From assembly GCA_016935295.1 (NCBI GenBank), contig JAFGRF010000326.1:1-35463 (forward strand): a stretch of DNA of 35,463 bases. The letters run 5' to 3'. Source of the stretch: a candidate division WOR-3 bacterium (GTDB taxonomy: Bacteria > Hydrothermota > Tepidihabitantia > Tepidihabitantales > Tepidihabitantaceae). The notes beneath the pieces were generated by a model. The model was given only the letters and a program-made list of their open reading frames with translations, was not told the origin of the DNA and did not search any database. Within the stretch, counting starts at the first letter, position 1. Every line of letters begins with the position of its first letter. Shown piece by piece: positions 1-35,463 of this stretch. The position numbers and the translations under genes were made by a program.

Positions 1-60
1 CTAGTGCGAGTCGGTATGACCCGATCCTCGACTCTGTTCCGCCCGGTCAGCCGACAACCC

Positions 61-88
61 TTGACAAGTCAGGGGTAGTAGGTATATT
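61..88 (+). promoter_or_regulatory. sigma70-type promoter candidate upstream of the first ompA-family gene
   Basis: TTGACA (61-66), 16-nt spacer, TATATT (83-88). This would leave a ~170-nt leader before the start at 265. Confidence 0.45.
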
Positions 89-264
89 GAGCCTCAGCAG
101 GCCATGTTGAGATTGCATCAAAACGTCCTAGTCCGGGGTAGACCGAACCCGAGCGGTGAAGCGAGGAACGCAGTCCTCTGCGGCCGCCCGAGTCCGCTAC
201 CACATGGCTACACCGGTGTTCCCCTAAGCACGCACAGCGGCTCTCACGAGCCACAGGAGGAAAG

Positions 265-2238
265 TTGAGAGTTAGAGTATTCGCACTGGCCCTGCTGGCG
301 GCAGCGTTCCCCGCGCTCGTATTCGCGTATACGGGTCTCGGGGGCGGCAAGGGCCTCTTCCGGGTCCAGAACGCCATGGTTGAGGAAGAAGCGGGGCTGA
401 CCGTCTCGCTCCACGGCCTCGCCCGCAACGCCTACTTCGACACGACCGCCAGTCAGGGTTGGATTGCCGACCTCATCGCGCCCGAGCTTAGCTATGCGCC
501 GGTTGTCACCAAGTACGTCGGCCTCGAGCTTTTCGGGTCCTGGGGCGGCCAGTTCCAGACTCCGAAGGCCGCACCGCCAGACAGTGGATTCGTCTGGGGC
601 CTTCACGACCTGAAGGCCGGCGGCAAGCTCTCGACACCCGTCATCCCCGTGCTGAAAGTCGGTGCCGCTGTCAGCTACACCTTCAAGTGGCGGGACAGCC
701 AGACAGAGGCAGGCTGGACCGTTCTTGACCCTCAGGCCCTGCCCTACAACACCGCCAACGGGCTGGCGTGGAGCGCGCTCGCTACCATCCAGTTGCAGGA
801 TGTCCTGCCGACCGCTCCCAACCTGATCTTCAACTACGGCAAGGTCGGCGACCTGACGCAGTACGCAGCCGCGGTAGAGCTGCAGGGCAAGGTATTCGGT
901 GTGTTTGTAGAGGGAGTCTCACTGCAGCCGGCAGGAGCCGGCGTCTTCAACAACACGACCCCCCGTGGTCATTTGTGTGTGACCCCCGGCGTTGTGCTTG
1001 GCGACCCCACCTCGGGATTCCTCAAGCTCGGGTACACGATCAGCTCGGGCAACGACGTGAACGGCACCAAGTACCCCGACCAGATCAACCTGGGGCTCGC
1101 CATTGCCACTCCGTTCGGCGCGCACAAGCCCGCCGCCTACGGCACGCTCGTCGGCACCGTGGCCAACGCAAGCACGGGCACGCCGGTGGCAGGAGCAGCA
1201 ATCGCATTCCCTGACAATCCGAGGATGGCAGCCATGACCACCGAGGCGGACGGCATCTTCAAGACCGACAAGGCGCCGGCCGGTGCCGTCACGGTCGAAG
1301 TCAGCGCCGAGGGCTACAACAGACAGGTGGTGCCGGTGGCCGTCGAGGAAGACAAGATCGTCAACTACGAGTTCAAGCTGCGGCCGTTGAAGACCTACGG
1401 GACGATTGCCGGCACGGTCGTTGACGCCGTTACCAGCGTTCCCATGGCCGCGCTCATCGAATTCCCCGGCACGTCGTTGGACCCGGTGAACGCCGACCCC
1501 ACGACCGGTGCTTTCAGAGTCAGCAACGTCGAGACCGGTATCTACACGATCACCGCGGCCGCCGACAAGTACGTTCCCGCGACCCTCACCCTCGCAGTCG
1601 AGGACAACAAGCTGACCACCGCGACGTTCAAACTGTCGCCGGCCGAGGTCGCGGTCACCGCTACCGGCCGGGTCTTCGACAAGAAGACCGATGCGTCGCT
1701 GTCGGCCACGGTCACGTTCGACAACGCTGTGTTCAACACCGACCCGGCTACCGGCGTGTACAAGGCCCAGTTGATGCCCGGCTCCTACACGGTCGTGGTT
1801 GAATCGAAGGATTACGTGAAGCAGACCACGGCGCTCATCGTCGAGAAGGGCAAGCCGTTCGTGCGTGACTTCGCAATGCTCAAGGTGGGCATGTCGATCA
1901 CACTCCAGGGCATCTACTTCGACTTCGACCAGGCGACCATCAAGCCCGAGTCGAAGCCGGCGCTCGATGCCGCTGCCAGGATGCTCAACGAGAACCCGAC
2001 CATCAACGTCGAAATCCAGGGCCACACCGACAGCAAGGGCTCGGATTCGTACAACCTGTCGCTGTCCGACCGGCGCGCCGCCGCAGTCGTGACTTACCTC
2101 GTGCAGATACTCGGCATCGACATGTCACGCCTGACCTCCCGTGGTTACGGCGAGGGCATGCCGATTGCCACGAACGACACCGACGCCGGGCGCGCCTTGA
2201 ACCGCCGGGTTGAGTTCGTCATCACCGGTCAGAATTAA
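265..2238 (+). CDS. OmpA-family outer-membrane protein with CarboxypepD_reg-like Ig-fold repeats and a C-terminal OmpA peptidoglycan-binding domain
   Basis: TTG start just after AGGAGG. Signal peptide MRVRVFALALLAAAFPALVFA. Three repeats of the type GTxxGTVxD...G.Y.v.v.a.gY. C-terminus has NVEIQGHTDSKGSDSYNLSLSDRRA...GRALNRRVEFVI. Confidence 0.9.
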   Translation: MRVRVFALALLAAAFPALVFAYTGLGGGKGLFRVQNAMVEEEAGLTVSLHGLARNAYFDTTASQGWIADLIAPELSYAPVVTKYVGLELFGSWGGQFQTPKAAPPDSGFVWGLHDLKAGGKLSTPVIPVLKVGAAVSYTFKWRDSQTEAGWTVLDPQALPYNTANGLAWSALATIQLQDVLPTAPNLIFNYGKVGDLTQYAAAVELQGKVFGVFVEGVSLQPAGAGVFNNTTPRGHLCVTPGVVLGDPTSGFLKLGYTISSGNDVNGTKYPDQINLGLAIATPFGAHKPAAYGTLVGTVANASTGTPVAGAAIAFPDNPRMAAMTTEADGIFKTDKAPAGAVTVEVSAEGYNRQVVPVAVEEDKIVNYEFKLRPLKTYGTIAGTVVDAVTSVPMAALIEFPGTSLDPVNADPTTGAFRVSNVETGIYTITAAADKYVPATLTLAVEDNKLTTATFKLSPAEVAVTATGRVFDKKTDASLSATVTFDNAVFNTDPATGVYKAQLMPGSYTVVVESKDYVKQTTALIVEKGKPFVRDFAMLKVGMSITLQGIYFDFDQATIKPESKPALDAAARMLNENPTINVEIQGHTDSKGSDSYNLSLSDRRAAAVVTYLVQILGIDMSRLTSRGYGEGMPIATNDTDAGRALNRRVEFVITGQN

Positions 2239-2274
2239 AGACCCGGGCAGATAGCGCCCGACCGGTAATAATGC

Positions 2275-2300
2275 AGAGGGGAGGCTCCGGCCTCCCCTCT
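2275..2300 (+). terminator. intrinsic terminator hairpin
   Basis: AGAGGGGAGG-ctccgg-CCTCCCCTCT followed by a T/C-rich tail. A near-identical hairpin follows the paralog at 22808-22831. Confidence 0.7.
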
Positions 2301-2391
2301 TCCTGTCCTTGGTACGCGCTGGTCCGAACCACGCCCGCTCGGCGACGTTCGGGCCACGCATGTTAGAGGCCGGCGTCATTCCCGACGAGGT

Positions 2392-2420
2392 TTGACTTCG
2401 CCGGCACTGATGGCTAAATT
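2392..2420 (+). promoter_or_regulatory. sigma70-type promoter candidate for the kai operon
   Basis: TTGACT (2392-2397), 17-nt spacer, TAAATT (2415-2420). Confidence 0.5.
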
Positions 2421-2435
2421 ACTGGTGAGACACAT

Positions 2436-2615
2436 ATGCTGAAGACGCTGTCCAAGGGACTATTGCTCGTCCTTGTTGTCTGCTGTGGCTGCGGCTGGTT
2501 GGTGAAGCCGGCCGAGTTTCTGCACACAGAATACCTCGCAGCCGGAACTGCGAGTCCAGGTTCCGTCTTGTTGGGAGGAAATCGACATGACCAAACCGAA
2601 AAGACCCCTACGTAA
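2436..2615 (+). CDS. possible 59-aa upstream ORF with a lipoprotein-like signal (below the ORF-track size cutoff)
   Basis: ATG 2436, TAA 2613-2615. Translation MLKTLSKGLLLVLVVCCGCGWLVKP... It overlaps the kaiC start in another frame. No clear SD. Confidence 0.15.
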   Translation: MLKTLSKGLLLVLVVCCGCGWLVKPAEFLHTEYLAAGTASPGSVLLGGNRHDQTEKTPT

Positions 2616-4359
2616 AGCTCCGGAGGTCCGGCCGGCCAGGGCCGCGGGGCTGAAGCCCCTTGCGAAGTGCCCGACCGGAATTCGCGGGCTGGATGACGTT
2701 ACTGAAGGCGGATTGCCGCGCGGCCGGTCGACCCTGGTCTGCGGCGCCGCCGGCTGCGGCAAGACGTTGATGGCAATGGAGTTCGTGGTCCGGGGCGCGC
2801 GGGACTTCGGCGAACCCGGCGTGTTCATGGCTTTCGAGGAAACCGTGGCCGAACTCACCAGCAATGTCGCCAGCCTCGGGTTCGACCTGCCGTCGCTCAT
2901 CCGGCGCAAGAAGCTGGCGGTGGACTATGTCCGCATCGAGCGCAGCGAAATCGAGGAAACCGGTGAGTACGACCTCGAAGGGCTGTTCGTCCGCCTGGGT
3001 ACGATGATTGACGAAGTGCACGCAAAGCGCGTCGTGCTCGATACCATCGAGTCGCTCTTTGCCAGCCTGCCCAACGAGGGCATCCTGCGCGCCGAACTGC
3101 GCCGGCTGTTCCGCTGGCTGAAAGACCGGGGCGTTACCGCGGTGATTACTGCCGAGCAGGGCAAGGAAGGCGAACTCACACGCTACGGCCTTGAGGAATA
3201 CGTCAGCGACTGCGTGATTGTCCTCGACCACCGCCTGACCAACCAGGTCGCCACGCGCCGGCTCCGGGTTGTCAAGTACCGCGGGAGCAAACACGGCACG
3301 AACGAGTACCCGACGATGATTGACGAGCACGGGCTGAACGTCCTGCCCATCACTTCGCTCGGCCTGAGCCACGATGTTTCGACCCGGCGCGTCTCCACCG
3401 GCATTGCGCGCCTGGATACGATGATGACCGGGAAAGGCTACTGGGAGGGCAGCAGCATCCTGGTCAGTGGCACCGCCGGCGCGGGTAAGACCAGCATCGC
3501 CACGGCACTTCTGGACAGCGTCTGCCGGCATGGCGGCCGGTGCCTCTTCTTCTCGTTCGAGGAGTCGCCGGACCAGATTGCGCGCAACATGGCATCCATC
3601 GGGTTCGACCTCAACCGGCACGTGCGCAGCGGGTGTCTGCAGTTTCACACGGTCCGGCCGACGCTCTACGGACTGGAGAACCACCTGGTCACTCTCCACG
3701 ACCTCGTTGACCGGTGGCATCCCCGGGCGGTGGTCATGGACCCGATAACCGGCCTGACCAGCATCGGCGAGCCGGGTGAGGTCAAGTCGATGCTGATGCG
3801 GGTAGTTGACTACCTCAAGAGCCGAAACATCACCACGCTGTTCACCAGCCTGACCGAAGGCGGCGCCGCCCTCGAGAAGACCGACATCAGCATCTCCTCG
3901 CTGATGGACACCTGGCTCCTGCTGCGCATGGTCGAATCCGCCGGCGAGCGCAACCGGATACTGTATGTCCTCAAGAGCCGGGGCATGGCGCACTCCAACC
4001 AGATACGTGAGTTCGTGCTCACCGACCACGGCATCAAACTCACGGACGTGTATGTCGGCCGAGGTGAGGTCTACACCGGTTCGGCCCGCGTCGTCCAGGA
4101 GTCGCGGGACAGGGCCGACGCGATCGCCGCCGGACAGGCCTCCCACCGCCGGCAGCGGGAAATCACCCACGAACGGCTTGCACTGGAAGCCCAGATGCAG
4201 AAACTGCAGTCCCGGCTCGCCGAACTGAAACAGGAAACGACCATGGCCGCCAAACAGGAGCGGGAACGCGATGCCACCTCGCGCCATGACACCAAAGGCC
4301 TGGCCCGTATCCGGAAGGCCGACAGCGACGGAGCACAAGAAGAAGGGAACAACACATGA
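2587..4359 (+). CDS. kaiC: KaiC-family double-RecA ATPase/autokinase with extended C-terminal coiled-coil tail (KaiC2-like)
   Basis: 590 aa. Walker A GAAGCGKT and GTAGAGKT; catalytic FEE pairs (MAFEET, FSFEES). The CII segment [15 protein letters not shown] matches the region of the cyanobacterial S/T phospho-sites. About 70 extra C-terminal residues are rich in heptad-like [31 protein letters not shown] upstream. Confidence 0.9.
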
Positions 4360-4658
4360 CCAAAGCGGCATCGAGCCCCAAATCAGGGACCTGGGACCTG
4401 AAGCTCTACATCGCAGGCTATACGCCCCGGGCGGTGAAGGCCCTTGAAAACCTGAAGCAACTTTGCGAGGAACACCTGCACGGCGTGTACACTATCGAAG
4501 TAGTTGACCTGTTACGCAACCCGCGCCTGGCGCGGGGCGACCAGATCGTGGCGGTGCCCACCCTGGTCCGCAAGCTGCCGGAACCGGTCCGCAAAATCAT
4601 CGGCGACCTCTCGAACCGGGAACGGGTCCTGGTCGGTCTCGACCTGCGGCCGAGATGA
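4356..4658 (+). CDS. kaiB: KaiB
   Basis: 100 aa. ATGA start/stop overlap with kai[20 protein letters not shown]...[34 protein letters not shown] matches the KaiB family end to end. Confidence 0.92.
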
Positions 4659-4675
4659 AGACGCGCAGGCCGGGT

Positions 4676-4730
4676 GACGGAAGACGGAGGACGGAAGACG
4701 GAGGACGGAGTGCGGAGGCAGGGAGAGGAG
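4676..4730 (+). repeat. purine-rich heptamer/14-mer tandem repeat directly upstream of the activator start codon
   Basis: GACGGAAGACGGAG (4676-4689), GACGGAAGACGGAG (4690-4703), GACGGAGTGCGGAG (4704-4717), GCAGGGAGAGGAG (4718-4730), then AATG. It contains many GGA/GGAGG motifs. Confidence 0.85.
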
Positions 4731-4731
4731 A

Positions 4732-6366
4732 ATGAACGAACGCCGGACCGAGTCTCCGAGGGAGCTGCGTGCGCAGCTCGAGGACGTCCGGCACCGGCTG
4801 GCCGAGGCGGAAGAAACGCTCCGCGCTATTCGCGAAGGCGACGTGGACGCCGTGGTCGTCTCCGGAACCCGGGGCGACCAGATACTCACGCTCGACCAGG
4901 GCGAGGACGCTTACCGCCTGACGGTCGAGACGATGAATGAAGCCGGGATTGTTGTAGCCCCGGACGGGACGATACTCTTCGCCAACAAGGCCCTGGCCGG
5001 CATGCTCGGTGTCCCGCTCGAGCAGGTCGTCGGCAAGCCGTTCGCCCTGCACGTCCACGATCGGCAGGGCCTGGATAGCCTGCTCCGCGCGGCACGACAG
5101 TGTCCGACCGACGCGCGGTTGGTCCTGAACGGTACGGATGGCGAGTCGATACCGGTCTACGCCTGGGCCAGCCTGCTGGACCAACCCGACGGCGCGGCCG
5201 TCCTTCTCTTGGGCGCCGGACCTGCGCGACTCGAAGCCCCCCGCGAGATGATCAAGCACCTTCAGGCGCAGCGCCAGGCGTTGGCGGCCAGCGTGGCGGC
5301 GCTCAGGGAAGCTGAGACCAAAACCCACAGTCTCATCCAGTTCACCGCCAGTAAAGCACTGACCTCTGATCGGCTGCATCAACAGGTGGGACGGCTTCGC
5401 CAGGAGCTGGAAGGGCAATTCCGAATGGTCGGCGACTCGCCGGAACTGCAGCGCGTGCAGAGCCTGATAGCCCGCGTCGCGCCGACTGCCGCCAGTGTCC
5501 TCGTCACCGGCGAGAGCGGAGTGGGCAAGGAACTCGTGGCCCGGGCCGTTCACTTGCGGAGCCCGCGCGCCGGCGAACCATTCGTCGCACTCAACTGCGC
5601 CGCGATTCCCCAGGAACTAATAGAAAGCGAGCTATTCGGCCACGAGAAAGGCGCGTTCACCAACGCGGGGGCGGCCCGTGCCGGCAAGATACAGGAAGCT
5701 GACGGCGGCACGCTCTTCCTCGACGAAATCGGCGACTTGAGCCTGCCGGCGCAGGCGAAGCTGCTGCGGTTCCTGAACGACTCGGAGGTGCAGCGTGTCG
5801 GCGGCAGCGGCGTCATCCATCTCGACGTGAGAATAGTCGCCGCGACCAACAAAGACCTGCCGGAAATCATCAAGCACGGCGTTTTCCGTGACGACTTCTA
5901 CCACCGTTTGAACGTAGTGACTATCGAGGTCCCGCCGTTGCGAGAACGGATGTCGGACATCGAACTGCTCGCCACCTTCTTCCTTGACCGTTACTGCGCG
6001 GACTATGGCCGGATTGTTCGATTCGCGCCCGAGAGCTGGCACGCGTTGAAGGAGTACGCCTGGCCCGGCAATGTCCGCGAGCTGCGGAACCTCGTCGAGC
6101 GCGTTGTCATCCTGGCCGAAACGAACCCGGTCGAGGCCGAGGAGTTGCGTTCGTTTCTCGGCGCCGAGGCCAAGGTCCCGACGGACGGAACTCTTAAGGA
6201 GGCCCTTGAACGCGCCGAGCGCGAGGCCGTCGAGAGAGTCCTGGTGCAGACCAACCACAACGTTGCCGAGGCGGCCGCCATACTGGGCATTGTCCGTCCC
6301 AGCCTTTACCGGATCATTAAGCGGTACGGAATCGCTTCTCCAAGCCGGGCCCAGACCAAAGACTAG
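4732..6366 (+). CDS. PAS-domain sigma54-dependent transcriptional activator (bEBP) without a receiver domain
   Basis: N-terminal coiled coil plus PAS (GDVDAVVVSG...YRLTVETMNEAGIVVAPDGTILFANKA). AAA+ domain with Walker A GESGVGKE, Walker B LFLDEIG and ESELFGHEKGAFTNA. C-terminal Fis-type HTH NVAEAAAILGIVRPSLYRIIKRYGI. Confidence 0.92.
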   Translation: MNERRTESPRELRAQLEDVRHRLAEAEETLRAIREGDVDAVVVSGTRGDQILTLDQGEDAYRLTVETMNEAGIVVAPDGTILFANKALAGMLGVPLEQVVGKPFALHVHDRQGLDSLLRAARQCPTDARLVLNGTDGESIPVYAWASLLDQPDGAAVLLLGAGPARLEAPREMIKHLQAQRQALAASVAALREAETKTHSLIQFTASKALTSDRLHQQVGRLRQELEGQFRMVGDSPELQRVQSLIARVAPTAASVLVTGESGVGKELVARAVHLRSPRAGEPFVALNCAAIPQELIESELFGHEKGAFTNAGAARAGKIQEADGGTLFLDEIGDLSLPAQAKLLRFLNDSEVQRVGGSGVIHLDVRIVAATNKDLPEIIKHGVFRDDFYHRLNVVTIEVPPLRERMSDIELLATFFLDRYCADYGRIVRFAPESWHALKEYAWPGNVRELRNLVERVVILAETNPVEAEELRSFLGAEAKVPTDGTLKEALERAEREAVERVLVQTNHNVAEAAAILGIVRPSLYRIIKRYGIASPSRAQTKD

Positions 6367-6389
6367 TCCTCCTCACACCTGCACCGCCC

Positions 6390-6428
6390 TGTCTCCCGCG
6401 AGAGACGCCGAGTCTCCCAAAGGAGACA
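6390..6428 (+). promoter_or_regulatory. paired 18-bp palindromes, putative enhancer (UAS) for the bEBP
   Basis: TGTCTCCCGCGAGAGACG (6390-6407) and AGTCTCCCAAAGGAGACA (6411-6428), 21 bp centre to centre. The pair starts 24 bp after the activator stop codon. Confidence 0.6.
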
Positions 6429-6557
6429 ATACGATCCAGTGTGACATTCCCCTCAAGCAGAAACGCAGCACGGCATCCAACCGGCTGCAGGCATACCTGA
6501 CCGAGCAGCGCTCCCGGCACAGCGTGAAAACGCGGACGGCCGCTCCAACTACCCTTA

Positions 6558-6573
6558 TGGCATGATTGGTGCA
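6558..6573 (+). promoter_or_regulatory. sigma54 (-24/-12) promoter
   Basis: TGGCAT-GATTG-GTGCA with correct GG-N10-GC spacing. It lies ~90 nt upstream of the radical SAM start. Confidence 0.65.
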
Positions 6574-6665
6574 GGGTCACATGAGGAATCCGAGATGGCC
6601 GGGCATTCCAATGGCCATGCTGTTGCTGGCCGGAAGCGCGGCGTCTCTAAGGGAGTACGACTGAA

Positions 6666-8525
6666 GTGAAAGACCTGTTGTCCGGGGTCACCCGTGCCTT
6701 GCTTGTCCAGCCGCGGTTCTCCATACGGAGCTTCTGGAACTACGCCGAAACGTGCCGGCTGACCGGCGCCAGGTACTCATCCCCACCGCTGGGGCTGATG
6801 ACCGTCGCCTCGCTGCTTCCTCAGCGCTGGCAGTTGAGGCTCGTCGACGAGAACGTCAGACCCCTTGCCCGCACCGACCTGGATTGGGCGGACATCGTGC
6901 TCACCGGGGGCATGCTGCCCCAGCAGGCGGCCACGCTCGCGGTCATGGAGAGGGCGCACGCAGCAGGCAAGCCGGTCGTGCTGGGCGGGCCCGACCCTTC
7001 CCAGCAGCCGGGCATCTACCGGGACGCCGACTTCCTGGTTGCCGGTGAGGGGGAAATCACCATACCATCGTTCCTCGCCGACCTTGACCGGCACGCCAAG
7101 TCGGGCAGCTACCGCTCTTCCGAACGGGCGGACATGAGCCGGGCCGTGGTGCCACGGTTCGACCTCGTGAACTTCCGGGACTATCTGGAGGTGAACGTCC
7201 AGTTCTCGCGCGGGTGTCCTTTCAACTGCGAGTTCTGCGACGTCATCGAGCTGTTCGGCCGCCGCCCCCGAACCAAGGAAACCGGGCAGGTTCTCACCGA
7301 ACTCCAGCGACTGTACGACCTTGGGTACCGCGGTCACGTGAACTTCGTCGACGACAATCTCATCGGCAACAAGTCGAGAACACGGGACCTGCTCGCCGCG
7401 GTTGCCGAGTGGAACCGTTGGCACAAGTACCCTTTCTTCTTCAGCACCGAGGCGTCAATCAACCTCGCTCGGGACCCGGAGTTGCTGAACCTGATGCGGG
7501 ATTGCGACTTCCGATACGTGTTCGTAGGCATCGAAAGCCCGGACCAACGGGCACTGGACCGGGCCGGGAAAGTCCAGAATCTGAACGTCTCGGCCCCGGA
7601 CGCCGTCAGGACCATTGCTTCCTACGGCATCATGGTCCACGGCGGTTTCATCCTGGGGATGGACGGCGAGCCGCCCGACGTCGCGCGCAATCTCATTGAG
7701 TTGATCGACGATGCCGGCATCTGCATGGCCATGGTCGGCACGCTCTACGCTCTTCCGAACACTCAACTCGAGCGACGACTGCAGCGGGAAGGCCGGCTCT
7801 TCCGCCGAACGGCAGTCGACCAGGCTGGAGCCATAGATCAGATTACCAGCGGCCTGAACTTCGTCACCGAGAGGCCGCGCGCCGACGTGCTCGGCGACCA
7901 GGCAGACGTGCTGCGCCACATCTACGACCCGGCCCGGTTCTACAAGACGCTCACTAAGGTAGCAACCCGCCTGAAGCCGGCGTACAAGCACCGTGTCGGG
8001 CTCCGCGAGGCGCTGCGGCTGGCCCTGGGATTTGCCAGGCTCTCGGCCAAGGCCGGGTTCAGCCGGCAGACCGGCCTGCTCTACTGGAGGGCATTGCTGC
8101 GGGTGCTCGCAAAGAACCCGGCCGCGATTGATGTCGTCGCCAACATGGCGGCGATTTACCTCCACTTCGCCAGACAATCACGGCACGTAGTCGGTGCGCT
8201 CGACGCAGCGGCGGAGCACGTTCGAGCGTTCGGGGAGAAACGCCACAACGCGCTGATGACCGCAGGCATGCCCCCGGTCGAAGCCGGTACGAGCGCCACC
8301 GACGAGCCCGATTTCCGCCGCGCTCGACCGCCGGGACGAGTTCGTCATCCTCGGCCAGTTGTTGCAGCAACCTCGCCATTCGACCCGATGTCGTCAACTG
8401 CCGGACGTACACTGGCCTCCACGTCCGGCAGTAGTGCGACCCCGCCAGTCTATGCCGGCGGTATCCTCGTACGCAGTATTGAGCCAGAAGGAGACATGTA
8501 TGTTGAATCCTTCAGGTCGTTATGA
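6666..8525 (+). CDS. B12-binding radical SAM protein (DUF4070-type); the C-terminal ~100 codons read into an ompA-like remnant
   Basis: GTG start after AAGGGAG. N-terminal cobalamin-binding-like region (PPLGLMTVASLLP...IVLTGGM). CPFNCEFCDV CxxxCxxC cluster (7215-7238). The tail from ~8200 is homologous to the ompA 3-prime end. Confidence 0.8.
   Translation: MKDLLSGVTRALLVQPRFSIRSFWNYAETCRLTGARYSSPPLGLMTVASLLPQRWQLRLVDENVRPLARTDLDWADIVLTGGMLPQQAATLAVMERAHAAGKPVVLGGPDPSQQPGIYRDADFLVAGEGEITIPSFLADLDRHAKSGSYRSSERADMSRAVVPRFDLVNFRDYLEVNVQFSRGCPFNCEFCDVIELFGRRPRTKETGQVLTELQRLYDLGYRGHVNFVDDNLIGNKSRTRDLLAAVAEWNRWHKYPFFFSTEASINLARDPELLNLMRDCDFRYVFVGIESPDQRALDRAGKVQNLNVSAPDAVRTIASYGIMVHGGFILGMDGEPPDVARNLIELIDDAGICMAMVGTLYALPNTQLERRLQREGRLFRRTAVDQAGAIDQITSGLNFVTERPRADVLGDQADVLRHIYDPARFYKTLTKVATRLKPAYKHRVGLREALRLALGFARLSAKAGFSRQTGLLYWRALLRVLAKNPAAIDVVANMAAIYLHFARQSRHVVGALDAAAEHVRAFGEKRHNALMTAGMPPVEAGTSATDEPDFRRARPPGRVRHPRPVVAATSPFDPMSSTAGRTLASTSGSSATPPVYAGGILVRSIEPEGDMYVESFRSL
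8200..8358 (+). pseudogene. remnant of the 3-prime end of an ompA-family gene, embedded in the radical SAM ORF tail
   Basis: The DNA ...gccaccgacgagcccgatttccgccgcgctcgaccgccgggacgagttcgtcatcctcggccag aligns to ...gccaccaacgagaccgattccggccgcgcgctcaaccgccgggttgagttcgtcatcctcggacag (22715-22780) with an indel. It encodes LDRRDEFVILGQ in a shifted frame. Confidence 0.6.
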
Positions 8526-8778
8526 CAGCAACGGCCGCGCCGGAGGTGGCAGATACGGTCGCTCCTCAGAGGAGGCCCGCACGCCGGTCCAGACGGATAG
8601 GGCCAGCGAATCAGGCCCGCCGGCGAACGGCGCTACTGGCTGGTCCCAATCGGCCCTGACGCACTGGAATGCGATGCAGAGAGGACGGGATCGCGAAGCC
8701 CGCACTTGGGGTGACGGAGCGGACAGCATACGAGATGGCCAGAAGAGCAGAGAAGCGAACGCTGAAGGGGACCCTTGA
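8500..8778 (+). CDS. hypothetical R/G-rich small protein (uncertain)
   Basis: ATG 8500 lies 5 nt after AAGGAG. Translation MLNPSGRYDSNGRAGGGRYGRSSEE... is low complexity. It could instead be a non-coding scar between remnants. Confidence 0.2.
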   Translation: MLNPSGRYDSNGRAGGGRYGRSSEEARTPVQTDRASESGPPANGATGWSQSALTHWNAMQRGRDREARTWGDGADSIRDGQKSREANAEGDP

Positions 8779-8950
8779 ACGCGCTGAGCGCGAGGCGGTA
8801 GAACGAGCAATGACGCAGGCGCAGAACAACGTTGCCGAGGCGGCCGCTATGCTGGGTATCGCGTGTCCCAGCCTCTACCGGATCACAGAGCGCCACGGGA
8901 TCGGCTCTCCGTCTCACACTCAGAACAAGGGCAACTCTCCACCGCAGTGA
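8762..8950 (+). pseudogene. orphan copy of the bEBP C-terminal Fis-type HTH (3-prime gene fragment)
   Basis: GTLERAEREAVERAMTQAQNNVAEAAAMLGIACPSLYRITERHGIGSP compares with GTLKEALERAEREAVERVLVQTNHNVAEAAAILGIVRPSLYRIIKRYGIASP at the end of 4732-6366. DNA similarity is obvious. No AAA+ domain lies upstream. Confidence 0.7.
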
Positions 8951-8958
8951 TCGCGACT

Positions 8959-8997
8959 TGTCTCCCTTGGGAGAATGGCTGTCTCCTCGGGGAGACA
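8959..8997 (+). promoter_or_regulatory. paired 18-bp palindromes (UAS)
   Basis: TGTCTCCCTTGGGAGAAT (8959-8976) and TGTCTCCTCGGGGAGACA (8980-8997), 21-bp phasing. The pair starts 9 bp after the HTH-fragment stop. Confidence 0.6.
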
Positions 8998-9050
8998 ACG
9001 CCGGCCATAGCGCCCTGCCAACTGGCTCGGAACGTTGCCCGACACTACCC

Positions 9051-9066
9051 TGGCACGTATCCTGCT
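9051..9066 (+). promoter_or_regulatory. sigma54 promoter
   Basis: TGGCAC-GTATC-CTGCT, 55 bp downstream of the UAS pair. Confidence 0.6.
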
Positions 9067-9310
9067 TTGGGAATGGTGGGTTACATAGAACCCAAGGGAA
9101 CGGCAACCTATGTTGCCATTGCCTCCGGCAACCAAACGGGCCCACAGCCGGTTGTCGTGACGGTTGCGGAAAGCCGGTGCGCCCGGACCCGTAGCCGACA
9201 TTGGTCGGAAGCTGCCGGGATAGCGCACCAGTCCCCTTTCCCGGCAGCTACCGTCCGCAGAGCAGAACGGGTCCAGCGCGCGCAGAAACACGAACAACAA
9301 TGGGAGAGAA

Positions 9311-9532
9311 ATGAAGATAGTCAGAACCATTCAGAAACCGGCCGGCATCCTCTACAGCCCCGCTACCGGCCTGATGGTGATGGAGTTCGCCGACCGGGGC
9401 CGTTACATCTACCACGATGTACCCAAGAGCATCTATGACGTCCTCAAGTGTGCGCCCGCTCACGTGCATGCCCAGTTCGTCAATAACGCCGGGCACCACT
9501 TTTCAGTCATCGATGGCATAGAAACGTACTGA
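9311..9532 (+). CDS. KTSC-domain protein
   Basis: 73 aa. ILYSPATGLMVMEFADRGRYIYHDVPKSIYDVL carries the central YxY..VP signature of the KTSC domain. Confidence 0.65.
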   Translation: MKIVRTIQKPAGILYSPATGLMVMEFADRGRYIYHDVPKSIYDVLKCAPAHVHAQFVNNAGHHFSVIDGIETY

Positions 9533-9607
9533 GGGCCGCTCCGCCGCGTCCGGCTGAGGCGCCATGCTGCGCCGCCGAAGTACGCGGGAGACGGCGGCCT
9601 TGGTTGG

Positions 9608-9622
9608 TGGCACGCTTCGTGC
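9608..9622 (+). promoter_or_regulatory. sigma54 promoter
   Basis: TGGCAC-GCTTC-GTGC, ~115 nt upstream of the lipoprotein start. Confidence 0.55.
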
Positions 9623-9738
9623 CCATAACAGACCATGGCGATGTGCAACGCCACGACTCTAGAAGACTGTGCCGGCTGCAACTCAAGCCCAGCGAGGCTT
9701 CCCCTGTCAGCCGGTCAACGCAAGAAAGGAAGATCCGT

Positions 9739-10500
9739 ATGAAGTATCTATCGACAACACTGGGAGCGCTGCTGCTTCTGGTCATTTCGTGCAATCAACC
9801 GGTCAGTCTCGTGATGCCGACGGTCAGCTACACGCCGGTTGACGACGGCGCGACGCTCCGCCTTACGTGGACCATGGTTGAAAAGGCTACCGGGTATACA
9901 GTGTACGTTGATGGCGTCCCGCATTCGATCATTTCCGGGATTTACTCCTACGACGTGTCGTCTCCGGCCAAGCTGATCCAGGTCTCGGCGGTCGCGAAAT
10001 CAAGTGAAAGTGATAAGTGGAGCCTTACGACAACAGTCAAGAAGACCAGCAACGTCGCGGTCTATTCGATGGCAGATTCGCAGCAGATCAACCACGCATT
10101 CTACTTCGATGCGACCGGTACGGCAATAGCGATTCCGATGACACAGGCTTCGGATGTTGATTTCGTGCTCGATACCACCCAGACTGCAGGTGCCATCCAG
10201 TTGCGTTCGCCCAATTCGTATGACCCGGTCTACAACACCAAGAGCAACTCGTCTGCCGCCACGAGCGTAACGAATCTGAATGACCTCACGATTGCTCCCG
10301 CGACCGGGGCGGATTACAGCCCGGCGCGCACGATTTCCGAGAGTTCGGTCTACGCCCTATGGCTGGATCCCAGCAACGACGGCTGGTCGGCCGAAGACCA
10401 TTTCGCCAAGATCAAAGTCGAAGCTCTCTCGGGTACGTCGGTGACGCTTACGACGGAATACCAGACGGTCCCCGGTCTCCGCTGGCTGATATCGGACTAG
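9739..10500 (+). CDS. lipoprotein with an FN3-like N-terminal domain, function unknown
   Basis: Internal ATG 9739 after AAGGAAG. Lipobox LLLLVISC. GATLRLTWTMVEKATGYTVYVDG is FN3-like. Codon third positions are visibly more AT-rich than in neighbouring genes. Confidence 0.7.
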   Translation: MKYLSTTLGALLLLVISCNQPVSLVMPTVSYTPVDDGATLRLTWTMVEKATGYTVYVDGVPHSIISGIYSYDVSSPAKLIQVSAVAKSSESDKWSLTTTVKKTSNVAVYSMADSQQINHAFYFDATGTAIAIPMTQASDVDFVLDTTQTAGAIQLRSPNSYDPVYNTKSNSSAATSVTNLNDLTIAPATGADYSPARTISESSVYALWLDPSNDGWSAEDHFAKIKVEALSGTSVTLTTEYQTVPGLRWLISD

Positions 10501-10531
10501 GGATTCTGAACGAAGCAGCAACCGCCTGCTG

Positions 10532-10558
10532 CGGCGGCGGCTGACGGAGCCGCCGCCG
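10532..10558 (+). terminator. GC-rich hairpin downstream of the lipoprotein gene
   Basis: CGGCGGCGGCT-gacgg-AGCCGCCGCCG (11-bp stem). No U-tail. Confidence 0.4.
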
Positions 10559-10616
10559 AGGCAGTTATGCCCGACGCATGGTAGGCAATCGACGATGCTC
10601 TCTCCCTATCGCCTCC

Positions 10617-10631
10617 TGGCACGAAAGCTGC
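10617..10631 (+). promoter_or_regulatory. sigma54 promoter
   Basis: TGGCAC-GAAAG-CTGC. The predicted TSS is ~20 nt before ATG 10664, with AAGGAG in between. Confidence 0.6.
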
Positions 10632-10663
10632 GTCACCTCAAGCAAACAAAAAGGAGATCGCTG

Positions 10664-11278
10664 ATGGAGAAGGTCGTGTTTGAGCTCGTGAAGCGCGATG
10701 GCCGGCGCGAAGCGTACCACCCGCAGAAGCTTGTGCGGTCACTCCTGCGAGCCGGTCTGGCGCCCCGCATGCTGGTCGAGACCGTCGCCAAGATCCGACC
10801 CTGGCCGGGCCTTGATACCGACTCTCTGCGCACATTGGTCGAGTACGCACTTTCGCTCCGGCAGCCAAGCGCGGCGCACCGCTACGCTACCACCCGCAGT
10901 CTTGTCGCTCGCTCGTCCGAGCAGTCAGCATCCGGCTGGGCCTGCATGAACCCGGAGACGGTGCGCAGGCTGGGTCTGAGACACGGCGACGCAGTCTGGC
11001 TGTGCCAGGAGCAGACGCCGGCGCCGTTCAGCATTGACAGCCGCGCGGACGTCGAGCGCGGCCAGGCCTGGCTCAACCCTCGGGAGATGGCCGCGATGGA
11101 GATAAGAGACGGGACCAAGCTGGCGGCCTCCAGCGTCTTTCACGACGGCTCGGCACCGACCGAGGATCGCCCGTACCGTGGCGGCGCCGGTGTGACCGCC
11201 CAGCCGCCGTCCGGGACGGCAGGACCTGTATTACTCTACGCTCGGGCCTCATCGCCGCCCAGCATGGATGCGGACTAG
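10664..11278 (+). CDS. ATP-cone domain protein with a CDC48_N/VatN-like double-psi beta-barrel
   Basis: Start moved to ATG 10664 (AAGGAG SD). VVFELVKRDGRREAYHPQKLVRSLLRAG is ATP-cone-like. NPETVRRLGLRHGDAVWL...GQAWLNPREMAAMEIRDGTKL is the barrel-like part. The tail looks disordered. Confidence 0.65.
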   Translation: MEKVVFELVKRDGRREAYHPQKLVRSLLRAGLAPRMLVETVAKIRPWPGLDTDSLRTLVEYALSLRQPSAAHRYATTRSLVARSSEQSASGWACMNPETVRRLGLRHGDAVWLCQEQTPAPFSIDSRADVERGQAWLNPREMAAMEIRDGTKLAASSVFHDGSAPTEDRPYRGGAGVTAQPPSGTAGPVLLYARASSPPSMDAD

Positions 11279-11918
11279 TACCGTCGGAATCTGCAAAACA
11301 AGACGACCTGAGGCTTCCACGCCCCAAGACATGAAAGTCGGCCCAGCGCCTCGGGTCGGCCTCCTGCCAGTGGACTGGGTACGGTGGTTCCTCCAGTATC
11401 GGTGACACCCACAACGAGCCATTTCGGGCGGGCGTGCAGGCGGTTCTCGACAATCTGCATGTAGTGGTGTGGATTGAGGCTTTAGCCTTGATGCTGGTGA
11501 CTGACACCCCCGCCTGGAGGACTACACCCCATGTCGTTCAGGAAGCCGTTCAAACCGTTACGTCGTATATCGTTTGGAGAGTAGTCTCGACCGCCGTACG
11601 CCGAAGAGCTTCCGTCGTAGTCTCCCCTGCTACGCAAACTGCTGCGGGGTCGGCTACCTCCTCGGCCATGCGCCAAACCGTCCGACCCGCAATCCAACCC
11701 GTTACCCCGCAGGCAACGTAGGCCGCAATTCCTCAGTTCGTCTGAGACACTGCGGAGCCAGGTGTCCTGCACATCACACCCGGAGTCATGTCATCAATCG
11801 TGTCCCGAGACACGCCCTCGGTACGATGCCCGCTCCACACGGAATCTGAACCCCGATGTGTGCAGCAGGGACCAGAATCATCTCGACTCGCCCGGGCAAC
11901 CGTCAGCACGGTCCGGTG

Positions 11919-12122
11919 TTACCAGTTCAGTCCGCCAGCGCCATTGCGCGCATTTGCTGAGTTGCCGCCCGTGCAACCACGCTCTAAAAGGGGACTGCCG
12001 CCATTCTCGCAATACTCTAGGGCAGACGAACCTGAACCGCAGTTTGCCCCAATGCCGGTCTGAGCATCGCGCAGGCTAACCGCGCGCGGGGCCTCGTACT
12101 TCGGTCTAGAAGCAGCTTTCAT
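11919..12122 (-). CDS. 67-aa Cys/Gly/Asn-rich peptide, candidate RiPP precursor
   Basis: Strong SD (AAAGGAG, 7 nt before the ATG). Sequence MKAASRPKYEAPRAVSLRDAQTGIGANCGSGSSALEYCENGGSPLLERGCTGGNSANARNGAGGLNW. The leader-like YxxPxxxxL segment is followed by a 3-Cys G/S/N-rich core. Confidence 0.45.
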   Translation of the reverse strand: MKAASRPKYEAPRAVSLRDAQTGIGANCGSGSSALEYCENGGSPLLERGCTGGNSANARNGAGGLNW

Positions 12123-12253
12123 ATCAACACTCCTTTTGACTTCACGTTTTGCCGACTTCCGAGGTCGGCGAGAATCCGGTCAACTTTCGCAAACCCCATG
12201 CAGTACAGGTCCGAGCTGATGGGAAACGTCACGACGAGGCCGCTGCCGCCGAA

Positions 12254-12499
12254 TCAGACTCGCCTAAGCAGCACCGGACCCCGGTTGAGCTTGTTGAGCT
12301 TGTTGTAGCCTGACCACTCGCTCCAGGGCGTCAGGTCTGATGCCGGAACCAGTCCCAGAAACAGGCCCACTGGGAGGACGGGGAATAGCGACTCCACACC
12401 AAACGAGTTCCGGACTCTCGCCATCACGCCCGGACACCGGTGCCCCGCGCCAGCCATCCGCCGCTCTGTTCTACGTAACGATGCGTGGTGAAACTCCAT
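12254..12499 (-). pseudogene. fragment related to the C-terminal half of the small OMP at 18954-19454
   Basis: VMARVRNSFGVESLFPVLPVGLFLGLVPASDLTP compares with MRIGVRVPFGLEYVFASVPIGLFLEVVPTFDLAG. The upstream part seems broken across several frames: a signal-like MKYVPALMIGFLAKPVASPLSG-stop begins at 12750. Confidence 0.35.
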
Positions 12500-12763
12500 C
12501 AGGGTCGTAGTCGTCTCTCCTGCCGGGTTTCCGGCGTCGCCGGCTGGTACTTCGAAGGGACTCTCGGTTCACGCCTCGTGAGCCGGACCGGTAGCCTGGG
12601 AGTGTGAGAGTTGGCCGGTTCGGCCCAGTAGAGCATCACCTCAGGCTTCCCCGGGCCAAGTCTGATAGCTGACCTCACGGCTTCATCCGCTCAGTGGGGA
12701 AGCGACAGGTTTCGCGAGGAAGCCGATCATCAGCGCTGGGACGTACTTCATGAACCAGCCGAG

Positions 12764-12779
12764 TGCAACCTGCGTGCCA
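12764..12779 (-). promoter_or_regulatory. sigma54 promoter (minus strand)
   Basis: The reverse complement reads TGGCAC-GCAGG-TTGCA, a perfect consensus. It points leftward toward 12750-11919. Confidence 0.7.
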
Positions 12780-12963
12780 CGACCAGTGGCGCCCGGTCGA
12801 CGGGGTGTTTCGCGGGCCCTGCCGGGTGGTTCGGGCGGACCGGTACCGGGCGCGCCGCCCTACAGGGTGGTCTCTAGTTCCGGCCCGACTTGCCAGGCAC
12901 GCTGGAAACCCGAAGATGAATCGGACGTCGGGCACGGTTTGCAGGGGCAGCTCCGACCGACGT

Positions 12964-13002
12964 AGTCTCCCTGAGGAGACAGTCATTCTCCCCGGGATAC
13001 AG
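12964..13002 (-). promoter_or_regulatory. paired palindromes (UAS) in inverted orientation
   Basis: AGTCTCCCTGAGGAGACA (12964-12981) and ATTCTCCCCGGGATACAG (12985-13002). The reverse complement closely matches the pair at 8959-8997. Confidence 0.55.
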
Positions 13003-13227
13003 ACACCCCATTGCTCATCAGACAAGAACGTGGACCGCCCTGGAAGGGCTATCAGACGAGGAACAGAACGAGGTTATGGAGCCATCGCCATCAAGGCAAC
13101 CTATGCCCCACATGCAACATCCTAAGCTATGGCAGTTCCCGCTCCCGCGCGAGCCAAGAATTGTCTGCCTCAGACTGCATGTCCCTCCACAGATGCAATC
13201 ATGGTACCGCCCCACAAGGCCGTGACT

Positions 13228-13266
13228 TGTCTCCTTCGGGAGAATCGGTGTCTCTTCAGGGAGACC
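13228..13266 (+). promoter_or_regulatory. paired palindromes (UAS)
   Basis: TGTCTCCTTCGGGAGAAT (13228-13245) and TGTCTCTTCAGGGAGACC (13249-13266). The flank gacTTGTCTCC is identical to that at 8956. Confidence 0.6.
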
Positions 13267-13402
13267 TCGCCGGGAGCAGCCCGGCGTCCGGGGCGCATCC
13301 GGGCCACGCTCAGACCACAGCCAATCCACATCTTCGCTTGGTACCGCCTTGTCCTGCGTAGTTCTGGTTTGGACGGGAACGGCATGTGCGCGTACGTCCT
13401 TC

Positions 13403-13418
13403 TGGCACGGCAAGTGCA
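13403..13418 (+). promoter_or_regulatory. sigma54 promoter
   Basis: TGGCAC-GGCAA-GTGCA. The predicted leader to ATG 13488 is ~60 nt. Confidence 0.7.
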
Positions 13419-13487
13419 GTGTGCTAGGTTAAGGTCGAACGGAAGCTGCGATCACAACCGCTGGCAACGTAACTGTGAGGATAAACT

Positions 13488-14186
13488 ATGATAAGGCTCA
13501 CAAAGCGCGATGGAACTCAGGACGGGTTCTTGCGCAGCAAGGTTGAGGAATCCTTGCGACGGGCCGGCGCATCCGATGATGTCATCAGTGGCACGTTGCA
13601 GCGCGTGACCCCGACCGATGGTGAAAGTACCGCGTCGTTCCGCAACCGGATAGTAGCAGAACTGCGGAGCCGGTCGCCCGAGACGGCCCGGCGCTACGAG
13701 AGCAGCCGGCGCCTCGACTTAGCCCGGACCGACAGCTTGGTCGAGGGCACGGCCTTGGTCAGCCCGTACACCCTGCACTACTACGGCTGGGAGCCGAACG
13801 ACGCTGTCAACGTCCAGCGCGGCAATAGGACGGTATCGCTGAAAGTCGATCAGTCAGCCACCGCCGACGTGCACATGATGTGTTGCAGCCCACGAACGCT
13901 CAAGATTGTGGGCGCATCCGAGGGAGCCAGAGTCACTCTGACCCAGAATCGCCAGCCAGAACGGGAACTTCCATTGCTCGGCCAAGCGCCGGTCGCCACT
14001 CCGACATCATGCGCGGCTTCGCCAAACGCCTCGGCCCAGCTCTGGTCGGACTCCGAAACGAACAGGGAAGGCTCTGGCGCTGACGGAAGGGCATCTACTC
14101 ACGGTGCAGCAGCGCTTCGCTCGCTTGACACCAACTCATCCGCGCCTAACGTCTCTACGGAGGCAAGGTCAAGTCCGGCCCTATGA
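13488..14186 (+). CDS. ATP-cone domain protein, paralog of 10664-11278
   Basis: MIRLTKRDGTQDGFLRSKVEESLRRAG is ATP-cone-like. The ARRYESSRRL boundary and following beta-rich domain are arranged as in the paralog. S/A/T-rich tail. Confidence 0.65.
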   Translation: MIRLTKRDGTQDGFLRSKVEESLRRAGASDDVISGTLQRVTPTDGESTASFRNRIVAELRSRSPETARRYESSRRLDLARTDSLVEGTALVSPYTLHYYGWEPNDAVNVQRGNRTVSLKVDQSATADVHMMCCSPRTLKIVGASEGARVTLTQNRQPERELPLLGQAPVATPTSCAASPNASAQLWSDSETNREGSGADGRASTHGAAALRSLDTNSSAPNVSTEARSSPAL

Positions 14187-14219
14187 CAGCAAGTTCTGGC
14201 AACCAATGGAGGTAGCCTC

Positions 14220-14651
14220 ATGACAGGATACGGAAAACGACTACTGACAATCCCCACGCTCTTGTTGAGCCTCACGCTGCTCGTCGCAGCGACCGCAGTC
14301 GGCTGCGGGAAGAAGAGTGCTCCCGCGCCACAAGCGGGCGCGACTCACGTAGAGCAGGCTCAGTCCGACGACCCGGGGTCGGTAAGTTATGACGAGGGCA
14401 GTCGCAGGTTAATTATCACCTTTCGGAGCGGCAGCGTCTACGAGTACACCGATGTGCCTCGTGACGTGTACTTGGGAATCTCGGCGGCTCCCGCCAAAGG
14501 CGTGTACCTCAATACCTACGTCAAGGACCGATACCCGTTCCGGGTAACGACATCCGGGCCGGCTGGTTCGACGGTCATTCAGATTCAGGGAGGAGAGTCG
14601 AAGCCGGCAAAGCCGCCGCAGTCTTCACAGGGACGCGGCAGGGGCCGGTAG
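14220..14651 (+). CDS. KTSC-domain lipoprotein
   Basis: GGAGG SD. Lipobox LVAATAVGC. SVSYDEGSRRLIITFRSGSVYEYTDVPRDVYLGI is the KTSC YxY..VP core. Likely co-transcribed with 13488-14186. Confidence 0.7.
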   Translation: MTGYGKRLLTIPTLLLSLTLLVAATAVGCGKKSAPAPQAGATHVEQAQSDDPGSVSYDEGSRRLIITFRSGSVYEYTDVPRDVYLGISAAPAKGVYLNTYVKDRYPFRVTTSGPAGSTVIQIQGGESKPAKPPQSSQGRGRGR

Positions 14652-14768
14652 GTACGGCAACGACCGCGCCTGACGCCGTAGGAAGGCTGGTTGACCGCTT
14701 CGACCTTGGTCACAAAACCTCCCCCTCCGGCGTGGTATGGTAATACGTCATAGTATGAGGAGAACACT

Positions 14769-15011
14769 ATCAGTACAACAAAGGTCGCAATCACGATTGA
14801 GCGTGACCTGCTCGTCCGTCTGGACCGGCTGGTCAGAAGCCGGAGATTCCCGAATCGGAGCCGGGCCGTGCAGGAGGCGATAAAGGAGAAGGTCGCGCGG
14901 CTTGAGCGCAGCCGGCTGACTGAGGAGTGTGATAAACTCTACCGGGTGTCGGAACGGAAGATGGCCGATGAGGGTCTATCGGAGGAGGCGGCGCTGTGGC
15001 CCGAGTATTGA
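14769..15011 (+). CDS. ribbon-helix-helix antitoxin (MazE/CopG-like); start codon unresolved
   Basis: The open frame after TAG 14751 encodes (I)STTKVAITIERDLLVRLDRLVRSRRFPNRSRAVQEAIKEKV... There is no ATG/GTG/TTG before the RHH strand. GAGGAG (14757-14762) lies 6 nt before ATC 14769. The stop overlaps the mazF start region. Confidence 0.55.
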   Translation: MSTTKVAITIERDLLVRLDRLVRSRRFPNRSRAVQEAIKEKVARLERSRLTEECDKLYRVSERKMADEGLSEEAALWPEY

Positions 15012-15334
15012 GGGGTGACGTTGTCCGGGCCGAGTTGAGCCCGACCCGAGGTCGCGGACAGGAAGGCCGGCGTCCGGTCCTGGTGCTGAGCCAGGAAGTC
15101 TTCAACGAACGTTCCGGCACCGTGATCGCAGCGGCCTTGACCACTCAACCTCGGGCGGCCGGCTTTCCGCTCACGCTAGAGCTATCCGTGCCCGAGCTAC
15201 CAAGGAAGTCATATGTGAAGATCGGTCAGGTGCGTACGCTCTCGACCAAGTGGCTGGGCCGGCGGATTGGCAGGGTCTCGCCGGAGGAACTTCGCCTCGT
15301 CATCGAGGGCCTGAACGAGATAATCGGCGAGTAA
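14996..15334 (+). CDS. mazF: MazF/PemK-family endoribonuclease toxin
   Basis: LRGDVVRAELSPTRGRGQEGRRPVLVLSQEVFNERSGTVIAAALTT... is typical PemK. The start is GTG 14996 or TTG 15008. Confidence 0.8.
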   Translation: MARVLRGDVVRAELSPTRGRGQEGRRPVLVLSQEVFNERSGTVIAAALTTQPRAAGFPLTLELSVPELPRKSYVKIGQVRTLSTKWLGRRIGRVSPEELRLVIEGLNEIIGE

Positions 15335-15359
15335 CGTCGGCATGGGTGTCGTCGGCCAG

Positions 15360-15684
15360 AAGCACAACCCTTCGTGCTGAAGCAGCACGGGATGCGGACT
15401 TCCTGCACTGCGACCTGTTGCTTCATACCGGGAGCCTCTTGCCCGCGCTGATCTGCTTCCTGCCGCTCTACGCGGGCGCAGTGGCTCGCGCCAGGCTCGC
15501 GAACGGGGCGGACAGTCCGATGAAAGTGGGGCTCAGGGTTCCGTTCGGGGCGGAGTATGTCCTCCCCATCATTCCGCTTGGTGTCTTCTTTGAGCTAGCT
15601 CCAATCCTCGACTTCGCTCCGGGAGTCGGCTTCAACGGCAACGGCGCAGTCGGGGTTCGCTACGACCTCGGCCCACGCAGTTGA
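15360..15684 (+). pseudogene. 5-prime-truncated paralog of the small OMP gene
   Basis: FLHCDLLLHTGSLLPALICFLPLYAGAVARARLANGADSPMKVGLRVPFGAEYVLPIIPLGVFFELAPILDF aligns to FHGDVLWHTNSLLQSSEDGYLPLYIGVGARVVMGDNHDYPDMRIGVRVPFGLEYVFASVPIGLFLEVVPTFDL. The signal peptide and first strands are missing. It begins right after mazF. Confidence 0.6.
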
Positions 15685-15821
15685 AAGCCGTGGGGAGAAC
15701 TGCCCTTCTTTCAATGAGTTGAAGGGGCAGCGCCGATTGCGATGAATCAGTTGACAGACTGGGGGCAGGGTCTCGGACTGACATCAGTGCGGGTGAATGA
15801 CTGCTGACAAAGGAGATCCAA

Positions 15822-16031
15822 ATGGTGAAGTCCTTCAGAATTGGCGTCACATCGCTGGCCCTGATGGTACTGCTTCTCGGACTGTCGGGCTGTAGACGAC
15901 TGGGCTCGGCAGAGCGCGCCGGCAGGAAGATCGACCAAACGGTTGAGAAAGTCGGGCAGCAGGTTGAGAAGGCCGGACAGCAGATCGATTCGGCCGCAAA
16001 GAAAATCCGGAAGGAAGTCCAGGGAAAGTAG
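15822..16031 (+). CDS. small lipoprotein with helical VEKxGQQ repeats
   Basis: AAAGGAG SD. Lipobox LLGLSGC. DQTVEKVGQQVEKAGQQIDSAAKKIRKEV. Confidence 0.6.
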   Translation: MVKSFRIGVTSLALMVLLLGLSGCRRLGSAERAGRKIDQTVEKVGQQVEKAGQQIDSAAKKIRKEVQGK

Positions 16032-16186
16032 CCTTGGCAAAGCAAGCAGATTGAAGCAACTGATGGTGGAGCACAATGAACGACCGGCAAACGGCCGTCA
16101 ACGAGATCTAGCAGACGCCGGTTGGTCTGCAGCCGGAGGTCACCGACTGCACCCGTGAGTGTATCGTGTTATCGGATGAGAAAGGA

Positions 16187-16498
16187 ATGAATGTGAACGA
16201 AGAACGCCAACGCTACAGCGACTACCTGAGTGAGTTCAATGGACTCAAAGGGGACCTTCATTTTGAGGGATCCGAAGCAGGGGGCTATCCGATAGTCGAA
16301 TTCAGACTCAAACCTGACGTCGAGGGCAGAGAGGCAGCATTCGTGCTCGCCAGCGTTCAAGAGAATTTCGTCGTCTTCGAAGGGCTAAGGGACATGAGGG
16401 TTAAGTCGGTCGCAGTGCCTTTGCCGAGCCTCATCGTAGTGAAGGAGGCACCGATGGACACTAGCTTGGCTGATCTGGTTCCACCTTCCGAGCGATAA
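16187..16498 (+). CDS. hypothetical protein
   Basis: ATG 16187 after GAGAAAGGA. 103 aa with no recognisable motif. Confidence 0.4.
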   Translation: MNVNEERQRYSDYLSEFNGLKGDLHFEGSEAGGYPIVEFRLKPDVEGREAAFVLASVQENFVVFEGLRDMRVKSVAVPLPSLIVVKEAPMDTSLADLVPPSER

Positions 16499-16536
16499 TG
16501 GGCCGCGGTCAACACCCCGGGTGAAACGCCGGGACT

Positions 16537-16554
16537 AGTCTCCCGTCGGAGACA
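16537..16554 (+). promoter_or_regulatory. single 18-bp palindrome (UAS-like)
   Basis: AGTCTCCCGTCGGAGACA, preceded by gggacTAG as at the ends of the HTH copies. Confidence 0.45.
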
Positions 16555-16617
16555 ACTCCGGCCGTGGTGCCGCTTGACATCACGTAGCCGAGAACGTTGA
16601 GGTCTGCTGCCCAGCTC

Positions 16618-16632
16618 TGGCCGCGAATGCGC
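16618..16632 (+). promoter_or_regulatory. weaker sigma54 promoter candidate
   Basis: TGGCCG-CGAAT-GCGC(AGT). GG-N10-GC spacing is kept, and it shares the GCGCAGT tail with the other copies. Confidence 0.4.
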
Positions 16633-16735
16633 AGTGTCTGCGACGGCAGCAGTTGGAGCCGTCTCGGTCAAGACAACAAGTACTCGAGCTGTCACGTCGT
16701 TAGCTACATCGGGGTGAGTGTCACGGAAAAGGAAG

Positions 16736-16773
16736 GCTGTCGGCGGCTTGGAGGCTCTCTAGCCGCCGACAGC
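16736..16773 (+). other. perfect 13-bp-stem hairpin ~90 nt downstream of the predicted sigma54 start
   Basis: GCTGTCGGCGGCT-tggaggctctct-AGCCGCCGACAGC. Confidence 0.5.
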
Positions 16774-17025
16774 TCTCGTCAGACCGAGCAGAGCCGCGAC
16801 CCGCAAACCTCCGCAGCCCCTCAGCACGGTCGCCAGAGCAACAAGCCCGGATCCGGCAACCTGCCTTCAGTGTCCTCAGTGCAGCAATCGTGCCAGTCCG
16901 CCCTCCGGACGAGTCTCGAGCACCGCTGCTGGGCAAACCGTACTGCATTCCATCGGTACAAGCACTGGCTGGTTGCCAATGGTCAGCAATCGACGCGCCA
17001 AGACCAGTTGCCCGTCAGGGACAAC

Positions 17026-17043
17026 GTGTCTCTCTGAAGATAC
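17026..17043 (+). promoter_or_regulatory. single degenerate palindrome (UAS-like)
   Basis: TGTCTCTCTGAAGATACA, the same variant as at 17777 and 18579. Confidence 0.4.
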
Positions 17044-17127
17044 AACCATCGCGCCGCTATGACAGGTCAGTCGTCGCCGGACTGCAGGCACAGAGGCGCA
17101 ACCCAGCAACCGCGACCCGGTCTGCAC

Positions 17128-17143
17128 TGGCACGCGACGTGCA
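17128..17143 (+). promoter_or_regulatory. sigma54 promoter
   Basis: TGGCAC-GCGAC-GTGCA(GT). Confidence 0.65.
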
Positions 17144-17155
17144 GTTACACGAGAC

Positions 17156-17404
17156 ATGAAGGACCATGACTTGTTCGCGCCACCAACCACAGCGACGTCG
17201 CCACTAGTGGTCCGGCACCCTGTCTCAGTGCCCGCAGTCTGGCAAGGCAGCCTGCACACAGATGTCTCGACCTCGATTGCCGCGGGAACGGTCATGGCCG
17301 GCACCGAATCGAGCGAGCCTGTTGGGGATCGACGTCCTGTCCAATTAGCATCCGAGAAGCGTTCGGCTGTCCCGGATGGCATTCTCCGGTCGAGGCGCTC
17401 ATGA
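17156..17404 (+). CDS. hypothetical 82-aa ORF, possibly leaderless (uncertain)
   Basis: The ATG lies ~2 nt after the predicted sigma54 TSS. No recognisable domain. Confidence 0.2.
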   Translation: MKDHDLFAPPTTATSPLVVRHPVSVPAVWQGSLHTDVSTSIAAGTVMAGTESSEPVGDRRPVQLASEKRSAVPDGILRSRRS

Positions 17405-17755
17405 GGCTCGGATTCTACCCGCGGACCGTCCGTACGGGAAAAGCCGAGTCGGCGCCGGAATCAACGGAATCGGCAGCAACAACTGACACCAAGTCTCCCG
17501 ACCCCCGCCGAGACAGCGAGGCCGGCCGAGCGCCTCAGGCCGGCCTCGTCTGCCGATCCGACTCGCATGACCTGCCGTCCGGGACTCCATCGGACACTGA
17601 CGCGCCGGCCGCGACAAGATTGGTCAAGAGATCATATTGGACATGCGGCTGAGTCGAACCACTTCCAGACCCAAGAAGCTTTCGGACAGCGTTGGGCTCG
17701 ACCTGAGCCCCGCTGTCAGCAGTCAGAACCAACTGCGCCGGGGAGCGCGACCATC

Positions 17756-17794
17756 TGTCTCCCAACGGAGACCGCGTGTCTCTCTGTAGATACA
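17756..17794 (+). promoter_or_regulatory. paired palindromes (UAS)
   Basis: TGTCTCCCAACGGAGACC (17756-17773) and TGTCTCTCTGTAGATACA (17777-17794), 21-bp phasing. Confidence 0.6.
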
Positions 17795-17887
17795 ACCTCT
17801 CCCGCCCTTTGGTACGTAGAAGCGCACGGATTGCAGTCATGGAGGGGCGCAGGACATGTGATTCAACCAGCACGGCCCGATCCGGAC

Positions 17888-17903
17888 TGGCACGACAAGC
17901 GCC
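17888..17903 (+). promoter_or_regulatory. sigma54 promoter
   Basis: TGGCAC-GACAA-GCGCC, ~100 nt upstream of csbD. Confidence 0.6.
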
Positions 17904-18004
17904 CTGACAAGAGTCTAGAGTGAAGATAACAGCCGCGATGCGAACAACGTGGCGGCAGAGAGCGACCGATAGCGGTCAAGCCAAGAACCGACCGGAGGAA
18001 TCGA

Positions 18005-18184
18005 ATGAAATCGAGTACGCAGGACGAAGCGGAAGGCAAGCTCCACAAGGTGAAGGGTAGTATCACGGAGATTGCGGGGAAAGTCACCAAGAATCGCAAA
18101 CTGGTACGGAAAGGCAAGGCCGAGAAGAGAGCCGGCAAAGCACAGGAGAAGGTCGGCCAGGTGAAGAAGGCCCTTGGGAAATAG
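18005..18184 (+). CDS. csbD: CsbD-family stress protein (59 aa, below the ORF-track cutoff)
   Basis: GGAGG SD. MKSSTQDEAEGKLHKVKGSITEIAGKVTKNRKLVRKGKAEKRAGKAQEKVGQVKKALGK has the typical CsbD repeat pattern. Confidence 0.8.
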   Translation: MKSSTQDEAEGKLHKVKGSITEIAGKVTKNRKLVRKGKAEKRAGKAQEKVGQVKKALGK

Positions 18185-18323
18185 AACGAAGCCGCTCTGC
18201 ATTGCGCCCCGCAACTCCGAGCGAAACGCTGCGGCGCCAGCCAAGGTCCGGCCGATACAGCCGACGAAACAGGGACCGAGATGCGAAGTGAGACGAACCG
18301 GCACCGTGCCCAACGCTAGAACG

Positions 18324-18500
18324 GACGGCGCACTCCATGTTGCCTTGGAGCGCACGGAGCGCCGGGCGGTTGAGAAGGTACTTGCGCAGACAAATGGCAA
18401 CGTCGCCCAGGCGGCTGCCAGGTTGGGCATATTGCGTACGAGCCTCTACCGTATCATGAAGCGCTGCGGAATCGCTACTCCGTCAAGTGCCAGGGACTAG
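18324..18500 (+). pseudogene. second orphan copy of the bEBP C-terminal HTH
   Basis: DGALHVALERTERRAVEKVLAQTNGNVAQAAARLGILRTSLYRIMKRCGIATPSSARD-stop. There is no upstream AAA+ domain, and the frame overlaps the csbD end. Confidence 0.65.
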
Positions 18501-18578
18501 CCCTGTGTATCCTCGAATGTTACATGTCCCTGCGCCGCAATTGAATACGCGAGGCACTCTCGCCTTCCCAGTTCCATG

Positions 18579-18596
18579 TGTCTCTCTAGGGATACA
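18579..18596 (+). promoter_or_regulatory. single degenerate palindrome (UAS-like)
   Basis: TGTCTCTCTAGGGATACA. A weaker TGTATCC-N5-TGTTACA lies at 18506-18524. Confidence 0.4.
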
Positions 18597-18690
18597 TCTG
18601 TAATGCTGTCGCGACCGCTCGCGGGCACACGGACCGCAGTCTAAGAGGCGCGCTGGCCGCGCAAGACGAAGACCAACGCGAGGCCTTTCC

Positions 18691-18706
18691 AGGCACACAA
18701 GGTGCA
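18691..18706 (+). promoter_or_regulatory. sigma54 promoter
   Basis: AGGCAC-ACAAG-GTGCA(GT), ~240 nt upstream of the OMP start. Confidence 0.5.
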
Positions 18707-18953
18707 GTTGTCTAGCCTGGAAGGAAATGAGCAACGTGGGGGCGACAGCGCGAAGTATCTGCAATGCAGTACTACGTTCCACATAGCTGCTGTCGCGTTC
18801 GCGGATGATGGTCGCCCGATCATCCGAGGTCTGCACGGGGTCGGCGGCAGTCCGGTCAACTGTGACGCCTCCCGACCGGCGGCTTGCCGACCCCTCTGAA
18901 ATTGCCGGCAGGGAGTTGACAGGTAATAAGTAGATGACCGCAAAGGAGAAAAG

Positions 18954-19454
18954 ATGAACCGAAAAGTAGTGACCGCGCTTGCCATCGCAAGCATCTGCAT
19001 CGGTGTTGCCGTCGCCCGGCCTCAAGGCCTCGGCCTGGGTCTCATGGGTGGCAACCCTTCCGGGCTCAGCCTCAAGGTGTGGACCGGCCCCCACATGGCG
19101 ATCGACGGCGGGCTGGGCTACACCCTGTGGTACGGGCAGGCACTCAGCTTCCACGGGGACGTGCTGTGGCACACCAACAGCCTGCTGCAGTCGTCGGAGG
19201 ATGGCTATCTGCCGCTCTACATTGGCGTCGGCGCCCGCGTCGTGATGGGGGACAACCACGACTACCCGGACATGAGAATCGGGGTCCGGGTGCCGTTCGG
19301 GCTCGAGTACGTGTTTGCCAGCGTGCCAATCGGCCTGTTCCTGGAAGTGGTCCCCACATTTGACCTGGCTGGGGTACCGACGGACAGAAACTTGTTCGGT
19401 CCGCAGGGGTCAATCGGCTTCCGCTACTACTTCAGCGGGTCATCACAGGACTAG
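18954..19454 (+). CDS. small outer-membrane beta-barrel protein
   Basis: AAAGGAG SD. Signal peptide MNRKVVTALAIASICIGVAVA. Alternating beta-strand pattern, aromatic-rich C-terminal strand GSIGFRYYF. Confidence 0.7.
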   Translation: MNRKVVTALAIASICIGVAVARPQGLGLGLMGGNPSGLSLKVWTGPHMAIDGGLGYTLWYGQALSFHGDVLWHTNSLLQSSEDGYLPLYIGVGARVVMGDNHDYPDMRIGVRVPFGLEYVFASVPIGLFLEVVPTFDLAGVPTDRNLFGPQGSIGFRYYFSGSSQD

Positions 19455-19563
19455 CTACGGGCAGTGCACCTATGATGAGTGATATCGACGAGCAAGCCCG
19501 GCGCGCTGCCGGGACTTGCCCGTGGATAGCAGGCAAGTTCTAAATGTGAAAGGCAGGTAGAGT

Positions 19564-19713
19564 ATGTTCTGGTTAATCGCAATTGTCCTTTTCGTGCTGT
19601 GGGCGCTGGGTTTCTTCGCATTCCACATCGGCACTCCGCTGATTCACGCGCTGATTGTGATCGGGCTCGTGATAATCGTCTGGCGGCTGGTAACCGGCAG
19701 GAGAGTCGGCTGA
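19564..19713 (+). CDS. lmo0937-family small membrane protein (49 aa)
   Basis: MFWLIAIVLFVLWALGFFAFHIGTPLIHALIVIGLVIIVWRLVTGRRVG. Below the ORF-track cutoff. Confidence 0.7.
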   Translation: MFWLIAIVLFVLWALGFFAFHIGTPLIHALIVIGLVIIVWRLVTGRRVG

Positions 19714-19760
19714 GCCGGAGACAGCAAGTGGACATGAAACGCAAAAAGAGAGGTGAAGGT

Positions 19761-19907
19761 ATGTTCTGGGCAATAGCCATCGTTCTGCTGATTCTGTGGC
19801 TGGCGGGCCTGCTTACCCACATCGGCGGCGCGCTGGTTCACATCCTGCTTGTCATCGCCCTGGTGCTGATTATCTATCGGCTGGTGAAGGGCAAGAGGAT
19901 TCCCTGA
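19761..19907 (+). CDS. lmo0937-family small membrane protein, tandem paralog (48 aa)
   Basis: MFWAIAIVLLILWLAGLLTHIGGALVHILLVIALVLIIYRLVKGKRIP. This is the real start inside track ORF 19599-19907. Confidence 0.7.
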   Translation: MFWAIAIVLLILWLAGLLTHIGGALVHILLVIALVLIIYRLVKGKRIP

Positions 19908-19992
19908 GTATGAGAAAGGCAGGGAGCGGGGATCGGATAGCGCGGACTCAACAGGCAAGGAAAGCGGGTAACCACGCAGCAAGGAGCAAGTC

Positions 19993-20304
19993 ATGACTCA
20001 AACAGCAGCCAGCACCGAGAAACTAGACGAAGCGCTGGCCCATCTGAATGAAGCCGCCAAAGAGCGGCGCGAGGAATTGAACAAACTGCTGACGGAGAAG
20101 TATACGGACTTGAAGTCGGCGCTCGGCGGCGCGGTCGGCGCATCCGCGGGTTGGGTCAAGGAACAAGGCAAGGAGGTCGGTGATACGGCCAAGCTGGCCG
20201 CCTCATCCGTTGACCGTTCGGCGCACATGCACCCCTGGTACTACGTCGGCGGCGCGGCGGTGGGCGCGCTCATCCTCGGGTTTCTACTCGGCCGACATCG
20301 GTAG
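19993..20304 (+). CDS. YqjD/ElaB-family (DUF883) membrane-anchored stress protein
   Basis: AAGGAG SD. Helical N-terminus and C-terminal anchor HPWYYVGGAAVGALILGFLLGRHR. Confidence 0.75.
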   Translation: MTQTAASTEKLDEALAHLNEAAKERREELNKLLTEKYTDLKSALGGAVGASAGWVKEQGKEVGDTAKLAASSVDRSAHMHPWYYVGGAAVGALILGFLLGRHR

Positions 20305-20316
20305 ACAAGTTCCGGC

Positions 20317-20685
20317 ATGAAGTTCATCCTCGGAATCATATCAGCGCTGTTCGGCCGCTGGCTAGACCTCGTGCTGGACAGCCTGAAGACCGAAGCGGCC
20401 GCAGTCTATGTCGCCGGGGTCAGGAAGGCGCGCCAGGCATTCATCGCTCTGCTGGGCCTGGCTGTCTTCCTGCTGCTGACGCTGAGCGGGTTCGTGCTCA
20501 TCCATGTTGCTCTCTTCGCGTGGCTGCCCTGGAGCCTGCCGGCCAAGGCGCTGGTGCTGTTGATTCTCGGCGTTGTTTACCTCGGCGGCGGCCTCGCGGT
20601 CGTCCTCGGACTCAGTTCCGACCGGACCTGGATGCGGTTCACAAAGGTTGACCGCATCCTCGCCAACCTGCCGCCCCGGAGGTAG
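20317..20685 (+). CDS. YqjE-like / holin-X-family (DUF1469) membrane protein
   Basis: Two long TM segments in the family-typical arrangement, immediately downstream of the yqjD-like gene as in the E. coli yqjD-yqjE pair. Confidence 0.55.
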   Translation: MKFILGIISALFGRWLDLVLDSLKTEAAAVYVAGVRKARQAFIALLGLAVFLLLTLSGFVLIHVALFAWLPWSLPAKALVLLILGVVYLGGGLAVVLGLSSDRTWMRFTKVDRILANLPPRR

Positions 20686-20728
20686 CTGGTGCATCGCACC
20701 TCATGTCGGTCGAGTCCGATAAGATGAT

Positions 20729-20749
20729 GGTCGCCGCTGAGCGGCGACC
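20729..20749 (+). terminator. hairpin after the stress operon
   Basis: GGTCGCCGC-tga-GCGGCGACC (9-bp stem). No U-tail. Confidence 0.4.
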
Positions 20750-20818
20750 ACGTGGGCAAAGCAGACCGTGAATCCGTTAGTTACGCAGAAAGGCTTCAAA
20801 GAAGCCACAGGAGGTAGA

Positions 20819-22786
20819 GTGAAAGTAAGAGTGTCAGTATTGGCACTGCTGATGTCAGTGCTGCCCGCGCTCGTGTTCGCGTATCCGGGCATCGGCGGCG
20901 GGAAAGGGCTATTGCGCGTCCAGAACGCGCTCGTGGAGGATGAGGCCGGCCTGACGATCTCGCTCCACGCGCTGGCTCGAAACCCGTTGTTCGAGACGCC
21001 GGTGGCTGCTCCCAATTCAAGCGGCTGGGTGGCCGACCTCATCGCGCCCGAGTTGAGCTACGCTCCGGTCGTGACGAAGTATGCCGGCTTCGAGCTCTTC
21101 GGCTCGTGGGGCGGTGTTTTCCAAACACCCAAGTCCTCCACCGAGGACGGCTTCATCTGGGGCTTCCACGACCTGAAAGCGGGCGGCAAACTGTCGATTC
21201 CGATCATCCCGGTCCTCAAGCTCGGTGGCACTGCATCGTACACGTTCCTTGACCGCGAAGTCAAAGATGGCTGGACGGTGCTTGACCCGACGGCGGTGGT
21301 GCAAGCCGACAAGCTCGCGTGGGCCGGCCTCGTTACGCTGCAGTTCCAGGATGTGATGAAGGCGGCCCCGAATATCATGTTTAACTACGGCAAGGTCGCC
21401 GACGAAACCCGCTATGGCGCCGGAGTCGAACTTCAGGGCACGGGCTTCGGCCTGTTTCTCGAAGCGCTGTCCCAGCAACCCAATGTGGGATCGAGCGGCA
21501 TCTTCGACACGGACAACGGCCACATCCATCTCACACCCGGCGTCGCCCTCGGCTCAGTGAGCTCGTCGGTGTTCAAGCTCGCCTACACGTTCAGCTTCGG
21601 CAACGATGCAAGCGGCATCAAGCAGCCCAACGAACTAATACTCGGCGTCTCCTTCGCCACGCCGTTCGGCAAGCGCGCGCCGGCTGAGTACGGCACGATT
21701 ACCGGCACGGTTGCCGATGAGAAGACCGGAGCTGCGCTCACCGCGAACGTCGATTTCCCGGAGAACGAGAATATGGCGTCGTTCACCACCGATGCTACCG
21801 GCGTGTTCGAAGTCAAGAAAGTCAGAACCGGCGTGACGGTTGTCGAGGTAAGCGCCGACGGCTACAATAAGCAGACGGTACCGCTGGCGGTCGAGAAGGA
21901 CCAGGTCGTCAACTACCAGTTCAAGCTGCGGCCGCTCAAGACCTACGGCACGATTGCCGGCACGGTCATTGACGCAGTCTCCAGCGCACCGCTGGCCGCC
22001 CGCATCGAGTTCCCCGGCACCGCGCTTGCTCCGGTGAACGCCGGTGCAACCAGCGGCGCGTTCAAGGTCGACAAGGTGGAAACCGGCGTCTACACCCTGA
22101 CCGCGAGCGCCGACAAGCACATTCCCGCGACCATCACCGTGGCGGTCGAAGACAACAAGCTGGCCACCGCGACGTTCAAGCTCTCGCCGGTTGAGGCCGC
22201 CGTCGCCGTTACCGGCAGAGTCTACGACAAGAAGACCGATGCGTCGCTGTCGGCCACGGTCACGTTCAACAACGTTGTGTACAATACCGACCCGGCGACC
22301 GGCGTCTACAAGGCGCAATTGATGGCCGGCTCCTACACGGTTGTCATCGAGTCGAAGGACTACGTGAAGCAGACTGTAGCGATGGTAGTCGAGAAAGGCA
22401 AGCCGACGGTGAGGAACTTCGAGCTGGTGAAGGAAGGCATGTCCATCACCCTGAAGGGCATCTACTTCGACTTCAACCAGGCGACCATCAAGCCCGAGTC
22501 GCGCCCGGCCCTCGAGGATGCGGCCAAGATCCTCAAGGACAATCCGACCATCAACGTCGAGATCCAGGGCCACACCGACAGCAAGGGCTCGGATGAGTAC
22601 AACCTCTCGCTTTCCGACAAGCGCGCCTGGGCGGTCGTGAACTACCTGGTCCAGAACTTCGGCATCGCGATGAATCGCCTGACCGCCAAGGGCTACGGCG
22701 AGGCGAGGCCGATAGCCACCAACGAGACCGATTCCGGCCGCGCGCTCAACCGCCGGGTTGAGTTCGTCATCCTCGGACAGCAGTAG
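20819..22786 (+). CDS. OmpA-family outer-membrane protein, paralog of 265-2238
   Basis: GTG 20819 lies just after AGGAGG; the track start at 20768 is upstream of the SD. Same architecture as the first copy. The C-terminal half is near-identical at DNA level in stretches (e.g. aagaagaccgatgcgtcgctgtcggccacggtcacgttc in both). Confidence 0.9.
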   Translation: MKVRVSVLALLMSVLPALVFAYPGIGGGKGLLRVQNALVEDEAGLTISLHALARNPLFETPVAAPNSSGWVADLIAPELSYAPVVTKYAGFELFGSWGGVFQTPKSSTEDGFIWGFHDLKAGGKLSIPIIPVLKLGGTASYTFLDREVKDGWTVLDPTAVVQADKLAWAGLVTLQFQDVMKAAPNIMFNYGKVADETRYGAGVELQGTGFGLFLEALSQQPNVGSSGIFDTDNGHIHLTPGVALGSVSSSVFKLAYTFSFGNDASGIKQPNELILGVSFATPFGKRAPAEYGTITGTVADEKTGAALTANVDFPENENMASFTTDATGVFEVKKVRTGVTVVEVSADGYNKQTVPLAVEKDQVVNYQFKLRPLKTYGTIAGTVIDAVSSAPLAARIEFPGTALAPVNAGATSGAFKVDKVETGVYTLTASADKHIPATITVAVEDNKLATATFKLSPVEAAVAVTGRVYDKKTDASLSATVTFNNVVYNTDPATGVYKAQLMAGSYTVVIESKDYVKQTVAMVVEKGKPTVRNFELVKEGMSITLKGIYFDFNQATIKPESRPALEDAAKILKDNPTINVEIQGHTDSKGSDEYNLSLSDKRAWAVVNYLVQNFGIAMNRLTAKGYGEARPIATNETDSGRALNRRVEFVILGQQ

Positions 22787-22807
22787 CGGCCAACCGGTAG
22801 CAATGGA

Positions 22808-22831
22808 AAGGGGAGGCTCCGGCCTCCCCTT
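22808..22831 (+). terminator. intrinsic terminator
   Basis: AAGGGGAGG-ctccgg-CCTCCCCTT followed by CCCTTTCG. Confidence 0.7.
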
Positions 22832-22857
22832 CCCTTTCGTACGCCTCGTCGGTTCGC

Positions 22858-22885
22858 TTGACTTGCCGTAACCGACGCCTATCCT
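22858..22885 (+). promoter_or_regulatory. sigma70-type promoter candidate for the R-M operon
   Basis: TTGACT (22858-22863), 16-nt spacer, TATCCT (22880-22885). The ATG at 22894 would be essentially leaderless. Confidence 0.4.
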
Positions 22886-22893
22886 CTTGCCGC

Positions 22894-23061
22894 ATGGGCA
22901 CGCCCCCAGCCGCGTCCAACCCGGCCCGCGACCTCCTGACTCGCAATTGGGCCAAGAATGACGCCCAGAAGCTCCAGTCCATCCTGCCAAGCAAGCCGGT
23001 CGAGGCCGACTTCCGTCTACTCGACCCGGCCCATCGCTTGGGCTATACTGAAGCCGCATGA
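22894..23061 (+). CDS. 55-aa ORF translationally coupled (ATGA) to the methyltransferase; possibly a remnant of a methylase N-terminus
   Basis: LQSILPSKPVEADFRLLDPAHRLGY loosely resembles the L..LP..SVDLiiTDPPY segment of beta-class methyltransferases, with DPPY degraded to DPAH. Confidence 0.25.
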   Translation: MGTPPAASNPARDLLTRNWAKNDAQKLQSILPSKPVEADFRLLDPAHRLGYTEAA

Positions 23062-24377
23062 AGACCGCGACCTGTAGGACGAACGGCGACAACAACAAGA
23101 TGCTCCCGCTCGACCGGGCAGCCCACGATTGGTACCGATTCGTTCTGTCGTTTCCACCTCACTTGGTGCGTGACTATCTGGAACGCTTTGAGGTAGGGAC
23201 GCAGGACTGTGTCCTCGACCCGTTCTGTGGTACCGGCACGACGCTGGTCGAGTGCAAGAAGCAGGGCATAGCTAGTATCGGGGTCGAATCCAACCCGATG
23301 GCCTGGTTTGCGAGCAAGGTCAAGACAGACTGGGACATAGAACCCGATGGCCTCCGCGATCATGCGTCCAGAGTGGCTGATCTCACGCTTGACCGTCTGG
23401 AGGCTGAGGGCATTAGGGACGATGACGGTCTTCCGTTCAGATTCCGAGATGCCGCCGCAGCCTCCCGCCTGAGGGCTCTGCCCGAGGAAGTCACGAAGCT
23501 GATACTGAAGGATTCCATCAGTCCTCTGCCCCTGCACAAGACCCTCGAGCTAATCGATTGTCTGAACGACCACAAGGACGGACGCCTCCACGACCACGAG
23601 CAGTTGGCGCTTGCGTCGGCGATTGTGGGTCGCATCAGCAACCTTCACTTCGGCCCGGAGGTGGGCGTTGCCACACCCAAATCGGACGCCGCAGTCGTAG
23701 GCGCATGGCTCGACAATGTGCGTACGATGGTCCGTGACCTGAGAGAACTGCGGGAGCTATCGAGTGCGGACTCGACTGTCCTTCAGGCCGACGCGCGTGA
23801 CTTGACCGGGCTACTGAAGCCGGAGTCCATCGAGGCGGTGATTACATCTCCGCCCTATCCCAATGAGAAGGACTACACGCGTACTACAAGACTGGAATCA
23901 GTGTTGTTGGGCTTCATTCGGAGCAAGCAGGACCTGCGCTCGCTCAAACAGAACATGGTCCGGTCCAACACGCGCGGTGTCTATCGTGACGACAACGACG
24001 ACCAGATGGTGTCAGCACATGAGGAGATAAGACGTATAGCCGACGCAATCGAGAAACGGAGAGTAGAACTCGGCAAGACATCTGGTTTTGAACGACTCTA
24101 CGCAAGAGTGACGAAGCTCTACTTCGGCGGTATGGCCCGGCACCTCAAGACTCTATGCCGAATCCTGCGACCGGGGGCGCGGCTTGCATATGTGGTTGGC
24201 GACCAGGCATCCTACCTCCGCGTCATGATCAGAACCGGCACGCTGCTGGCAGACATCGCCCAGTCACTCGGCTACGAGGTTATGGGAGTCGACCTGTTTA
24301 GGACCCGGCTCGCGACGGCAACGCGGGAGCAGTTGCGGGAGGAAGTTGTCTTGCTCCGCTGGCCCGGGAGCAACTAG
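23058..24377 (+). CDS. DNA methyltransferase (N6-adenine or N4-cytosine), motif I before motif IV
   Basis: VLDPFCGTGTTLVECKKQG (AdoMet motif I) and ITSPPYPNEKDY (catalytic SPPY), ~200 residues apart. Confidence 0.8.
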   Translation: MKTATCRTNGDNNKMLPLDRAAHDWYRFVLSFPPHLVRDYLERFEVGTQDCVLDPFCGTGTTLVECKKQGIASIGVESNPMAWFASKVKTDWDIEPDGLRDHASRVADLTLDRLEAEGIRDDDGLPFRFRDAAAASRLRALPEEVTKLILKDSISPLPLHKTLELIDCLNDHKDGRLHDHEQLALASAIVGRISNLHFGPEVGVATPKSDAAVVGAWLDNVRTMVRDLRELRELSSADSTVLQADARDLTGLLKPESIEAVITSPPYPNEKDYTRTTRLESVLLGFIRSKQDLRSLKQNMVRSNTRGVYRDDNDDQMVSAHEEIRRIADAIEKRRVELGKTSGFERLYARVTKLYFGGMARHLKTLCRILRPGARLAYVVGDQASYLRVMIRTGTLLADIAQSLGYEVMGVDLFRTRLATATREQLREEVVLLRWPGSN

Positions 24378-24392
24378 GAAAGGAGATTCAGA

Positions 24393-25190
24393 TTGGAGAA
24401 GGCAAATCTGTACTCGAAGATCATCGACAGGATGTTCCACTCGAAGTTCAGGACCGGCGACCAACAGGTGGACTTCGAGCGAACGGACATCGAGAGATTC
24501 GCCAAGGAGCTTGGCGTCCGCCTTCCTAAGAACCTAGGAGACCTTGTCTACAGCTTTCGCTACCGGAAGGCGCTGCCTGCTGGCATCCGCAGCAAGGCCG
24601 GAAGAGGAAAGACCTGGGCGATCAGGCTGGCCGGCAGAAGCAAGTACCGTTTCGTACTCGTTCCTGACCGCCCGCTGATCCCCAACGAGAACCTGACTAT
24701 CACGAAGGTGCCGGACTCCACGCCCGGCATCGTGGTCATGTACGCGCAGGGCGACGAGCAGGCACTGTTGGCCAAGGTTCGGTACAACCGGTTGATCGAC
24801 ATCTTCACCAGCGTCACGTGTTACTCTCTGCAGAACCACCTGCGAACCACTGTGCACGAGATGGGACAAGTCGAGACTGACGAGCTATACGTTGGCGTGG
24901 ACAAGAAGGGCACGCACTACATCGTCCCGGTGCAGGCCAAGGGTGGCAAAGACAAACTCAACATCGTCCAGATCGAACAGGACATGGCGGTCTGCGCTCA
25001 CAAGTTCCCACTCCTGATCTGCCGCCCAGTGGCCACGCAGTTCATGGCCGATGGCGTGATAGCGTTGTTCGAGTTTGCGGCGGGCGATGATGGGGTAGCC
25101 ATCGCCTCCGAGAAGCACTACAAGCTCGTGCCGCCTGAGGACCTGAGTGATGCGGATCTGAAAGCTTACAGGGAGAGAACGCCGGACTGA
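24393..25190 (+). CDS. putative type II restriction endonuclease (PD-(D/E)xK-like)
   Basis: TTG start after AAAGGAG, 15 nt after the methylase stop. GQVETDELYVGVDKKGTHYIVPVQAKGG is a candidate D...QxK catalytic core. Confidence 0.5.
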   Translation: MEKANLYSKIIDRMFHSKFRTGDQQVDFERTDIERFAKELGVRLPKNLGDLVYSFRYRKALPAGIRSKAGRGKTWAIRLAGRSKYRFVLVPDRPLIPNENLTITKVPDSTPGIVVMYAQGDEQALLAKVRYNRLIDIFTSVTCYSLQNHLRTTVHEMGQVETDELYVGVDKKGTHYIVPVQAKGGKDKLNIVQIEQDMAVCAHKFPLLICRPVATQFMADGVIALFEFAAGDDGVAIASEKHYKLVPPEDLSDADLKAYRERTPD

Positions 25191-25197
25191 CAAGACG

Positions 25198-25485
25198 ATG
25201 GGACTGCGCGTATATGGACGTTCCCGGTGGCTGCGTGGACGCAAACAAGACCGTCTGTGCATCCCGAAGTACGACCCGAAGGACAAGGTGCACAAGCGGC
25301 TGGCCGAGCTTTCGATGCAGGCACATGAGCTGGCGAGAACGCCAGCCAGCGACAAGCCACAAGCCTCAAGCCGCACGCTAGAGGAAGTCGAAGCGGAGGT
25401 TGACCTCGAATCCGCCAAGCTCTGGAGCCTCTCCGCCTCCGACTTGGCCGAGATTCAGCGAAGCCTGAAGGAGCTTACAGAGTGA
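25198..25485 (+). CDS. small ORF resembling the extreme C-terminal segment of type IIG / Eco57I-like R-M enzymes (possible remnant)
   Basis: LCIPKYDPKDKVHKRLAELS...EEVEAEVDLESAKLWSLSASDLAEIQ resembles the lpiP..d....h..L..lv...e.eID.lVy.LYgLteeEi tail. Confidence 0.25.
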   Translation: MGLRVYGRSRWLRGRKQDRLCIPKYDPKDKVHKRLAELSMQAHELARTPASDKPQASSRTLEEVEAEVDLESAKLWSLSASDLAEIQRSLKELTE

Positions 25486-25494
25486 CGGATCGGA

Positions 25495-26274
25495 ATGGTG
25501 GGCATGCCTGAACGCAAGGACGAGGAGTACTTCAAAGAGTGCTTCTCCAAGTGGCTGCGCACGAAGTGCCAGAACGTGACCCCGGTGTGGGAACGCGTGC
25601 CTGAAGACCGACAACCTCCTGACTACAGACTCCAACTTGGTGACCGCAAGTATGCCGTCAAGGTCACCAGGATCGCCAAGACCTCGGAGATCACAGCTCA
25701 GTGCTCGTTCAACGATATCCGCACGGAGATAGAAGATGAGGCCCGAAGAACCGGCGTGCTGAAGGGGTTCTACATACTCTCGTTCTACCCACCTGTGGCG
25801 ACGTCAGCGACGTTGAGAAAAGCAATCCGAGAGAAGGCGCTGCATTACATCTCCGCGCATCGGGGTGATGAGGCTGCGAATCTGCAGGTAATCGTGCCCG
25901 ACGACCGGGACAGGATCCAGCGTCGGGTCGCGATCCAGAAGCTAGGGACTGGCAAGGATGCGCTAATCTGTCAGCCGGGCGCCGTGTGCAGAATCGTGGA
26001 CGAGGTGGATACGGAGATCGCTCCTCTGGTCCAGGCGGCCGTGGCGCGGAAGCAACGTCGATTCGACGAGGTCGGGGAGTTGTCTCCACGCATCCTGCTC
26101 CTCGGCCACGACTACCCTGTCCCTAACCTAGCCGTATACGAGAAGTGCCTGTCTCAACTTCAGGCGGGAGGACTCCTGCGTGACTTCGCTGCCGTGTTTC
26201 TGGCGATCACGGATGCGCATGGCGAAATGCTCTATGAGGCGGCAGGCTGCTTTCCTTCCCGACGGCAGCAATGA
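25495..26274 (+). CDS. hypothetical protein
   Basis: 259-aa ORF. The N-terminal PPDYRLQLGDRKYAVKVTRI is vaguely nuclease-fold-like. No firm motif. Confidence 0.45.
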   Translation: MVGMPERKDEEYFKECFSKWLRTKCQNVTPVWERVPEDRQPPDYRLQLGDRKYAVKVTRIAKTSEITAQCSFNDIRTEIEDEARRTGVLKGFYILSFYPPVATSATLRKAIREKALHYISAHRGDEAANLQVIVPDDRDRIQRRVAIQKLGTGKDALICQPGAVCRIVDEVDTEIAPLVQAAVARKQRRFDEVGELSPRILLLGHDYPVPNLAVYEKCLSQLQAGGLLRDFAAVFLAITDAHGEMLYEAAGCFPSRRQQ

Positions 26275-26313
26275 CCCCGCGTCACTACTCGGGGGGCGTC
26301 CAAAGAGGCAGAT

Positions 26314-26505
26314 GTGGGCGATAGAGCCGTGCCTGGCCAAGACGAACAACATCACAGGGAGCTGTTCTCGGCCAAGGTCATGGCCGGGAGCCGGACGTAC
26401 TGCATTGACGTTCAGCGTGCCGCGAACGGGGCCAAGTATCTGAAGATCAGCGAGTCGCGCCGCCGCAAGCTCGGCCTGCTCGGGGAAATCCCATCCCCAC
26501 AATAG
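26314..26505 (+). pseudogene. truncated PUR-alpha-like (DUF3276) ssDNA/RNA-binding protein gene
   Basis: ELFSAKVMAGSRTYCIDVQRAANGAKYLKISESRRRK matches the DUF3276 core (fSk.vrAGkRTYffDv....g..yL.ItESkr). The frame ends right where the 75-bp repeat begins. Confidence 0.5.
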
Positions 26506-26572
26506 ACGATTCCTGACGCGCGGGCTGGTGGGTTTGCTGCTAACAGCTTACAGCCGACAGCTCTCAGTCTGC
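26498..26572 (+). repeat. ~75-bp direct repeat, copy 1
   Basis: CACAATAGACGATTCCTGACGCGCGG...GCTAACAGCTTACAGCCGACAGC, with ACAGCnn heptad sub-repeats. Confidence 0.8.
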
Positions 26573-26648
26573 GGCCCACGAATCCCGGTGACAGCGTTCC
26601 CGACAATCCGGCAGCAGCGAACGGACGATGGATGCACAAGGAGAGCCA

Positions 26649-27140
26649 ATGAATGTTATACCTGCCGATGTAGTTGAGATGACCTGGAAGGAGATGGCGG
26701 CCGGGTCGGTTGCCGACGCCAGGAAATGGGCCGACCGAATGACGAAAGAGCAGCCTTTTGTCCTGGCGTATCTGCTTGCCGTCGGCGAGAGGGACTTCAA
26801 CCCCGACGAGGCCCAGTTGCTCTTCTATCTCGGCACCGTAGTCTGGCAAATCTTCGACCGGAGCGGCCGGCAGTTGGCCCAGGTCAGCGGCGACGTGCTG
26901 GACCGAACCGAGGAAAACAACGCGAAGATGCTCGAGTACCTCGAAGGGGAATCGGAAACCGGCTTCGTGGAAGCCGTGCAGGGTCTCTTGGACGGCTACA
27001 AACAGGTCGAAGTGCTGAGGTACGTCATCAATGCGCTGATGGAGGAGCCGGAGGAAGGCTGCGACATCCGGGGCGACAACGTCGGCGCGATGTTCATTCA
27101 CCTCAAGACAGTCATTGACTGCTTCGATCGGACTGGGTGA
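26649..27140 (+). CDS. hypothetical protein
   Basis: ATG 26649 after AAGGAG. 163-aa acidic helical protein. The gene is flanked by the two 75-bp repeats. Confidence 0.55.
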   Translation: MNVIPADVVEMTWKEMAAGSVADARKWADRMTKEQPFVLAYLLAVGERDFNPDEAQLLFYLGTVVWQIFDRSGRQLAQVSGDVLDRTEENNAKMLEYLEGESETGFVEAVQGLLDGYKQVEVLRYVINALMEEPEEGCDIRGDNVGAMFIHLKTVIDCFDRTG

Positions 27141-27153
27141 GGAGTCCGGGCGA

Positions 27154-27226
27154 CACAATGGGCGATTCCTGACGCGCGGCGGTGTGAGCTTGCAGCCAAC
27201 AGCTTACAGCTAGCAGCCCGGAACTG
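27154..27226 (+). repeat. ~75-bp direct repeat, copy 2
   Basis: CACAATGGGCGATTCCTGACGCGCGG...GCCAACAGCTTACAGCTAGCAGC. Confidence 0.8.
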
Positions 27227-27489
27227 AAGCAGACTCATCCTTCCAACACACACTATCCAGACTCTGTCACGCGGTTCATTATAGTGAACCGGGCAGTTCT
27301 CCCGCGTCTGGTCACGCGCCGGGCGCTTATTGTCGCGCGGCCGCCCATTTGACCCGCCCGCCCGGGAGTTCTACAATCCTGCCGTGACCGCTAGCACGAT
27401 TGCGATTGTCGAAGGCCGTCGCGCCGAAGGCGCGAGTGACCAGTGACCCGTTGGCAGTGTCCAGTGATCCAGCGCGATTGGCGGCTTGG

Positions 27490-27518
27490 TTGACGCTAGG
27501 GCCGTGCCGTGCTATCAT
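27490..27518 (+). promoter_or_regulatory. sigma70-type promoter
   Basis: TTGACG (27490-27495), 17-nt spacer, TATCAT (27513-27518). GTG 27525 sits at the predicted TSS. Confidence 0.55.
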
Positions 27519-27524
27519 AAATTG

Positions 27525-27719
27525 GTGTCTGTGAAAAGAGAACGAGTTGCCCGCCTGACCGGCAAGCCCGGAAACTGGGTCGCTGTCGAGCTTGAGACCC
27601 GCAAGGTCGTGGCCGAAGCGACCACGCTGAAGGCCGTTGCCAGGATCGTGGAGCGGAAGGGTTTGAAGCGTACGAGTTTCACCCGCGTGCCCAGTCCGGA
27701 CTGCGCCCTCATCCTCTGA
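27525..27719 (+). CDS. DUF5678-like small protein (start uncertain: TTG 27522, GTG 27525 or GTG 27531)
   Basis: GKPGNWVAVELETRKVVAEATTLKAVARIVERKG...FTRVP fits the GkWVAi.dgkVva.g..l pattern. Confidence 0.5.
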   Translation: MSVKRERVARLTGKPGNWVAVELETRKVVAEATTLKAVARIVERKGLKRTSFTRVPSPDCALIL

Positions 27720-27735
27720 GCGGGCCGTCACCGCC

Positions 27736-28176
27736 GTGACGGTCCTTACATTTCCATTTCAGGAAGTCCGGGTCGCCCGCAGCCGTCTGTATCCGGACGG
27801 GGCAAAGCTGGTGCCGTTCATCCCGCTTGCCCTGGTCGGTGCCGCGGCTCAGGTGCCGTTGATGCTTGTAGCCGACTCGGGCGCCGACTACACGATGGTC
27901 AGCACCGAGATCGCGCCTTTGCTGGGCCTGGACCTTGAGGCCGGCGAAAGGACCAGCTTCTGCGGAACGTCGGGTCATCAGCAGGAGGCCTATGTCCACC
28001 GGCTGGACATCGTCATTCAGGATGCCCGGAACTCAGTCCGGTACGCGGCAGACGTAGCGTTTGCCGGTCTGCCACGCTCGGTGGCGGGACTGCTCGGCCG
28101 GGTTGGGTTCTTCGACCGGTTCGTGGTAACTTTCAACCAGCCTGCAAACCAGATCATTCTCCGCTCCGTCGTGTGA
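27736..28176 (+). CDS. retropepsin-like aspartic protease
   Basis: LMLVADSGADYTMVS has the D-S-G-A active-site motif. Size is that of a single-lobe pepsin-like protease. Confidence 0.7.
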   Translation: MTVLTFPFQEVRVARSRLYPDGAKLVPFIPLALVGAAAQVPLMLVADSGADYTMVSTEIAPLLGLDLEAGERTSFCGTSGHQQEAYVHRLDIVIQDARNSVRYAADVAFAGLPRSVAGLLGRVGFFDRFVVTFNQPANQIILRSVV

Positions 28177-28242
28177 CGGCCGGCCCAGACTAGCAAGAAG
28201 TCAGGCGAGAATCCGGAGCCTGTGGCCGGATTGGGCGCGGCG

Positions 28243-28285
28243 TGGGAGATAGCTAACAGCCGACAGCTTACGGCTTGCGGCCGCG
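28243..28285 (+). repeat. partial third copy of the repeat (ACAGC heptad part)
   Basis: GGGCGCGGCGTGGGAGATAGCTAACAGCCGACAGCTTACGGCTTGCGGC. Confidence 0.55.
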
Positions 28286-28637
28286 AGGACGGGCAGCCGC
28301 CGAACCGCGCGAGTCAGCAGTGAGCAGCCTGCGCTCCGACTGGCCGTGCTGCGCCGGTTGCGGCGGTGAAGGCAACCGCAGTAGCTCAGGTGGTCAGAAA
28401 CCTGGACACAGCGTGACATACAGGGCGTTAGGCAGCACAAGCTGCCTTCCGATCTGCCACCGGGCAGCGCTGATTCGCTGAGGCAGCCACGCTTCAAGGC
28501 GACAACAGGTCTCACATCGAGGTCAGACGCCTAACCGACTGTATTTGAGCAAGATACATCTCAGATCCTATGCAACAGTGCGCTGGATAGCGCCATGAGT
28601 GGCACTCCAGGATTCGGTTAGGGAACCAATGGGGGAG

Positions 28638-28940
28638 TCACCCCGGGGGTCGTCCCTAAGGTGGTTCCAAGAGTGGTTCATGGATTGAATCGGCGATTGA
28701 ACTGGAGAGCGACTTGTCGAGTGAGTCTAAAGGTCACTCGTGGAATGAGTTATGGGCTGAATCTGTGACTGAATCATCAGATGAGTTGTAGATTCAGCCG
28801 CTGATTCAGCAGAAAGGTGATTGTCCGGGTCAATCGTAGATTGACTTGCCGGTTGAGTCGGTGATTCACTTGCAGGATGAGTCGTCAGGTGAACCGCAGA
28901 ATGACTCGTAGGACGAATCGCCGGATGCCAATCTGGGTGC
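28638..28940. repeat. degenerate tandem array with strict 12-nt period (about 25 units), GANTC-rich
   Basis: T(G/C)A recurs at 28638, 28686, 28698, 28722, 28734 and then every 12 nt through 28902, with weaker CGA/TGC forms at 28710 and 28914-28938. Example units: GATTGAATCGGC, GATTGAACTGGA, GACTGAATCATC, GATTCAGCCGCT, GATTCAGCAGAA. Confidence 0.85.
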
Positions 28941-29222
28941 CCGGTCGATATCGGTCTTGCTTTCTGCGCCCCGTTACGATTCGGTCACCTACCGAAGCGA
29001 CGACAGCTGGGAAGCCGGTGGCGGTGATGCCGGAAGCGGTGTCATGGGTCTTGCCCTGAGCGGCGCGAGTAACGATGGGCAGAGCTTCGCTCGAAACCTT
29101 CAAGCAAGCCGTTGAGTAGGCCTTCGAATAAGCCCTTGAACGAGCAGTCTGAAAACCTCTGAGTCTCCCCGGGAACTCTCAACGCAACTTCGGGCTGGGA
29201 GTTTCGGAGCGCGCGCCGCCTG

Positions 29223-30020
29223 CTAGGCCAGGCCGGCAAAGCGGGCGTAGATGTCGAAGAGCTGCGGACCGAAGAAGAGGCCGACCAGCGCGCCCATTGC
29301 CAGGAACGGGCCGAACGGAATCGGCTGGCCGCGTTTGTGCCGGCCCGCCGCCCGGGAGATGTAGCCGATGATGACACCGAAGACGACGGCGGCGGCAAGC
29401 GCCACAATCAGCCCTTTGAGACCGACGAACGCGCCGATCATCGCCGCGTAGGGCAGGTCGCCGAAGCCCATCCCCTCTTTCTGGTCCACACCGAACCGCC
29501 GGAAGGCCCCGGCCAGCACGTAGCGCCACAAGAGCATCGCGAATAGCACGAAGCCCGCACCGACCGCGGCGGCCGTGACCGCTCTGAGGATGTGCGGCGG
29601 CGGCGCCAGGATGCCCCCAGAAAGCCCCAGCACAAGCCCGGTGACGCTGAACCCAAAGGGAATGATCTGATGGTCCAGGTCAATGAAGGCCGTAATGACA
29701 AGCAGTGAGACAAACACGATTGCCTTGACCGTGAGCAGGCTGAACCCGAACCGGGCGTAGGCCGCTACGAAAAGCAGCCCGGTCAGTGCCTCAATCAGGG
29801 GATACCGTATCGATATCCTTTTGCCGCAATCGCGGCAGCGGCCGCGCAAGAGCAGCCAGCTCAGAACCGGGATGTTGTCATACGGTCGAATCGGCTTCTT
29901 GCAGCGGGGGCAGTGCGACGGCGGCGAGGAAATGGACTTGTGCAGCGGTACCCGCCAGATGACGACATTGAAGAAGCTGCCGAAAACGAGCCCGAGCAGG
30001 GCCGAGAGCGCCCAGATCAC
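29223..30020 (-). CDS. pilD: prepilin peptidase / N-methyltransferase (A24 family)
   Basis: Start moved to the GTG overlapping the pilT stop (GTGA). LGLVFGSFFNVVIWRVP...CPRCKKPIRPYDNIPVLSWLLLRGRCRDCGKRIS. Confidence 0.85.
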   Translation of the reverse strand: MIWALSALLGLVFGSFFNVVIWRVPLHKSISSPPSHCPRCKKPIRPYDNIPVLSWLLLRGRCRDCGKRISIRYPLIEALTGLLFVAAYARFGFSLLTVKAIVFVSLLVITAFIDLDHQIIPFGFSVTGLVLGLSGGILAPPPHILRAVTAAAVGAGFVLFAMLLWRYVLAGAFRRFGVDQKEGMGFGDLPYAAMIGAFVGLKGLIVALAAAVVFGVIIGYISRAAGRHKRGQPIPFGPFLAMGALVGLFFGPQLFDIYARFAGLA

Positions 30021-31153
30021 CGCGTGCCGGGCTGGGGCGACATGTCCGGCGGGGCGAAGAGTTTCTTGTCCGAGGCTATCGCGTAGGCAGTATCGATCGA
30101 GATCAAGCCCTTGCGCAGCAGCGCCGCCAGGCACTGGTCCATCGTCTGCATGCCGTACTGCGAACCGGTCTGAACCAGCGAGGCGACCTGGTGCGACTTG
30201 CTCTCGCGGATCATGTTCTTGACCGCAGGCGTGGCAATCAGCACCTCCATCGCCGCAACGCGGCCCCGCTGGTCCTTGCGCGGCAGGAGAGTCTGGGAGA
30301 CTATCCCGCGAATGACGTTCGCGAATATCTGCCGGACGTAGTCGTGCTGGTCCGCCGGAAACACGTCGATGACCCGGTCAACGGTCTGGGCCACGTTGTT
30401 CGTGTGCAGGGTCGAAAGCACCAGGTGGCCGGTCTCGGCCGCGGTCAGCGCCAGCTGGATGGTCTCCAGGTCGCGCATCTCGCCCACGAAAATGACGTTG
30501 GGATCCTCGCGCAGGCAGGCCCGCAGCGCGTCGGCAAACGACCGCGAGTGGGCGCCGATTTCCCGCTGGCTGATCAGGCAGTTCCGCCCTTTGAAGATGT
30601 ACTCGATGGGGTCTTCGATGGTAATGATCCGGTCCTGCCGTTCCTGGTCGATCAGATCGATCATGCTCGCGAGCGTAGTCGACTTGCCGCAGCCGGTCGG
30701 CCCGGTCACCAGCACGAGACCGGTCGGGCACCGAGTCATCTCGGCCACCGAGTCCGGTGCCGGGAGTTCCTCGAGCGTCCGGATCTTCGCCGGTATGATA
30801 CGGAAAGCCCCGCCGACTCCGGAGAGGTCCATGAAGACATTCACGCGCGCGCGCACCCGTTCCGGAGTCGTGTACTCGAGCACGACGCTGCCTGACGGAA
30901 CGGCCGTGCCCCACGTATAGGAAAGGTCCAGCTCGCGCCGCTGCTCAACTGAAGCCCGCTGTTCGTCGGTCAGTATCGAGTAGAGCAGCGCCTGAGAATC
31001 GTCGGCCGACAGCGTGGGACCGGGTATCTTCTTCAGCTTGCCGTTGACCCGGATGATCGGCGGGTTGCCGACCGTTATGTGCAGGTCGGAGGCTCCGTAC
31101 TTGGCTGCGTAGCGCAGCAGTTCGTCAATGCTCATCAATAAGTAATGCTCCAC
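30017..31153 (-). CDS. pilT: type IV pilus retraction ATPase
   Basis: GASDLHITVGNPPIIRVNGKL, Walker A GPTGCGKSTT, TIEDPIEY, and AHxxTGHLV-type motif TGHLVLSTLHTNN. Confidence 0.9.
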   Translation of the reverse strand: MEHYLLMSIDELLRYAAKYGASDLHITVGNPPIIRVNGKLKKIPGPTLSADDSQALLYSILTDEQRASVEQRRELDLSYTWGTAVPSGSVVLEYTTPERVRARVNVFMDLSGVGGAFRIIPAKIRTLEELPAPDSVAEMTRCPTGLVLVTGPTGCGKSTTLASMIDLIDQERQDRIITIEDPIEYIFKGRNCLISQREIGAHSRSFADALRACLREDPNVIFVGEMRDLETIQLALTAAETGHLVLSTLHTNNVAQTVDRVIDVFPADQHDYVRQIFANVIRGIVSQTLLPRKDQRGRVAAMEVLIATPAVKNMIRESKSHQVASLVQTGSQYGMQTMDQCLAALLRKGLISIDTAYAIASDKKLFAPPDMSPQPGTR

Positions 31154-31234
31154 GCCCGACTCGGAACCCGGTGTTCACCCGTCGTCGGGCGTGGAGCGTC
31201 AGTCCTACAGCGTGGGGCTTATCGTCAGCAGTCG

Positions 31235-32824
31235 CTAGCCCTCCGCCGGCACAATGTGCGGAATGATGAATATCATCAGGTCGTTCTTGGTATGGTTGAT
31301 CGTGGTCTTCCGGAACAGGTGGCCCAGAATCGGGATGTCGCCCAGGAGCGGCACCTTGCCGATGGTCCGGGTCTCCTCGTCACGGGTAAGGCCGCCGATC
31401 ACGGCCACCTCGCCGTCGCCGACGACGATGTTCGTCTCGGCCGAACGCCGCGCAACGATCGGTCGCGCGTCGTCGGACGATCCCGACCAGCCGGTTATCG
31501 CCTCGACACTCGGCTTGACCTCCATGTTCACCTTGCCGTCCGACGTCACGTGCGGCGTGACTTCAAGCGCTATCGGCACTGAACGCGTCCGCCACGTCGC
31601 CAGTACCAGACCGGTTTTGGGGTCGGTGCTGATCTCGCGTACCGGCACGTCGGTGCCCATGCTGACCGTCGCGGTATGGTTGTCCAGCGTCAGCGTGCTG
31701 GGGTTGGCGAGCACCCGCGAATTCCCGCGCGTCTGCAGGAAATCGAGGGCCGCGCTGAGGCCGGTGTAGTCAAGCTTGCCGACCACCATATTGTTGAAGA
31801 TCAGCGGGAACACGTCATCGGTGCCGATGTTGGGGGCGCCGCCCTTGGCCGCGATACCCAGCTTCCACTCGATGCCGTAGACGTCAGTCGCGTTCACCGT
31901 CGTTTCGACGAACTTGGCTTCGATCATGACCTGCGGCAGGGGCTTGTCGTACTCGGCCAGGAACTCGGCCACCCGGTCCAGCGCCTCCGGAATGTCGTTG
32001 ACGATGACCATGTTCGTGCGCTGCGAACCGCCGCCCGCGCCGACGCGGCGATACCCGACGTCAACGTTGCCGACCTGCGAGAGCATCTTCGGCATGAGCT
32101 TGACGACATCTGAGGCCTCGGCGTAGTCCAGCATGAACACGCGCACCTGGGTTTCGCCGAACATCTCCTTCTTCTCGGGCTTGACTACGATGATGCCCTC
32201 TTTGTCCTCGACCATGTTGCAGAGGCCGGCCTTCAGCAGGGCTTCCAGACCCATGCGCAGCGGCACGTCGTTCAGGCGTACGGTCACGACTGACTTCACG
32301 TCCTGCGTCGCAAGGATGTTCAGGTTGAACTGGCTGGCGATCATCCGCATCAGGTCGGTCAGGTCCGCATCTTTCACGTACAGCGTCAGCCGCTTGCCGA
32401 AGAACTGGTCGGCCGTCGGCGGAGGCGGAACCGGTGCCAGCGGATGGATATCCAGGTCGATGACCACGAGTCCATTCTCGACCGTTACCTTGTGCCGGAC
32501 CGGTTCGCGCAGCCCGACCGTCATCCGCAATCCCGAAGCCGCCTCACTCGGCTCCACGGTCACGTTCGTCACCGGGTAGTAGGATGACTCGATCCGGTTG
32601 TGCTTCAGCTTCGACTCCGCATCCATGATATCGACCACCAGGGCCGGCGGATCGTCGGTGAAGAACGAACTCACGTTGGGATTGCCCGTGCAGACGGCGG
32701 TTACGCGGACGTTCTCAAGCAGCTTGTCCACCGCGACGCTGGTGATATCGACGGACTCCTGCGCAAGCAGCACCGAGCAGAGGCAGAAGACTGCAAGGAA
32801 TGGAATCGCTGTTTTCCTAGTCAT
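31235..32824 (-). CDS. pilQ: type IV pilus secretin
   Basis: Signal peptide, AMIN-like N-terminus, secretin C-domain with VPLLGDIPILGHLFR. Confidence 0.9.
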   Translation of the reverse strand: MTRKTAIPFLAVFCLCSVLLAQESVDITSVAVDKLLENVRVTAVCTGNPNVSSFFTDDPPALVVDIMDAESKLKHNRIESSYYPVTNVTVEPSEAASGLRMTVGLREPVRHKVTVENGLVVIDLDIHPLAPVPPPPTADQFFGKRLTLYVKDADLTDLMRMIASQFNLNILATQDVKSVVTVRLNDVPLRMGLEALLKAGLCNMVEDKEGIIVVKPEKKEMFGETQVRVFMLDYAEASDVVKLMPKMLSQVGNVDVGYRRVGAGGGSQRTNMVIVNDIPEALDRVAEFLAEYDKPLPQVMIEAKFVETTVNATDVYGIEWKLGIAAKGGAPNIGTDDVFPLIFNNMVVGKLDYTGLSAALDFLQTRGNSRVLANPSTLTLDNHTATVSMGTDVPVREISTDPKTGLVLATWRTRSVPIALEVTPHVTSDGKVNMEVKPSVEAITGWSGSSDDARPIVARRSAETNIVVGDGEVAVIGGLTRDEETRTIGKVPLLGDIPILGHLFRKTTINHTKNDLMIFIIPHIVPAEG

Positions 32825-32828
32825 ATTT

Positions 32829-33278
32829 TCACTCCCCCAGCAGCAAGGTGAACGTCCGTCCGCCCTGCTCCAGTGTTACGTTATCGCTCTCGATCTTGAC
32901 GACCCGCTTGCCGCTGATCTCGTCTCCGATCTGCAGGATCTGGTCGTTGATCAGCGCGTACGGACGGTCGCCGCCGAGCGTGATTGCCTTAAGTCTGAGA
33001 TTGGCCAGTTCGTTCACCATGACCCAGTCACGGACGAACGGGTCCGTGCCCCAGGTTTCCGGTGGCAGTACCTTCGGCGTCAGCGCGCCGGTTGTCGTTT
33101 TCGCGGGCTGTGCGGCTTCGTCCGTGGCCGTTGGTGCCGGCTGGACCGCCTTGGCGCCGGTCGCCTCGGCCGCTGCCGCGCTCACGCCCTTCAGCTCCGG
33201 CTGCGGCCGGAAGGCAAAAGTGTAGAGCGCCAGCACCGCCACGGCTATGCCCAAAAGAACCAGAATCCTGTGTCTCAA
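32829..33278 (-). CDS. PilP-like pilus assembly protein
   Basis: N-terminal TM, A/P/T linker, C-terminal DPF...LKAITLGGDRPYALINDQILQIGDEISGKRVVKIESDNVTL. Confidence 0.55.
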   Translation of the reverse strand: MRHRILVLLGIAVAVLALYTFAFRPQPELKGVSAAAAEATGAKAVQPAPTATDEAAQPAKTTTGALTPKVLPPETWGTDPFVRDWVMVNELANLRLKAITLGGDRPYALINDQILQIGDEISGKRVVKIESDNVTLEQGGRTFTLLLGE

Positions 33279-33338
33279 GATACCCCTTTCTGCATCAGCA
33301 CACCGGCAGACGGCCTGTCAGAATAGAATCGCATCAAC

Positions 33339-33926
33339 CTATTTCCTCTGTGTCGGAGTGGCGTAGGATGAAGGCATCAGGCTTTCGCCGACCCGGACCG
33401 TACTGCGCTTGCCGAACGCCTCAATCTCAATGCGGTCCTGGCTGATCGAGACGACTCTCCGCCCGAGCACGAAATCGCCGACCTGCACTTTGCGGCTGTC
33501 AACCATTGCATAGCTCCCGCTCCCTGTGACGACAACCGCTCTCAGTACGTAGAGGTCCCGGCTCTTGCGGCTCGAACGGCTGCCGCGCCGCGACCTGGCC
33601 TGCTTCAACATCCGCTTCTTCGCCCGTTCCTGCCGCCTCAGTTCCTTCTTGCGGCGGCGCTCCTCGTCGCGGATCTGCTTTGCCTTCTGTTTGCGTTCCG
33701 CAGCCGTGCTCGCCTTGAGCCTGCCGGCTACCCTGCCGGAAGTCCGGCGGGTGCCGGCCGGGCGGACGGCGCCGGCGCTCGCACCTTGCGAACCACCGTA
33801 TTCACTCGTATCGGTCAGCGCGCTGGTGCTCTTCGGCCGTGCCTTGGTGCCCTTCGGCCGCAGCAGCATGTAGCCGGCGATGACCAGCACTGCGACCAGG
33901 ACTAGGACGAGTACAATCCTTCTCAT
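33339..33926 (-). CDS. second PilP-like protein with K/R-rich linker
   Basis: TM, a very basic linker (KQKAKQIRDEERRRKKELRRQERAKKR), and a C-terminal LRAVVVTGSGSYAMVDSRKVQVGDFVLGRRVVSISQDRIEI domain. Confidence 0.5.
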   Translation of the reverse strand: MRRIVLVLVLVAVLVIAGYMLLRPKGTKARPKSTSALTDTSEYGGSQGASAGAVRPAGTRRTSGRVAGRLKASTAAERKQKAKQIRDEERRRKKELRRQERAKKRMLKQARSRRGSRSSRKSRDLYVLRAVVVTGSGSYAMVDSRKVQVGDFVLGRRVVSISQDRIEIEAFGKRSTVRVGESLMPSSYATPTQRK

Positions 33927-34498
33927 AGCTTGCCACCCGTGGCCAGACTCGAAGCAACCAGGTTCACCAGCAGCTTGGCCTCGACCTCTGGGCGGATGTC
34001 CTCGCGCGCGGTGACTTCAAAATCCGGCACCCGCACGAAGTACGGGAACTTGTCGAGGCCCTCGACATACTGGCCGATGTCGATGTAGCGCCCCTGGACG
34101 GTCACGAAAAACGGCACGGTGCGCAGCGGCGCGGTCGGAGACTCCTGTTGCAGGAGCGTATCGAGTGACGGCGGGGCGATCTCGAGGAAACGAACCTTCC
34201 GGTCCGCTCCAAGCTGGGCCAGCTGCCTCAGCATCGATAGCATCTGCGAGCGCGGCACGACCCGCGCGATGAACTGGGCGTTGGCCTGCTGCAGTTCGGC
34301 CACCCGCTCGCGGAGATTGCCGATGCCCTTGACCCGGGCGCGCGTCTCATCGAGCTGCTTCTGCAACTGGACGGCCTGGGCGGAACTCTCCTGCCGGGCC
34401 TTCAGCCGCGGCTGGTACAGAAGGAACACCGCCGCGATGGCGAGCACCACGTAGACCGCCAGTCCGATAATCAGAACCCGTCTCTCAAGTAATGCCAT
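33923..34498 (-). CDS. pilO: PilO
   Basis: TM plus coiled coil plus ferredoxin-like C-terminus (TVPFFVTVQGRYIDIGQYVEGLDKFPYFVRV). Confidence 0.8.
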   Translation of the reverse strand: MALLERRVLIIGLAVYVVLAIAAVFLLYQPRLKARQESSAQAVQLQKQLDETRARVKGIGNLRERVAELQQANAQFIARVVPRSQMLSMLRQLAQLGADRKVRFLEIAPPSLDTLLQQESPTAPLRTVPFFVTVQGRYIDIGQYVEGLDKFPYFVRVPDFEVTAREDIRPEVEAKLLVNLVASSLATGGKL

Positions 34499-34501
34499 GG
34501 T

Positions 34502-35463
34502 TCACTCCGTTACGCACTGGATTTCGAACTCCAGGACCGATTCGCCCTGGAGCGTGCTTCGGTTCTTCGACACGAGCTGAACCTGCTGAAATCCGGGGCT
34601 GTTTTCGAGGTCAATCATGAACTGGGAGAGGTCGATGTCGAGCAGGAACGGATCGGCCGACACGACGCCCGTCATCTTCACGGTCTTCTGACCGGTGAGG
34701 GCCAGGGAGTTGAGCTGGATGTTGTCCGGCACGATGTGTGTGACTTCGGCCATCACCGGCACCGAGATAATCTGCTCGCCGACGACCGCGGTCAGACTCC
34801 GCTGCTTGGCCTCCATTTCCCTGACCTGGGCTTCGAGTGCGAAGTACTCCTTGTTCGCGTCCTCGGTCGCCTTCAGGTCCCGTTGCAGTCTGGTGACCTG
34901 CATCGCCGACGCCTGGGACCAGCCGGCCAGCAGAATGTAGACCACGATGAGGACCCCGATCCACAGTATGCCGCCGACCACCGCCAGCCGGATGTCCCGG
35001 GCGATGAACTTCCCGGTTTTCATCTCGACCGGCAGCAGGTCGACCGCTGTATGGTCGTAGCCCAGACCGAGCGCCGTCACCATCCGGTGTCCGAACTCGC
35101 CGTCCGGCGCCGTGCCCTTCTTGTAGAGCCCGGCTTCCTTGAACGGGTCGAACAACTGGGTGGTCACTCCGAGGCTCGTCTGGATGTACTCGCGCAGGCC
35201 CTTCATCGCCGCGGTGCCGCCGCAGAGCATCAGCCGGTCGATCTTCGTCTCGCCGAACTCGCGGCGGTAGTAGTCGATCGAACGGTTGATCTCGGCCACG
35301 AACCGCTCGAGGGCGGGACGCTGCAGCGTCGCCAGGCGCTTCACCATGATACCGGAAGGCATCCGCTCGGTGGAATCCTCCGACGGCAGCCCGTACTTCC
35401 GCTTCATGTTCTCGGCGTCGTAGGCGTCGAGCGCCAGCTGTCCCTCCTCGGTGGTGATGGCAA
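34502..35463 (-). CDS. pilMN: PilM-PilN fusion protein, 5-prime partial at the window edge
   Basis: The frame stays open to 35463. Actin-like PilM C-terminus (LMLCGGTAAMKGLREYIQTSLGV) continues into the PilN TM and periplasmic domain (DLLPVEMK...LAVVGGILWIGVLIVVYILLAGW). Confidence 0.8.
   Translation of the reverse strand, partial: AITTEEGQLALDAYDAENMKRKYGLPSEDSTERMPSGIMVKRLATLQRPALERFVAEINRSIDYYRREFGETKIDRLMLCGGTAAMKGLREYIQTSLGVTTQLFDPFKEAGLYKKGTAPDGEFGHRMVTALGLGYDHTAVDLLPVEMKTGKFIARDIRLAVVGGILWIGVLIVVYILLAGWSQASAMQVTRLQRDLKATEDANKEYFALEAQVREMEAKQRSLTAVVGEQIISVPVMAEVTHIVPDNIQLNSLALTGQKTVKMTGVVSADPFLLDIDLSQFMIDLENSPGFQQVQLVSKNRSTLQGESVLEFEIQCVTE

Follow-up and report, generated by a model that had tools for sequence, protein, structure and literature searches.

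Operons in which kaiC and kaiB are followed by a gene for a PAS histidine kinase have been described for R. palustris and Rhodobacter sphaeroides (PMC4794148), and the mechanism of R. sphaeroides KaiC has also been described (PMC10076222). We analyzed a 35,463-nucleotide stretch from a candidate division WOR-3 bacterium (the window), in which kaiC and kaiB are followed by a gene at 4732-6366 on the plus strand for a 544-residue PAS/sigma-54 activator, or enhancer-binding protein (EBP). This locus resembles the described operons in KaiC type, C-terminal KaiC tail, SS phospho-sites, KaiB, and gene order, and the helix-hairpin-PAS module of its third gene product shares 38-50% identity with theirs. 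However, the output of the third gene is a sigma-54 AAA+ domain with HTH_8 instead of HisKA/HATPase_c, the proposed route needs no response regulator, and a single kaiB is present where most of those operons have two. A Kai sensor module on a sigma-54 activator would constitute a one-protein clock output, hitherto undescribed.

Pfam recognized the KaiC domain twice in the WOR-3 KaiC (346 bits). Against NCBIfam PRK09302 the protein scored 712 bits (cut-off 408), whereas its score of 333 against the cyanobacterial model TIGR02655 lies below the cut-off of 546. Among solved structures, R. sphaeroides KaiC came out closest (8dba, 606 bits; next distinct protein, 362), and the alignment covers the tail (query 510-574). 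A preliminary description of this DNA had proposed an R. sphaeroides-like tail of about 70 extra residues; the extension past position 505 comprises 86 residues whose hydropathy shows periods of 7 and 3.5 residues, and the 22-letter heptad-like stretch singled out there corresponds to residues 529-550. The Walker and catalytic residues are intact (K59/T60, E84/E85, D152, K301/T302, E325/E326, and D385), and the phospho-sites S437/S438, equivalents of S413/S414, line up with the pair replaced by EE in 8fwi. On the basis of these similarities, KaiC is of the R. sphaeroides type and is predicted to be KaiA-independent. KaiB matched Pfam KaiB (PF07689, 93 bits) and NCBIfam NF006798 (115.2, cut-off 110), with cyanobacterial KaiB 1wwj as best solved structure (108.7 bits) and R. 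sphaeroides KaiB 8fwj_M at 105.2.

The third gene product showed the Pfam domains PAS (residues 61-156), Sigma54_activat (PF00158, 232-399, 228 bits), AAA_lid_14 (404-481), and HTH_8 (492-532), with the Walker A sequence GESGVGKE in the AAA+ domain, while Pfam identified no Response_reg, HisKA, or HATPase_c domain in it. Neither a SasA-type KaiB-like domain nor a CikA pseudo-receiver was found in the EBP or the window. HATPase_c and KaiA were also absent by Pfam from the other plausible genes of the window, tblastn with seven histidine-kinase C-termini returned nothing there at E ≤ 0.01, and rpoN is absent from the window as well. The kaiC/kaiB overlap is ATGA at 4356-4359, and with the EBP starting at 4732 the spacer after kaiB is exactly 73 nt. 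The overlap, the gap, the PAS-AAA+-HTH activator devoid of a receiver domain, and the lack of kaiA and of a sensor kinase in the window had all been read correctly from the sequence beforehand. The plus strand of the spacer contains no predicted terminator-like or sigma-70-like site, and the 14-nt unit GACGGAAGACGGAG of its repeat covers 4676-4709. The promoter upstream of kaiC (Table 1) is the sole promoter-like match across 2200-6700 and is conserved in sequence with WOR-3 locus L001, to whose LEA_2 gene the first 27 residues of the LEA_2 remnant are 85% identical. The OmpA-type protein flanking the island has a paralogue at 20768-22786.

Table 1. Features of the WOR-3 kaiC-kaiB-EBP locus and its downstream island. 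UAS, putative enhancer palindrome; -24/-12, predicted sigma-54 promoter.
Feature	Position	Strand	Basis or remark
CarboxypepD_reg/OmpA protein	265..2238	+	flanks island
Sigma-70-like promoter TTGACT-17-TAAATT	2392..2420	+	ahead of LEA_2 remnant and kaiC
LEA_2 lipoprotein gene remnant	2436..2615	+	alignment: ~400 bp deleted relative to relatives
kaiC, R. sphaeroides type, 590 aa	2587..4359	+	C-terminal extension, residues ~505-590
kaiB, single copy, 100 aa	4356..4658	+	family matches
Purine-rich tandem repeat, GACGGAG units	4676..4718	+	within kaiB-EBP spacer
EBP N-terminal Kai-linked module	4732..5424	+	AlphaFold model; homology to Kai-linked kinases
EBP output: sigma-54 AAA+, lid, HTH_8 DNA-binding domain	5425..6366	+	Pfam
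GAFTNA loop in EBP	5650..5667	+	GGC -> AAC relative to GAFTGA
UAS pair 1, two palindromes 21 bp apart	6390..6428	.	starts 24 nt past EBP stop
-24/-12, TGGCATGATTGGTGC	6558..6572	+	TGGCAT variant; upstream of first downstream gene
B12-binding radical SAM protein (DUF4070)	6666..8525	+	family matches
Stand-alone HTH_8 protein	8669..8950	+	recognition helix like that of EBP
UAS pair 2	8959..8997	.	motif scan
-24/-12	9051..9065	+	upstream of KTSC gene (9311-9532)
-24/-12	9608..9622	+	upstream of 253-aa gene (9739-10500); no UAS recognized nearby
-24/-12	10617..10631	+	upstream of ATP-cone-like gene (10664-11278); no UAS recognized nearby
-24/-12	12765..12779	-	small genes 12499-12678, 12254-12499
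UAS	12964..12981	.	upstream of minus-strand promoter at 12779
UAS pair	13228..13266	.	motif scan
-24/-12	13403..13417	+	gene 13488-14186
Single UAS palindrome	16537..16554	.	no partner promoter assigned
-24/-12	16881..16895	-	divergent from promoter at 17128
UAS	17027..17044	.	between divergent promoters 16895(-) and 17128(+)
-24/-12	17128..17142	+	genes 17156-17404, 17401-17652
UAS pair	17756..17794	.	motif scan
Near-consensus -24/-12, TGGCACGACAAGCGC	17887..17901	+	ahead of CsbD (18005-18184), HTH_8 protein (18174-18500)
UAS	18579..18596	.	motif scan
Near-consensus -24/-12, AGGCACACAAGGTGC	18690..18704	+	ahead of four genes: 18954-19454, DUF5670 (19564-19713), ElaB/DUF883-like (19993-20304), 20317-20685

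In its sequence of sensor, AAA+ domain, and HTH_8, the EBP is similar to the one-component activators NorR, NifA, and their PAS relatives, but unlike in NorR and NifA the sensor comes from a family genomically tied to KaiBC. This N-terminal module (N-module) comprises a helix (residues 9-34), a hairpin (40-53), a PAS core (57-161), and a long linker helix (164-231). Encoded directly 3' of kaiB is an EAEETLRAIRxGEVDA helix-hairpin cap followed by PAS. Most of the PAS core was modeled with a pLDDT of 84-92 (10-residue block means), and a fold search gave generic PAS matches only. Invariant or nearly invariant positions among 68 Kai-linked proteins, the best listed, fall mostly in the cap and not in the PAS core, a distribution that would suit a protein-docking element.

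The first ~175 EBP residues alone were used as query against genomes and metagenomes; each scan considered the best 80 loci, and the linkage figures cover the most similar modules only. Among these best loci, kaiB lay directly upstream in 137 of the 143 informative loci outside WOR-3. The genome scan placed kaiB within 600 nt upstream in 70/71 informative best loci, accompanied by kaiC in 65, and the metagenome scan placed kaiB upstream in 69/74 informative best loci; two of those 69 are WOR-3 relatives, leaving 67/72 without WOR-3. A long C-terminal tail was present in 60/60 examined KaiCs linked to the module among the best loci listed. In many phyla, the PAS histidine kinases whose genes follow kaiC-kaiB begin with the same module, and for the best loci listed HATPase_c was found in 60 of the 68 genome-scan N-module proteins and Sigma54_activat in none of them. 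Since the module is common to Kai-linked kinases, the kinase output appears to have been exchanged in WOR-3 for the sigma-54 AAA+/HTH region. Most Kai-linked kinase loci carry a second, divergent kaiB beside the kinase; WOR-3 lacks this copy, so the docking partner of its N-module may differ.

Within WOR-3, the order kaiC-kaiB-EBP was retained in 9/9 informative relatives with a PAS-type EBP (kaiC where the contig reaches that far), at 65-85% EBP identity. Other WOR-3 contigs, with no kai genes, harbor an EBP with a receiver domain (REC-type) at the same island position, in the order OmpA-like, LEA_2, and EBP, then CsbD, HTH_8, DUF5670, and onward. The REC-type EBPs are 84% identical to the window EBP in the AAA+/HTH region, their homology to the PAS-type EBP of locus L001 starts at residue ~208, and the LEA_2 proteins of L001 and L005 are 85% identical. 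WOR-3 has many sigma-54 EBP paralogues, and PAS-type and REC-type EBPs are intermixed in an NJ tree built from AAA+/HTH regions. As judged from these alignments, the PAS module and the receiver domain are interchangeable at the island locus, and kaiCB comes and goes together with the N-module when compared with REC-type loci.

Downstream of the EBP, the promoter motif TGGCAC-N6-TGC occurs seven times in the window against 0.51 expected, and ~10 -24/-12 promoters are predicted. The putative enhancer (UAS) motif consists of TGTCTCC-N4-GGAGACA palindromes, often paired, with 23 matches in the window against 3.1 expected, all except one within 6.4-18.6 kb; candidate sites lie ~70-190 bp upstream of the promoters, as in NorR, NifA, and their PAS relatives, except at 9608 and 10617, where no UAS was recognized. 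WOR-3 loci keep this layout whichever of the two EBP types they carry, with densities up to 0.2-0.65 per kb, whereas 953 kb of kai loci from outside WOR-3 gave 0.003 (promoter) and 0.018 (UAS) per kb. The L001 counterpart of the element at 18690..18704 is TGGCACACTAAGTGC.

The preliminary description had noted that PAS histidine kinases usually follow non-cyanobacterial kaiBC and that sigma-54 promoters lie immediately downstream of the activator, and it had named co-occurrence in relatives as a check; the kinase and relatives surveys agree with it, and the promoters proved real and accompanied by a conserved putative enhancer motif. Its inference of a direct coupling between timer and EBP appears well supported on the strength of comparative genomics, namely the kaiB-N-module linkage and the conservation in WOR-3. 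We consider it fairly probable that this is a KaiA-less R. sphaeroides-type KaiC-KaiB timer in which a one-component sigma-54 EBP reading the Kai state has replaced the PAS histidine kinase. The three genes would be expressed as a single transcript from the sigma-70-type promoter. By analogy with R. sphaeroides KaiC, the protein would autophosphorylate on S437/S438 without KaiA, probably form a dodecamer through its tail, and bind KaiB in the phosphorylated, post-hydrolysis state. From gene linkage we infer that KaiB or KaiC contacts the N-module and that the signal runs toward the EBP: the helix-hairpin cap and PAS would read the KaiB/KaiC state and pass it on to the AAA+ ring by way of the long linker helix. 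The EBP, predicted to bind the paired palindromes through HTH_8, would then activate sigma-54 RNA polymerase at promoters within the adjacent ~12-kb island, whose products include CsbD, ElaB/DUF883-like, DUF5670, KTSC, ATP-cone-like, radical-SAM, and OmpA-like proteins. As with cyanobacterial SasA/CikA-RpaA, transcription would be controlled by a reader of the KaiB/KaiC state. Unlike that output, the WOR-3 locus is without KaiA (in the 35-kb window), a SasA-type KaiB-like domain, and a phosphorelay, and its activator is sigma-54 dependent, with one component instead of two.

In the window strain itself, this coupling may be altered. Among 12 aligned proteins, GAFTNA was present solely in the window EBP, the other 11 having GAFTGA or GSFTGA, and turning GGC into AAC takes two nucleotide substitutions. 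The substitution is that of NorR G266N, a bypass variant that is fully constitutive and sensor-independent yet activates transcription, whereas NtrC G219K gives no activation (PMC2941729). By analogy, GAFTNA would count as a variant sigma-54 contact loop and not as a reason to exclude the protein from bacterial EBPs, and control by the sensor module may be loosened or abolished. It is a possible, though rather doubtful, explanation that the EBP of this strain is constitutive or inactive and the island ungated, the ancestral system having been gated; the loss of most of the adjacent LEA_2 gene in the same strain fits such a history. However, sensor masking of the GAFTGA surface is one of several control modes of bacterial EBPs, control of oligomerization by the linker helix would stay unaffected, and kaiC, kaiB, and the N-module carry no signs of decay.

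The PAS core could also bind a ligand of its own. The multi-PAS protein KidA offers a precedent for contact between an N-terminal PAS region and KaiB, as its PAS domains bind fold-switched KaiB (PMC9478674); its outputs are GGDEF/EAL, and it tunes the period of the cyanobacterial clock, altering the oscillator instead of reporting on it. The comparison with the EBP module is one of function, not sequence. Together with the well-folded PAS core in the model and its generic ligand-binding neighbors, this raises the alternative that the module senses redox, a small ligand, or light, that the EBP is an input to or modulator of KaiBC, and that the regulon follows the PAS ligand instead of the KaiC state. 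We regard this alternative as unlikely: conservation across the 68 best listed Kai-linked proteins peaks in the cap, the module is joined to output domains (kinase or AAA+/HTH), and it swaps at the same locus with a receiver domain, an input type that classically receives signals. A merely coincidental adjacency of functionally unrelated kaiBC and EBP genes, for which the 73-nt spacer might speak, is strongly disfavored and very improbable given the gene order kept in all nine informative WOR-3 loci, the upstream kaiB in 137/143 best non-WOR-3 loci found by the N-module alone, and the joint gain or loss of kaiCB and N-module relative to REC-type loci.

Under the favored Kai-reading EBP, the timer would govern a gene set that looks like a stress or dormancy set. 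KaiC homologues of Legionella have been implicated in stress resistance. The same holds for a Pseudomonas KaiC homologue (10.1101/2022.01.26.477890). The WOR-3 locus shares with these systems a non-photosynthetic host and stress-type genes (CsbD, ElaB-like), here located downstream, but the Pseudomonas and Legionella Kai systems rely for signaling on histidine kinases and single-domain response regulators, with target genes that are not adjacent.

Finally, the kaiBC-EBP arrangement is not strictly unique. A Thermodesulfobacteriota metagenome-assembled genome (locus L042) also has the N-module fused to sigma-54 AAA+/HTH after kaiC-kaiB-kaiB; unlike WOR-3, it has retained an N-module histidine kinase, and a further PAS domain is present in its EBP. 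The N-module of this EBP is closer to the neighboring kinase (47% identity) than to the WOR-3 EBP (39%), which points to an independent fusion.

The preliminary description had kaiC and kaiB of the window overlapping by an ATGA and a 73-nt gap ahead of the activator gene. Both readings held, with the ATGA common to both genes at 4356-4359 and the spacer measured at 73 nt to the gene of the PAS/sigma-54 enhancer-binding protein (EBP, 544 residues). The claimed absence of a kinase and of kaiA was borne out as well: no kinase was detectable in the window by tblastn with seven kinase C-termini or by Pfam on the other genes, and no KaiA by Pfam; the tblastn search also ruled out a hidden histidine kinase within the window. 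KaiC scored 712 bits on NCBIfam PRK09302 (cut-off 408) and fell below the cyanobacterial equivalog TIGR02655 (333 versus a cut-off of 546). No terminator or sigma-70-like promoter was predicted on the plus strand of the kaiB-EBP spacer, and the sole promoter-like site, TTGACT-17-TAAATT at 2392-2420, lies 5' of kaiC. Autoregulation of kaiC by the EBP was ruled out because this region holds only the sigma-70-like promoter and neither a palindromic enhancer (UAS, TGTCTCC-N4-GGAGACA) nor a sigma-54 (-24/-12) site. The spacer carries a purine-rich tandem repeat of GACGGAG units at 4676-4718 (14-nt unit GACGGAAGACGGAG x 2.4), and its length varies among relatives (45-200 nt). A LEA_2 lipoprotein gene, located between the OmpA-like gene and kaiC, has lost ~400 bp, and its promoter and signal-peptide codons are kept, now immediately 5' of kaiC. 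Rfam and tRNA scans across the window gave no match.

Coordinates of the features in the window
Feature	Coordinates	Strand	Remarks
CarboxypepD_reg/OmpA outer-membrane protein	265-2238		
LEA_2 lipoprotein gene, remnant	2436-2615		cf. L001 7182-7658
kaiC	2587-4359		two Pfam KaiC domains
kaiB	4356-4658		PF07689 and NF006798 both passed
EBP gene	4732-6366		starts 73 nt after kaiB
Stand-alone HTH_8 protein	8669-8950		
-24/-12 promoter	9608-9622		
-24/-12 promoter	10617-10631		
ATP-cone-like paralogue	10664-11278		weak ATP-cone and Molydop_binding Pfam matches
ATP-cone-like paralogue	13488-14186		
Stand-alone HTH_8 protein	18174-18500		
CarboxypepD_reg/OmpA outer-membrane protein	20768-22786		
DNA-methylase-like gene	23058-24377		
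Type IV pilus cluster	29223-35407	-	prepilin peptidase, T2SSE ATPase, secretin, PilO, PilM/PilN fusion

The best solved relative of the window KaiC is the R. sphaeroides protein (8dba, 8fwi, 8db3), at 606 bits compared to 362 bits for the next distinct protein. The alignment extends over the C-terminal extension (query 510-574), which in R. sphaeroides forms a coiled-coil bundle joining two hexamers and stands in for KaiA (PMC10076222). Hydropathy in residues 506-565 is periodic at 7 and 3.5 residues, a modest support for heptads. The preliminary description was correct about this tail. Walker motifs, catalytic glutamates and the S437/S438 pair, the counterparts of S413/S414 in the Rhodobacter protein, are all intact.

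Pfam placed a PAS domain (61-156), Sigma54_activat (232-399), a lid domain and HTH_8 (492-532) in the EBP and found no receiver domain, as had been proposed; its exact sequence was not on record in a protein look-up. A protein search with the N-module alone (the first ~175-207 residues, a helix-hairpin cap plus PAS) returned short fragments only; protein search was unfit for output-domain statistics, and locus scans with Pfam were therefore used. In a scan that took an alignment of EBP residues 1-234 alone as the query and covered one genome for each GTDB species, the 76 best matches besides WOR-3 showed 34-50% identity over residues ~5-175 and came from Acidobacteriota, Planctomycetota, Verrucomicrobiota, Fibrobacterota, Chromatiales, Thermodesulfobacteriota, Methanoperedens and others. 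Among the matches listed, kaiB lay within 600 nt upstream in 70 of 71 informative loci (tblastn), with kaiC too in 65 of those 70 and two kaiB copies in most. Pfam identified HATPase_c in 60 of 68 N-module proteins from the matches listed, HisKA or HisKA_3 in most and Sigma54_activat in none. A separate scan of metagenome contigs found kaiB upstream in 69 of 74 informative loci, and the sole sigma-54 fusion was a WOR-3 relative, again among the matches listed. All 60 N-module-linked KaiC proteins examined have the long tail.

A kaiC-B-PAS/HK operon was previously noted in R. palustris and R. sphaeroides (PMC4794148). The N-module there is the same, but its output is a kinase, whereas in WOR-3 it is a sigma-54 AAA+/HTH. 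Because the N-module elsewhere heads kaiB-linked kinases, the WOR-3 EBP is a Kai-linked sensor whose kinase output was replaced by the sigma-54 AAA+/HTH. Most Kai-linked kinase loci (L013-L088 and L091-L168 of the related loci fetched) contain two kaiB genes, the kinase-adjacent copy being more divergent (~50% identity); the WOR-3 loci lack this second copy, and their kaiB is of the kaiC-proximal type.

Most positions that are invariant or nearly so in the 68 proteins precede the PAS core (consensus LRxRLxEAEETLRAIRxGEVDAxVVSG), and the cap segment of the N-module includes EAEETLRAIREGDVDA. The AlphaFold model of the window N-module comprises a helix (9-34), a hairpin (40-53), the PAS core (57-161; pLDDT 84-92 over most of its length, as 10-residue block means) and a long linker helix (164-233). 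A PDB sequence search with the N-module gave no significant match, and all neighbours in a fold search were generic (PAS, LOV and haem-PAS).

Full-length relatives of the EBP, at 70-84% identity, were found in metagenomes and in MAGs labelled candidate division WOR-3, a phylum presently called Caldifarciminota by NCBI. All WOR-3 loci for which upstream sequence was available keep the order kaiC-kaiB-EBP (the window, L001/L009, L002/L003, L004, L010, L011, L012, L089 and L090). Two other WOR-3 contigs, L005/L006, carry the same island of EBP-flanking genes but an EBP with a receiver domain, and no kai genes at the locus. Their gene order is OmpA-like, LEA_2, EBP, CsbD, a small HTH_8 protein, a 166-172-aa protein, DUF5670, a 104-aa gene, a 122-aa gene and OmpA-like. 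The AAA+/HTH part of this receiver-type EBP is 84% identical to that of the window, and LEA_2 is 85% identical to that of L001, while EBP similarity to L001 starts only at residue ~208, within the linker helix. A neighbour-joining tree of the AAA+/HTH regions, built without support values, nested the receiver-type clade in the PAS-type group. Because the receiver-type loci keep the same island and AAA+/HTH without kai genes, the input cassette formed by kaiC, kaiB and EBP residues 1 to ~207 behaves as a single exchangeable unit, the equivalent of a receiver domain.

Two UAS palindromes, TGTCTCCCGCGAGAGACG and AGTCTCCCAAAGGAGACA, 21 bp apart, begin 24 nt past the EBP stop. Sigma-54 promoters had been proposed immediately downstream, and a -24/-12 promoter, TGGCATGATTGGTGC, indeed lies ~150 bp beyond the UAS pair, ahead of the first downstream gene (B12/radical-SAM), followed by further -24/-12 sites, including, below UAS sites, two near-consensus elements (17887 and 18690). 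TGTCTC-N6-GAGA (up to one mismatch) occurs 23 times in the window versus 3.1 expected, all but one at 6.4-18.6 kb and mostly paired, and TGGCAC-N6-TGC occurs 7 times versus 0.51 expected, all within 9-17.2 kb. UAS-promoter distances are ~70-190 bp. The architecture recurs in WOR-3 loci with either EBP type, the UAS lying ~20-75 nt from the EBP stop in L005 and in KaiBC-type loci with downstream sequence. Motif density reaches 0.2-0.65 per kb in WOR-3 loci; non-WOR-3 kai loci (953 kb) have 0.003 promoter and 0.018 UAS motifs per kb.

The genes served, in the adjacent ~12-kb island, include those for KTSC, CsbD, DUF5670, an ElaB/DUF883-like protein (weak match), two ATP-cone-like paralogues, two stand-alone HTH_8 proteins and several unknown small proteins, a content resembling the general-stress sets of other bacteria. 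The paralogues are distant (27% identity via L001), each with its own sigma-54 promoter, and only the first shows the weak Pfam matches. The helix-turn-helix of the stand-alone HTH_8 proteins is nearly identical to that of the EBP (SLYRI..R.GI), with a matching recognition helix; equivalents are present in all related loci, and these proteins may compete for, or assist at, the EBP's enhancer sites. The promoters at 9608 and 10617 are good -24/-12 elements with no recognisable TGTCTCC-N4-GGAGACA nearby. Paralogous outer-membrane proteins bracket the island, a pairing that recurs in related loci.

The sigma-54 contact loop of the window EBP (5650-5667) reads GAFTNA, through two adjacent changes (GGC to AAC) at a position that is glycine in 11 of 11 aligned EBP relatives. 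The identical change in NorR, G266N, is fully constitutive and ignores the N-terminal sensor with open-complex formation retained, and NtrC G219K gives no activation (PMC2941729). On the basis of this loop, with NorR as precedent, and of the shortened LEA_2 gene, the window's strain may be an uncoupled variant of the KaiBC-EBP system.

KaiBC homologues are common outside cyanobacteria. To our knowledge, what they control there, and how, has hardly been described, and no targets are known for their partner PAS kinases. The sequence itself shows which parts are present and conserved, that the module is linked to Kai genes, and where the enhancer and promoter sites lie. By homology, KaiC would autophosphorylate without KaiA and KaiB would bind phosphorylated, post-hydrolysis KaiC. 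Linkage further suggests that the N-module would dock on KaiB or KaiB-KaiC and thereby control the AAA+ ring, and that the EBP HTH would bind the palindromes. PAS domains are able to bind fold-switched KaiB, as in KidA (PMC9478674), and in Pseudomonas stress resistance has been linked to KaiC homologues (10.1101/2022.01.26.477890).

We give roughly even chances to the overall reading, in which a KaiBC hourglass of a non-phototrophic uncultured phylum directly gates a one-component sigma-54 activator of a compact stress/dormancy island, the KaiBC-plus-PAS input being a portable cassette exchanged with a receiver domain at the same locus and fused independently to another sigma-54 activator elsewhere. 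The locus offers a whole candidate path, from timer through Kai-linked sensor module and sigma-54 activator to a defined enhancer motif and some ten promoters whose genes can be identified, and the output question is therefore directly testable by heterologous reconstitution. If the reading is true, this would be the first Kai output from outside the cyanobacteria that could be rebuilt in E. coli with a reporter, because enhancer, promoters and activator are all defined. The natural GAFTNA variant and the swap of a receiver domain for KaiBC provide built-in genetic contrasts. The locus also suggests that the genes scheduled by Kai timers outside the cyanobacteria are stress-protective ones.

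The preliminary description had called the output route undescribed. The literature searched contained no paper on KaiC and KaiB with sigma-54, and queries combining KaiC with sigma54, rpoN or enhancer-binding protein returned only irrelevant papers. The wiring is not unique. L042, a Thermodesulfobacteriota MAG, encodes kaiC-kaiB-kaiB, an N-module histidine kinase and then an N-module-PAS-sigma-54 EBP (7962-11375). This fusion arose independently of that in WOR-3, because its N-module is closer to that of the kinase beside it (47%) than to that of the WOR-3 EBP (39%). The finding here is a KaiBC timer whose proposed output is a one-component sigma-54 activator, together with a defined local regulon. 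An NC10 MAG (L024, 7962-11304) carries kaiC-kaiB-kaiB, a 194-aa N-module-only protein and then a PAS-GAF-sigma-54 EBP, which may represent the N-module/sigma-54 wiring in split form.

Beyond the island, the region at 23000-29200 has a lower G+C content (0.58-0.61 over most of 23-29 kb) and holds the DNA-methylase-like gene and several ORFs without a family match. Judged from the window alone, as the sequences of the related loci stop short of this region, the stretch may be a mobile or restriction-modification insert.

Follow-up and report, generated by a model that had tools for sequence, protein, structure and literature searches.

A predicted sigma-54 regulon clustered beside its activator gene, with putative KaiBC input, in an uncultivated WOR-3 bacterium

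A stretch of about 12 kb in DNA from an uncultivated candidate division WOR-3 bacterium appears to be a clustered sigma-54 regulon that includes its own activator (bEBP), with predicted input from KaiBC; we put the probability of this reading at roughly 0.6. The stretch lies in a window of 35,463 nt (the whole piece of DNA that was analysed), in which no rpoN gene was found. Comparison with WOR-3 relatives supports the original prediction of a local sigma-54 regulon with enhancer sites. The island (Table 1) suggests a direct route from KaiBC to the transcription of stress-type genes.

Table 1 Features of the island and of the adjoining kaiBC genes
Feature	Position	Strand	Evidence or remark
kaiC (590 aa), Rhodobacter KaiA-independent type, C-terminal extension	2587..4359	+	Pfam KaiC ATPase E 1e-103
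kaiB (100 aa)	4356..4658	+	Pfam KaiB E 7e-27; start overlaps kaiC stop (ATGA)
Sigma-54 activator (bEBP)	4732..6366	+	Pfam Sigma54_activat 1e-67, PAS, AAA_lid_14, HTH_8
UAS pair 1 (6390 + 6411, 21 bp apart)	6390..6428		pattern + matrix; same pair in L091
Weak -24/-12 TGGCATGATTGGTGCAGG, upstream of B12-binding radical SAM gene	6558..6575	+	14.1 bits; UAS 140-160 bp upstream
B12-binding radical SAM protein with DUF4070	6666..8525	+	Pfam, NCBIfam
HTHa, HTH_8-only ORF	8669..8950	+	HTH_8; ~77% DNA identity to bEBP 3' ends
UAS pair 2 (8959 + 8980)	8959..8997		pattern + matrix
-24/-12 TGGCACGTATCCTGCTTT, upstream of KTSC gene (9311-9532)	9051..9068	+	pattern + matrix; L081 ortholog at 12311
-24/-12 TGGCACGCTTCGTGCCCA, itself palindromic, before lipoprotein gene 9739-10500	9608..9625	+	conserved in L081 at 12866
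-24/-12 TGGCACGAAAGCTGCGTC, before ATP-cone protein gene 10664-11278	10617..10634	+	pattern + matrix
Decayed fused OMP-like + 122-aa gene fragments, downstream of promoter 12779(-)	12150..12460	-	tblastn
-24/-12 TGGCACGCAGGTTGCACT	12762..12779	-	pattern + matrix; L081 ortholog at 16553(-)
Single UAS, precedes promoter 12779(-) by 194 bp	12964..12981		pattern + matrix
UAS pair 3 (13228 + 13249)	13228..13266		pattern + matrix
-24/-12 TGGCACGGCAAGTGCAGT, before ATP-cone-like paralog 13488-14186 and KTSC lipoprotein gene 14220-14651	13403..13420	+	
Repeated cassette: UAS 16537, decayed promoter-like 16618 (TGGCCGCGAATGCGCAGT), conserved core, hairpin	16520..16775	+	
-24/-12 TGGCACGATTGCTGCACT, faces cassette hairpin, no ORF after	16878..16895	-	19.3 bits
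Single UAS common to divergent promoters 16895(-) and 17128(+)	17027..17044		
Best-scoring -24/-12 TGGCACGCGACGTGCAGT	17128..17145	+	23.9 bits
UAS pair 4 (17756 + 17777)	17756..17794		pattern + matrix
Weak -24/-12 TGGCACGACAAGCGCCCT, before csbD and HTHb	17888..17905	+	12.5 bits
csbD	18005-18184	+	Pfam CsbD
HTHb, DNA-binding-domain-only (HTH_8) bEBP paralog	18174..18500	+	HTH_8 E 1e-10
Single UAS TGTCTCTCTAGGGATACA	18579..18596		25.7 bits; kept in six loci
-24/-12 AGGCACACAAGGTGCAGT	18691..18708	+	GGCAC-N5-GTGCA invariant in six orthologous loci
Conserved structured leader RNA	18737..18898	+	sequence comparison
Tail operon: OMP-like (166 aa), two DUF5670, DUF883-like, 122-aa gene	18954..20685	+	Pfam

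The pattern TGGCAC-N7-GC occurs 12 times in the window, compared with 1.9 expected matches. With a promoter matrix trained on relatives, twelve sites reached 12 bits (0-6 in each of 20 shuffles), and the top-scoring ones were 17128, 13403, 18691, 16895(-), 9608, 10617, 12779(-), 9051, 6558 and 17888. Ten -24/-12 promoters are thus credible, namely nine of the ten originally predicted and the previously overlooked 16895(-); the remaining prediction, 16618, looks decayed and is outside the top 25 matrix matches. Seven of the ten sites that had been described as matching TGGCAC do so exactly, whereas 6558 reads TGGCAT, 16618 TGGCCG and 18691 AGGCAC. The earlier view of a separate sigma-54 promoter for nearly every gene was too strong, as the genes at 14220, 14754-15334 (mazEF), 15822 and 16187 have none.

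The putative activator-binding sites (UAS) are 18-bp palindromes with the consensus TGTCTC-N6-GAGACA. When up to three mismatches were allowed, TGTCTCC-N4-GGAGACA had 12 matches in the window against 2.0 expected, a number that was reached in 0 of 100 shuffles, and all of the matches were inside 6390-18596, i.e., within the 12 kb that follow the bEBP gene. With a weight matrix built from relatives alone, exactly twelve sites scored at least 20 bits (6390, 6411, 8959, 8980, 12964, 13228, 13249, 16537, 17027, 17756, 17777 and 18579), and the next-best score (11.3 bits) was within the null range of 9-16.6 bits. Twelve of the thirteen palindromes proposed originally were therefore recovered, but site 12985, which has a 5-nt spacer, was unsupported; since it was to form a pair with 12964, there are four pairs spaced by exactly 21 bp (two helical turns) and not five. 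The first pair indeed begins 24 bp past the activator's stop codon. At nine promoters, the centre of the palindrome is 63-216 bp away from the GG of the -24 element, and of the ten conserved promoters, eight have palindromes at such a distance upstream. UAS 16537 has no credible promoter partner. No palindrome was found within 400 bp of promoters 9608 and 10617.

The motifs, the 21-bp spacing and the gene set and order recur in at least nine loci of WOR-3 relatives (L081, L082, L084, L085, L086, L089, L091, L092 and L093). Relatives with 72-83% protein identity share the palindrome, its pairing at 21 bp and TGGCAC-N5-(T/G)TGC elements with the window, all of them solely downstream of the bEBP gene; 26 of 29 close palindrome pairs are spaced by 21 bp. 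When six orthologous copies of one intergenic region were aligned, GGCAC-N5-GTGCA and the palindrome core were invariant and the flanks divergent. Unrelated bEBP loci totalling 1.19 Mb had 0.18 palindromes per 10 kb versus ~10 per 10 kb here, a ~55-fold lower density.

Part of the promoter density stems from duplicated and decayed cassettes. Judging from the sequence, the island grew through duplication of UAS-promoter cassettes, and some of the copies decayed. It is rather unlikely that the density is largely evolutionary debris, with cassettes copied together with gene fragments, with 12779(-), 16618, 16895(-), 17128 and perhaps 6558 as relic promoters, and with a functional regulon of a few operons under an ordinary bEBP system. 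Several features are in line with this proposal. HTHa, which adjoins a UAS pair and has an altered recognition helix (IACPSLYRITER), duplicates the bEBP gene's 3' end and is probably a rearrangement scar. The fragments after 12779(-) correspond in tblastn to aa 95-139 of the OMP-like protein (4e-7) and to aa 66-122 of the 122-aa protein (4e-6, with an in-frame stop), and the substitutions at 12150..12460 show no coding pattern. A truncated copy of the OMP-like gene (the intact gene encodes 166 aa that resemble an outer membrane protein, with no family match) is present at 15403-15663, mazEF is inserted in the island, and the cassette with the degenerate promoter and the hairpin GCTGTCGGCGGCT..AGCCGCCGACAGC at 16736-16773 has three further copies in L081. 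Finally, three promoters have no convincing ORF and no coding signal downstream. However, the promoters that face noncoding DNA, 17128 and 16895(-), score among the best, and they are conserved together with their UAS in L081, L086, L091 and L092 (the orthologs of 16895(-) are at 12025(-) in L081 and at 15296(-) in L086). Promoter 17128 is followed by ~600 nt of conserved noncoding sequence (~17153-17750): L091 and L092 have 82-83% identity to the window over 17140-17760, a conservation similar to that of neighbouring genes, with stops in all frames, and the candidate ORFs after 17128 failed the codon-position test. Functional RNAs fit this conservation better than drift, and several promoters are predicted to drive noncoding RNAs.

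The bEBP consists of an N-terminal coiled coil with a PAS domain, an AAA+ domain (Walker A, GESGVGK; Walker B, DEI) and an HTH_8 DNA-binding domain, and its gene is the third one, after the two clock-protein genes, in a conserved kaiC-kaiB-bEBP unit. This place in the unit is just outside the region covered by the original prediction. The best PDB match of KaiC is R. sphaeroides KaiC (8DBA; E 7e-181), in an alignment over residues 24-574 that includes the Ser-Ser phosphosite region, and kaiB is kept in L081, L082, L084 and L086. kaiC-kaiB was found upstream of all four PAS-type orthologs with available upstream sequence, at none of three receiver-type loci and at none of 80 unrelated bEBP loci. 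The N-terminal 229 aa of the bEBP have PAS kinases or PAS proteins as homologs; two of these were examined, and both are encoded immediately after kaiC-kaiB-kaiB. The PAS module is homologous to PAS kinases located after kaiBC in other phyla. The sister loci have the same AAA+ and DNA-binding domains, UAS and regulon, but a receiver domain and no kaiBC. From the conserved gene order, the homology of the PAS module and the receiver-type sister loci without kaiBC, we infer KaiBC input, a link at the level of gene order and domain homology only; we know of no physical KaiBC-PAS contact in any system.

In the mechanism that we propose, bEBP dimers would bind the palindromes via the HTH_8 domain, and tandem sites on one helix face would nucleate the AAA+ hexamer, which would loop to RNA polymerase-sigma-54 in the closed complex at the -24/-12 element and open the promoter through ATP hydrolysis. 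The KaiA-independent Rhodobacter-type KaiC and KaiB would act through the coiled-coil/PAS module of the bEBP, and the phosphorylation state of KaiC (elapsed time or energy state) would gate the regulon. The predicted output comprises small stress-type and envelope proteins (CsbD, KTSC, DUF5670, DUF883-like, ATP-cone, lipoproteins and OMP-like), the B12 radical SAM enzyme, several noncoding RNAs and HTHb.

The sigma-54 contact loop of the bEBP reads GAFTNA at aa 307 (nt 5650-5667), whereas GAFTGA or GSFTGA is present in 118 of 120 homologs; GAFTNA arises through a two-base codon change. In NtrC, changes at this glycine of GAFTGA abolish activation, and therefore the copy in the window may be weak or inactive. 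On the other hand, GAFTNA may be tolerated, since it is also found in P0005, which is 81% identical and encoded on a different contig. The altered loop would agree with a scenario that we regard as unlikely, in which the regulon is real but driven mainly by a receiver-domain bEBP that is encoded elsewhere in the genome and whose DNA-binding domain is almost identical. In that case, the same sites would be occupied by a GAFTNA protein that is weak, inactive or purely modulatory, and the adjacency to kaiBC would say little about how the regulon is controlled. Indeed, receiver-type bEBPs are 75-79% identical over the AAA+ and DNA-binding domains, with nearly the same recognition helix, and such a protein appears to serve the same UAS/promoter architecture in L093. 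Nevertheless, at every locus examined, the position between the LEA_2/OmpA genes and the regulon is taken by either a receiver-type or a PAS-type protein and never by both, a pattern suggestive of replacement rather than coexistence. Furthermore, the PAS-type orthologs with canonical GAFTGA (P0002, P0007 and P0008) keep the same regulon, and the possible tolerance of GAFTNA also counts against this scenario.

It is highly improbable that the palindromes are RNA or DNA hairpins (terminators or REP-like repeats) after stop codons and not protein-binding sites: each of them can form a 5-7 bp stem with a 4-nt loop, and three loci (6390, 8959 and 18579) are 9-79 bp past a stop codon, but only 13 of 149 departures from the consensus in the arms are compensated on the other arm (Watson-Crick pairing kept), the recurrent asymmetric half-sites GAGAAT (13 times) and GATACA (15 times) disrupt the stem and are nonetheless conserved between orthologous sites, no T-tract follows the palindromes, a terminator scan finds no terminator at these sites, and hairpins cannot explain the 21-bp phasing or the fixed distance to the -24/-12 elements. 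The uncompensated departures and the conserved asymmetric half-sites fit recognition by a protein.

A probable role of HTHb is competition with the bEBP for its palindromes, which would result in negative feedback. Its gene occupies the same place in L081, L082, L084, L085, L086 and L093, its dN/dS of ~0.25-0.5 indicates purifying selection, and the core of its recognition helix, RTSLYR, is invariant. The gene order of the tail operon is identical in all relatives, and the ortholog of the B12 radical SAM gene follows the distal OmpA-family gene in L082 and L084 instead. The leader RNA, for which no Rfam match was found, is conserved and previously undescribed. It has the helices P1 (18742-18749 with 18789-18796), P2 (18803-18809 with 18819-18825) and P3 (18837-18848 with 18886-18894), with an invariant GCCTCC in the P3 loop (18867-18872), and a -24/-12 element precedes all of its copies (15 of 15).

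The -24/-12 pattern TGGCAC-N7-GC occurs 12 times in the window, against 1.9 expected, and none of 100 shuffles contained as many; eight of these matches, between 9051 and 17902, are TGGCACG sites. Since circularity was to be avoided, the weight matrices for promoters and for palindromes were both trained on related loci only and then run over the window. The promoter matrix returned twelve matches of at least 12 bits, compared with 0-6 in shuffles, and ranked highest the sites at 17128, 13403, 18691, 16895(-), 9608, 10617, 12779(-), 9051, 6558 and 17888, in this order. These ten sites score 12.5-23.9 bits and follow the -24/-12 rule of GG and GC doublets exactly 10 nt apart, with TGGCAC-N5-TTGCW as the consensus. 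Nine of the ten promoters of the original prediction are among them; the remaining one, 16618, was rejected, being outside the top 25 matrix matches and having degenerate counterparts in the related locus L081, and 16895(-) had been overlooked. Promoters that precede genes are oriented toward them, with predicted 5' UTRs of 3-238 nt, and the elements recur in the corresponding intergenic DNA of relatives. When six loci are aligned 5' of the OMP-like gene, which encodes a 166-aa protein with the look of an outer-membrane protein and no family match, GGCAC-N5-GTGCA and the palindrome core are invariant and the flanks are divergent. The palindromic TGGCAA-N5-TTGCCA at 2154/2170, near the 3' ends of OmpA-family genes, proved to be conserved coding sequence and no promoter. 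rpoN is absent from the 35-kb window, and scans for sigma-70 promoters and intrinsic terminators gave matches at shuffle level only and were uninformative.

The palindrome TGTCTCC-N4-GGAGACA, with up to three mismatches, matched 12 times (2.0 expected), always within 6390-18596. Its better form is TGTCTC-N6-GAGACA, which takes in the sites ending in GATACA that had been listed as a variant. With the palindrome matrix, exactly twelve window sites were set apart at 20.2-25.7 bits; the next best scored 11.3 bits, and the maxima of individual shuffles were 9.1-16.6 bits (n = 20 shuffles). These are twelve of the thirteen palindromes originally proposed; the thirteenth, at 12985, has a 5-nt spacer and a score under the null range, and was rejected. 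One of the five proposed 21-bp pairs relied on it, and therefore the sites form four such pairs and four single sites. Across ten loci, close pairs are spaced by exactly 21 bp in 26 of 29 cases and by 20 or 22 bp in the other three. Measured from their centres, the palindromes of the window lie 63-216 bp from the GG of a -24 element, and a credible promoter lies within 220 bp at seven of the eight palindrome loci. Promoters 9608 and 10617 have none close by, and a search with the matrix turned up no weaker palindromes near them either. The twelve sites have the layout of upstream activating sequences (UAS), that is, dyads about 60-200 bp upstream with helically phased tandems.

A protein search recovered full-length orthologs of the activator (bEBP) with 72-83% identity on contigs L081, L082/L083, L084, L085 and L086. 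These loci preserve the order kaiC-kaiB-bEBP (the L085 contig begins within the bEBP gene), and in each of them the palindrome and the -24/-12 motif are restricted to DNA downstream of the bEBP gene. The middle of the relatives is variable, followed by an invariant tail of HTH_8-only ORF, OMP-like gene, DUF5670, DUF883, 122-aa gene and then an OmpA-family gene. In L086, an ENA contig, kaiC and the bEBP gene are each broken into two ORFs (7863-11642), probably by long-read assembly frameshift errors and not as real pseudogenes. A GTDB genome search with the whole bEBP gave only generic AAA+ matches from many phyla (36-54% identity) and no orthologs, and an exact-sequence look-up of the bEBP gave no match. 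Eighty loci of generic AAA+ matches served as the background set for palindrome and kaiBC counts: the palindrome occurs there at 0.18 per 10 kb (1.19 Mb), compared with about 10 per 10 kb here. A GTDB pattern scan with the UAS pair hit WOR-3 UBA2258 (the L081 locus), four motif-rich MAG contigs and one chance match.

In all loci the palindromes are found together with the bEBP gene, whose DNA-binding domain does not vary within the clade. Where arm positions depart from the consensus, Watson-Crick pairing is retained in only 13 of 149 cases; the variants fit sequence-specific half-site recognition, including the conserved weak-plus-strong layout inside pairs. On the basis of this co-localisation and of the uncompensated half-site variants, the palindromes are the probable binding sites of the bEBP. 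Receiver-type paralogs with a near-identical DNA-binding domain are present in the lineage and could act at the same sites, but in no locus examined do both activator types occur together. Structural hairpins do not fit, given the uncompensated arm changes, the lack of T-tracts after the sites, and two variants that disrupt the stem and recur at orthologous positions, GAGAAT in 13 cases and GATACA in 15. In L097, a more distant receiver-type locus, a single TGTCAC-N6-GAGACA (TGTCACCGACAAGAGACA), essentially identical to the window's type, lies about 30 nt past the bEBP stop codon. With the counts corrected, the original observation and its sigma-54/enhancer reading stand, and we regard the array as probably a genuine bEBP/sigma-54 regulon.

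The bEBP matches PF00158 (Sigma54_activat, 1e-67), AAA_lid_14 and a C-terminal HTH_8, and its Walker A (GESGVGK) and Walker B (DEI) motifs are both intact. The sigma-54 contact loop (aa 307-312; 5650-5667) reads GAFTNA rather than GAFTGA, by a two-base codon change (AAC in the window versus GGC in L081 and L082). GAFTGA or GSFTGA is present in 118 of 120 homologs, and GAFTNA was found elsewhere only in the homologous protein P0005. Substitutions at this GAFTGA glycine in NtrC abolish activation; the copy in the window may therefore be a weakened activator, or else GAFTNA may be a tolerated natural variant.

The best match of the KaiC encoded upstream is the Rhodobacter sphaeroides KaiC (PDB 8DBA; E 7e-181; residues 24-574 aligned, C-terminal extension included), and its Ser-Ser phosphosite region aligns with TDAGLSSLMD of that protein. 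By this closest match, it appears to be of the KaiA-independent R. sphaeroides type; no KaiA domain was detected among the ORFs scanned. kaiC-kaiB lies upstream of all four PAS-type bEBP orthologs having upstream sequence, and was absent from the 80 unrelated bEBP loci. Proteins homologous to the first 229 aa of the bEBP are PAS-HisKA_3 kinases or PAS proteins (35-50% identity). The genes of the two whose contexts were fetched, P0143 and P0130, both stand directly after kaiC-kaiB-kaiB, which argues that the PAS module is a recurrent KaiBC partner. The frame of OmpA, LEA_2, regulator and regulon is shared by the sister loci L093 and L094, where palindromes, 21-bp pairs and promoters are identical. 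In both, the regulator joins a receiver domain to AAA+ and DNA-binding domains of the same kind (75% identity), and kaiBC is missing. A receiver domain without kaiBC beside the same regulon indicates that the input module was swapped and the output retained, and the two loci constitute a natural domain-swap control for the KaiBC-plus-PAS input. That KaiBC is the input of the regulon seems to us an evenly balanced possibility; the state of KaiC, via KaiB and/or the PAS module, would then control assembly of the AAA+ ring. Literature searches found no paper joining KaiC to sigma-54, RpoN, NtrC, bEBP or WOR-3. A Myxococcus review, considered as a link between KaiC and sigma-54, mentions the two separately and was discarded.

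Features of the kaiBC-bEBP island and its surroundings (window coordinates unless a contig is named)
Feature	Position	Strand	Remarks
CarboxypepD_reg/OmpA paralog	265-2238		brackets the island
kaiC	2587-4359	+	PF06745 in two stretches, E 1e-103
kaiB	4356-4658	+	PF07689, 7e-27; 4-nt overlap with kaiC
bEBP gene	4732-6366	+	PAS, AAA+ and HTH_8 domains
HTHa	8669-8950	+	adjoins UAS pair 2; recognition helix altered; seen in this arrangement only
68-aa ORF	11919-12125	-	Cys/Gly-rich
Fused pseudogene remnant	12150-12460	-	OMP-like aa 95-139 and 122-aa gene aa 66-122
mazEF-type pair	14754-15334		RHH antitoxin and PemK/MazF toxin
Truncated OMP-like copy	15403-15663	+	aa 66-158
Cassette	16520-16775		about 230 nt
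Candidate noncoding RNA or leader	17153-17750		about 600 nt
HTHb	18174-18500	+	HTH_8 alone, 1e-10; operon of promoter 17888
Leader RNA	18737-18898		P1 CGACAGC/GCTGTCG; P2 GGATGA/TCATCC; P3 GGGGYCGGCGGC/GCCGRCCCC
Leader RNA copies with position	L081 20373; L082 14172; L084 5218; L085 3590, 4659; L086 18318
Leader RNA, further copies	L109, L111, L133, L147, L165, L199, L200, L203
CarboxypepD_reg/OmpA paralog	20768-22786		brackets the island
439-aa ORF	23058-24377		N6_N4_Mtase and methyltransferase domains

The bracketing of the island by OmpA paralogs is the same in L081 and in the receiver-type L093 and L094. Downstream of the bEBP gene follow, in order, a B12-binding radical SAM gene, HTHa, a KTSC gene, a lipoprotein gene and an ATP-cone gene; then 2.2 kb without intact genes, an ATP-cone-like paralog, a KTSC lipoprotein gene, mazEF and a truncated OMP-like copy; and finally csbD, HTHb, the intact OMP-like gene, two DUF5670 genes, a DUF883-like gene and a 122-aa ORF. 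CsbD and DUF883 (ElaB/YqjD-like) proteins, together with the LEA_2 and OsmC proteins of the relatives, are typical general-stress proteins. The mazEF-type pair, located in mid-regulon, has no sigma-54 promoter. The relatives examined lack it, and it probably entered the island by insertion.

At the DNA level, HTHa and HTHb, the ORFs with an HTH_8 domain alone, both match the 3' end of the bEBP gene with about 75% identity. HTHb recurs in the corresponding place in six related loci besides the window, is under purifying selection (dN/dS about 0.25-0.5), and has an invariant RTSLYR core of the recognition helix. On the simplest reading, HTHb would compete for the UAS or serve as a decoy there and so provide negative feedback. 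Morett and Bork reportedly proposed in 1998 that Fis, a small HTH_8 protein, derives from the NtrC DNA-binding domain. HTHb likewise is a stand-alone HTH_8 protein, clearly from a bEBP C-terminus, but in contrast to Fis it is encoded within the regulon of its parent activator and retains the parent's recognition helix; these differences suggest same-site competition rather than a global nucleoid role. HTHa looks like a scar from duplication of the bEBP 3' end together with the UAS, and this duplication appears to have put the radical SAM gene, located elsewhere in L082 and L084, beneath a UAS pair and the weak promoter 6558.

Several promoters are not followed by recognizable genes. The small ORFs after 12779(-), 16618 and 17128 showed no third-position substitution excess relative to L081, and tblastx against more distant loci gave no coding signal for them. 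The stretch 17140-17760 has 82-83% identity in L091 and L092 and stops in all frames; most of it, after the best promoter, 17128, is a candidate long noncoding RNA or a leader into the csbD promoter region. Behind 12779(-) lies a fusion of decayed OMP-like and 122-aa genes, the latter part with an in-frame stop. This remnant and the second, truncated OMP-like copy point to repeated duplication and decay within the island. The cassette at 16.5 kb comprises a UAS, a degenerate -24/-12-like site, a conserved core and a strong hairpin (GCTGTCGGCGGCT..AGCCGCCGACAGC), and L081 has three more copies (about 11665-11900, 13945-14200 and 16990-17290). The strong promoter 16895(-) converges on this cassette, which may represent either a small-RNA or antisense pair or the decayed remains of a promoter-leader unit. 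Multi-copy cassettes and remnants indicate that the promoter density arises partly from cassette duplication; probably some promoter units are RNAs and others relics.

The leader of about 240 nt that runs from promoter 18691 to the OMP-like gene contains a conserved three-helix RNA, with GCCUCC invariant in the P3 loop. After a metagenome pattern scan, 15 distinct copies were collected, all 43-47 nt downstream of the GG in a GGCAC-N5-GTGC promoter; the second copy in L085 precedes another gene. The stems are near-invariant in sequence, with few compensatory changes. Rfam searches of the whole window at the gathering threshold, and of 6300-20800 at E up to 1, gave no matches, and the leader RNA is an undescribed motif without an Rfam match. 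GCCUCC could mask the ribosome-binding site.

In kind, the array is a bEBP regulon comparable to the NifA UAS/nif promoter array. In the nif regulon of Klebsiella and Azotobacter, NifA sites of the form TGT-N10-ACA lie upstream of many sigma-54 promoters in one cluster. The two systems share one dedicated bEBP and TGT...ACA palindromes about 100-200 bp upstream of clustered -24/-12 promoters. They differ in the site, here TGT-N12-ACA and often in 21-bp tandem pairs; in promoter density, about 2-3 times that of nif (10 in 12 kb versus about 8 in 24 kb); in the proposed input (PAS plus KaiBC versus GAF plus NifL); and in cargo, which is small stress/envelope proteins and predicted RNAs instead of nitrogenase. 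TyrR boxes, TGTAAA-N6-TTTACA, are paired as strong and weak sites, and TyrR and PhhR both contain PAS and belong to the bEBP family. The sites here share with them the 18-bp 6-N6-6 palindrome with outer TGT/ACA, and the regulator shares the N-terminal PAS; however, the inner half-site is CTC rather than AAA, and E. coli TyrR works at sigma-70 promoters. Adjacent strong and weak TyrR sites are bound cooperatively, and the weak-plus-strong pairs here may be as well. Enhancers with tandem bEBP sites, among them that of NtrC at glnAp2 (for reviews see PMC7057263 and PMC5095919), resemble the present case in the one-face tandem dimer sites upstream of -24/-12 elements and in the HTH_8 (Fis-type) DNA-binding domain; an AAA+ hexamer, DNA looping and ATP-driven promoter opening would be shared too. 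In contrast to NtrC, the bEBP here has no receiver domain and has a GAFTNA loop, and nitrogen-metabolism genes are missing. Vibrio LuxO, which acts with sigma-54 on the Qrr small RNAs (PMC4878744), is a further parallel, as a bEBP with upstream sites and several sigma-54 promoters yielding noncoding RNAs, which here are predicted. The predicted RNAs, namely the 16.5-16.9 kb element and the transcript of about 600 nt from 17128, are unrelated to Qrr in sequence.

KaiB and KaiC homologs are widespread beyond cyanobacteria, with stress phenotypes in mutants. Compared with the hourglass KaiBC of R. sphaeroides (8DBA), the KaiC here is similar over its full length and kaiB overlaps kaiC. As in the cyanobacterial KaiABC-SasA/CikA-RpaA system, Kai proteins are proposed here to be coupled to a regulon-controlling DNA-binding factor; however, KaiA, SasA, CikA and RpaA are missing, and output would proceed by a one-protein step via the AAA+ activator. 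No sigma-54 is known from cyanobacteria. Among the conserved neighbours of Kai genes are kinases, and the response regulators found there have a single domain and lack a DNA-binding output. In Pseudomonas, KaiC influences resistance to osmotic and oxidative stress (bioRxiv 10.1101/2022.01.26.477890). The link to stress genes here recalls Pseudomonas, which like Legionella has a stress-linked KaiC homolog; in contrast to those systems, the KaiBC-associated PAS module is part of a sigma-54 AAA+ activator that also carries a DNA-binding domain, and the probable target sites are adjacent.

Taken jointly, these features can be read as a KaiA-independent KaiBC timer of WOR-3 that acts through a PAS-fused sigma-54 activator on a compact stress or dormancy regulon including RNAs and decoy feedback, a tentative reading to which we assign a probability of roughly 0.35. 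The phosphorylation state of KaiC would gate hexamer assembly on the phased enhancers, and the regulon would be switched on by elapsed time or energy state. Its members would be proteins, sigma-54-driven regulatory RNAs, the leader RNA motif and a DNA-binding-domain-only decoy that closes the negative feedback. As a bEBP regulon, the array is new in the proposed KaiBC-PAS input interchangeable with a receiver domain, in the DNA-binding-domain-only paralog and in the predicted RNA outputs. If the timer reading is true, a DNA-level output would for the first time be defined for a Kai system outside cyanobacteria, and KaiBC-PAS would be a new input class for sigma-54 activators, evolutionarily interchangeable with the two-component receiver domain. 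One small locus unites the Rhodobacter-type KaiC, KaiB, the PAS-sigma-54 activator, its probable sites and about ten target promoters, and with all parts together the question of what Kai proteins control, and how, becomes approachable with four purified proteins and DNA, or with an E. coli reporter. If the KaiBC link is incidental, what is left is an ordinary, though very compact, bEBP regulon. For the sigma-54 field, the points of interest are the unusually dense phased enhancer-promoter array and the natural GAFTNA variant in an uncultivated phylum, along with the likely DNA-binding-domain decoy and the predicted sigma-54-driven RNAs.

Two further ORFs were noted. The 68-aa ORF has a strong ribosome-binding site (AAAAGGAG-N7-ATG); its product includes MKAASRPKYEAPRAVSL...NCGSGSSALEYCENGGSPLLERGCTGGNSA, and L081 has a 67-aa gene call in the equivalent position. 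Neither this ORF nor the other unknown ORFs gave a match in Pfam or NCBIfam. It looks like a precursor of a ribosomally made, post-translationally modified peptide; the island also holds the gene for a B12-binding radical SAM protein. The 439-aa ORF has DNA-methylase and methyltransferase domains and is followed by three family-less ORFs.

Follow-up and report, generated by a model that had tools for sequence, protein, structure and literature searches.

We analyzed a 35.5-kb stretch of candidate division WOR-3 DNA (62% GC), referred to here as the window. It encodes KaiC and KaiB, a sigma-54 activator (bEBP), a B12-binding radical SAM gene, and two short open reading frames with an HTH_8 domain, which we call stub B and stub C. 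See Table 1 for the coordinates of these and the other features. A chimeric assembly was considered and ruled out, because the identical gene order was found in independent assemblies. No rpoN gene is present within the window, Rfam gave zero matches over its whole length, and a scan of 6300-9700 found no terminator-like or sigma-70 promoter sites. NCBIfam gave no match for the small ORF X, a 298-aa gene, or a 166-aa gene. ORF X is frameshifted in the window, and its intact orthologs at two related loci (L027 and L030) bear a C-terminal YWLVP motif.

Table 1. Coordinates of the activator, the stubs, their regulatory sites, and neighboring genes in the window.
Feature	Position	Strand	Details
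OmpA-like gene		+	
KaiC	2587-4359	+	
KaiB	4356-4658	+	
Parent activator (bEBP)	4732-6366	+	544 aa; PAS, sigma-54 AAA+, HTH_8; HTH core 6193-6336
Enhancer (UAS) palindrome pair A	6390-6428		24 nt past the bEBP stop codon; by motif; position also occupied in L027 and L030
Sigma-54 -24/-12 promoter, radical-SAM operon	6559-6573	+	Equivalents at L027 5513 and L030 5950
B12-binding radical SAM / DUF4070 gene	6666-8525	+	By Pfam; first gene of the operon of which stub B is the last
Small ORF X	8500-8778	+	Strong Shine-Dalgarno
Stub B, B-type standalone HTH_8 gene	8669-8950	+	93 aa; core 8762-8902
Enhancer pair B	8959-8976 and 8980-8997		TGTCTCCCTTGGGAGAAT and TGTCTCCTCGGGGAGACA; centers 21 nt apart
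Sigma-54 promoter driving KTSC	9052-9066; 9051-9066	+	GGCACGTATCCTGCT; TGGCACGTATCCTGCT; -24/-12 pattern
KTSC-domain gene	9311-9532	+	Pfam KTSC; opens the operon downstream of stub B
Enhancer pair before CsbD gene and stub C	17756-17794		By motif; in L006 an equivalent pair, then a promoter
CsbD-like gene	18005-18184	+	Pfam CsbD, 48.6 bits; immediately 5' of stub C
Stub C, C-type standalone HTH_8	18288-18500	+	P0011, 70 aa; core 18333-18476
Enhancer palindrome after stub C	18579-18596		TGTCTCTCTAGGGATACA; type conserved in L006, L027, and L030
Sigma-54 promoter of 166-aa gene	18692-18706	+	-24/-12 pattern
166-aa gene	18954-19454		Preceded by the sigma-54 promoter above

The activator matched Pfam Sigma54_activat (227.6 bits), AAA_lid_14, PAS, and HTH_8. 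Its AAA+ sigma-54 interaction domain is present, and the GAFTGA-type loop that defines the family reads GAFTNA. Orthologs of the activator are found at L016, L004, and L022. The 3' end of the gene (6188-6368) is the reference copy of a three-member repeat family, the other members of which lie at 8757-8937 (73% identity) and 18328-18508 (66%). The initial annotation had noted that roughly the final 60 codons of the activator recur with DNA-level similarity and without the AAA+ domain, and our data agree: nucleotide identity between this end and stub B is 73% over 181 nt, and tblastn of the activator against the window recovered only the C-terminus at the stubs, with residues 487-543 at 8759-8929 (68% at the amino acid level) and residues 484-541 at 18321-18494, both at E 6e-18. 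The same search showed no AAA+ similarity beside the 8757 or 18328 copy, including the interval 8400-8760, and no AAA+ family of Pfam matched the stub ORF. This DNA-level similarity indicates that stub B shares descent with the DNA-binding end of the activator.

The reading frame of stub B is open from 8660 to 8950 with no frameshift or stop, and its product scores 31.9 bits against HTH_8 (Pfam cut-off 22). The gene caller began the gene at ATG 8735, giving a 71-aa protein (P0001), and a Met at the equivalent position also occurs in three relatives. However, the N-terminal extension conserved in relatives matches the window ORF from ATG 8669, which makes the 93-aa protein the likely product. 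No Shine-Dalgarno was found at either start (8669 or 8735), whereas the leading genes downstream of the sigma-54 promoters have strong ones. For stub C, the ORF 18174-18500 scores 41.2 bits against HTH_8, and the start position of C-type stubs is not conserved. NCBIfam matched stub B only to the C-terminal ends of bEBP models. A search of PDB sequences with stub B as a single sequence gave nothing at E 0.01, and a search with the stub profile gave matches to Fis and NtrC, which were weak. An AlphaFold2 monomer built from a nine-sequence B-type alignment was not a compact HTH, showing instead a long helix (10-62) and a short one at a mean pLDDT of 73, and we judged this model uninformative.

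We then counted regulatory motifs. With at most two mismatches allowed, the window has 12 matches to the palindrome TGTCTC-N6-GAGACA, where 1.8 would be expected. For the promoter pattern GGCAY-N6-TGCW it has 8, where 1.2 would be expected, and no shuffle gave 8. Seven of the eight promoter matches fall within an island at 6.5-19 kb, which holds all 12 palindrome matches. Because seven window promoters lie downstream of palindromes, we read 6.4-19 kb as a single sigma-54 regulon island, carrying genes for small stress-type proteins, namely CsbD, two KTSC, DUF883-like, MazF, and OmpA-like genes. The enhancer pair and the -24/-12 promoter that had been proposed directly after stub B are both confirmed, since the two motifs are far above chance and conserved in relatives. 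The pair starts 9 nt past the stub B stop, and a nearly identical pair lies at 8289-8327 of L030. The KTSC promoter is conserved in L016 and L022 and at 8383 of L030, and L016 conserves the tail, palindromes, promoter, and leader. Two half-site types, GAGACA and GATACA, are present; GATACA sites come after C-type stubs.

The arrangement after stub B had been described as a copy of the layout at the end of the activator gene (6200-6573). The HTH end, palindrome pair, and promoter do recur, but the spacing does not, as the distance from palindromes to promoter is 131 nt in the 6193-6573 layout and 55 nt after stub B. A spacing of 55-56 nt is kept in L030. Nucleotide alignment of the cassettes likewise showed the HTH and palindromes to be alike, with no DNA similarity elsewhere. 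The idea of a portable cassette holds insofar as the window has three sets of stub, palindromes, and promoter and further sets appear repeatedly in relatives, with the unit of stub, palindrome pair, and promoter conserved at the orthologous loci L030 and L027; the stub within it, however, is not an orphan.

Relatives bear intact small HTH_8 (Fis-like) genes at the equivalent positions, an outcome that the initial annotation had itself named as refuting, so the description of stub B as an "orphan fragment" does not stand. In the window and in L027-L029 and L030-L031, the order is bEBP, palindromes, sigma-54 promoter, B12-radical SAM gene, ORF X, B-type HTH_8 gene, palindrome pair, and sigma-54 promoter. 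This B-type gene order is thus kept in three lineages, and the radical SAM protein is 89-90% identical in amino acids between the window and L027/L030. KTSC follows the B-type unit directly in the window and in L030-L031, where a homolog of the 298-aa gene is directly downstream; in L027-L029, KTSC and the 298-aa gene homolog lie ~3 kb further downstream. KTSC synteny extends to L016, L022, and L030. Of the 15 loci carrying a C-type stub, 14 have it upstream of the 166-aa gene; a C-type stub with a homolog of that gene is found in the window, L001, L003, L005, L006, L016-L018, L020-L023, and L030. The exception is L019, where the C-type copy lies upstream of a CsbD homolog. Several of the C-type loci are WOR-3 MAGs. 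In all cases, the stubs adjoin enhancers and lie directly upstream of the activator's predicted sites, and each locus carries two or three stubs.

A search with the stub profile listed 120 clusters (90% identity), 51-161 aa long, in almost all of which HTH_8 is the sole Pfam domain. Identity of these listed clusters to the first sequence of the query ranges from 63 to 96%, and several are found on contigs of 35-145 kb. An exhaustive search returned ~30 short representatives (50% clustering) with E below 1e-17. The standalone HTH_8-only genes belong to candidate division WOR-3 and related metagenomes. Subtypes can be told apart by the residues that lead into the recognition helix. The C-type signature, GILRTSLYRIMKR, is found in 74 of the 120 listed clusters, the activator-like signature is GIVRPSLYRI, and the B-type signature, GIARPSLYRI, is found in seven proteins, plus P0087 with SVYRI. 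Most B-type proteins also share the N-terminal extension M.HREG..GKPAL.VTERAAY..AR.AEKRTLK. The activator (A), B, and C types have almost identical recognition helices, SLYRI(M/T)(K/E)R. In a neighbor-joining tree of 141-nt HTH cores, the B-type and C-type sequences each cluster, with weak bootstrap values of 62% and 30%, and subtype assignment therefore rests mainly on the signature residues and synteny. From this comparison, stub B is a member of a conserved family of standalone small genes.

Next, we estimated selection by the Nei-Gojobori method, using a 47-codon core for the C-type and activator HTHs; all sequences are metagenomic and the alignments are short (47-72 codons). The C-type stubs gave a median dN/dS of 0.24 over 66 pairs (median dS 0.57), with 26, 17, and 36 variable sites at the first, second, and third codon positions, so that third positions vary most. 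The activator HTHs gave 0.14. B-type orthologs, where the data comprised just three DNA sequences, each 72 codons long, gave dN/dS values of 0.32-0.52, with a deficit of nonsynonymous changes in the three pairs (binomial P 0.0025, 0.023, and 0.053). Stub B against the activator consensus gave 0.31 (P 0.005). Both B-type and C-type copies remain open across lineages at dS 0.3-1.0. These dN/dS values and the nonsynonymous deficit indicate that the stubs are constrained as proteins, more loosely than the activator's own HTH. Given intact frames and dN/dS of 0.24-0.52, the B-type and C-type stubs are probably translated.

The window copy of stub B has peculiarities of its own. It alone carries an Arg-to-Cys and a Lys-to-Glu change in the recognition helix (GIACPSLYRITERHGI), and both positions are invariant across the eight other B-type sequences aligned. 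By profile alignment, they correspond to Arg85 and Lys93 of Fis, which we take to be DNA-contact residues. With these changes, window stub B may bind poorly, and is perhaps weakened or drifting. Four of its seven private changes fall within the recognition helix, and a relative-rate count (7 private changes against 6 in L030) shows that the window copy is not faster. An alanine scan of LuxO (PMC11407668) found the third helix to be critical, and the stub B Arg position could not be mapped onto that scan with confidence.

Several loci preserve copies in the course of decay or rearrangement. At 5366-5591 of L001, a copy of activator residues 473-544 is frameshifted before the recognition helix, is nearest to L001's own bEBP, and has a palindrome pair and promoter after it; 6992-7057 of L022 is a short remnant. 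Such fresh and decaying copies indicate that the unit is still being duplicated. The three closest KaiBC-linked relatives (L016, L004, and L022) have lost stub B itself, except for its last ~20 codons, and it must be dispensable there. Between bEBP and KTSC, the slot is occupied by a methyltransferase gene in L004 and L022, is empty in L016, and holds the radical-SAM module in the window; the L004 methyltransferase ORF runs into the surviving stub B codons. The bEBP genes of the window and L016 share 95.8% identity as far as base 6338 and diverge beyond it, and the bEBP tail and downstream DNA travel with the downstream module. In the window, L027, and L030, the tail reads ..SPSR(A/P)Q(T/P)K(D/S) and the radical-SAM operon follows, whereas in L016, L004, and L022 it reads ..(S/T)KVE(P/S)PA and the flank resembles the tail of the L027 B stub. 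This is the trace expected of recombination between the activator HTH and stub B that would have deleted the radical-SAM module. Because module junctions lie inside the HTH-coding repeats, the repeats also work as sites of homologous recombination, at which modules of operons are lost, gained, or swapped.

How did the stubs arise, and are they proteins at all? One suggestion had been that a second activator gene was deleted down to its DNA-binding stub. The homology of several stubs does reach into the linker beyond the ATPase lid, starting near residues 471-477. However, no AAA+ remnant was seen in more than 20 stubs examined, neither AAA+ similarity nor a trace of a decayed full-length bEBP lies beside any stub in the window or the loci screened, and the end of the radical-SAM gene is only 144 nt before ATG 8669. 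Furthermore, independent copies begin in the same linker, at residues ~471 to 488 depending on the copy, and we find the loss of a sensor and ATPase from a second full-length activator scarcely credible. It is also highly improbable that the repeats act only as DNA, as homology arms for module exchange or as an upstream regulatory region. The position of module junctions inside them fits such a role, but selection for DNA identity would neither spare third codon positions nor give dN/dS below 1. A more serious objection is that stub B is an untranslated, hitch-hiking fragment and the gene calls are spurious. Since an enhancer lies 9-25 nt past the activator's stop, any duplication of the complete enhancer must carry the 3' end of the gene with it. 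The frameshifted L001 copy, the truncated remnants in L016, L004, and L022, the further one at L022 6992-7057, the lack of a Shine-Dalgarno and of a conserved start, and the private helix changes in the window copy are all in keeping with this. We nevertheless judge it unlikely, as B- and C-type frames stay open across lineages at dS 0.3-1.0, nonsynonymous changes are depleted while third positions vary most, subtype signatures and synteny are conserved, and the N-terminal extension is conserved as protein.

On balance, we lean slightly toward stub B being a real small gene, copied long ago from the activator's 3' end along with an enhancer and promoter, whose product competes with the activator, or modulates it, at the enhancers they share. 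The duplication would have taken in the DNA-binding 3' end of the bEBP and, with it, the enhancer and promoter adjoining the stop codon. Stub B would then be the last gene of an activator-dependent radical-SAM operon (promoter at 6559), ending just before the enhancer of the KTSC operon; the lack of terminator-like sites in 6300-9700 fits this operon. Its product may dimerize like the activator's DNA-binding domain (DBD), or pair with that domain, and may occupy the same TGTCTC-N6-GAGACA palindromes. Lacking the AAA+ sigma-54 interaction domain, the stub cannot activate transcription, and because it cannot contact sigma-54 it would damp or time activation. As the activator itself would switch the stub on, this would amount to negative feedback, serving either to damp the response or to order successive operons in time. 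The anti-activator role suggested for the stub is plausible. The main functional rival of competition is a Fis-like helper role, in which the stub would bend or pre-mark enhancer DNA in the manner of Fis or IHF, or would pair with the activator and help its ring to assemble, and so raise or order activation of successive operons. The stubs share a fold family with Fis and always adjoin enhancers, and the existence of two half-site types, with GATACA sites after C-type stubs, could suit such a role. On the other hand, the A, B, and C recognition helices are nearly identical, which favors direct competition for the same sites, and the stubs have no N-terminal Fis-like arm. We regard a helper role as distinctly unlikely. 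A broader form of the competition reading, which we advance only tentatively, is that activator ends in WOR-3 repeatedly became standalone proteins, induced by the activator and competing or pairing with it at enhancers, as a built-in feedback or timer of a KaiBC-linked stress regulon, with the repeats doubling as recombination arms by which operons enter or leave that regulon.

Among known systems, the closest counterpart is Fis. Like the stubs, Fis is a small standalone HTH_8 protein homologous to the C-terminal DBD of NtrC-type activators, and Morett and Bork reportedly proposed in 1998 that it arose from the NtrC DNA-binding domain. Fis (~98 aa) has an N-terminal beta-hairpin arm and dimerization helices A and B. 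The stub profile aligns only to its residues ~56-97, leaving the arm and helix A unmatched, and the stub extension is a different sequence. Fis is dimeric, and stubs may be likewise. The stubs, at 51-161 aa in gene calls, would have an independent origin in candidate division WOR-3, and by context they are not global nucleoid proteins like Fis, being embedded in the regulon of their parent activator. NtrC-family bEBPs carry an HTH domain and recognition helix like those of the stub, which is without their AAA+ and sensor domains. Isolated DBDs have been solved for Aquifex NtrC1 and NtrC4 (PDB 4L5E and 4FTH), and since the NtrC-family DBD of 4L5E, a match of the stub profile, has 46 residues, a stub-sized piece can fold. 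GerE (LuxR/FixJ family) and BldC (MerR family) are likewise DBD-only proteins, of a different fold family. We know of no repeated duplication of GerE or BldC with the binding sites of a parent. Anti-activators of bEBPs include PspA on PspF, NifL on NifA, HrpV on HrpS, and FleN on FleQ. They bind the activator's ATPase or sensor part, and some, such as PspA, are encoded in their own regulon. Their net effect, damping of a sigma-54 activator, is the one proposed here, but they have no homology to the stubs, for which we propose competition at DNA sites or pairing of DBDs. A literature search for DBD-only bEBP paralogs beside enhancers, or for WOR-3 with KaiC and sigma-54, found no relevant paper. 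What appears to be new is a conserved family of activator-derived small genes adjoining enhancers.

Sigma-54 activators are usually restrained through their ATPase or sensor domains, and DBD-only paralogs adjoining enhancers would be a different layer of control for them. The arrangement also points to a route of regulon growth in which a single unit, made up of promoter, enhancer, and part of the regulator gene, is copied. Such repeats may then act as junctions for swapping cargo, with a radical-SAM module, a methyltransferase, or nothing in one slot. To our knowledge, regulation in the uncultured phylum WOR-3 is essentially unknown, and the locus described here adjoins KaiC and KaiB. If our reading is true, it would offer a living example of the birth of a Fis-like protein from an activator gene, and an independent re-run of the proposed origin of Fis.

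Two types of half-site, GAGACA and GATACA, were observed in the enhancer palindromes upstream of the sigma-54 promoters; see the table for these sites and for the other features described here. The form TGTCTCT-N5-GATACA is that of the sites 3' of the C-type stubs, the small standalone HTH_8 genes represented by stub C, and this hints that the A, B and C proteins may have split specificities. In the related locus L030, four tandem identical palindromes (TGTCACCCAAGGGAGACA) with a period of 21 nt lie directly 3' of the stop codon of the bEBP, the sigma-54 activator.

A third stub subtype (P0106, P0112, P0074, P0107) is located 5' of the activator gene in L007. Paired palindromes and a sigma-54 promoter lie upstream of this stub, whose translated C-terminal extension spans the next palindrome. 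In the representative library, long proteins (P0133, P0141, P0174 and P0139; 758-1423 aa) carry 7-10 HTH_8-like stretches in tandem.

Coordinates of features in the window and in related loci (L numbers)
Feature	Window	Related loci
Palindromes listed for half-site types	18579-18596, 17777-17794, 17027-17044	L006 797; L027 15979; L030 12372, 12444
Tandem palindromes		L030 5738-5818
Third-subtype stub		L007 7626-7913
Small ORF X	8500-8778	L030 about 7770-8070; L027/L028 7810-8025; L001 6033-6256
Class I SAM methyltransferase		L004 about 4900-5830; L022 about 2400-3450
146-aa ORF and its pieces	16597-17037	L016 1180-1466, 3489-3575, 6495-6683
Enhancer near 146-aa ORF	16524-16556	
KTSC leader	9067-9310	
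Inverted repeat in leader	9203-9228 / 9231-9256	
OmpA/CarboxypepD_reg paralogs	265-2238, 20768-22786	
Hairpins 3' of paralogs	2252-2298, 22784-22830	
MazF/PemK toxin gene	14996-15334	
DNA methylase-like gene	23058-24377	
KaiC, KaiB and activator	2587-6366	

Small ORF X lies right behind the B12 radical-SAM gene, just 5' of the B-type stubs and several C-type stubs. Its Shine-Dalgarno sequence is strong, and a YWLVP(I/V)D motif is conserved at its C-terminus. The window copy has a frameshift of 1 nt. ORF X could be a precursor peptide of the radical-SAM enzyme. The slot of the radical-SAM gene is occupied in L004 and L022 by a class I SAM methyltransferase gene; the L004 ORF runs on into a stub B remnant (..SSFIMKRPENASPTHPQTKNQLSP), and the L022 copy looks frameshifted.

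The 146-aa ORF of the window probably does not represent a gene. Parts of this ORF were found three times in L016, where they belong to intergenic regulatory modules, and the nearby window enhancer shares 94% identity with the enhancer immediately 3' of the L016 bEBP. Ahead of the KTSC start codon, the sigma-54 promoter is followed by a long 5' leader that is kept in L016 and L022. The leader contains an inverted repeat and had no match in a comparison with Rfam.

The regulon island is bracketed by a pair of OmpA/CarboxypepD_reg paralogs with 75-79% DNA identity, followed 3' by similar hairpins (87%). Within the island lies a MazF/PemK toxin gene; just past its edge there is a DNA methylase-like gene.

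In the window, the PAS-type sigma-54 activator gene is directly downstream of KaiC and KaiB, and the same order was found in L004 and L022. In L001, L027 and L030, the activator is instead of the response-regulator type and follows a LEA_2 gene. The Kai-activator arrangement in the window, L004 and L022 suggests that a Kai clock or hourglass feeds into a sigma-54 stress regulon in WOR-3.
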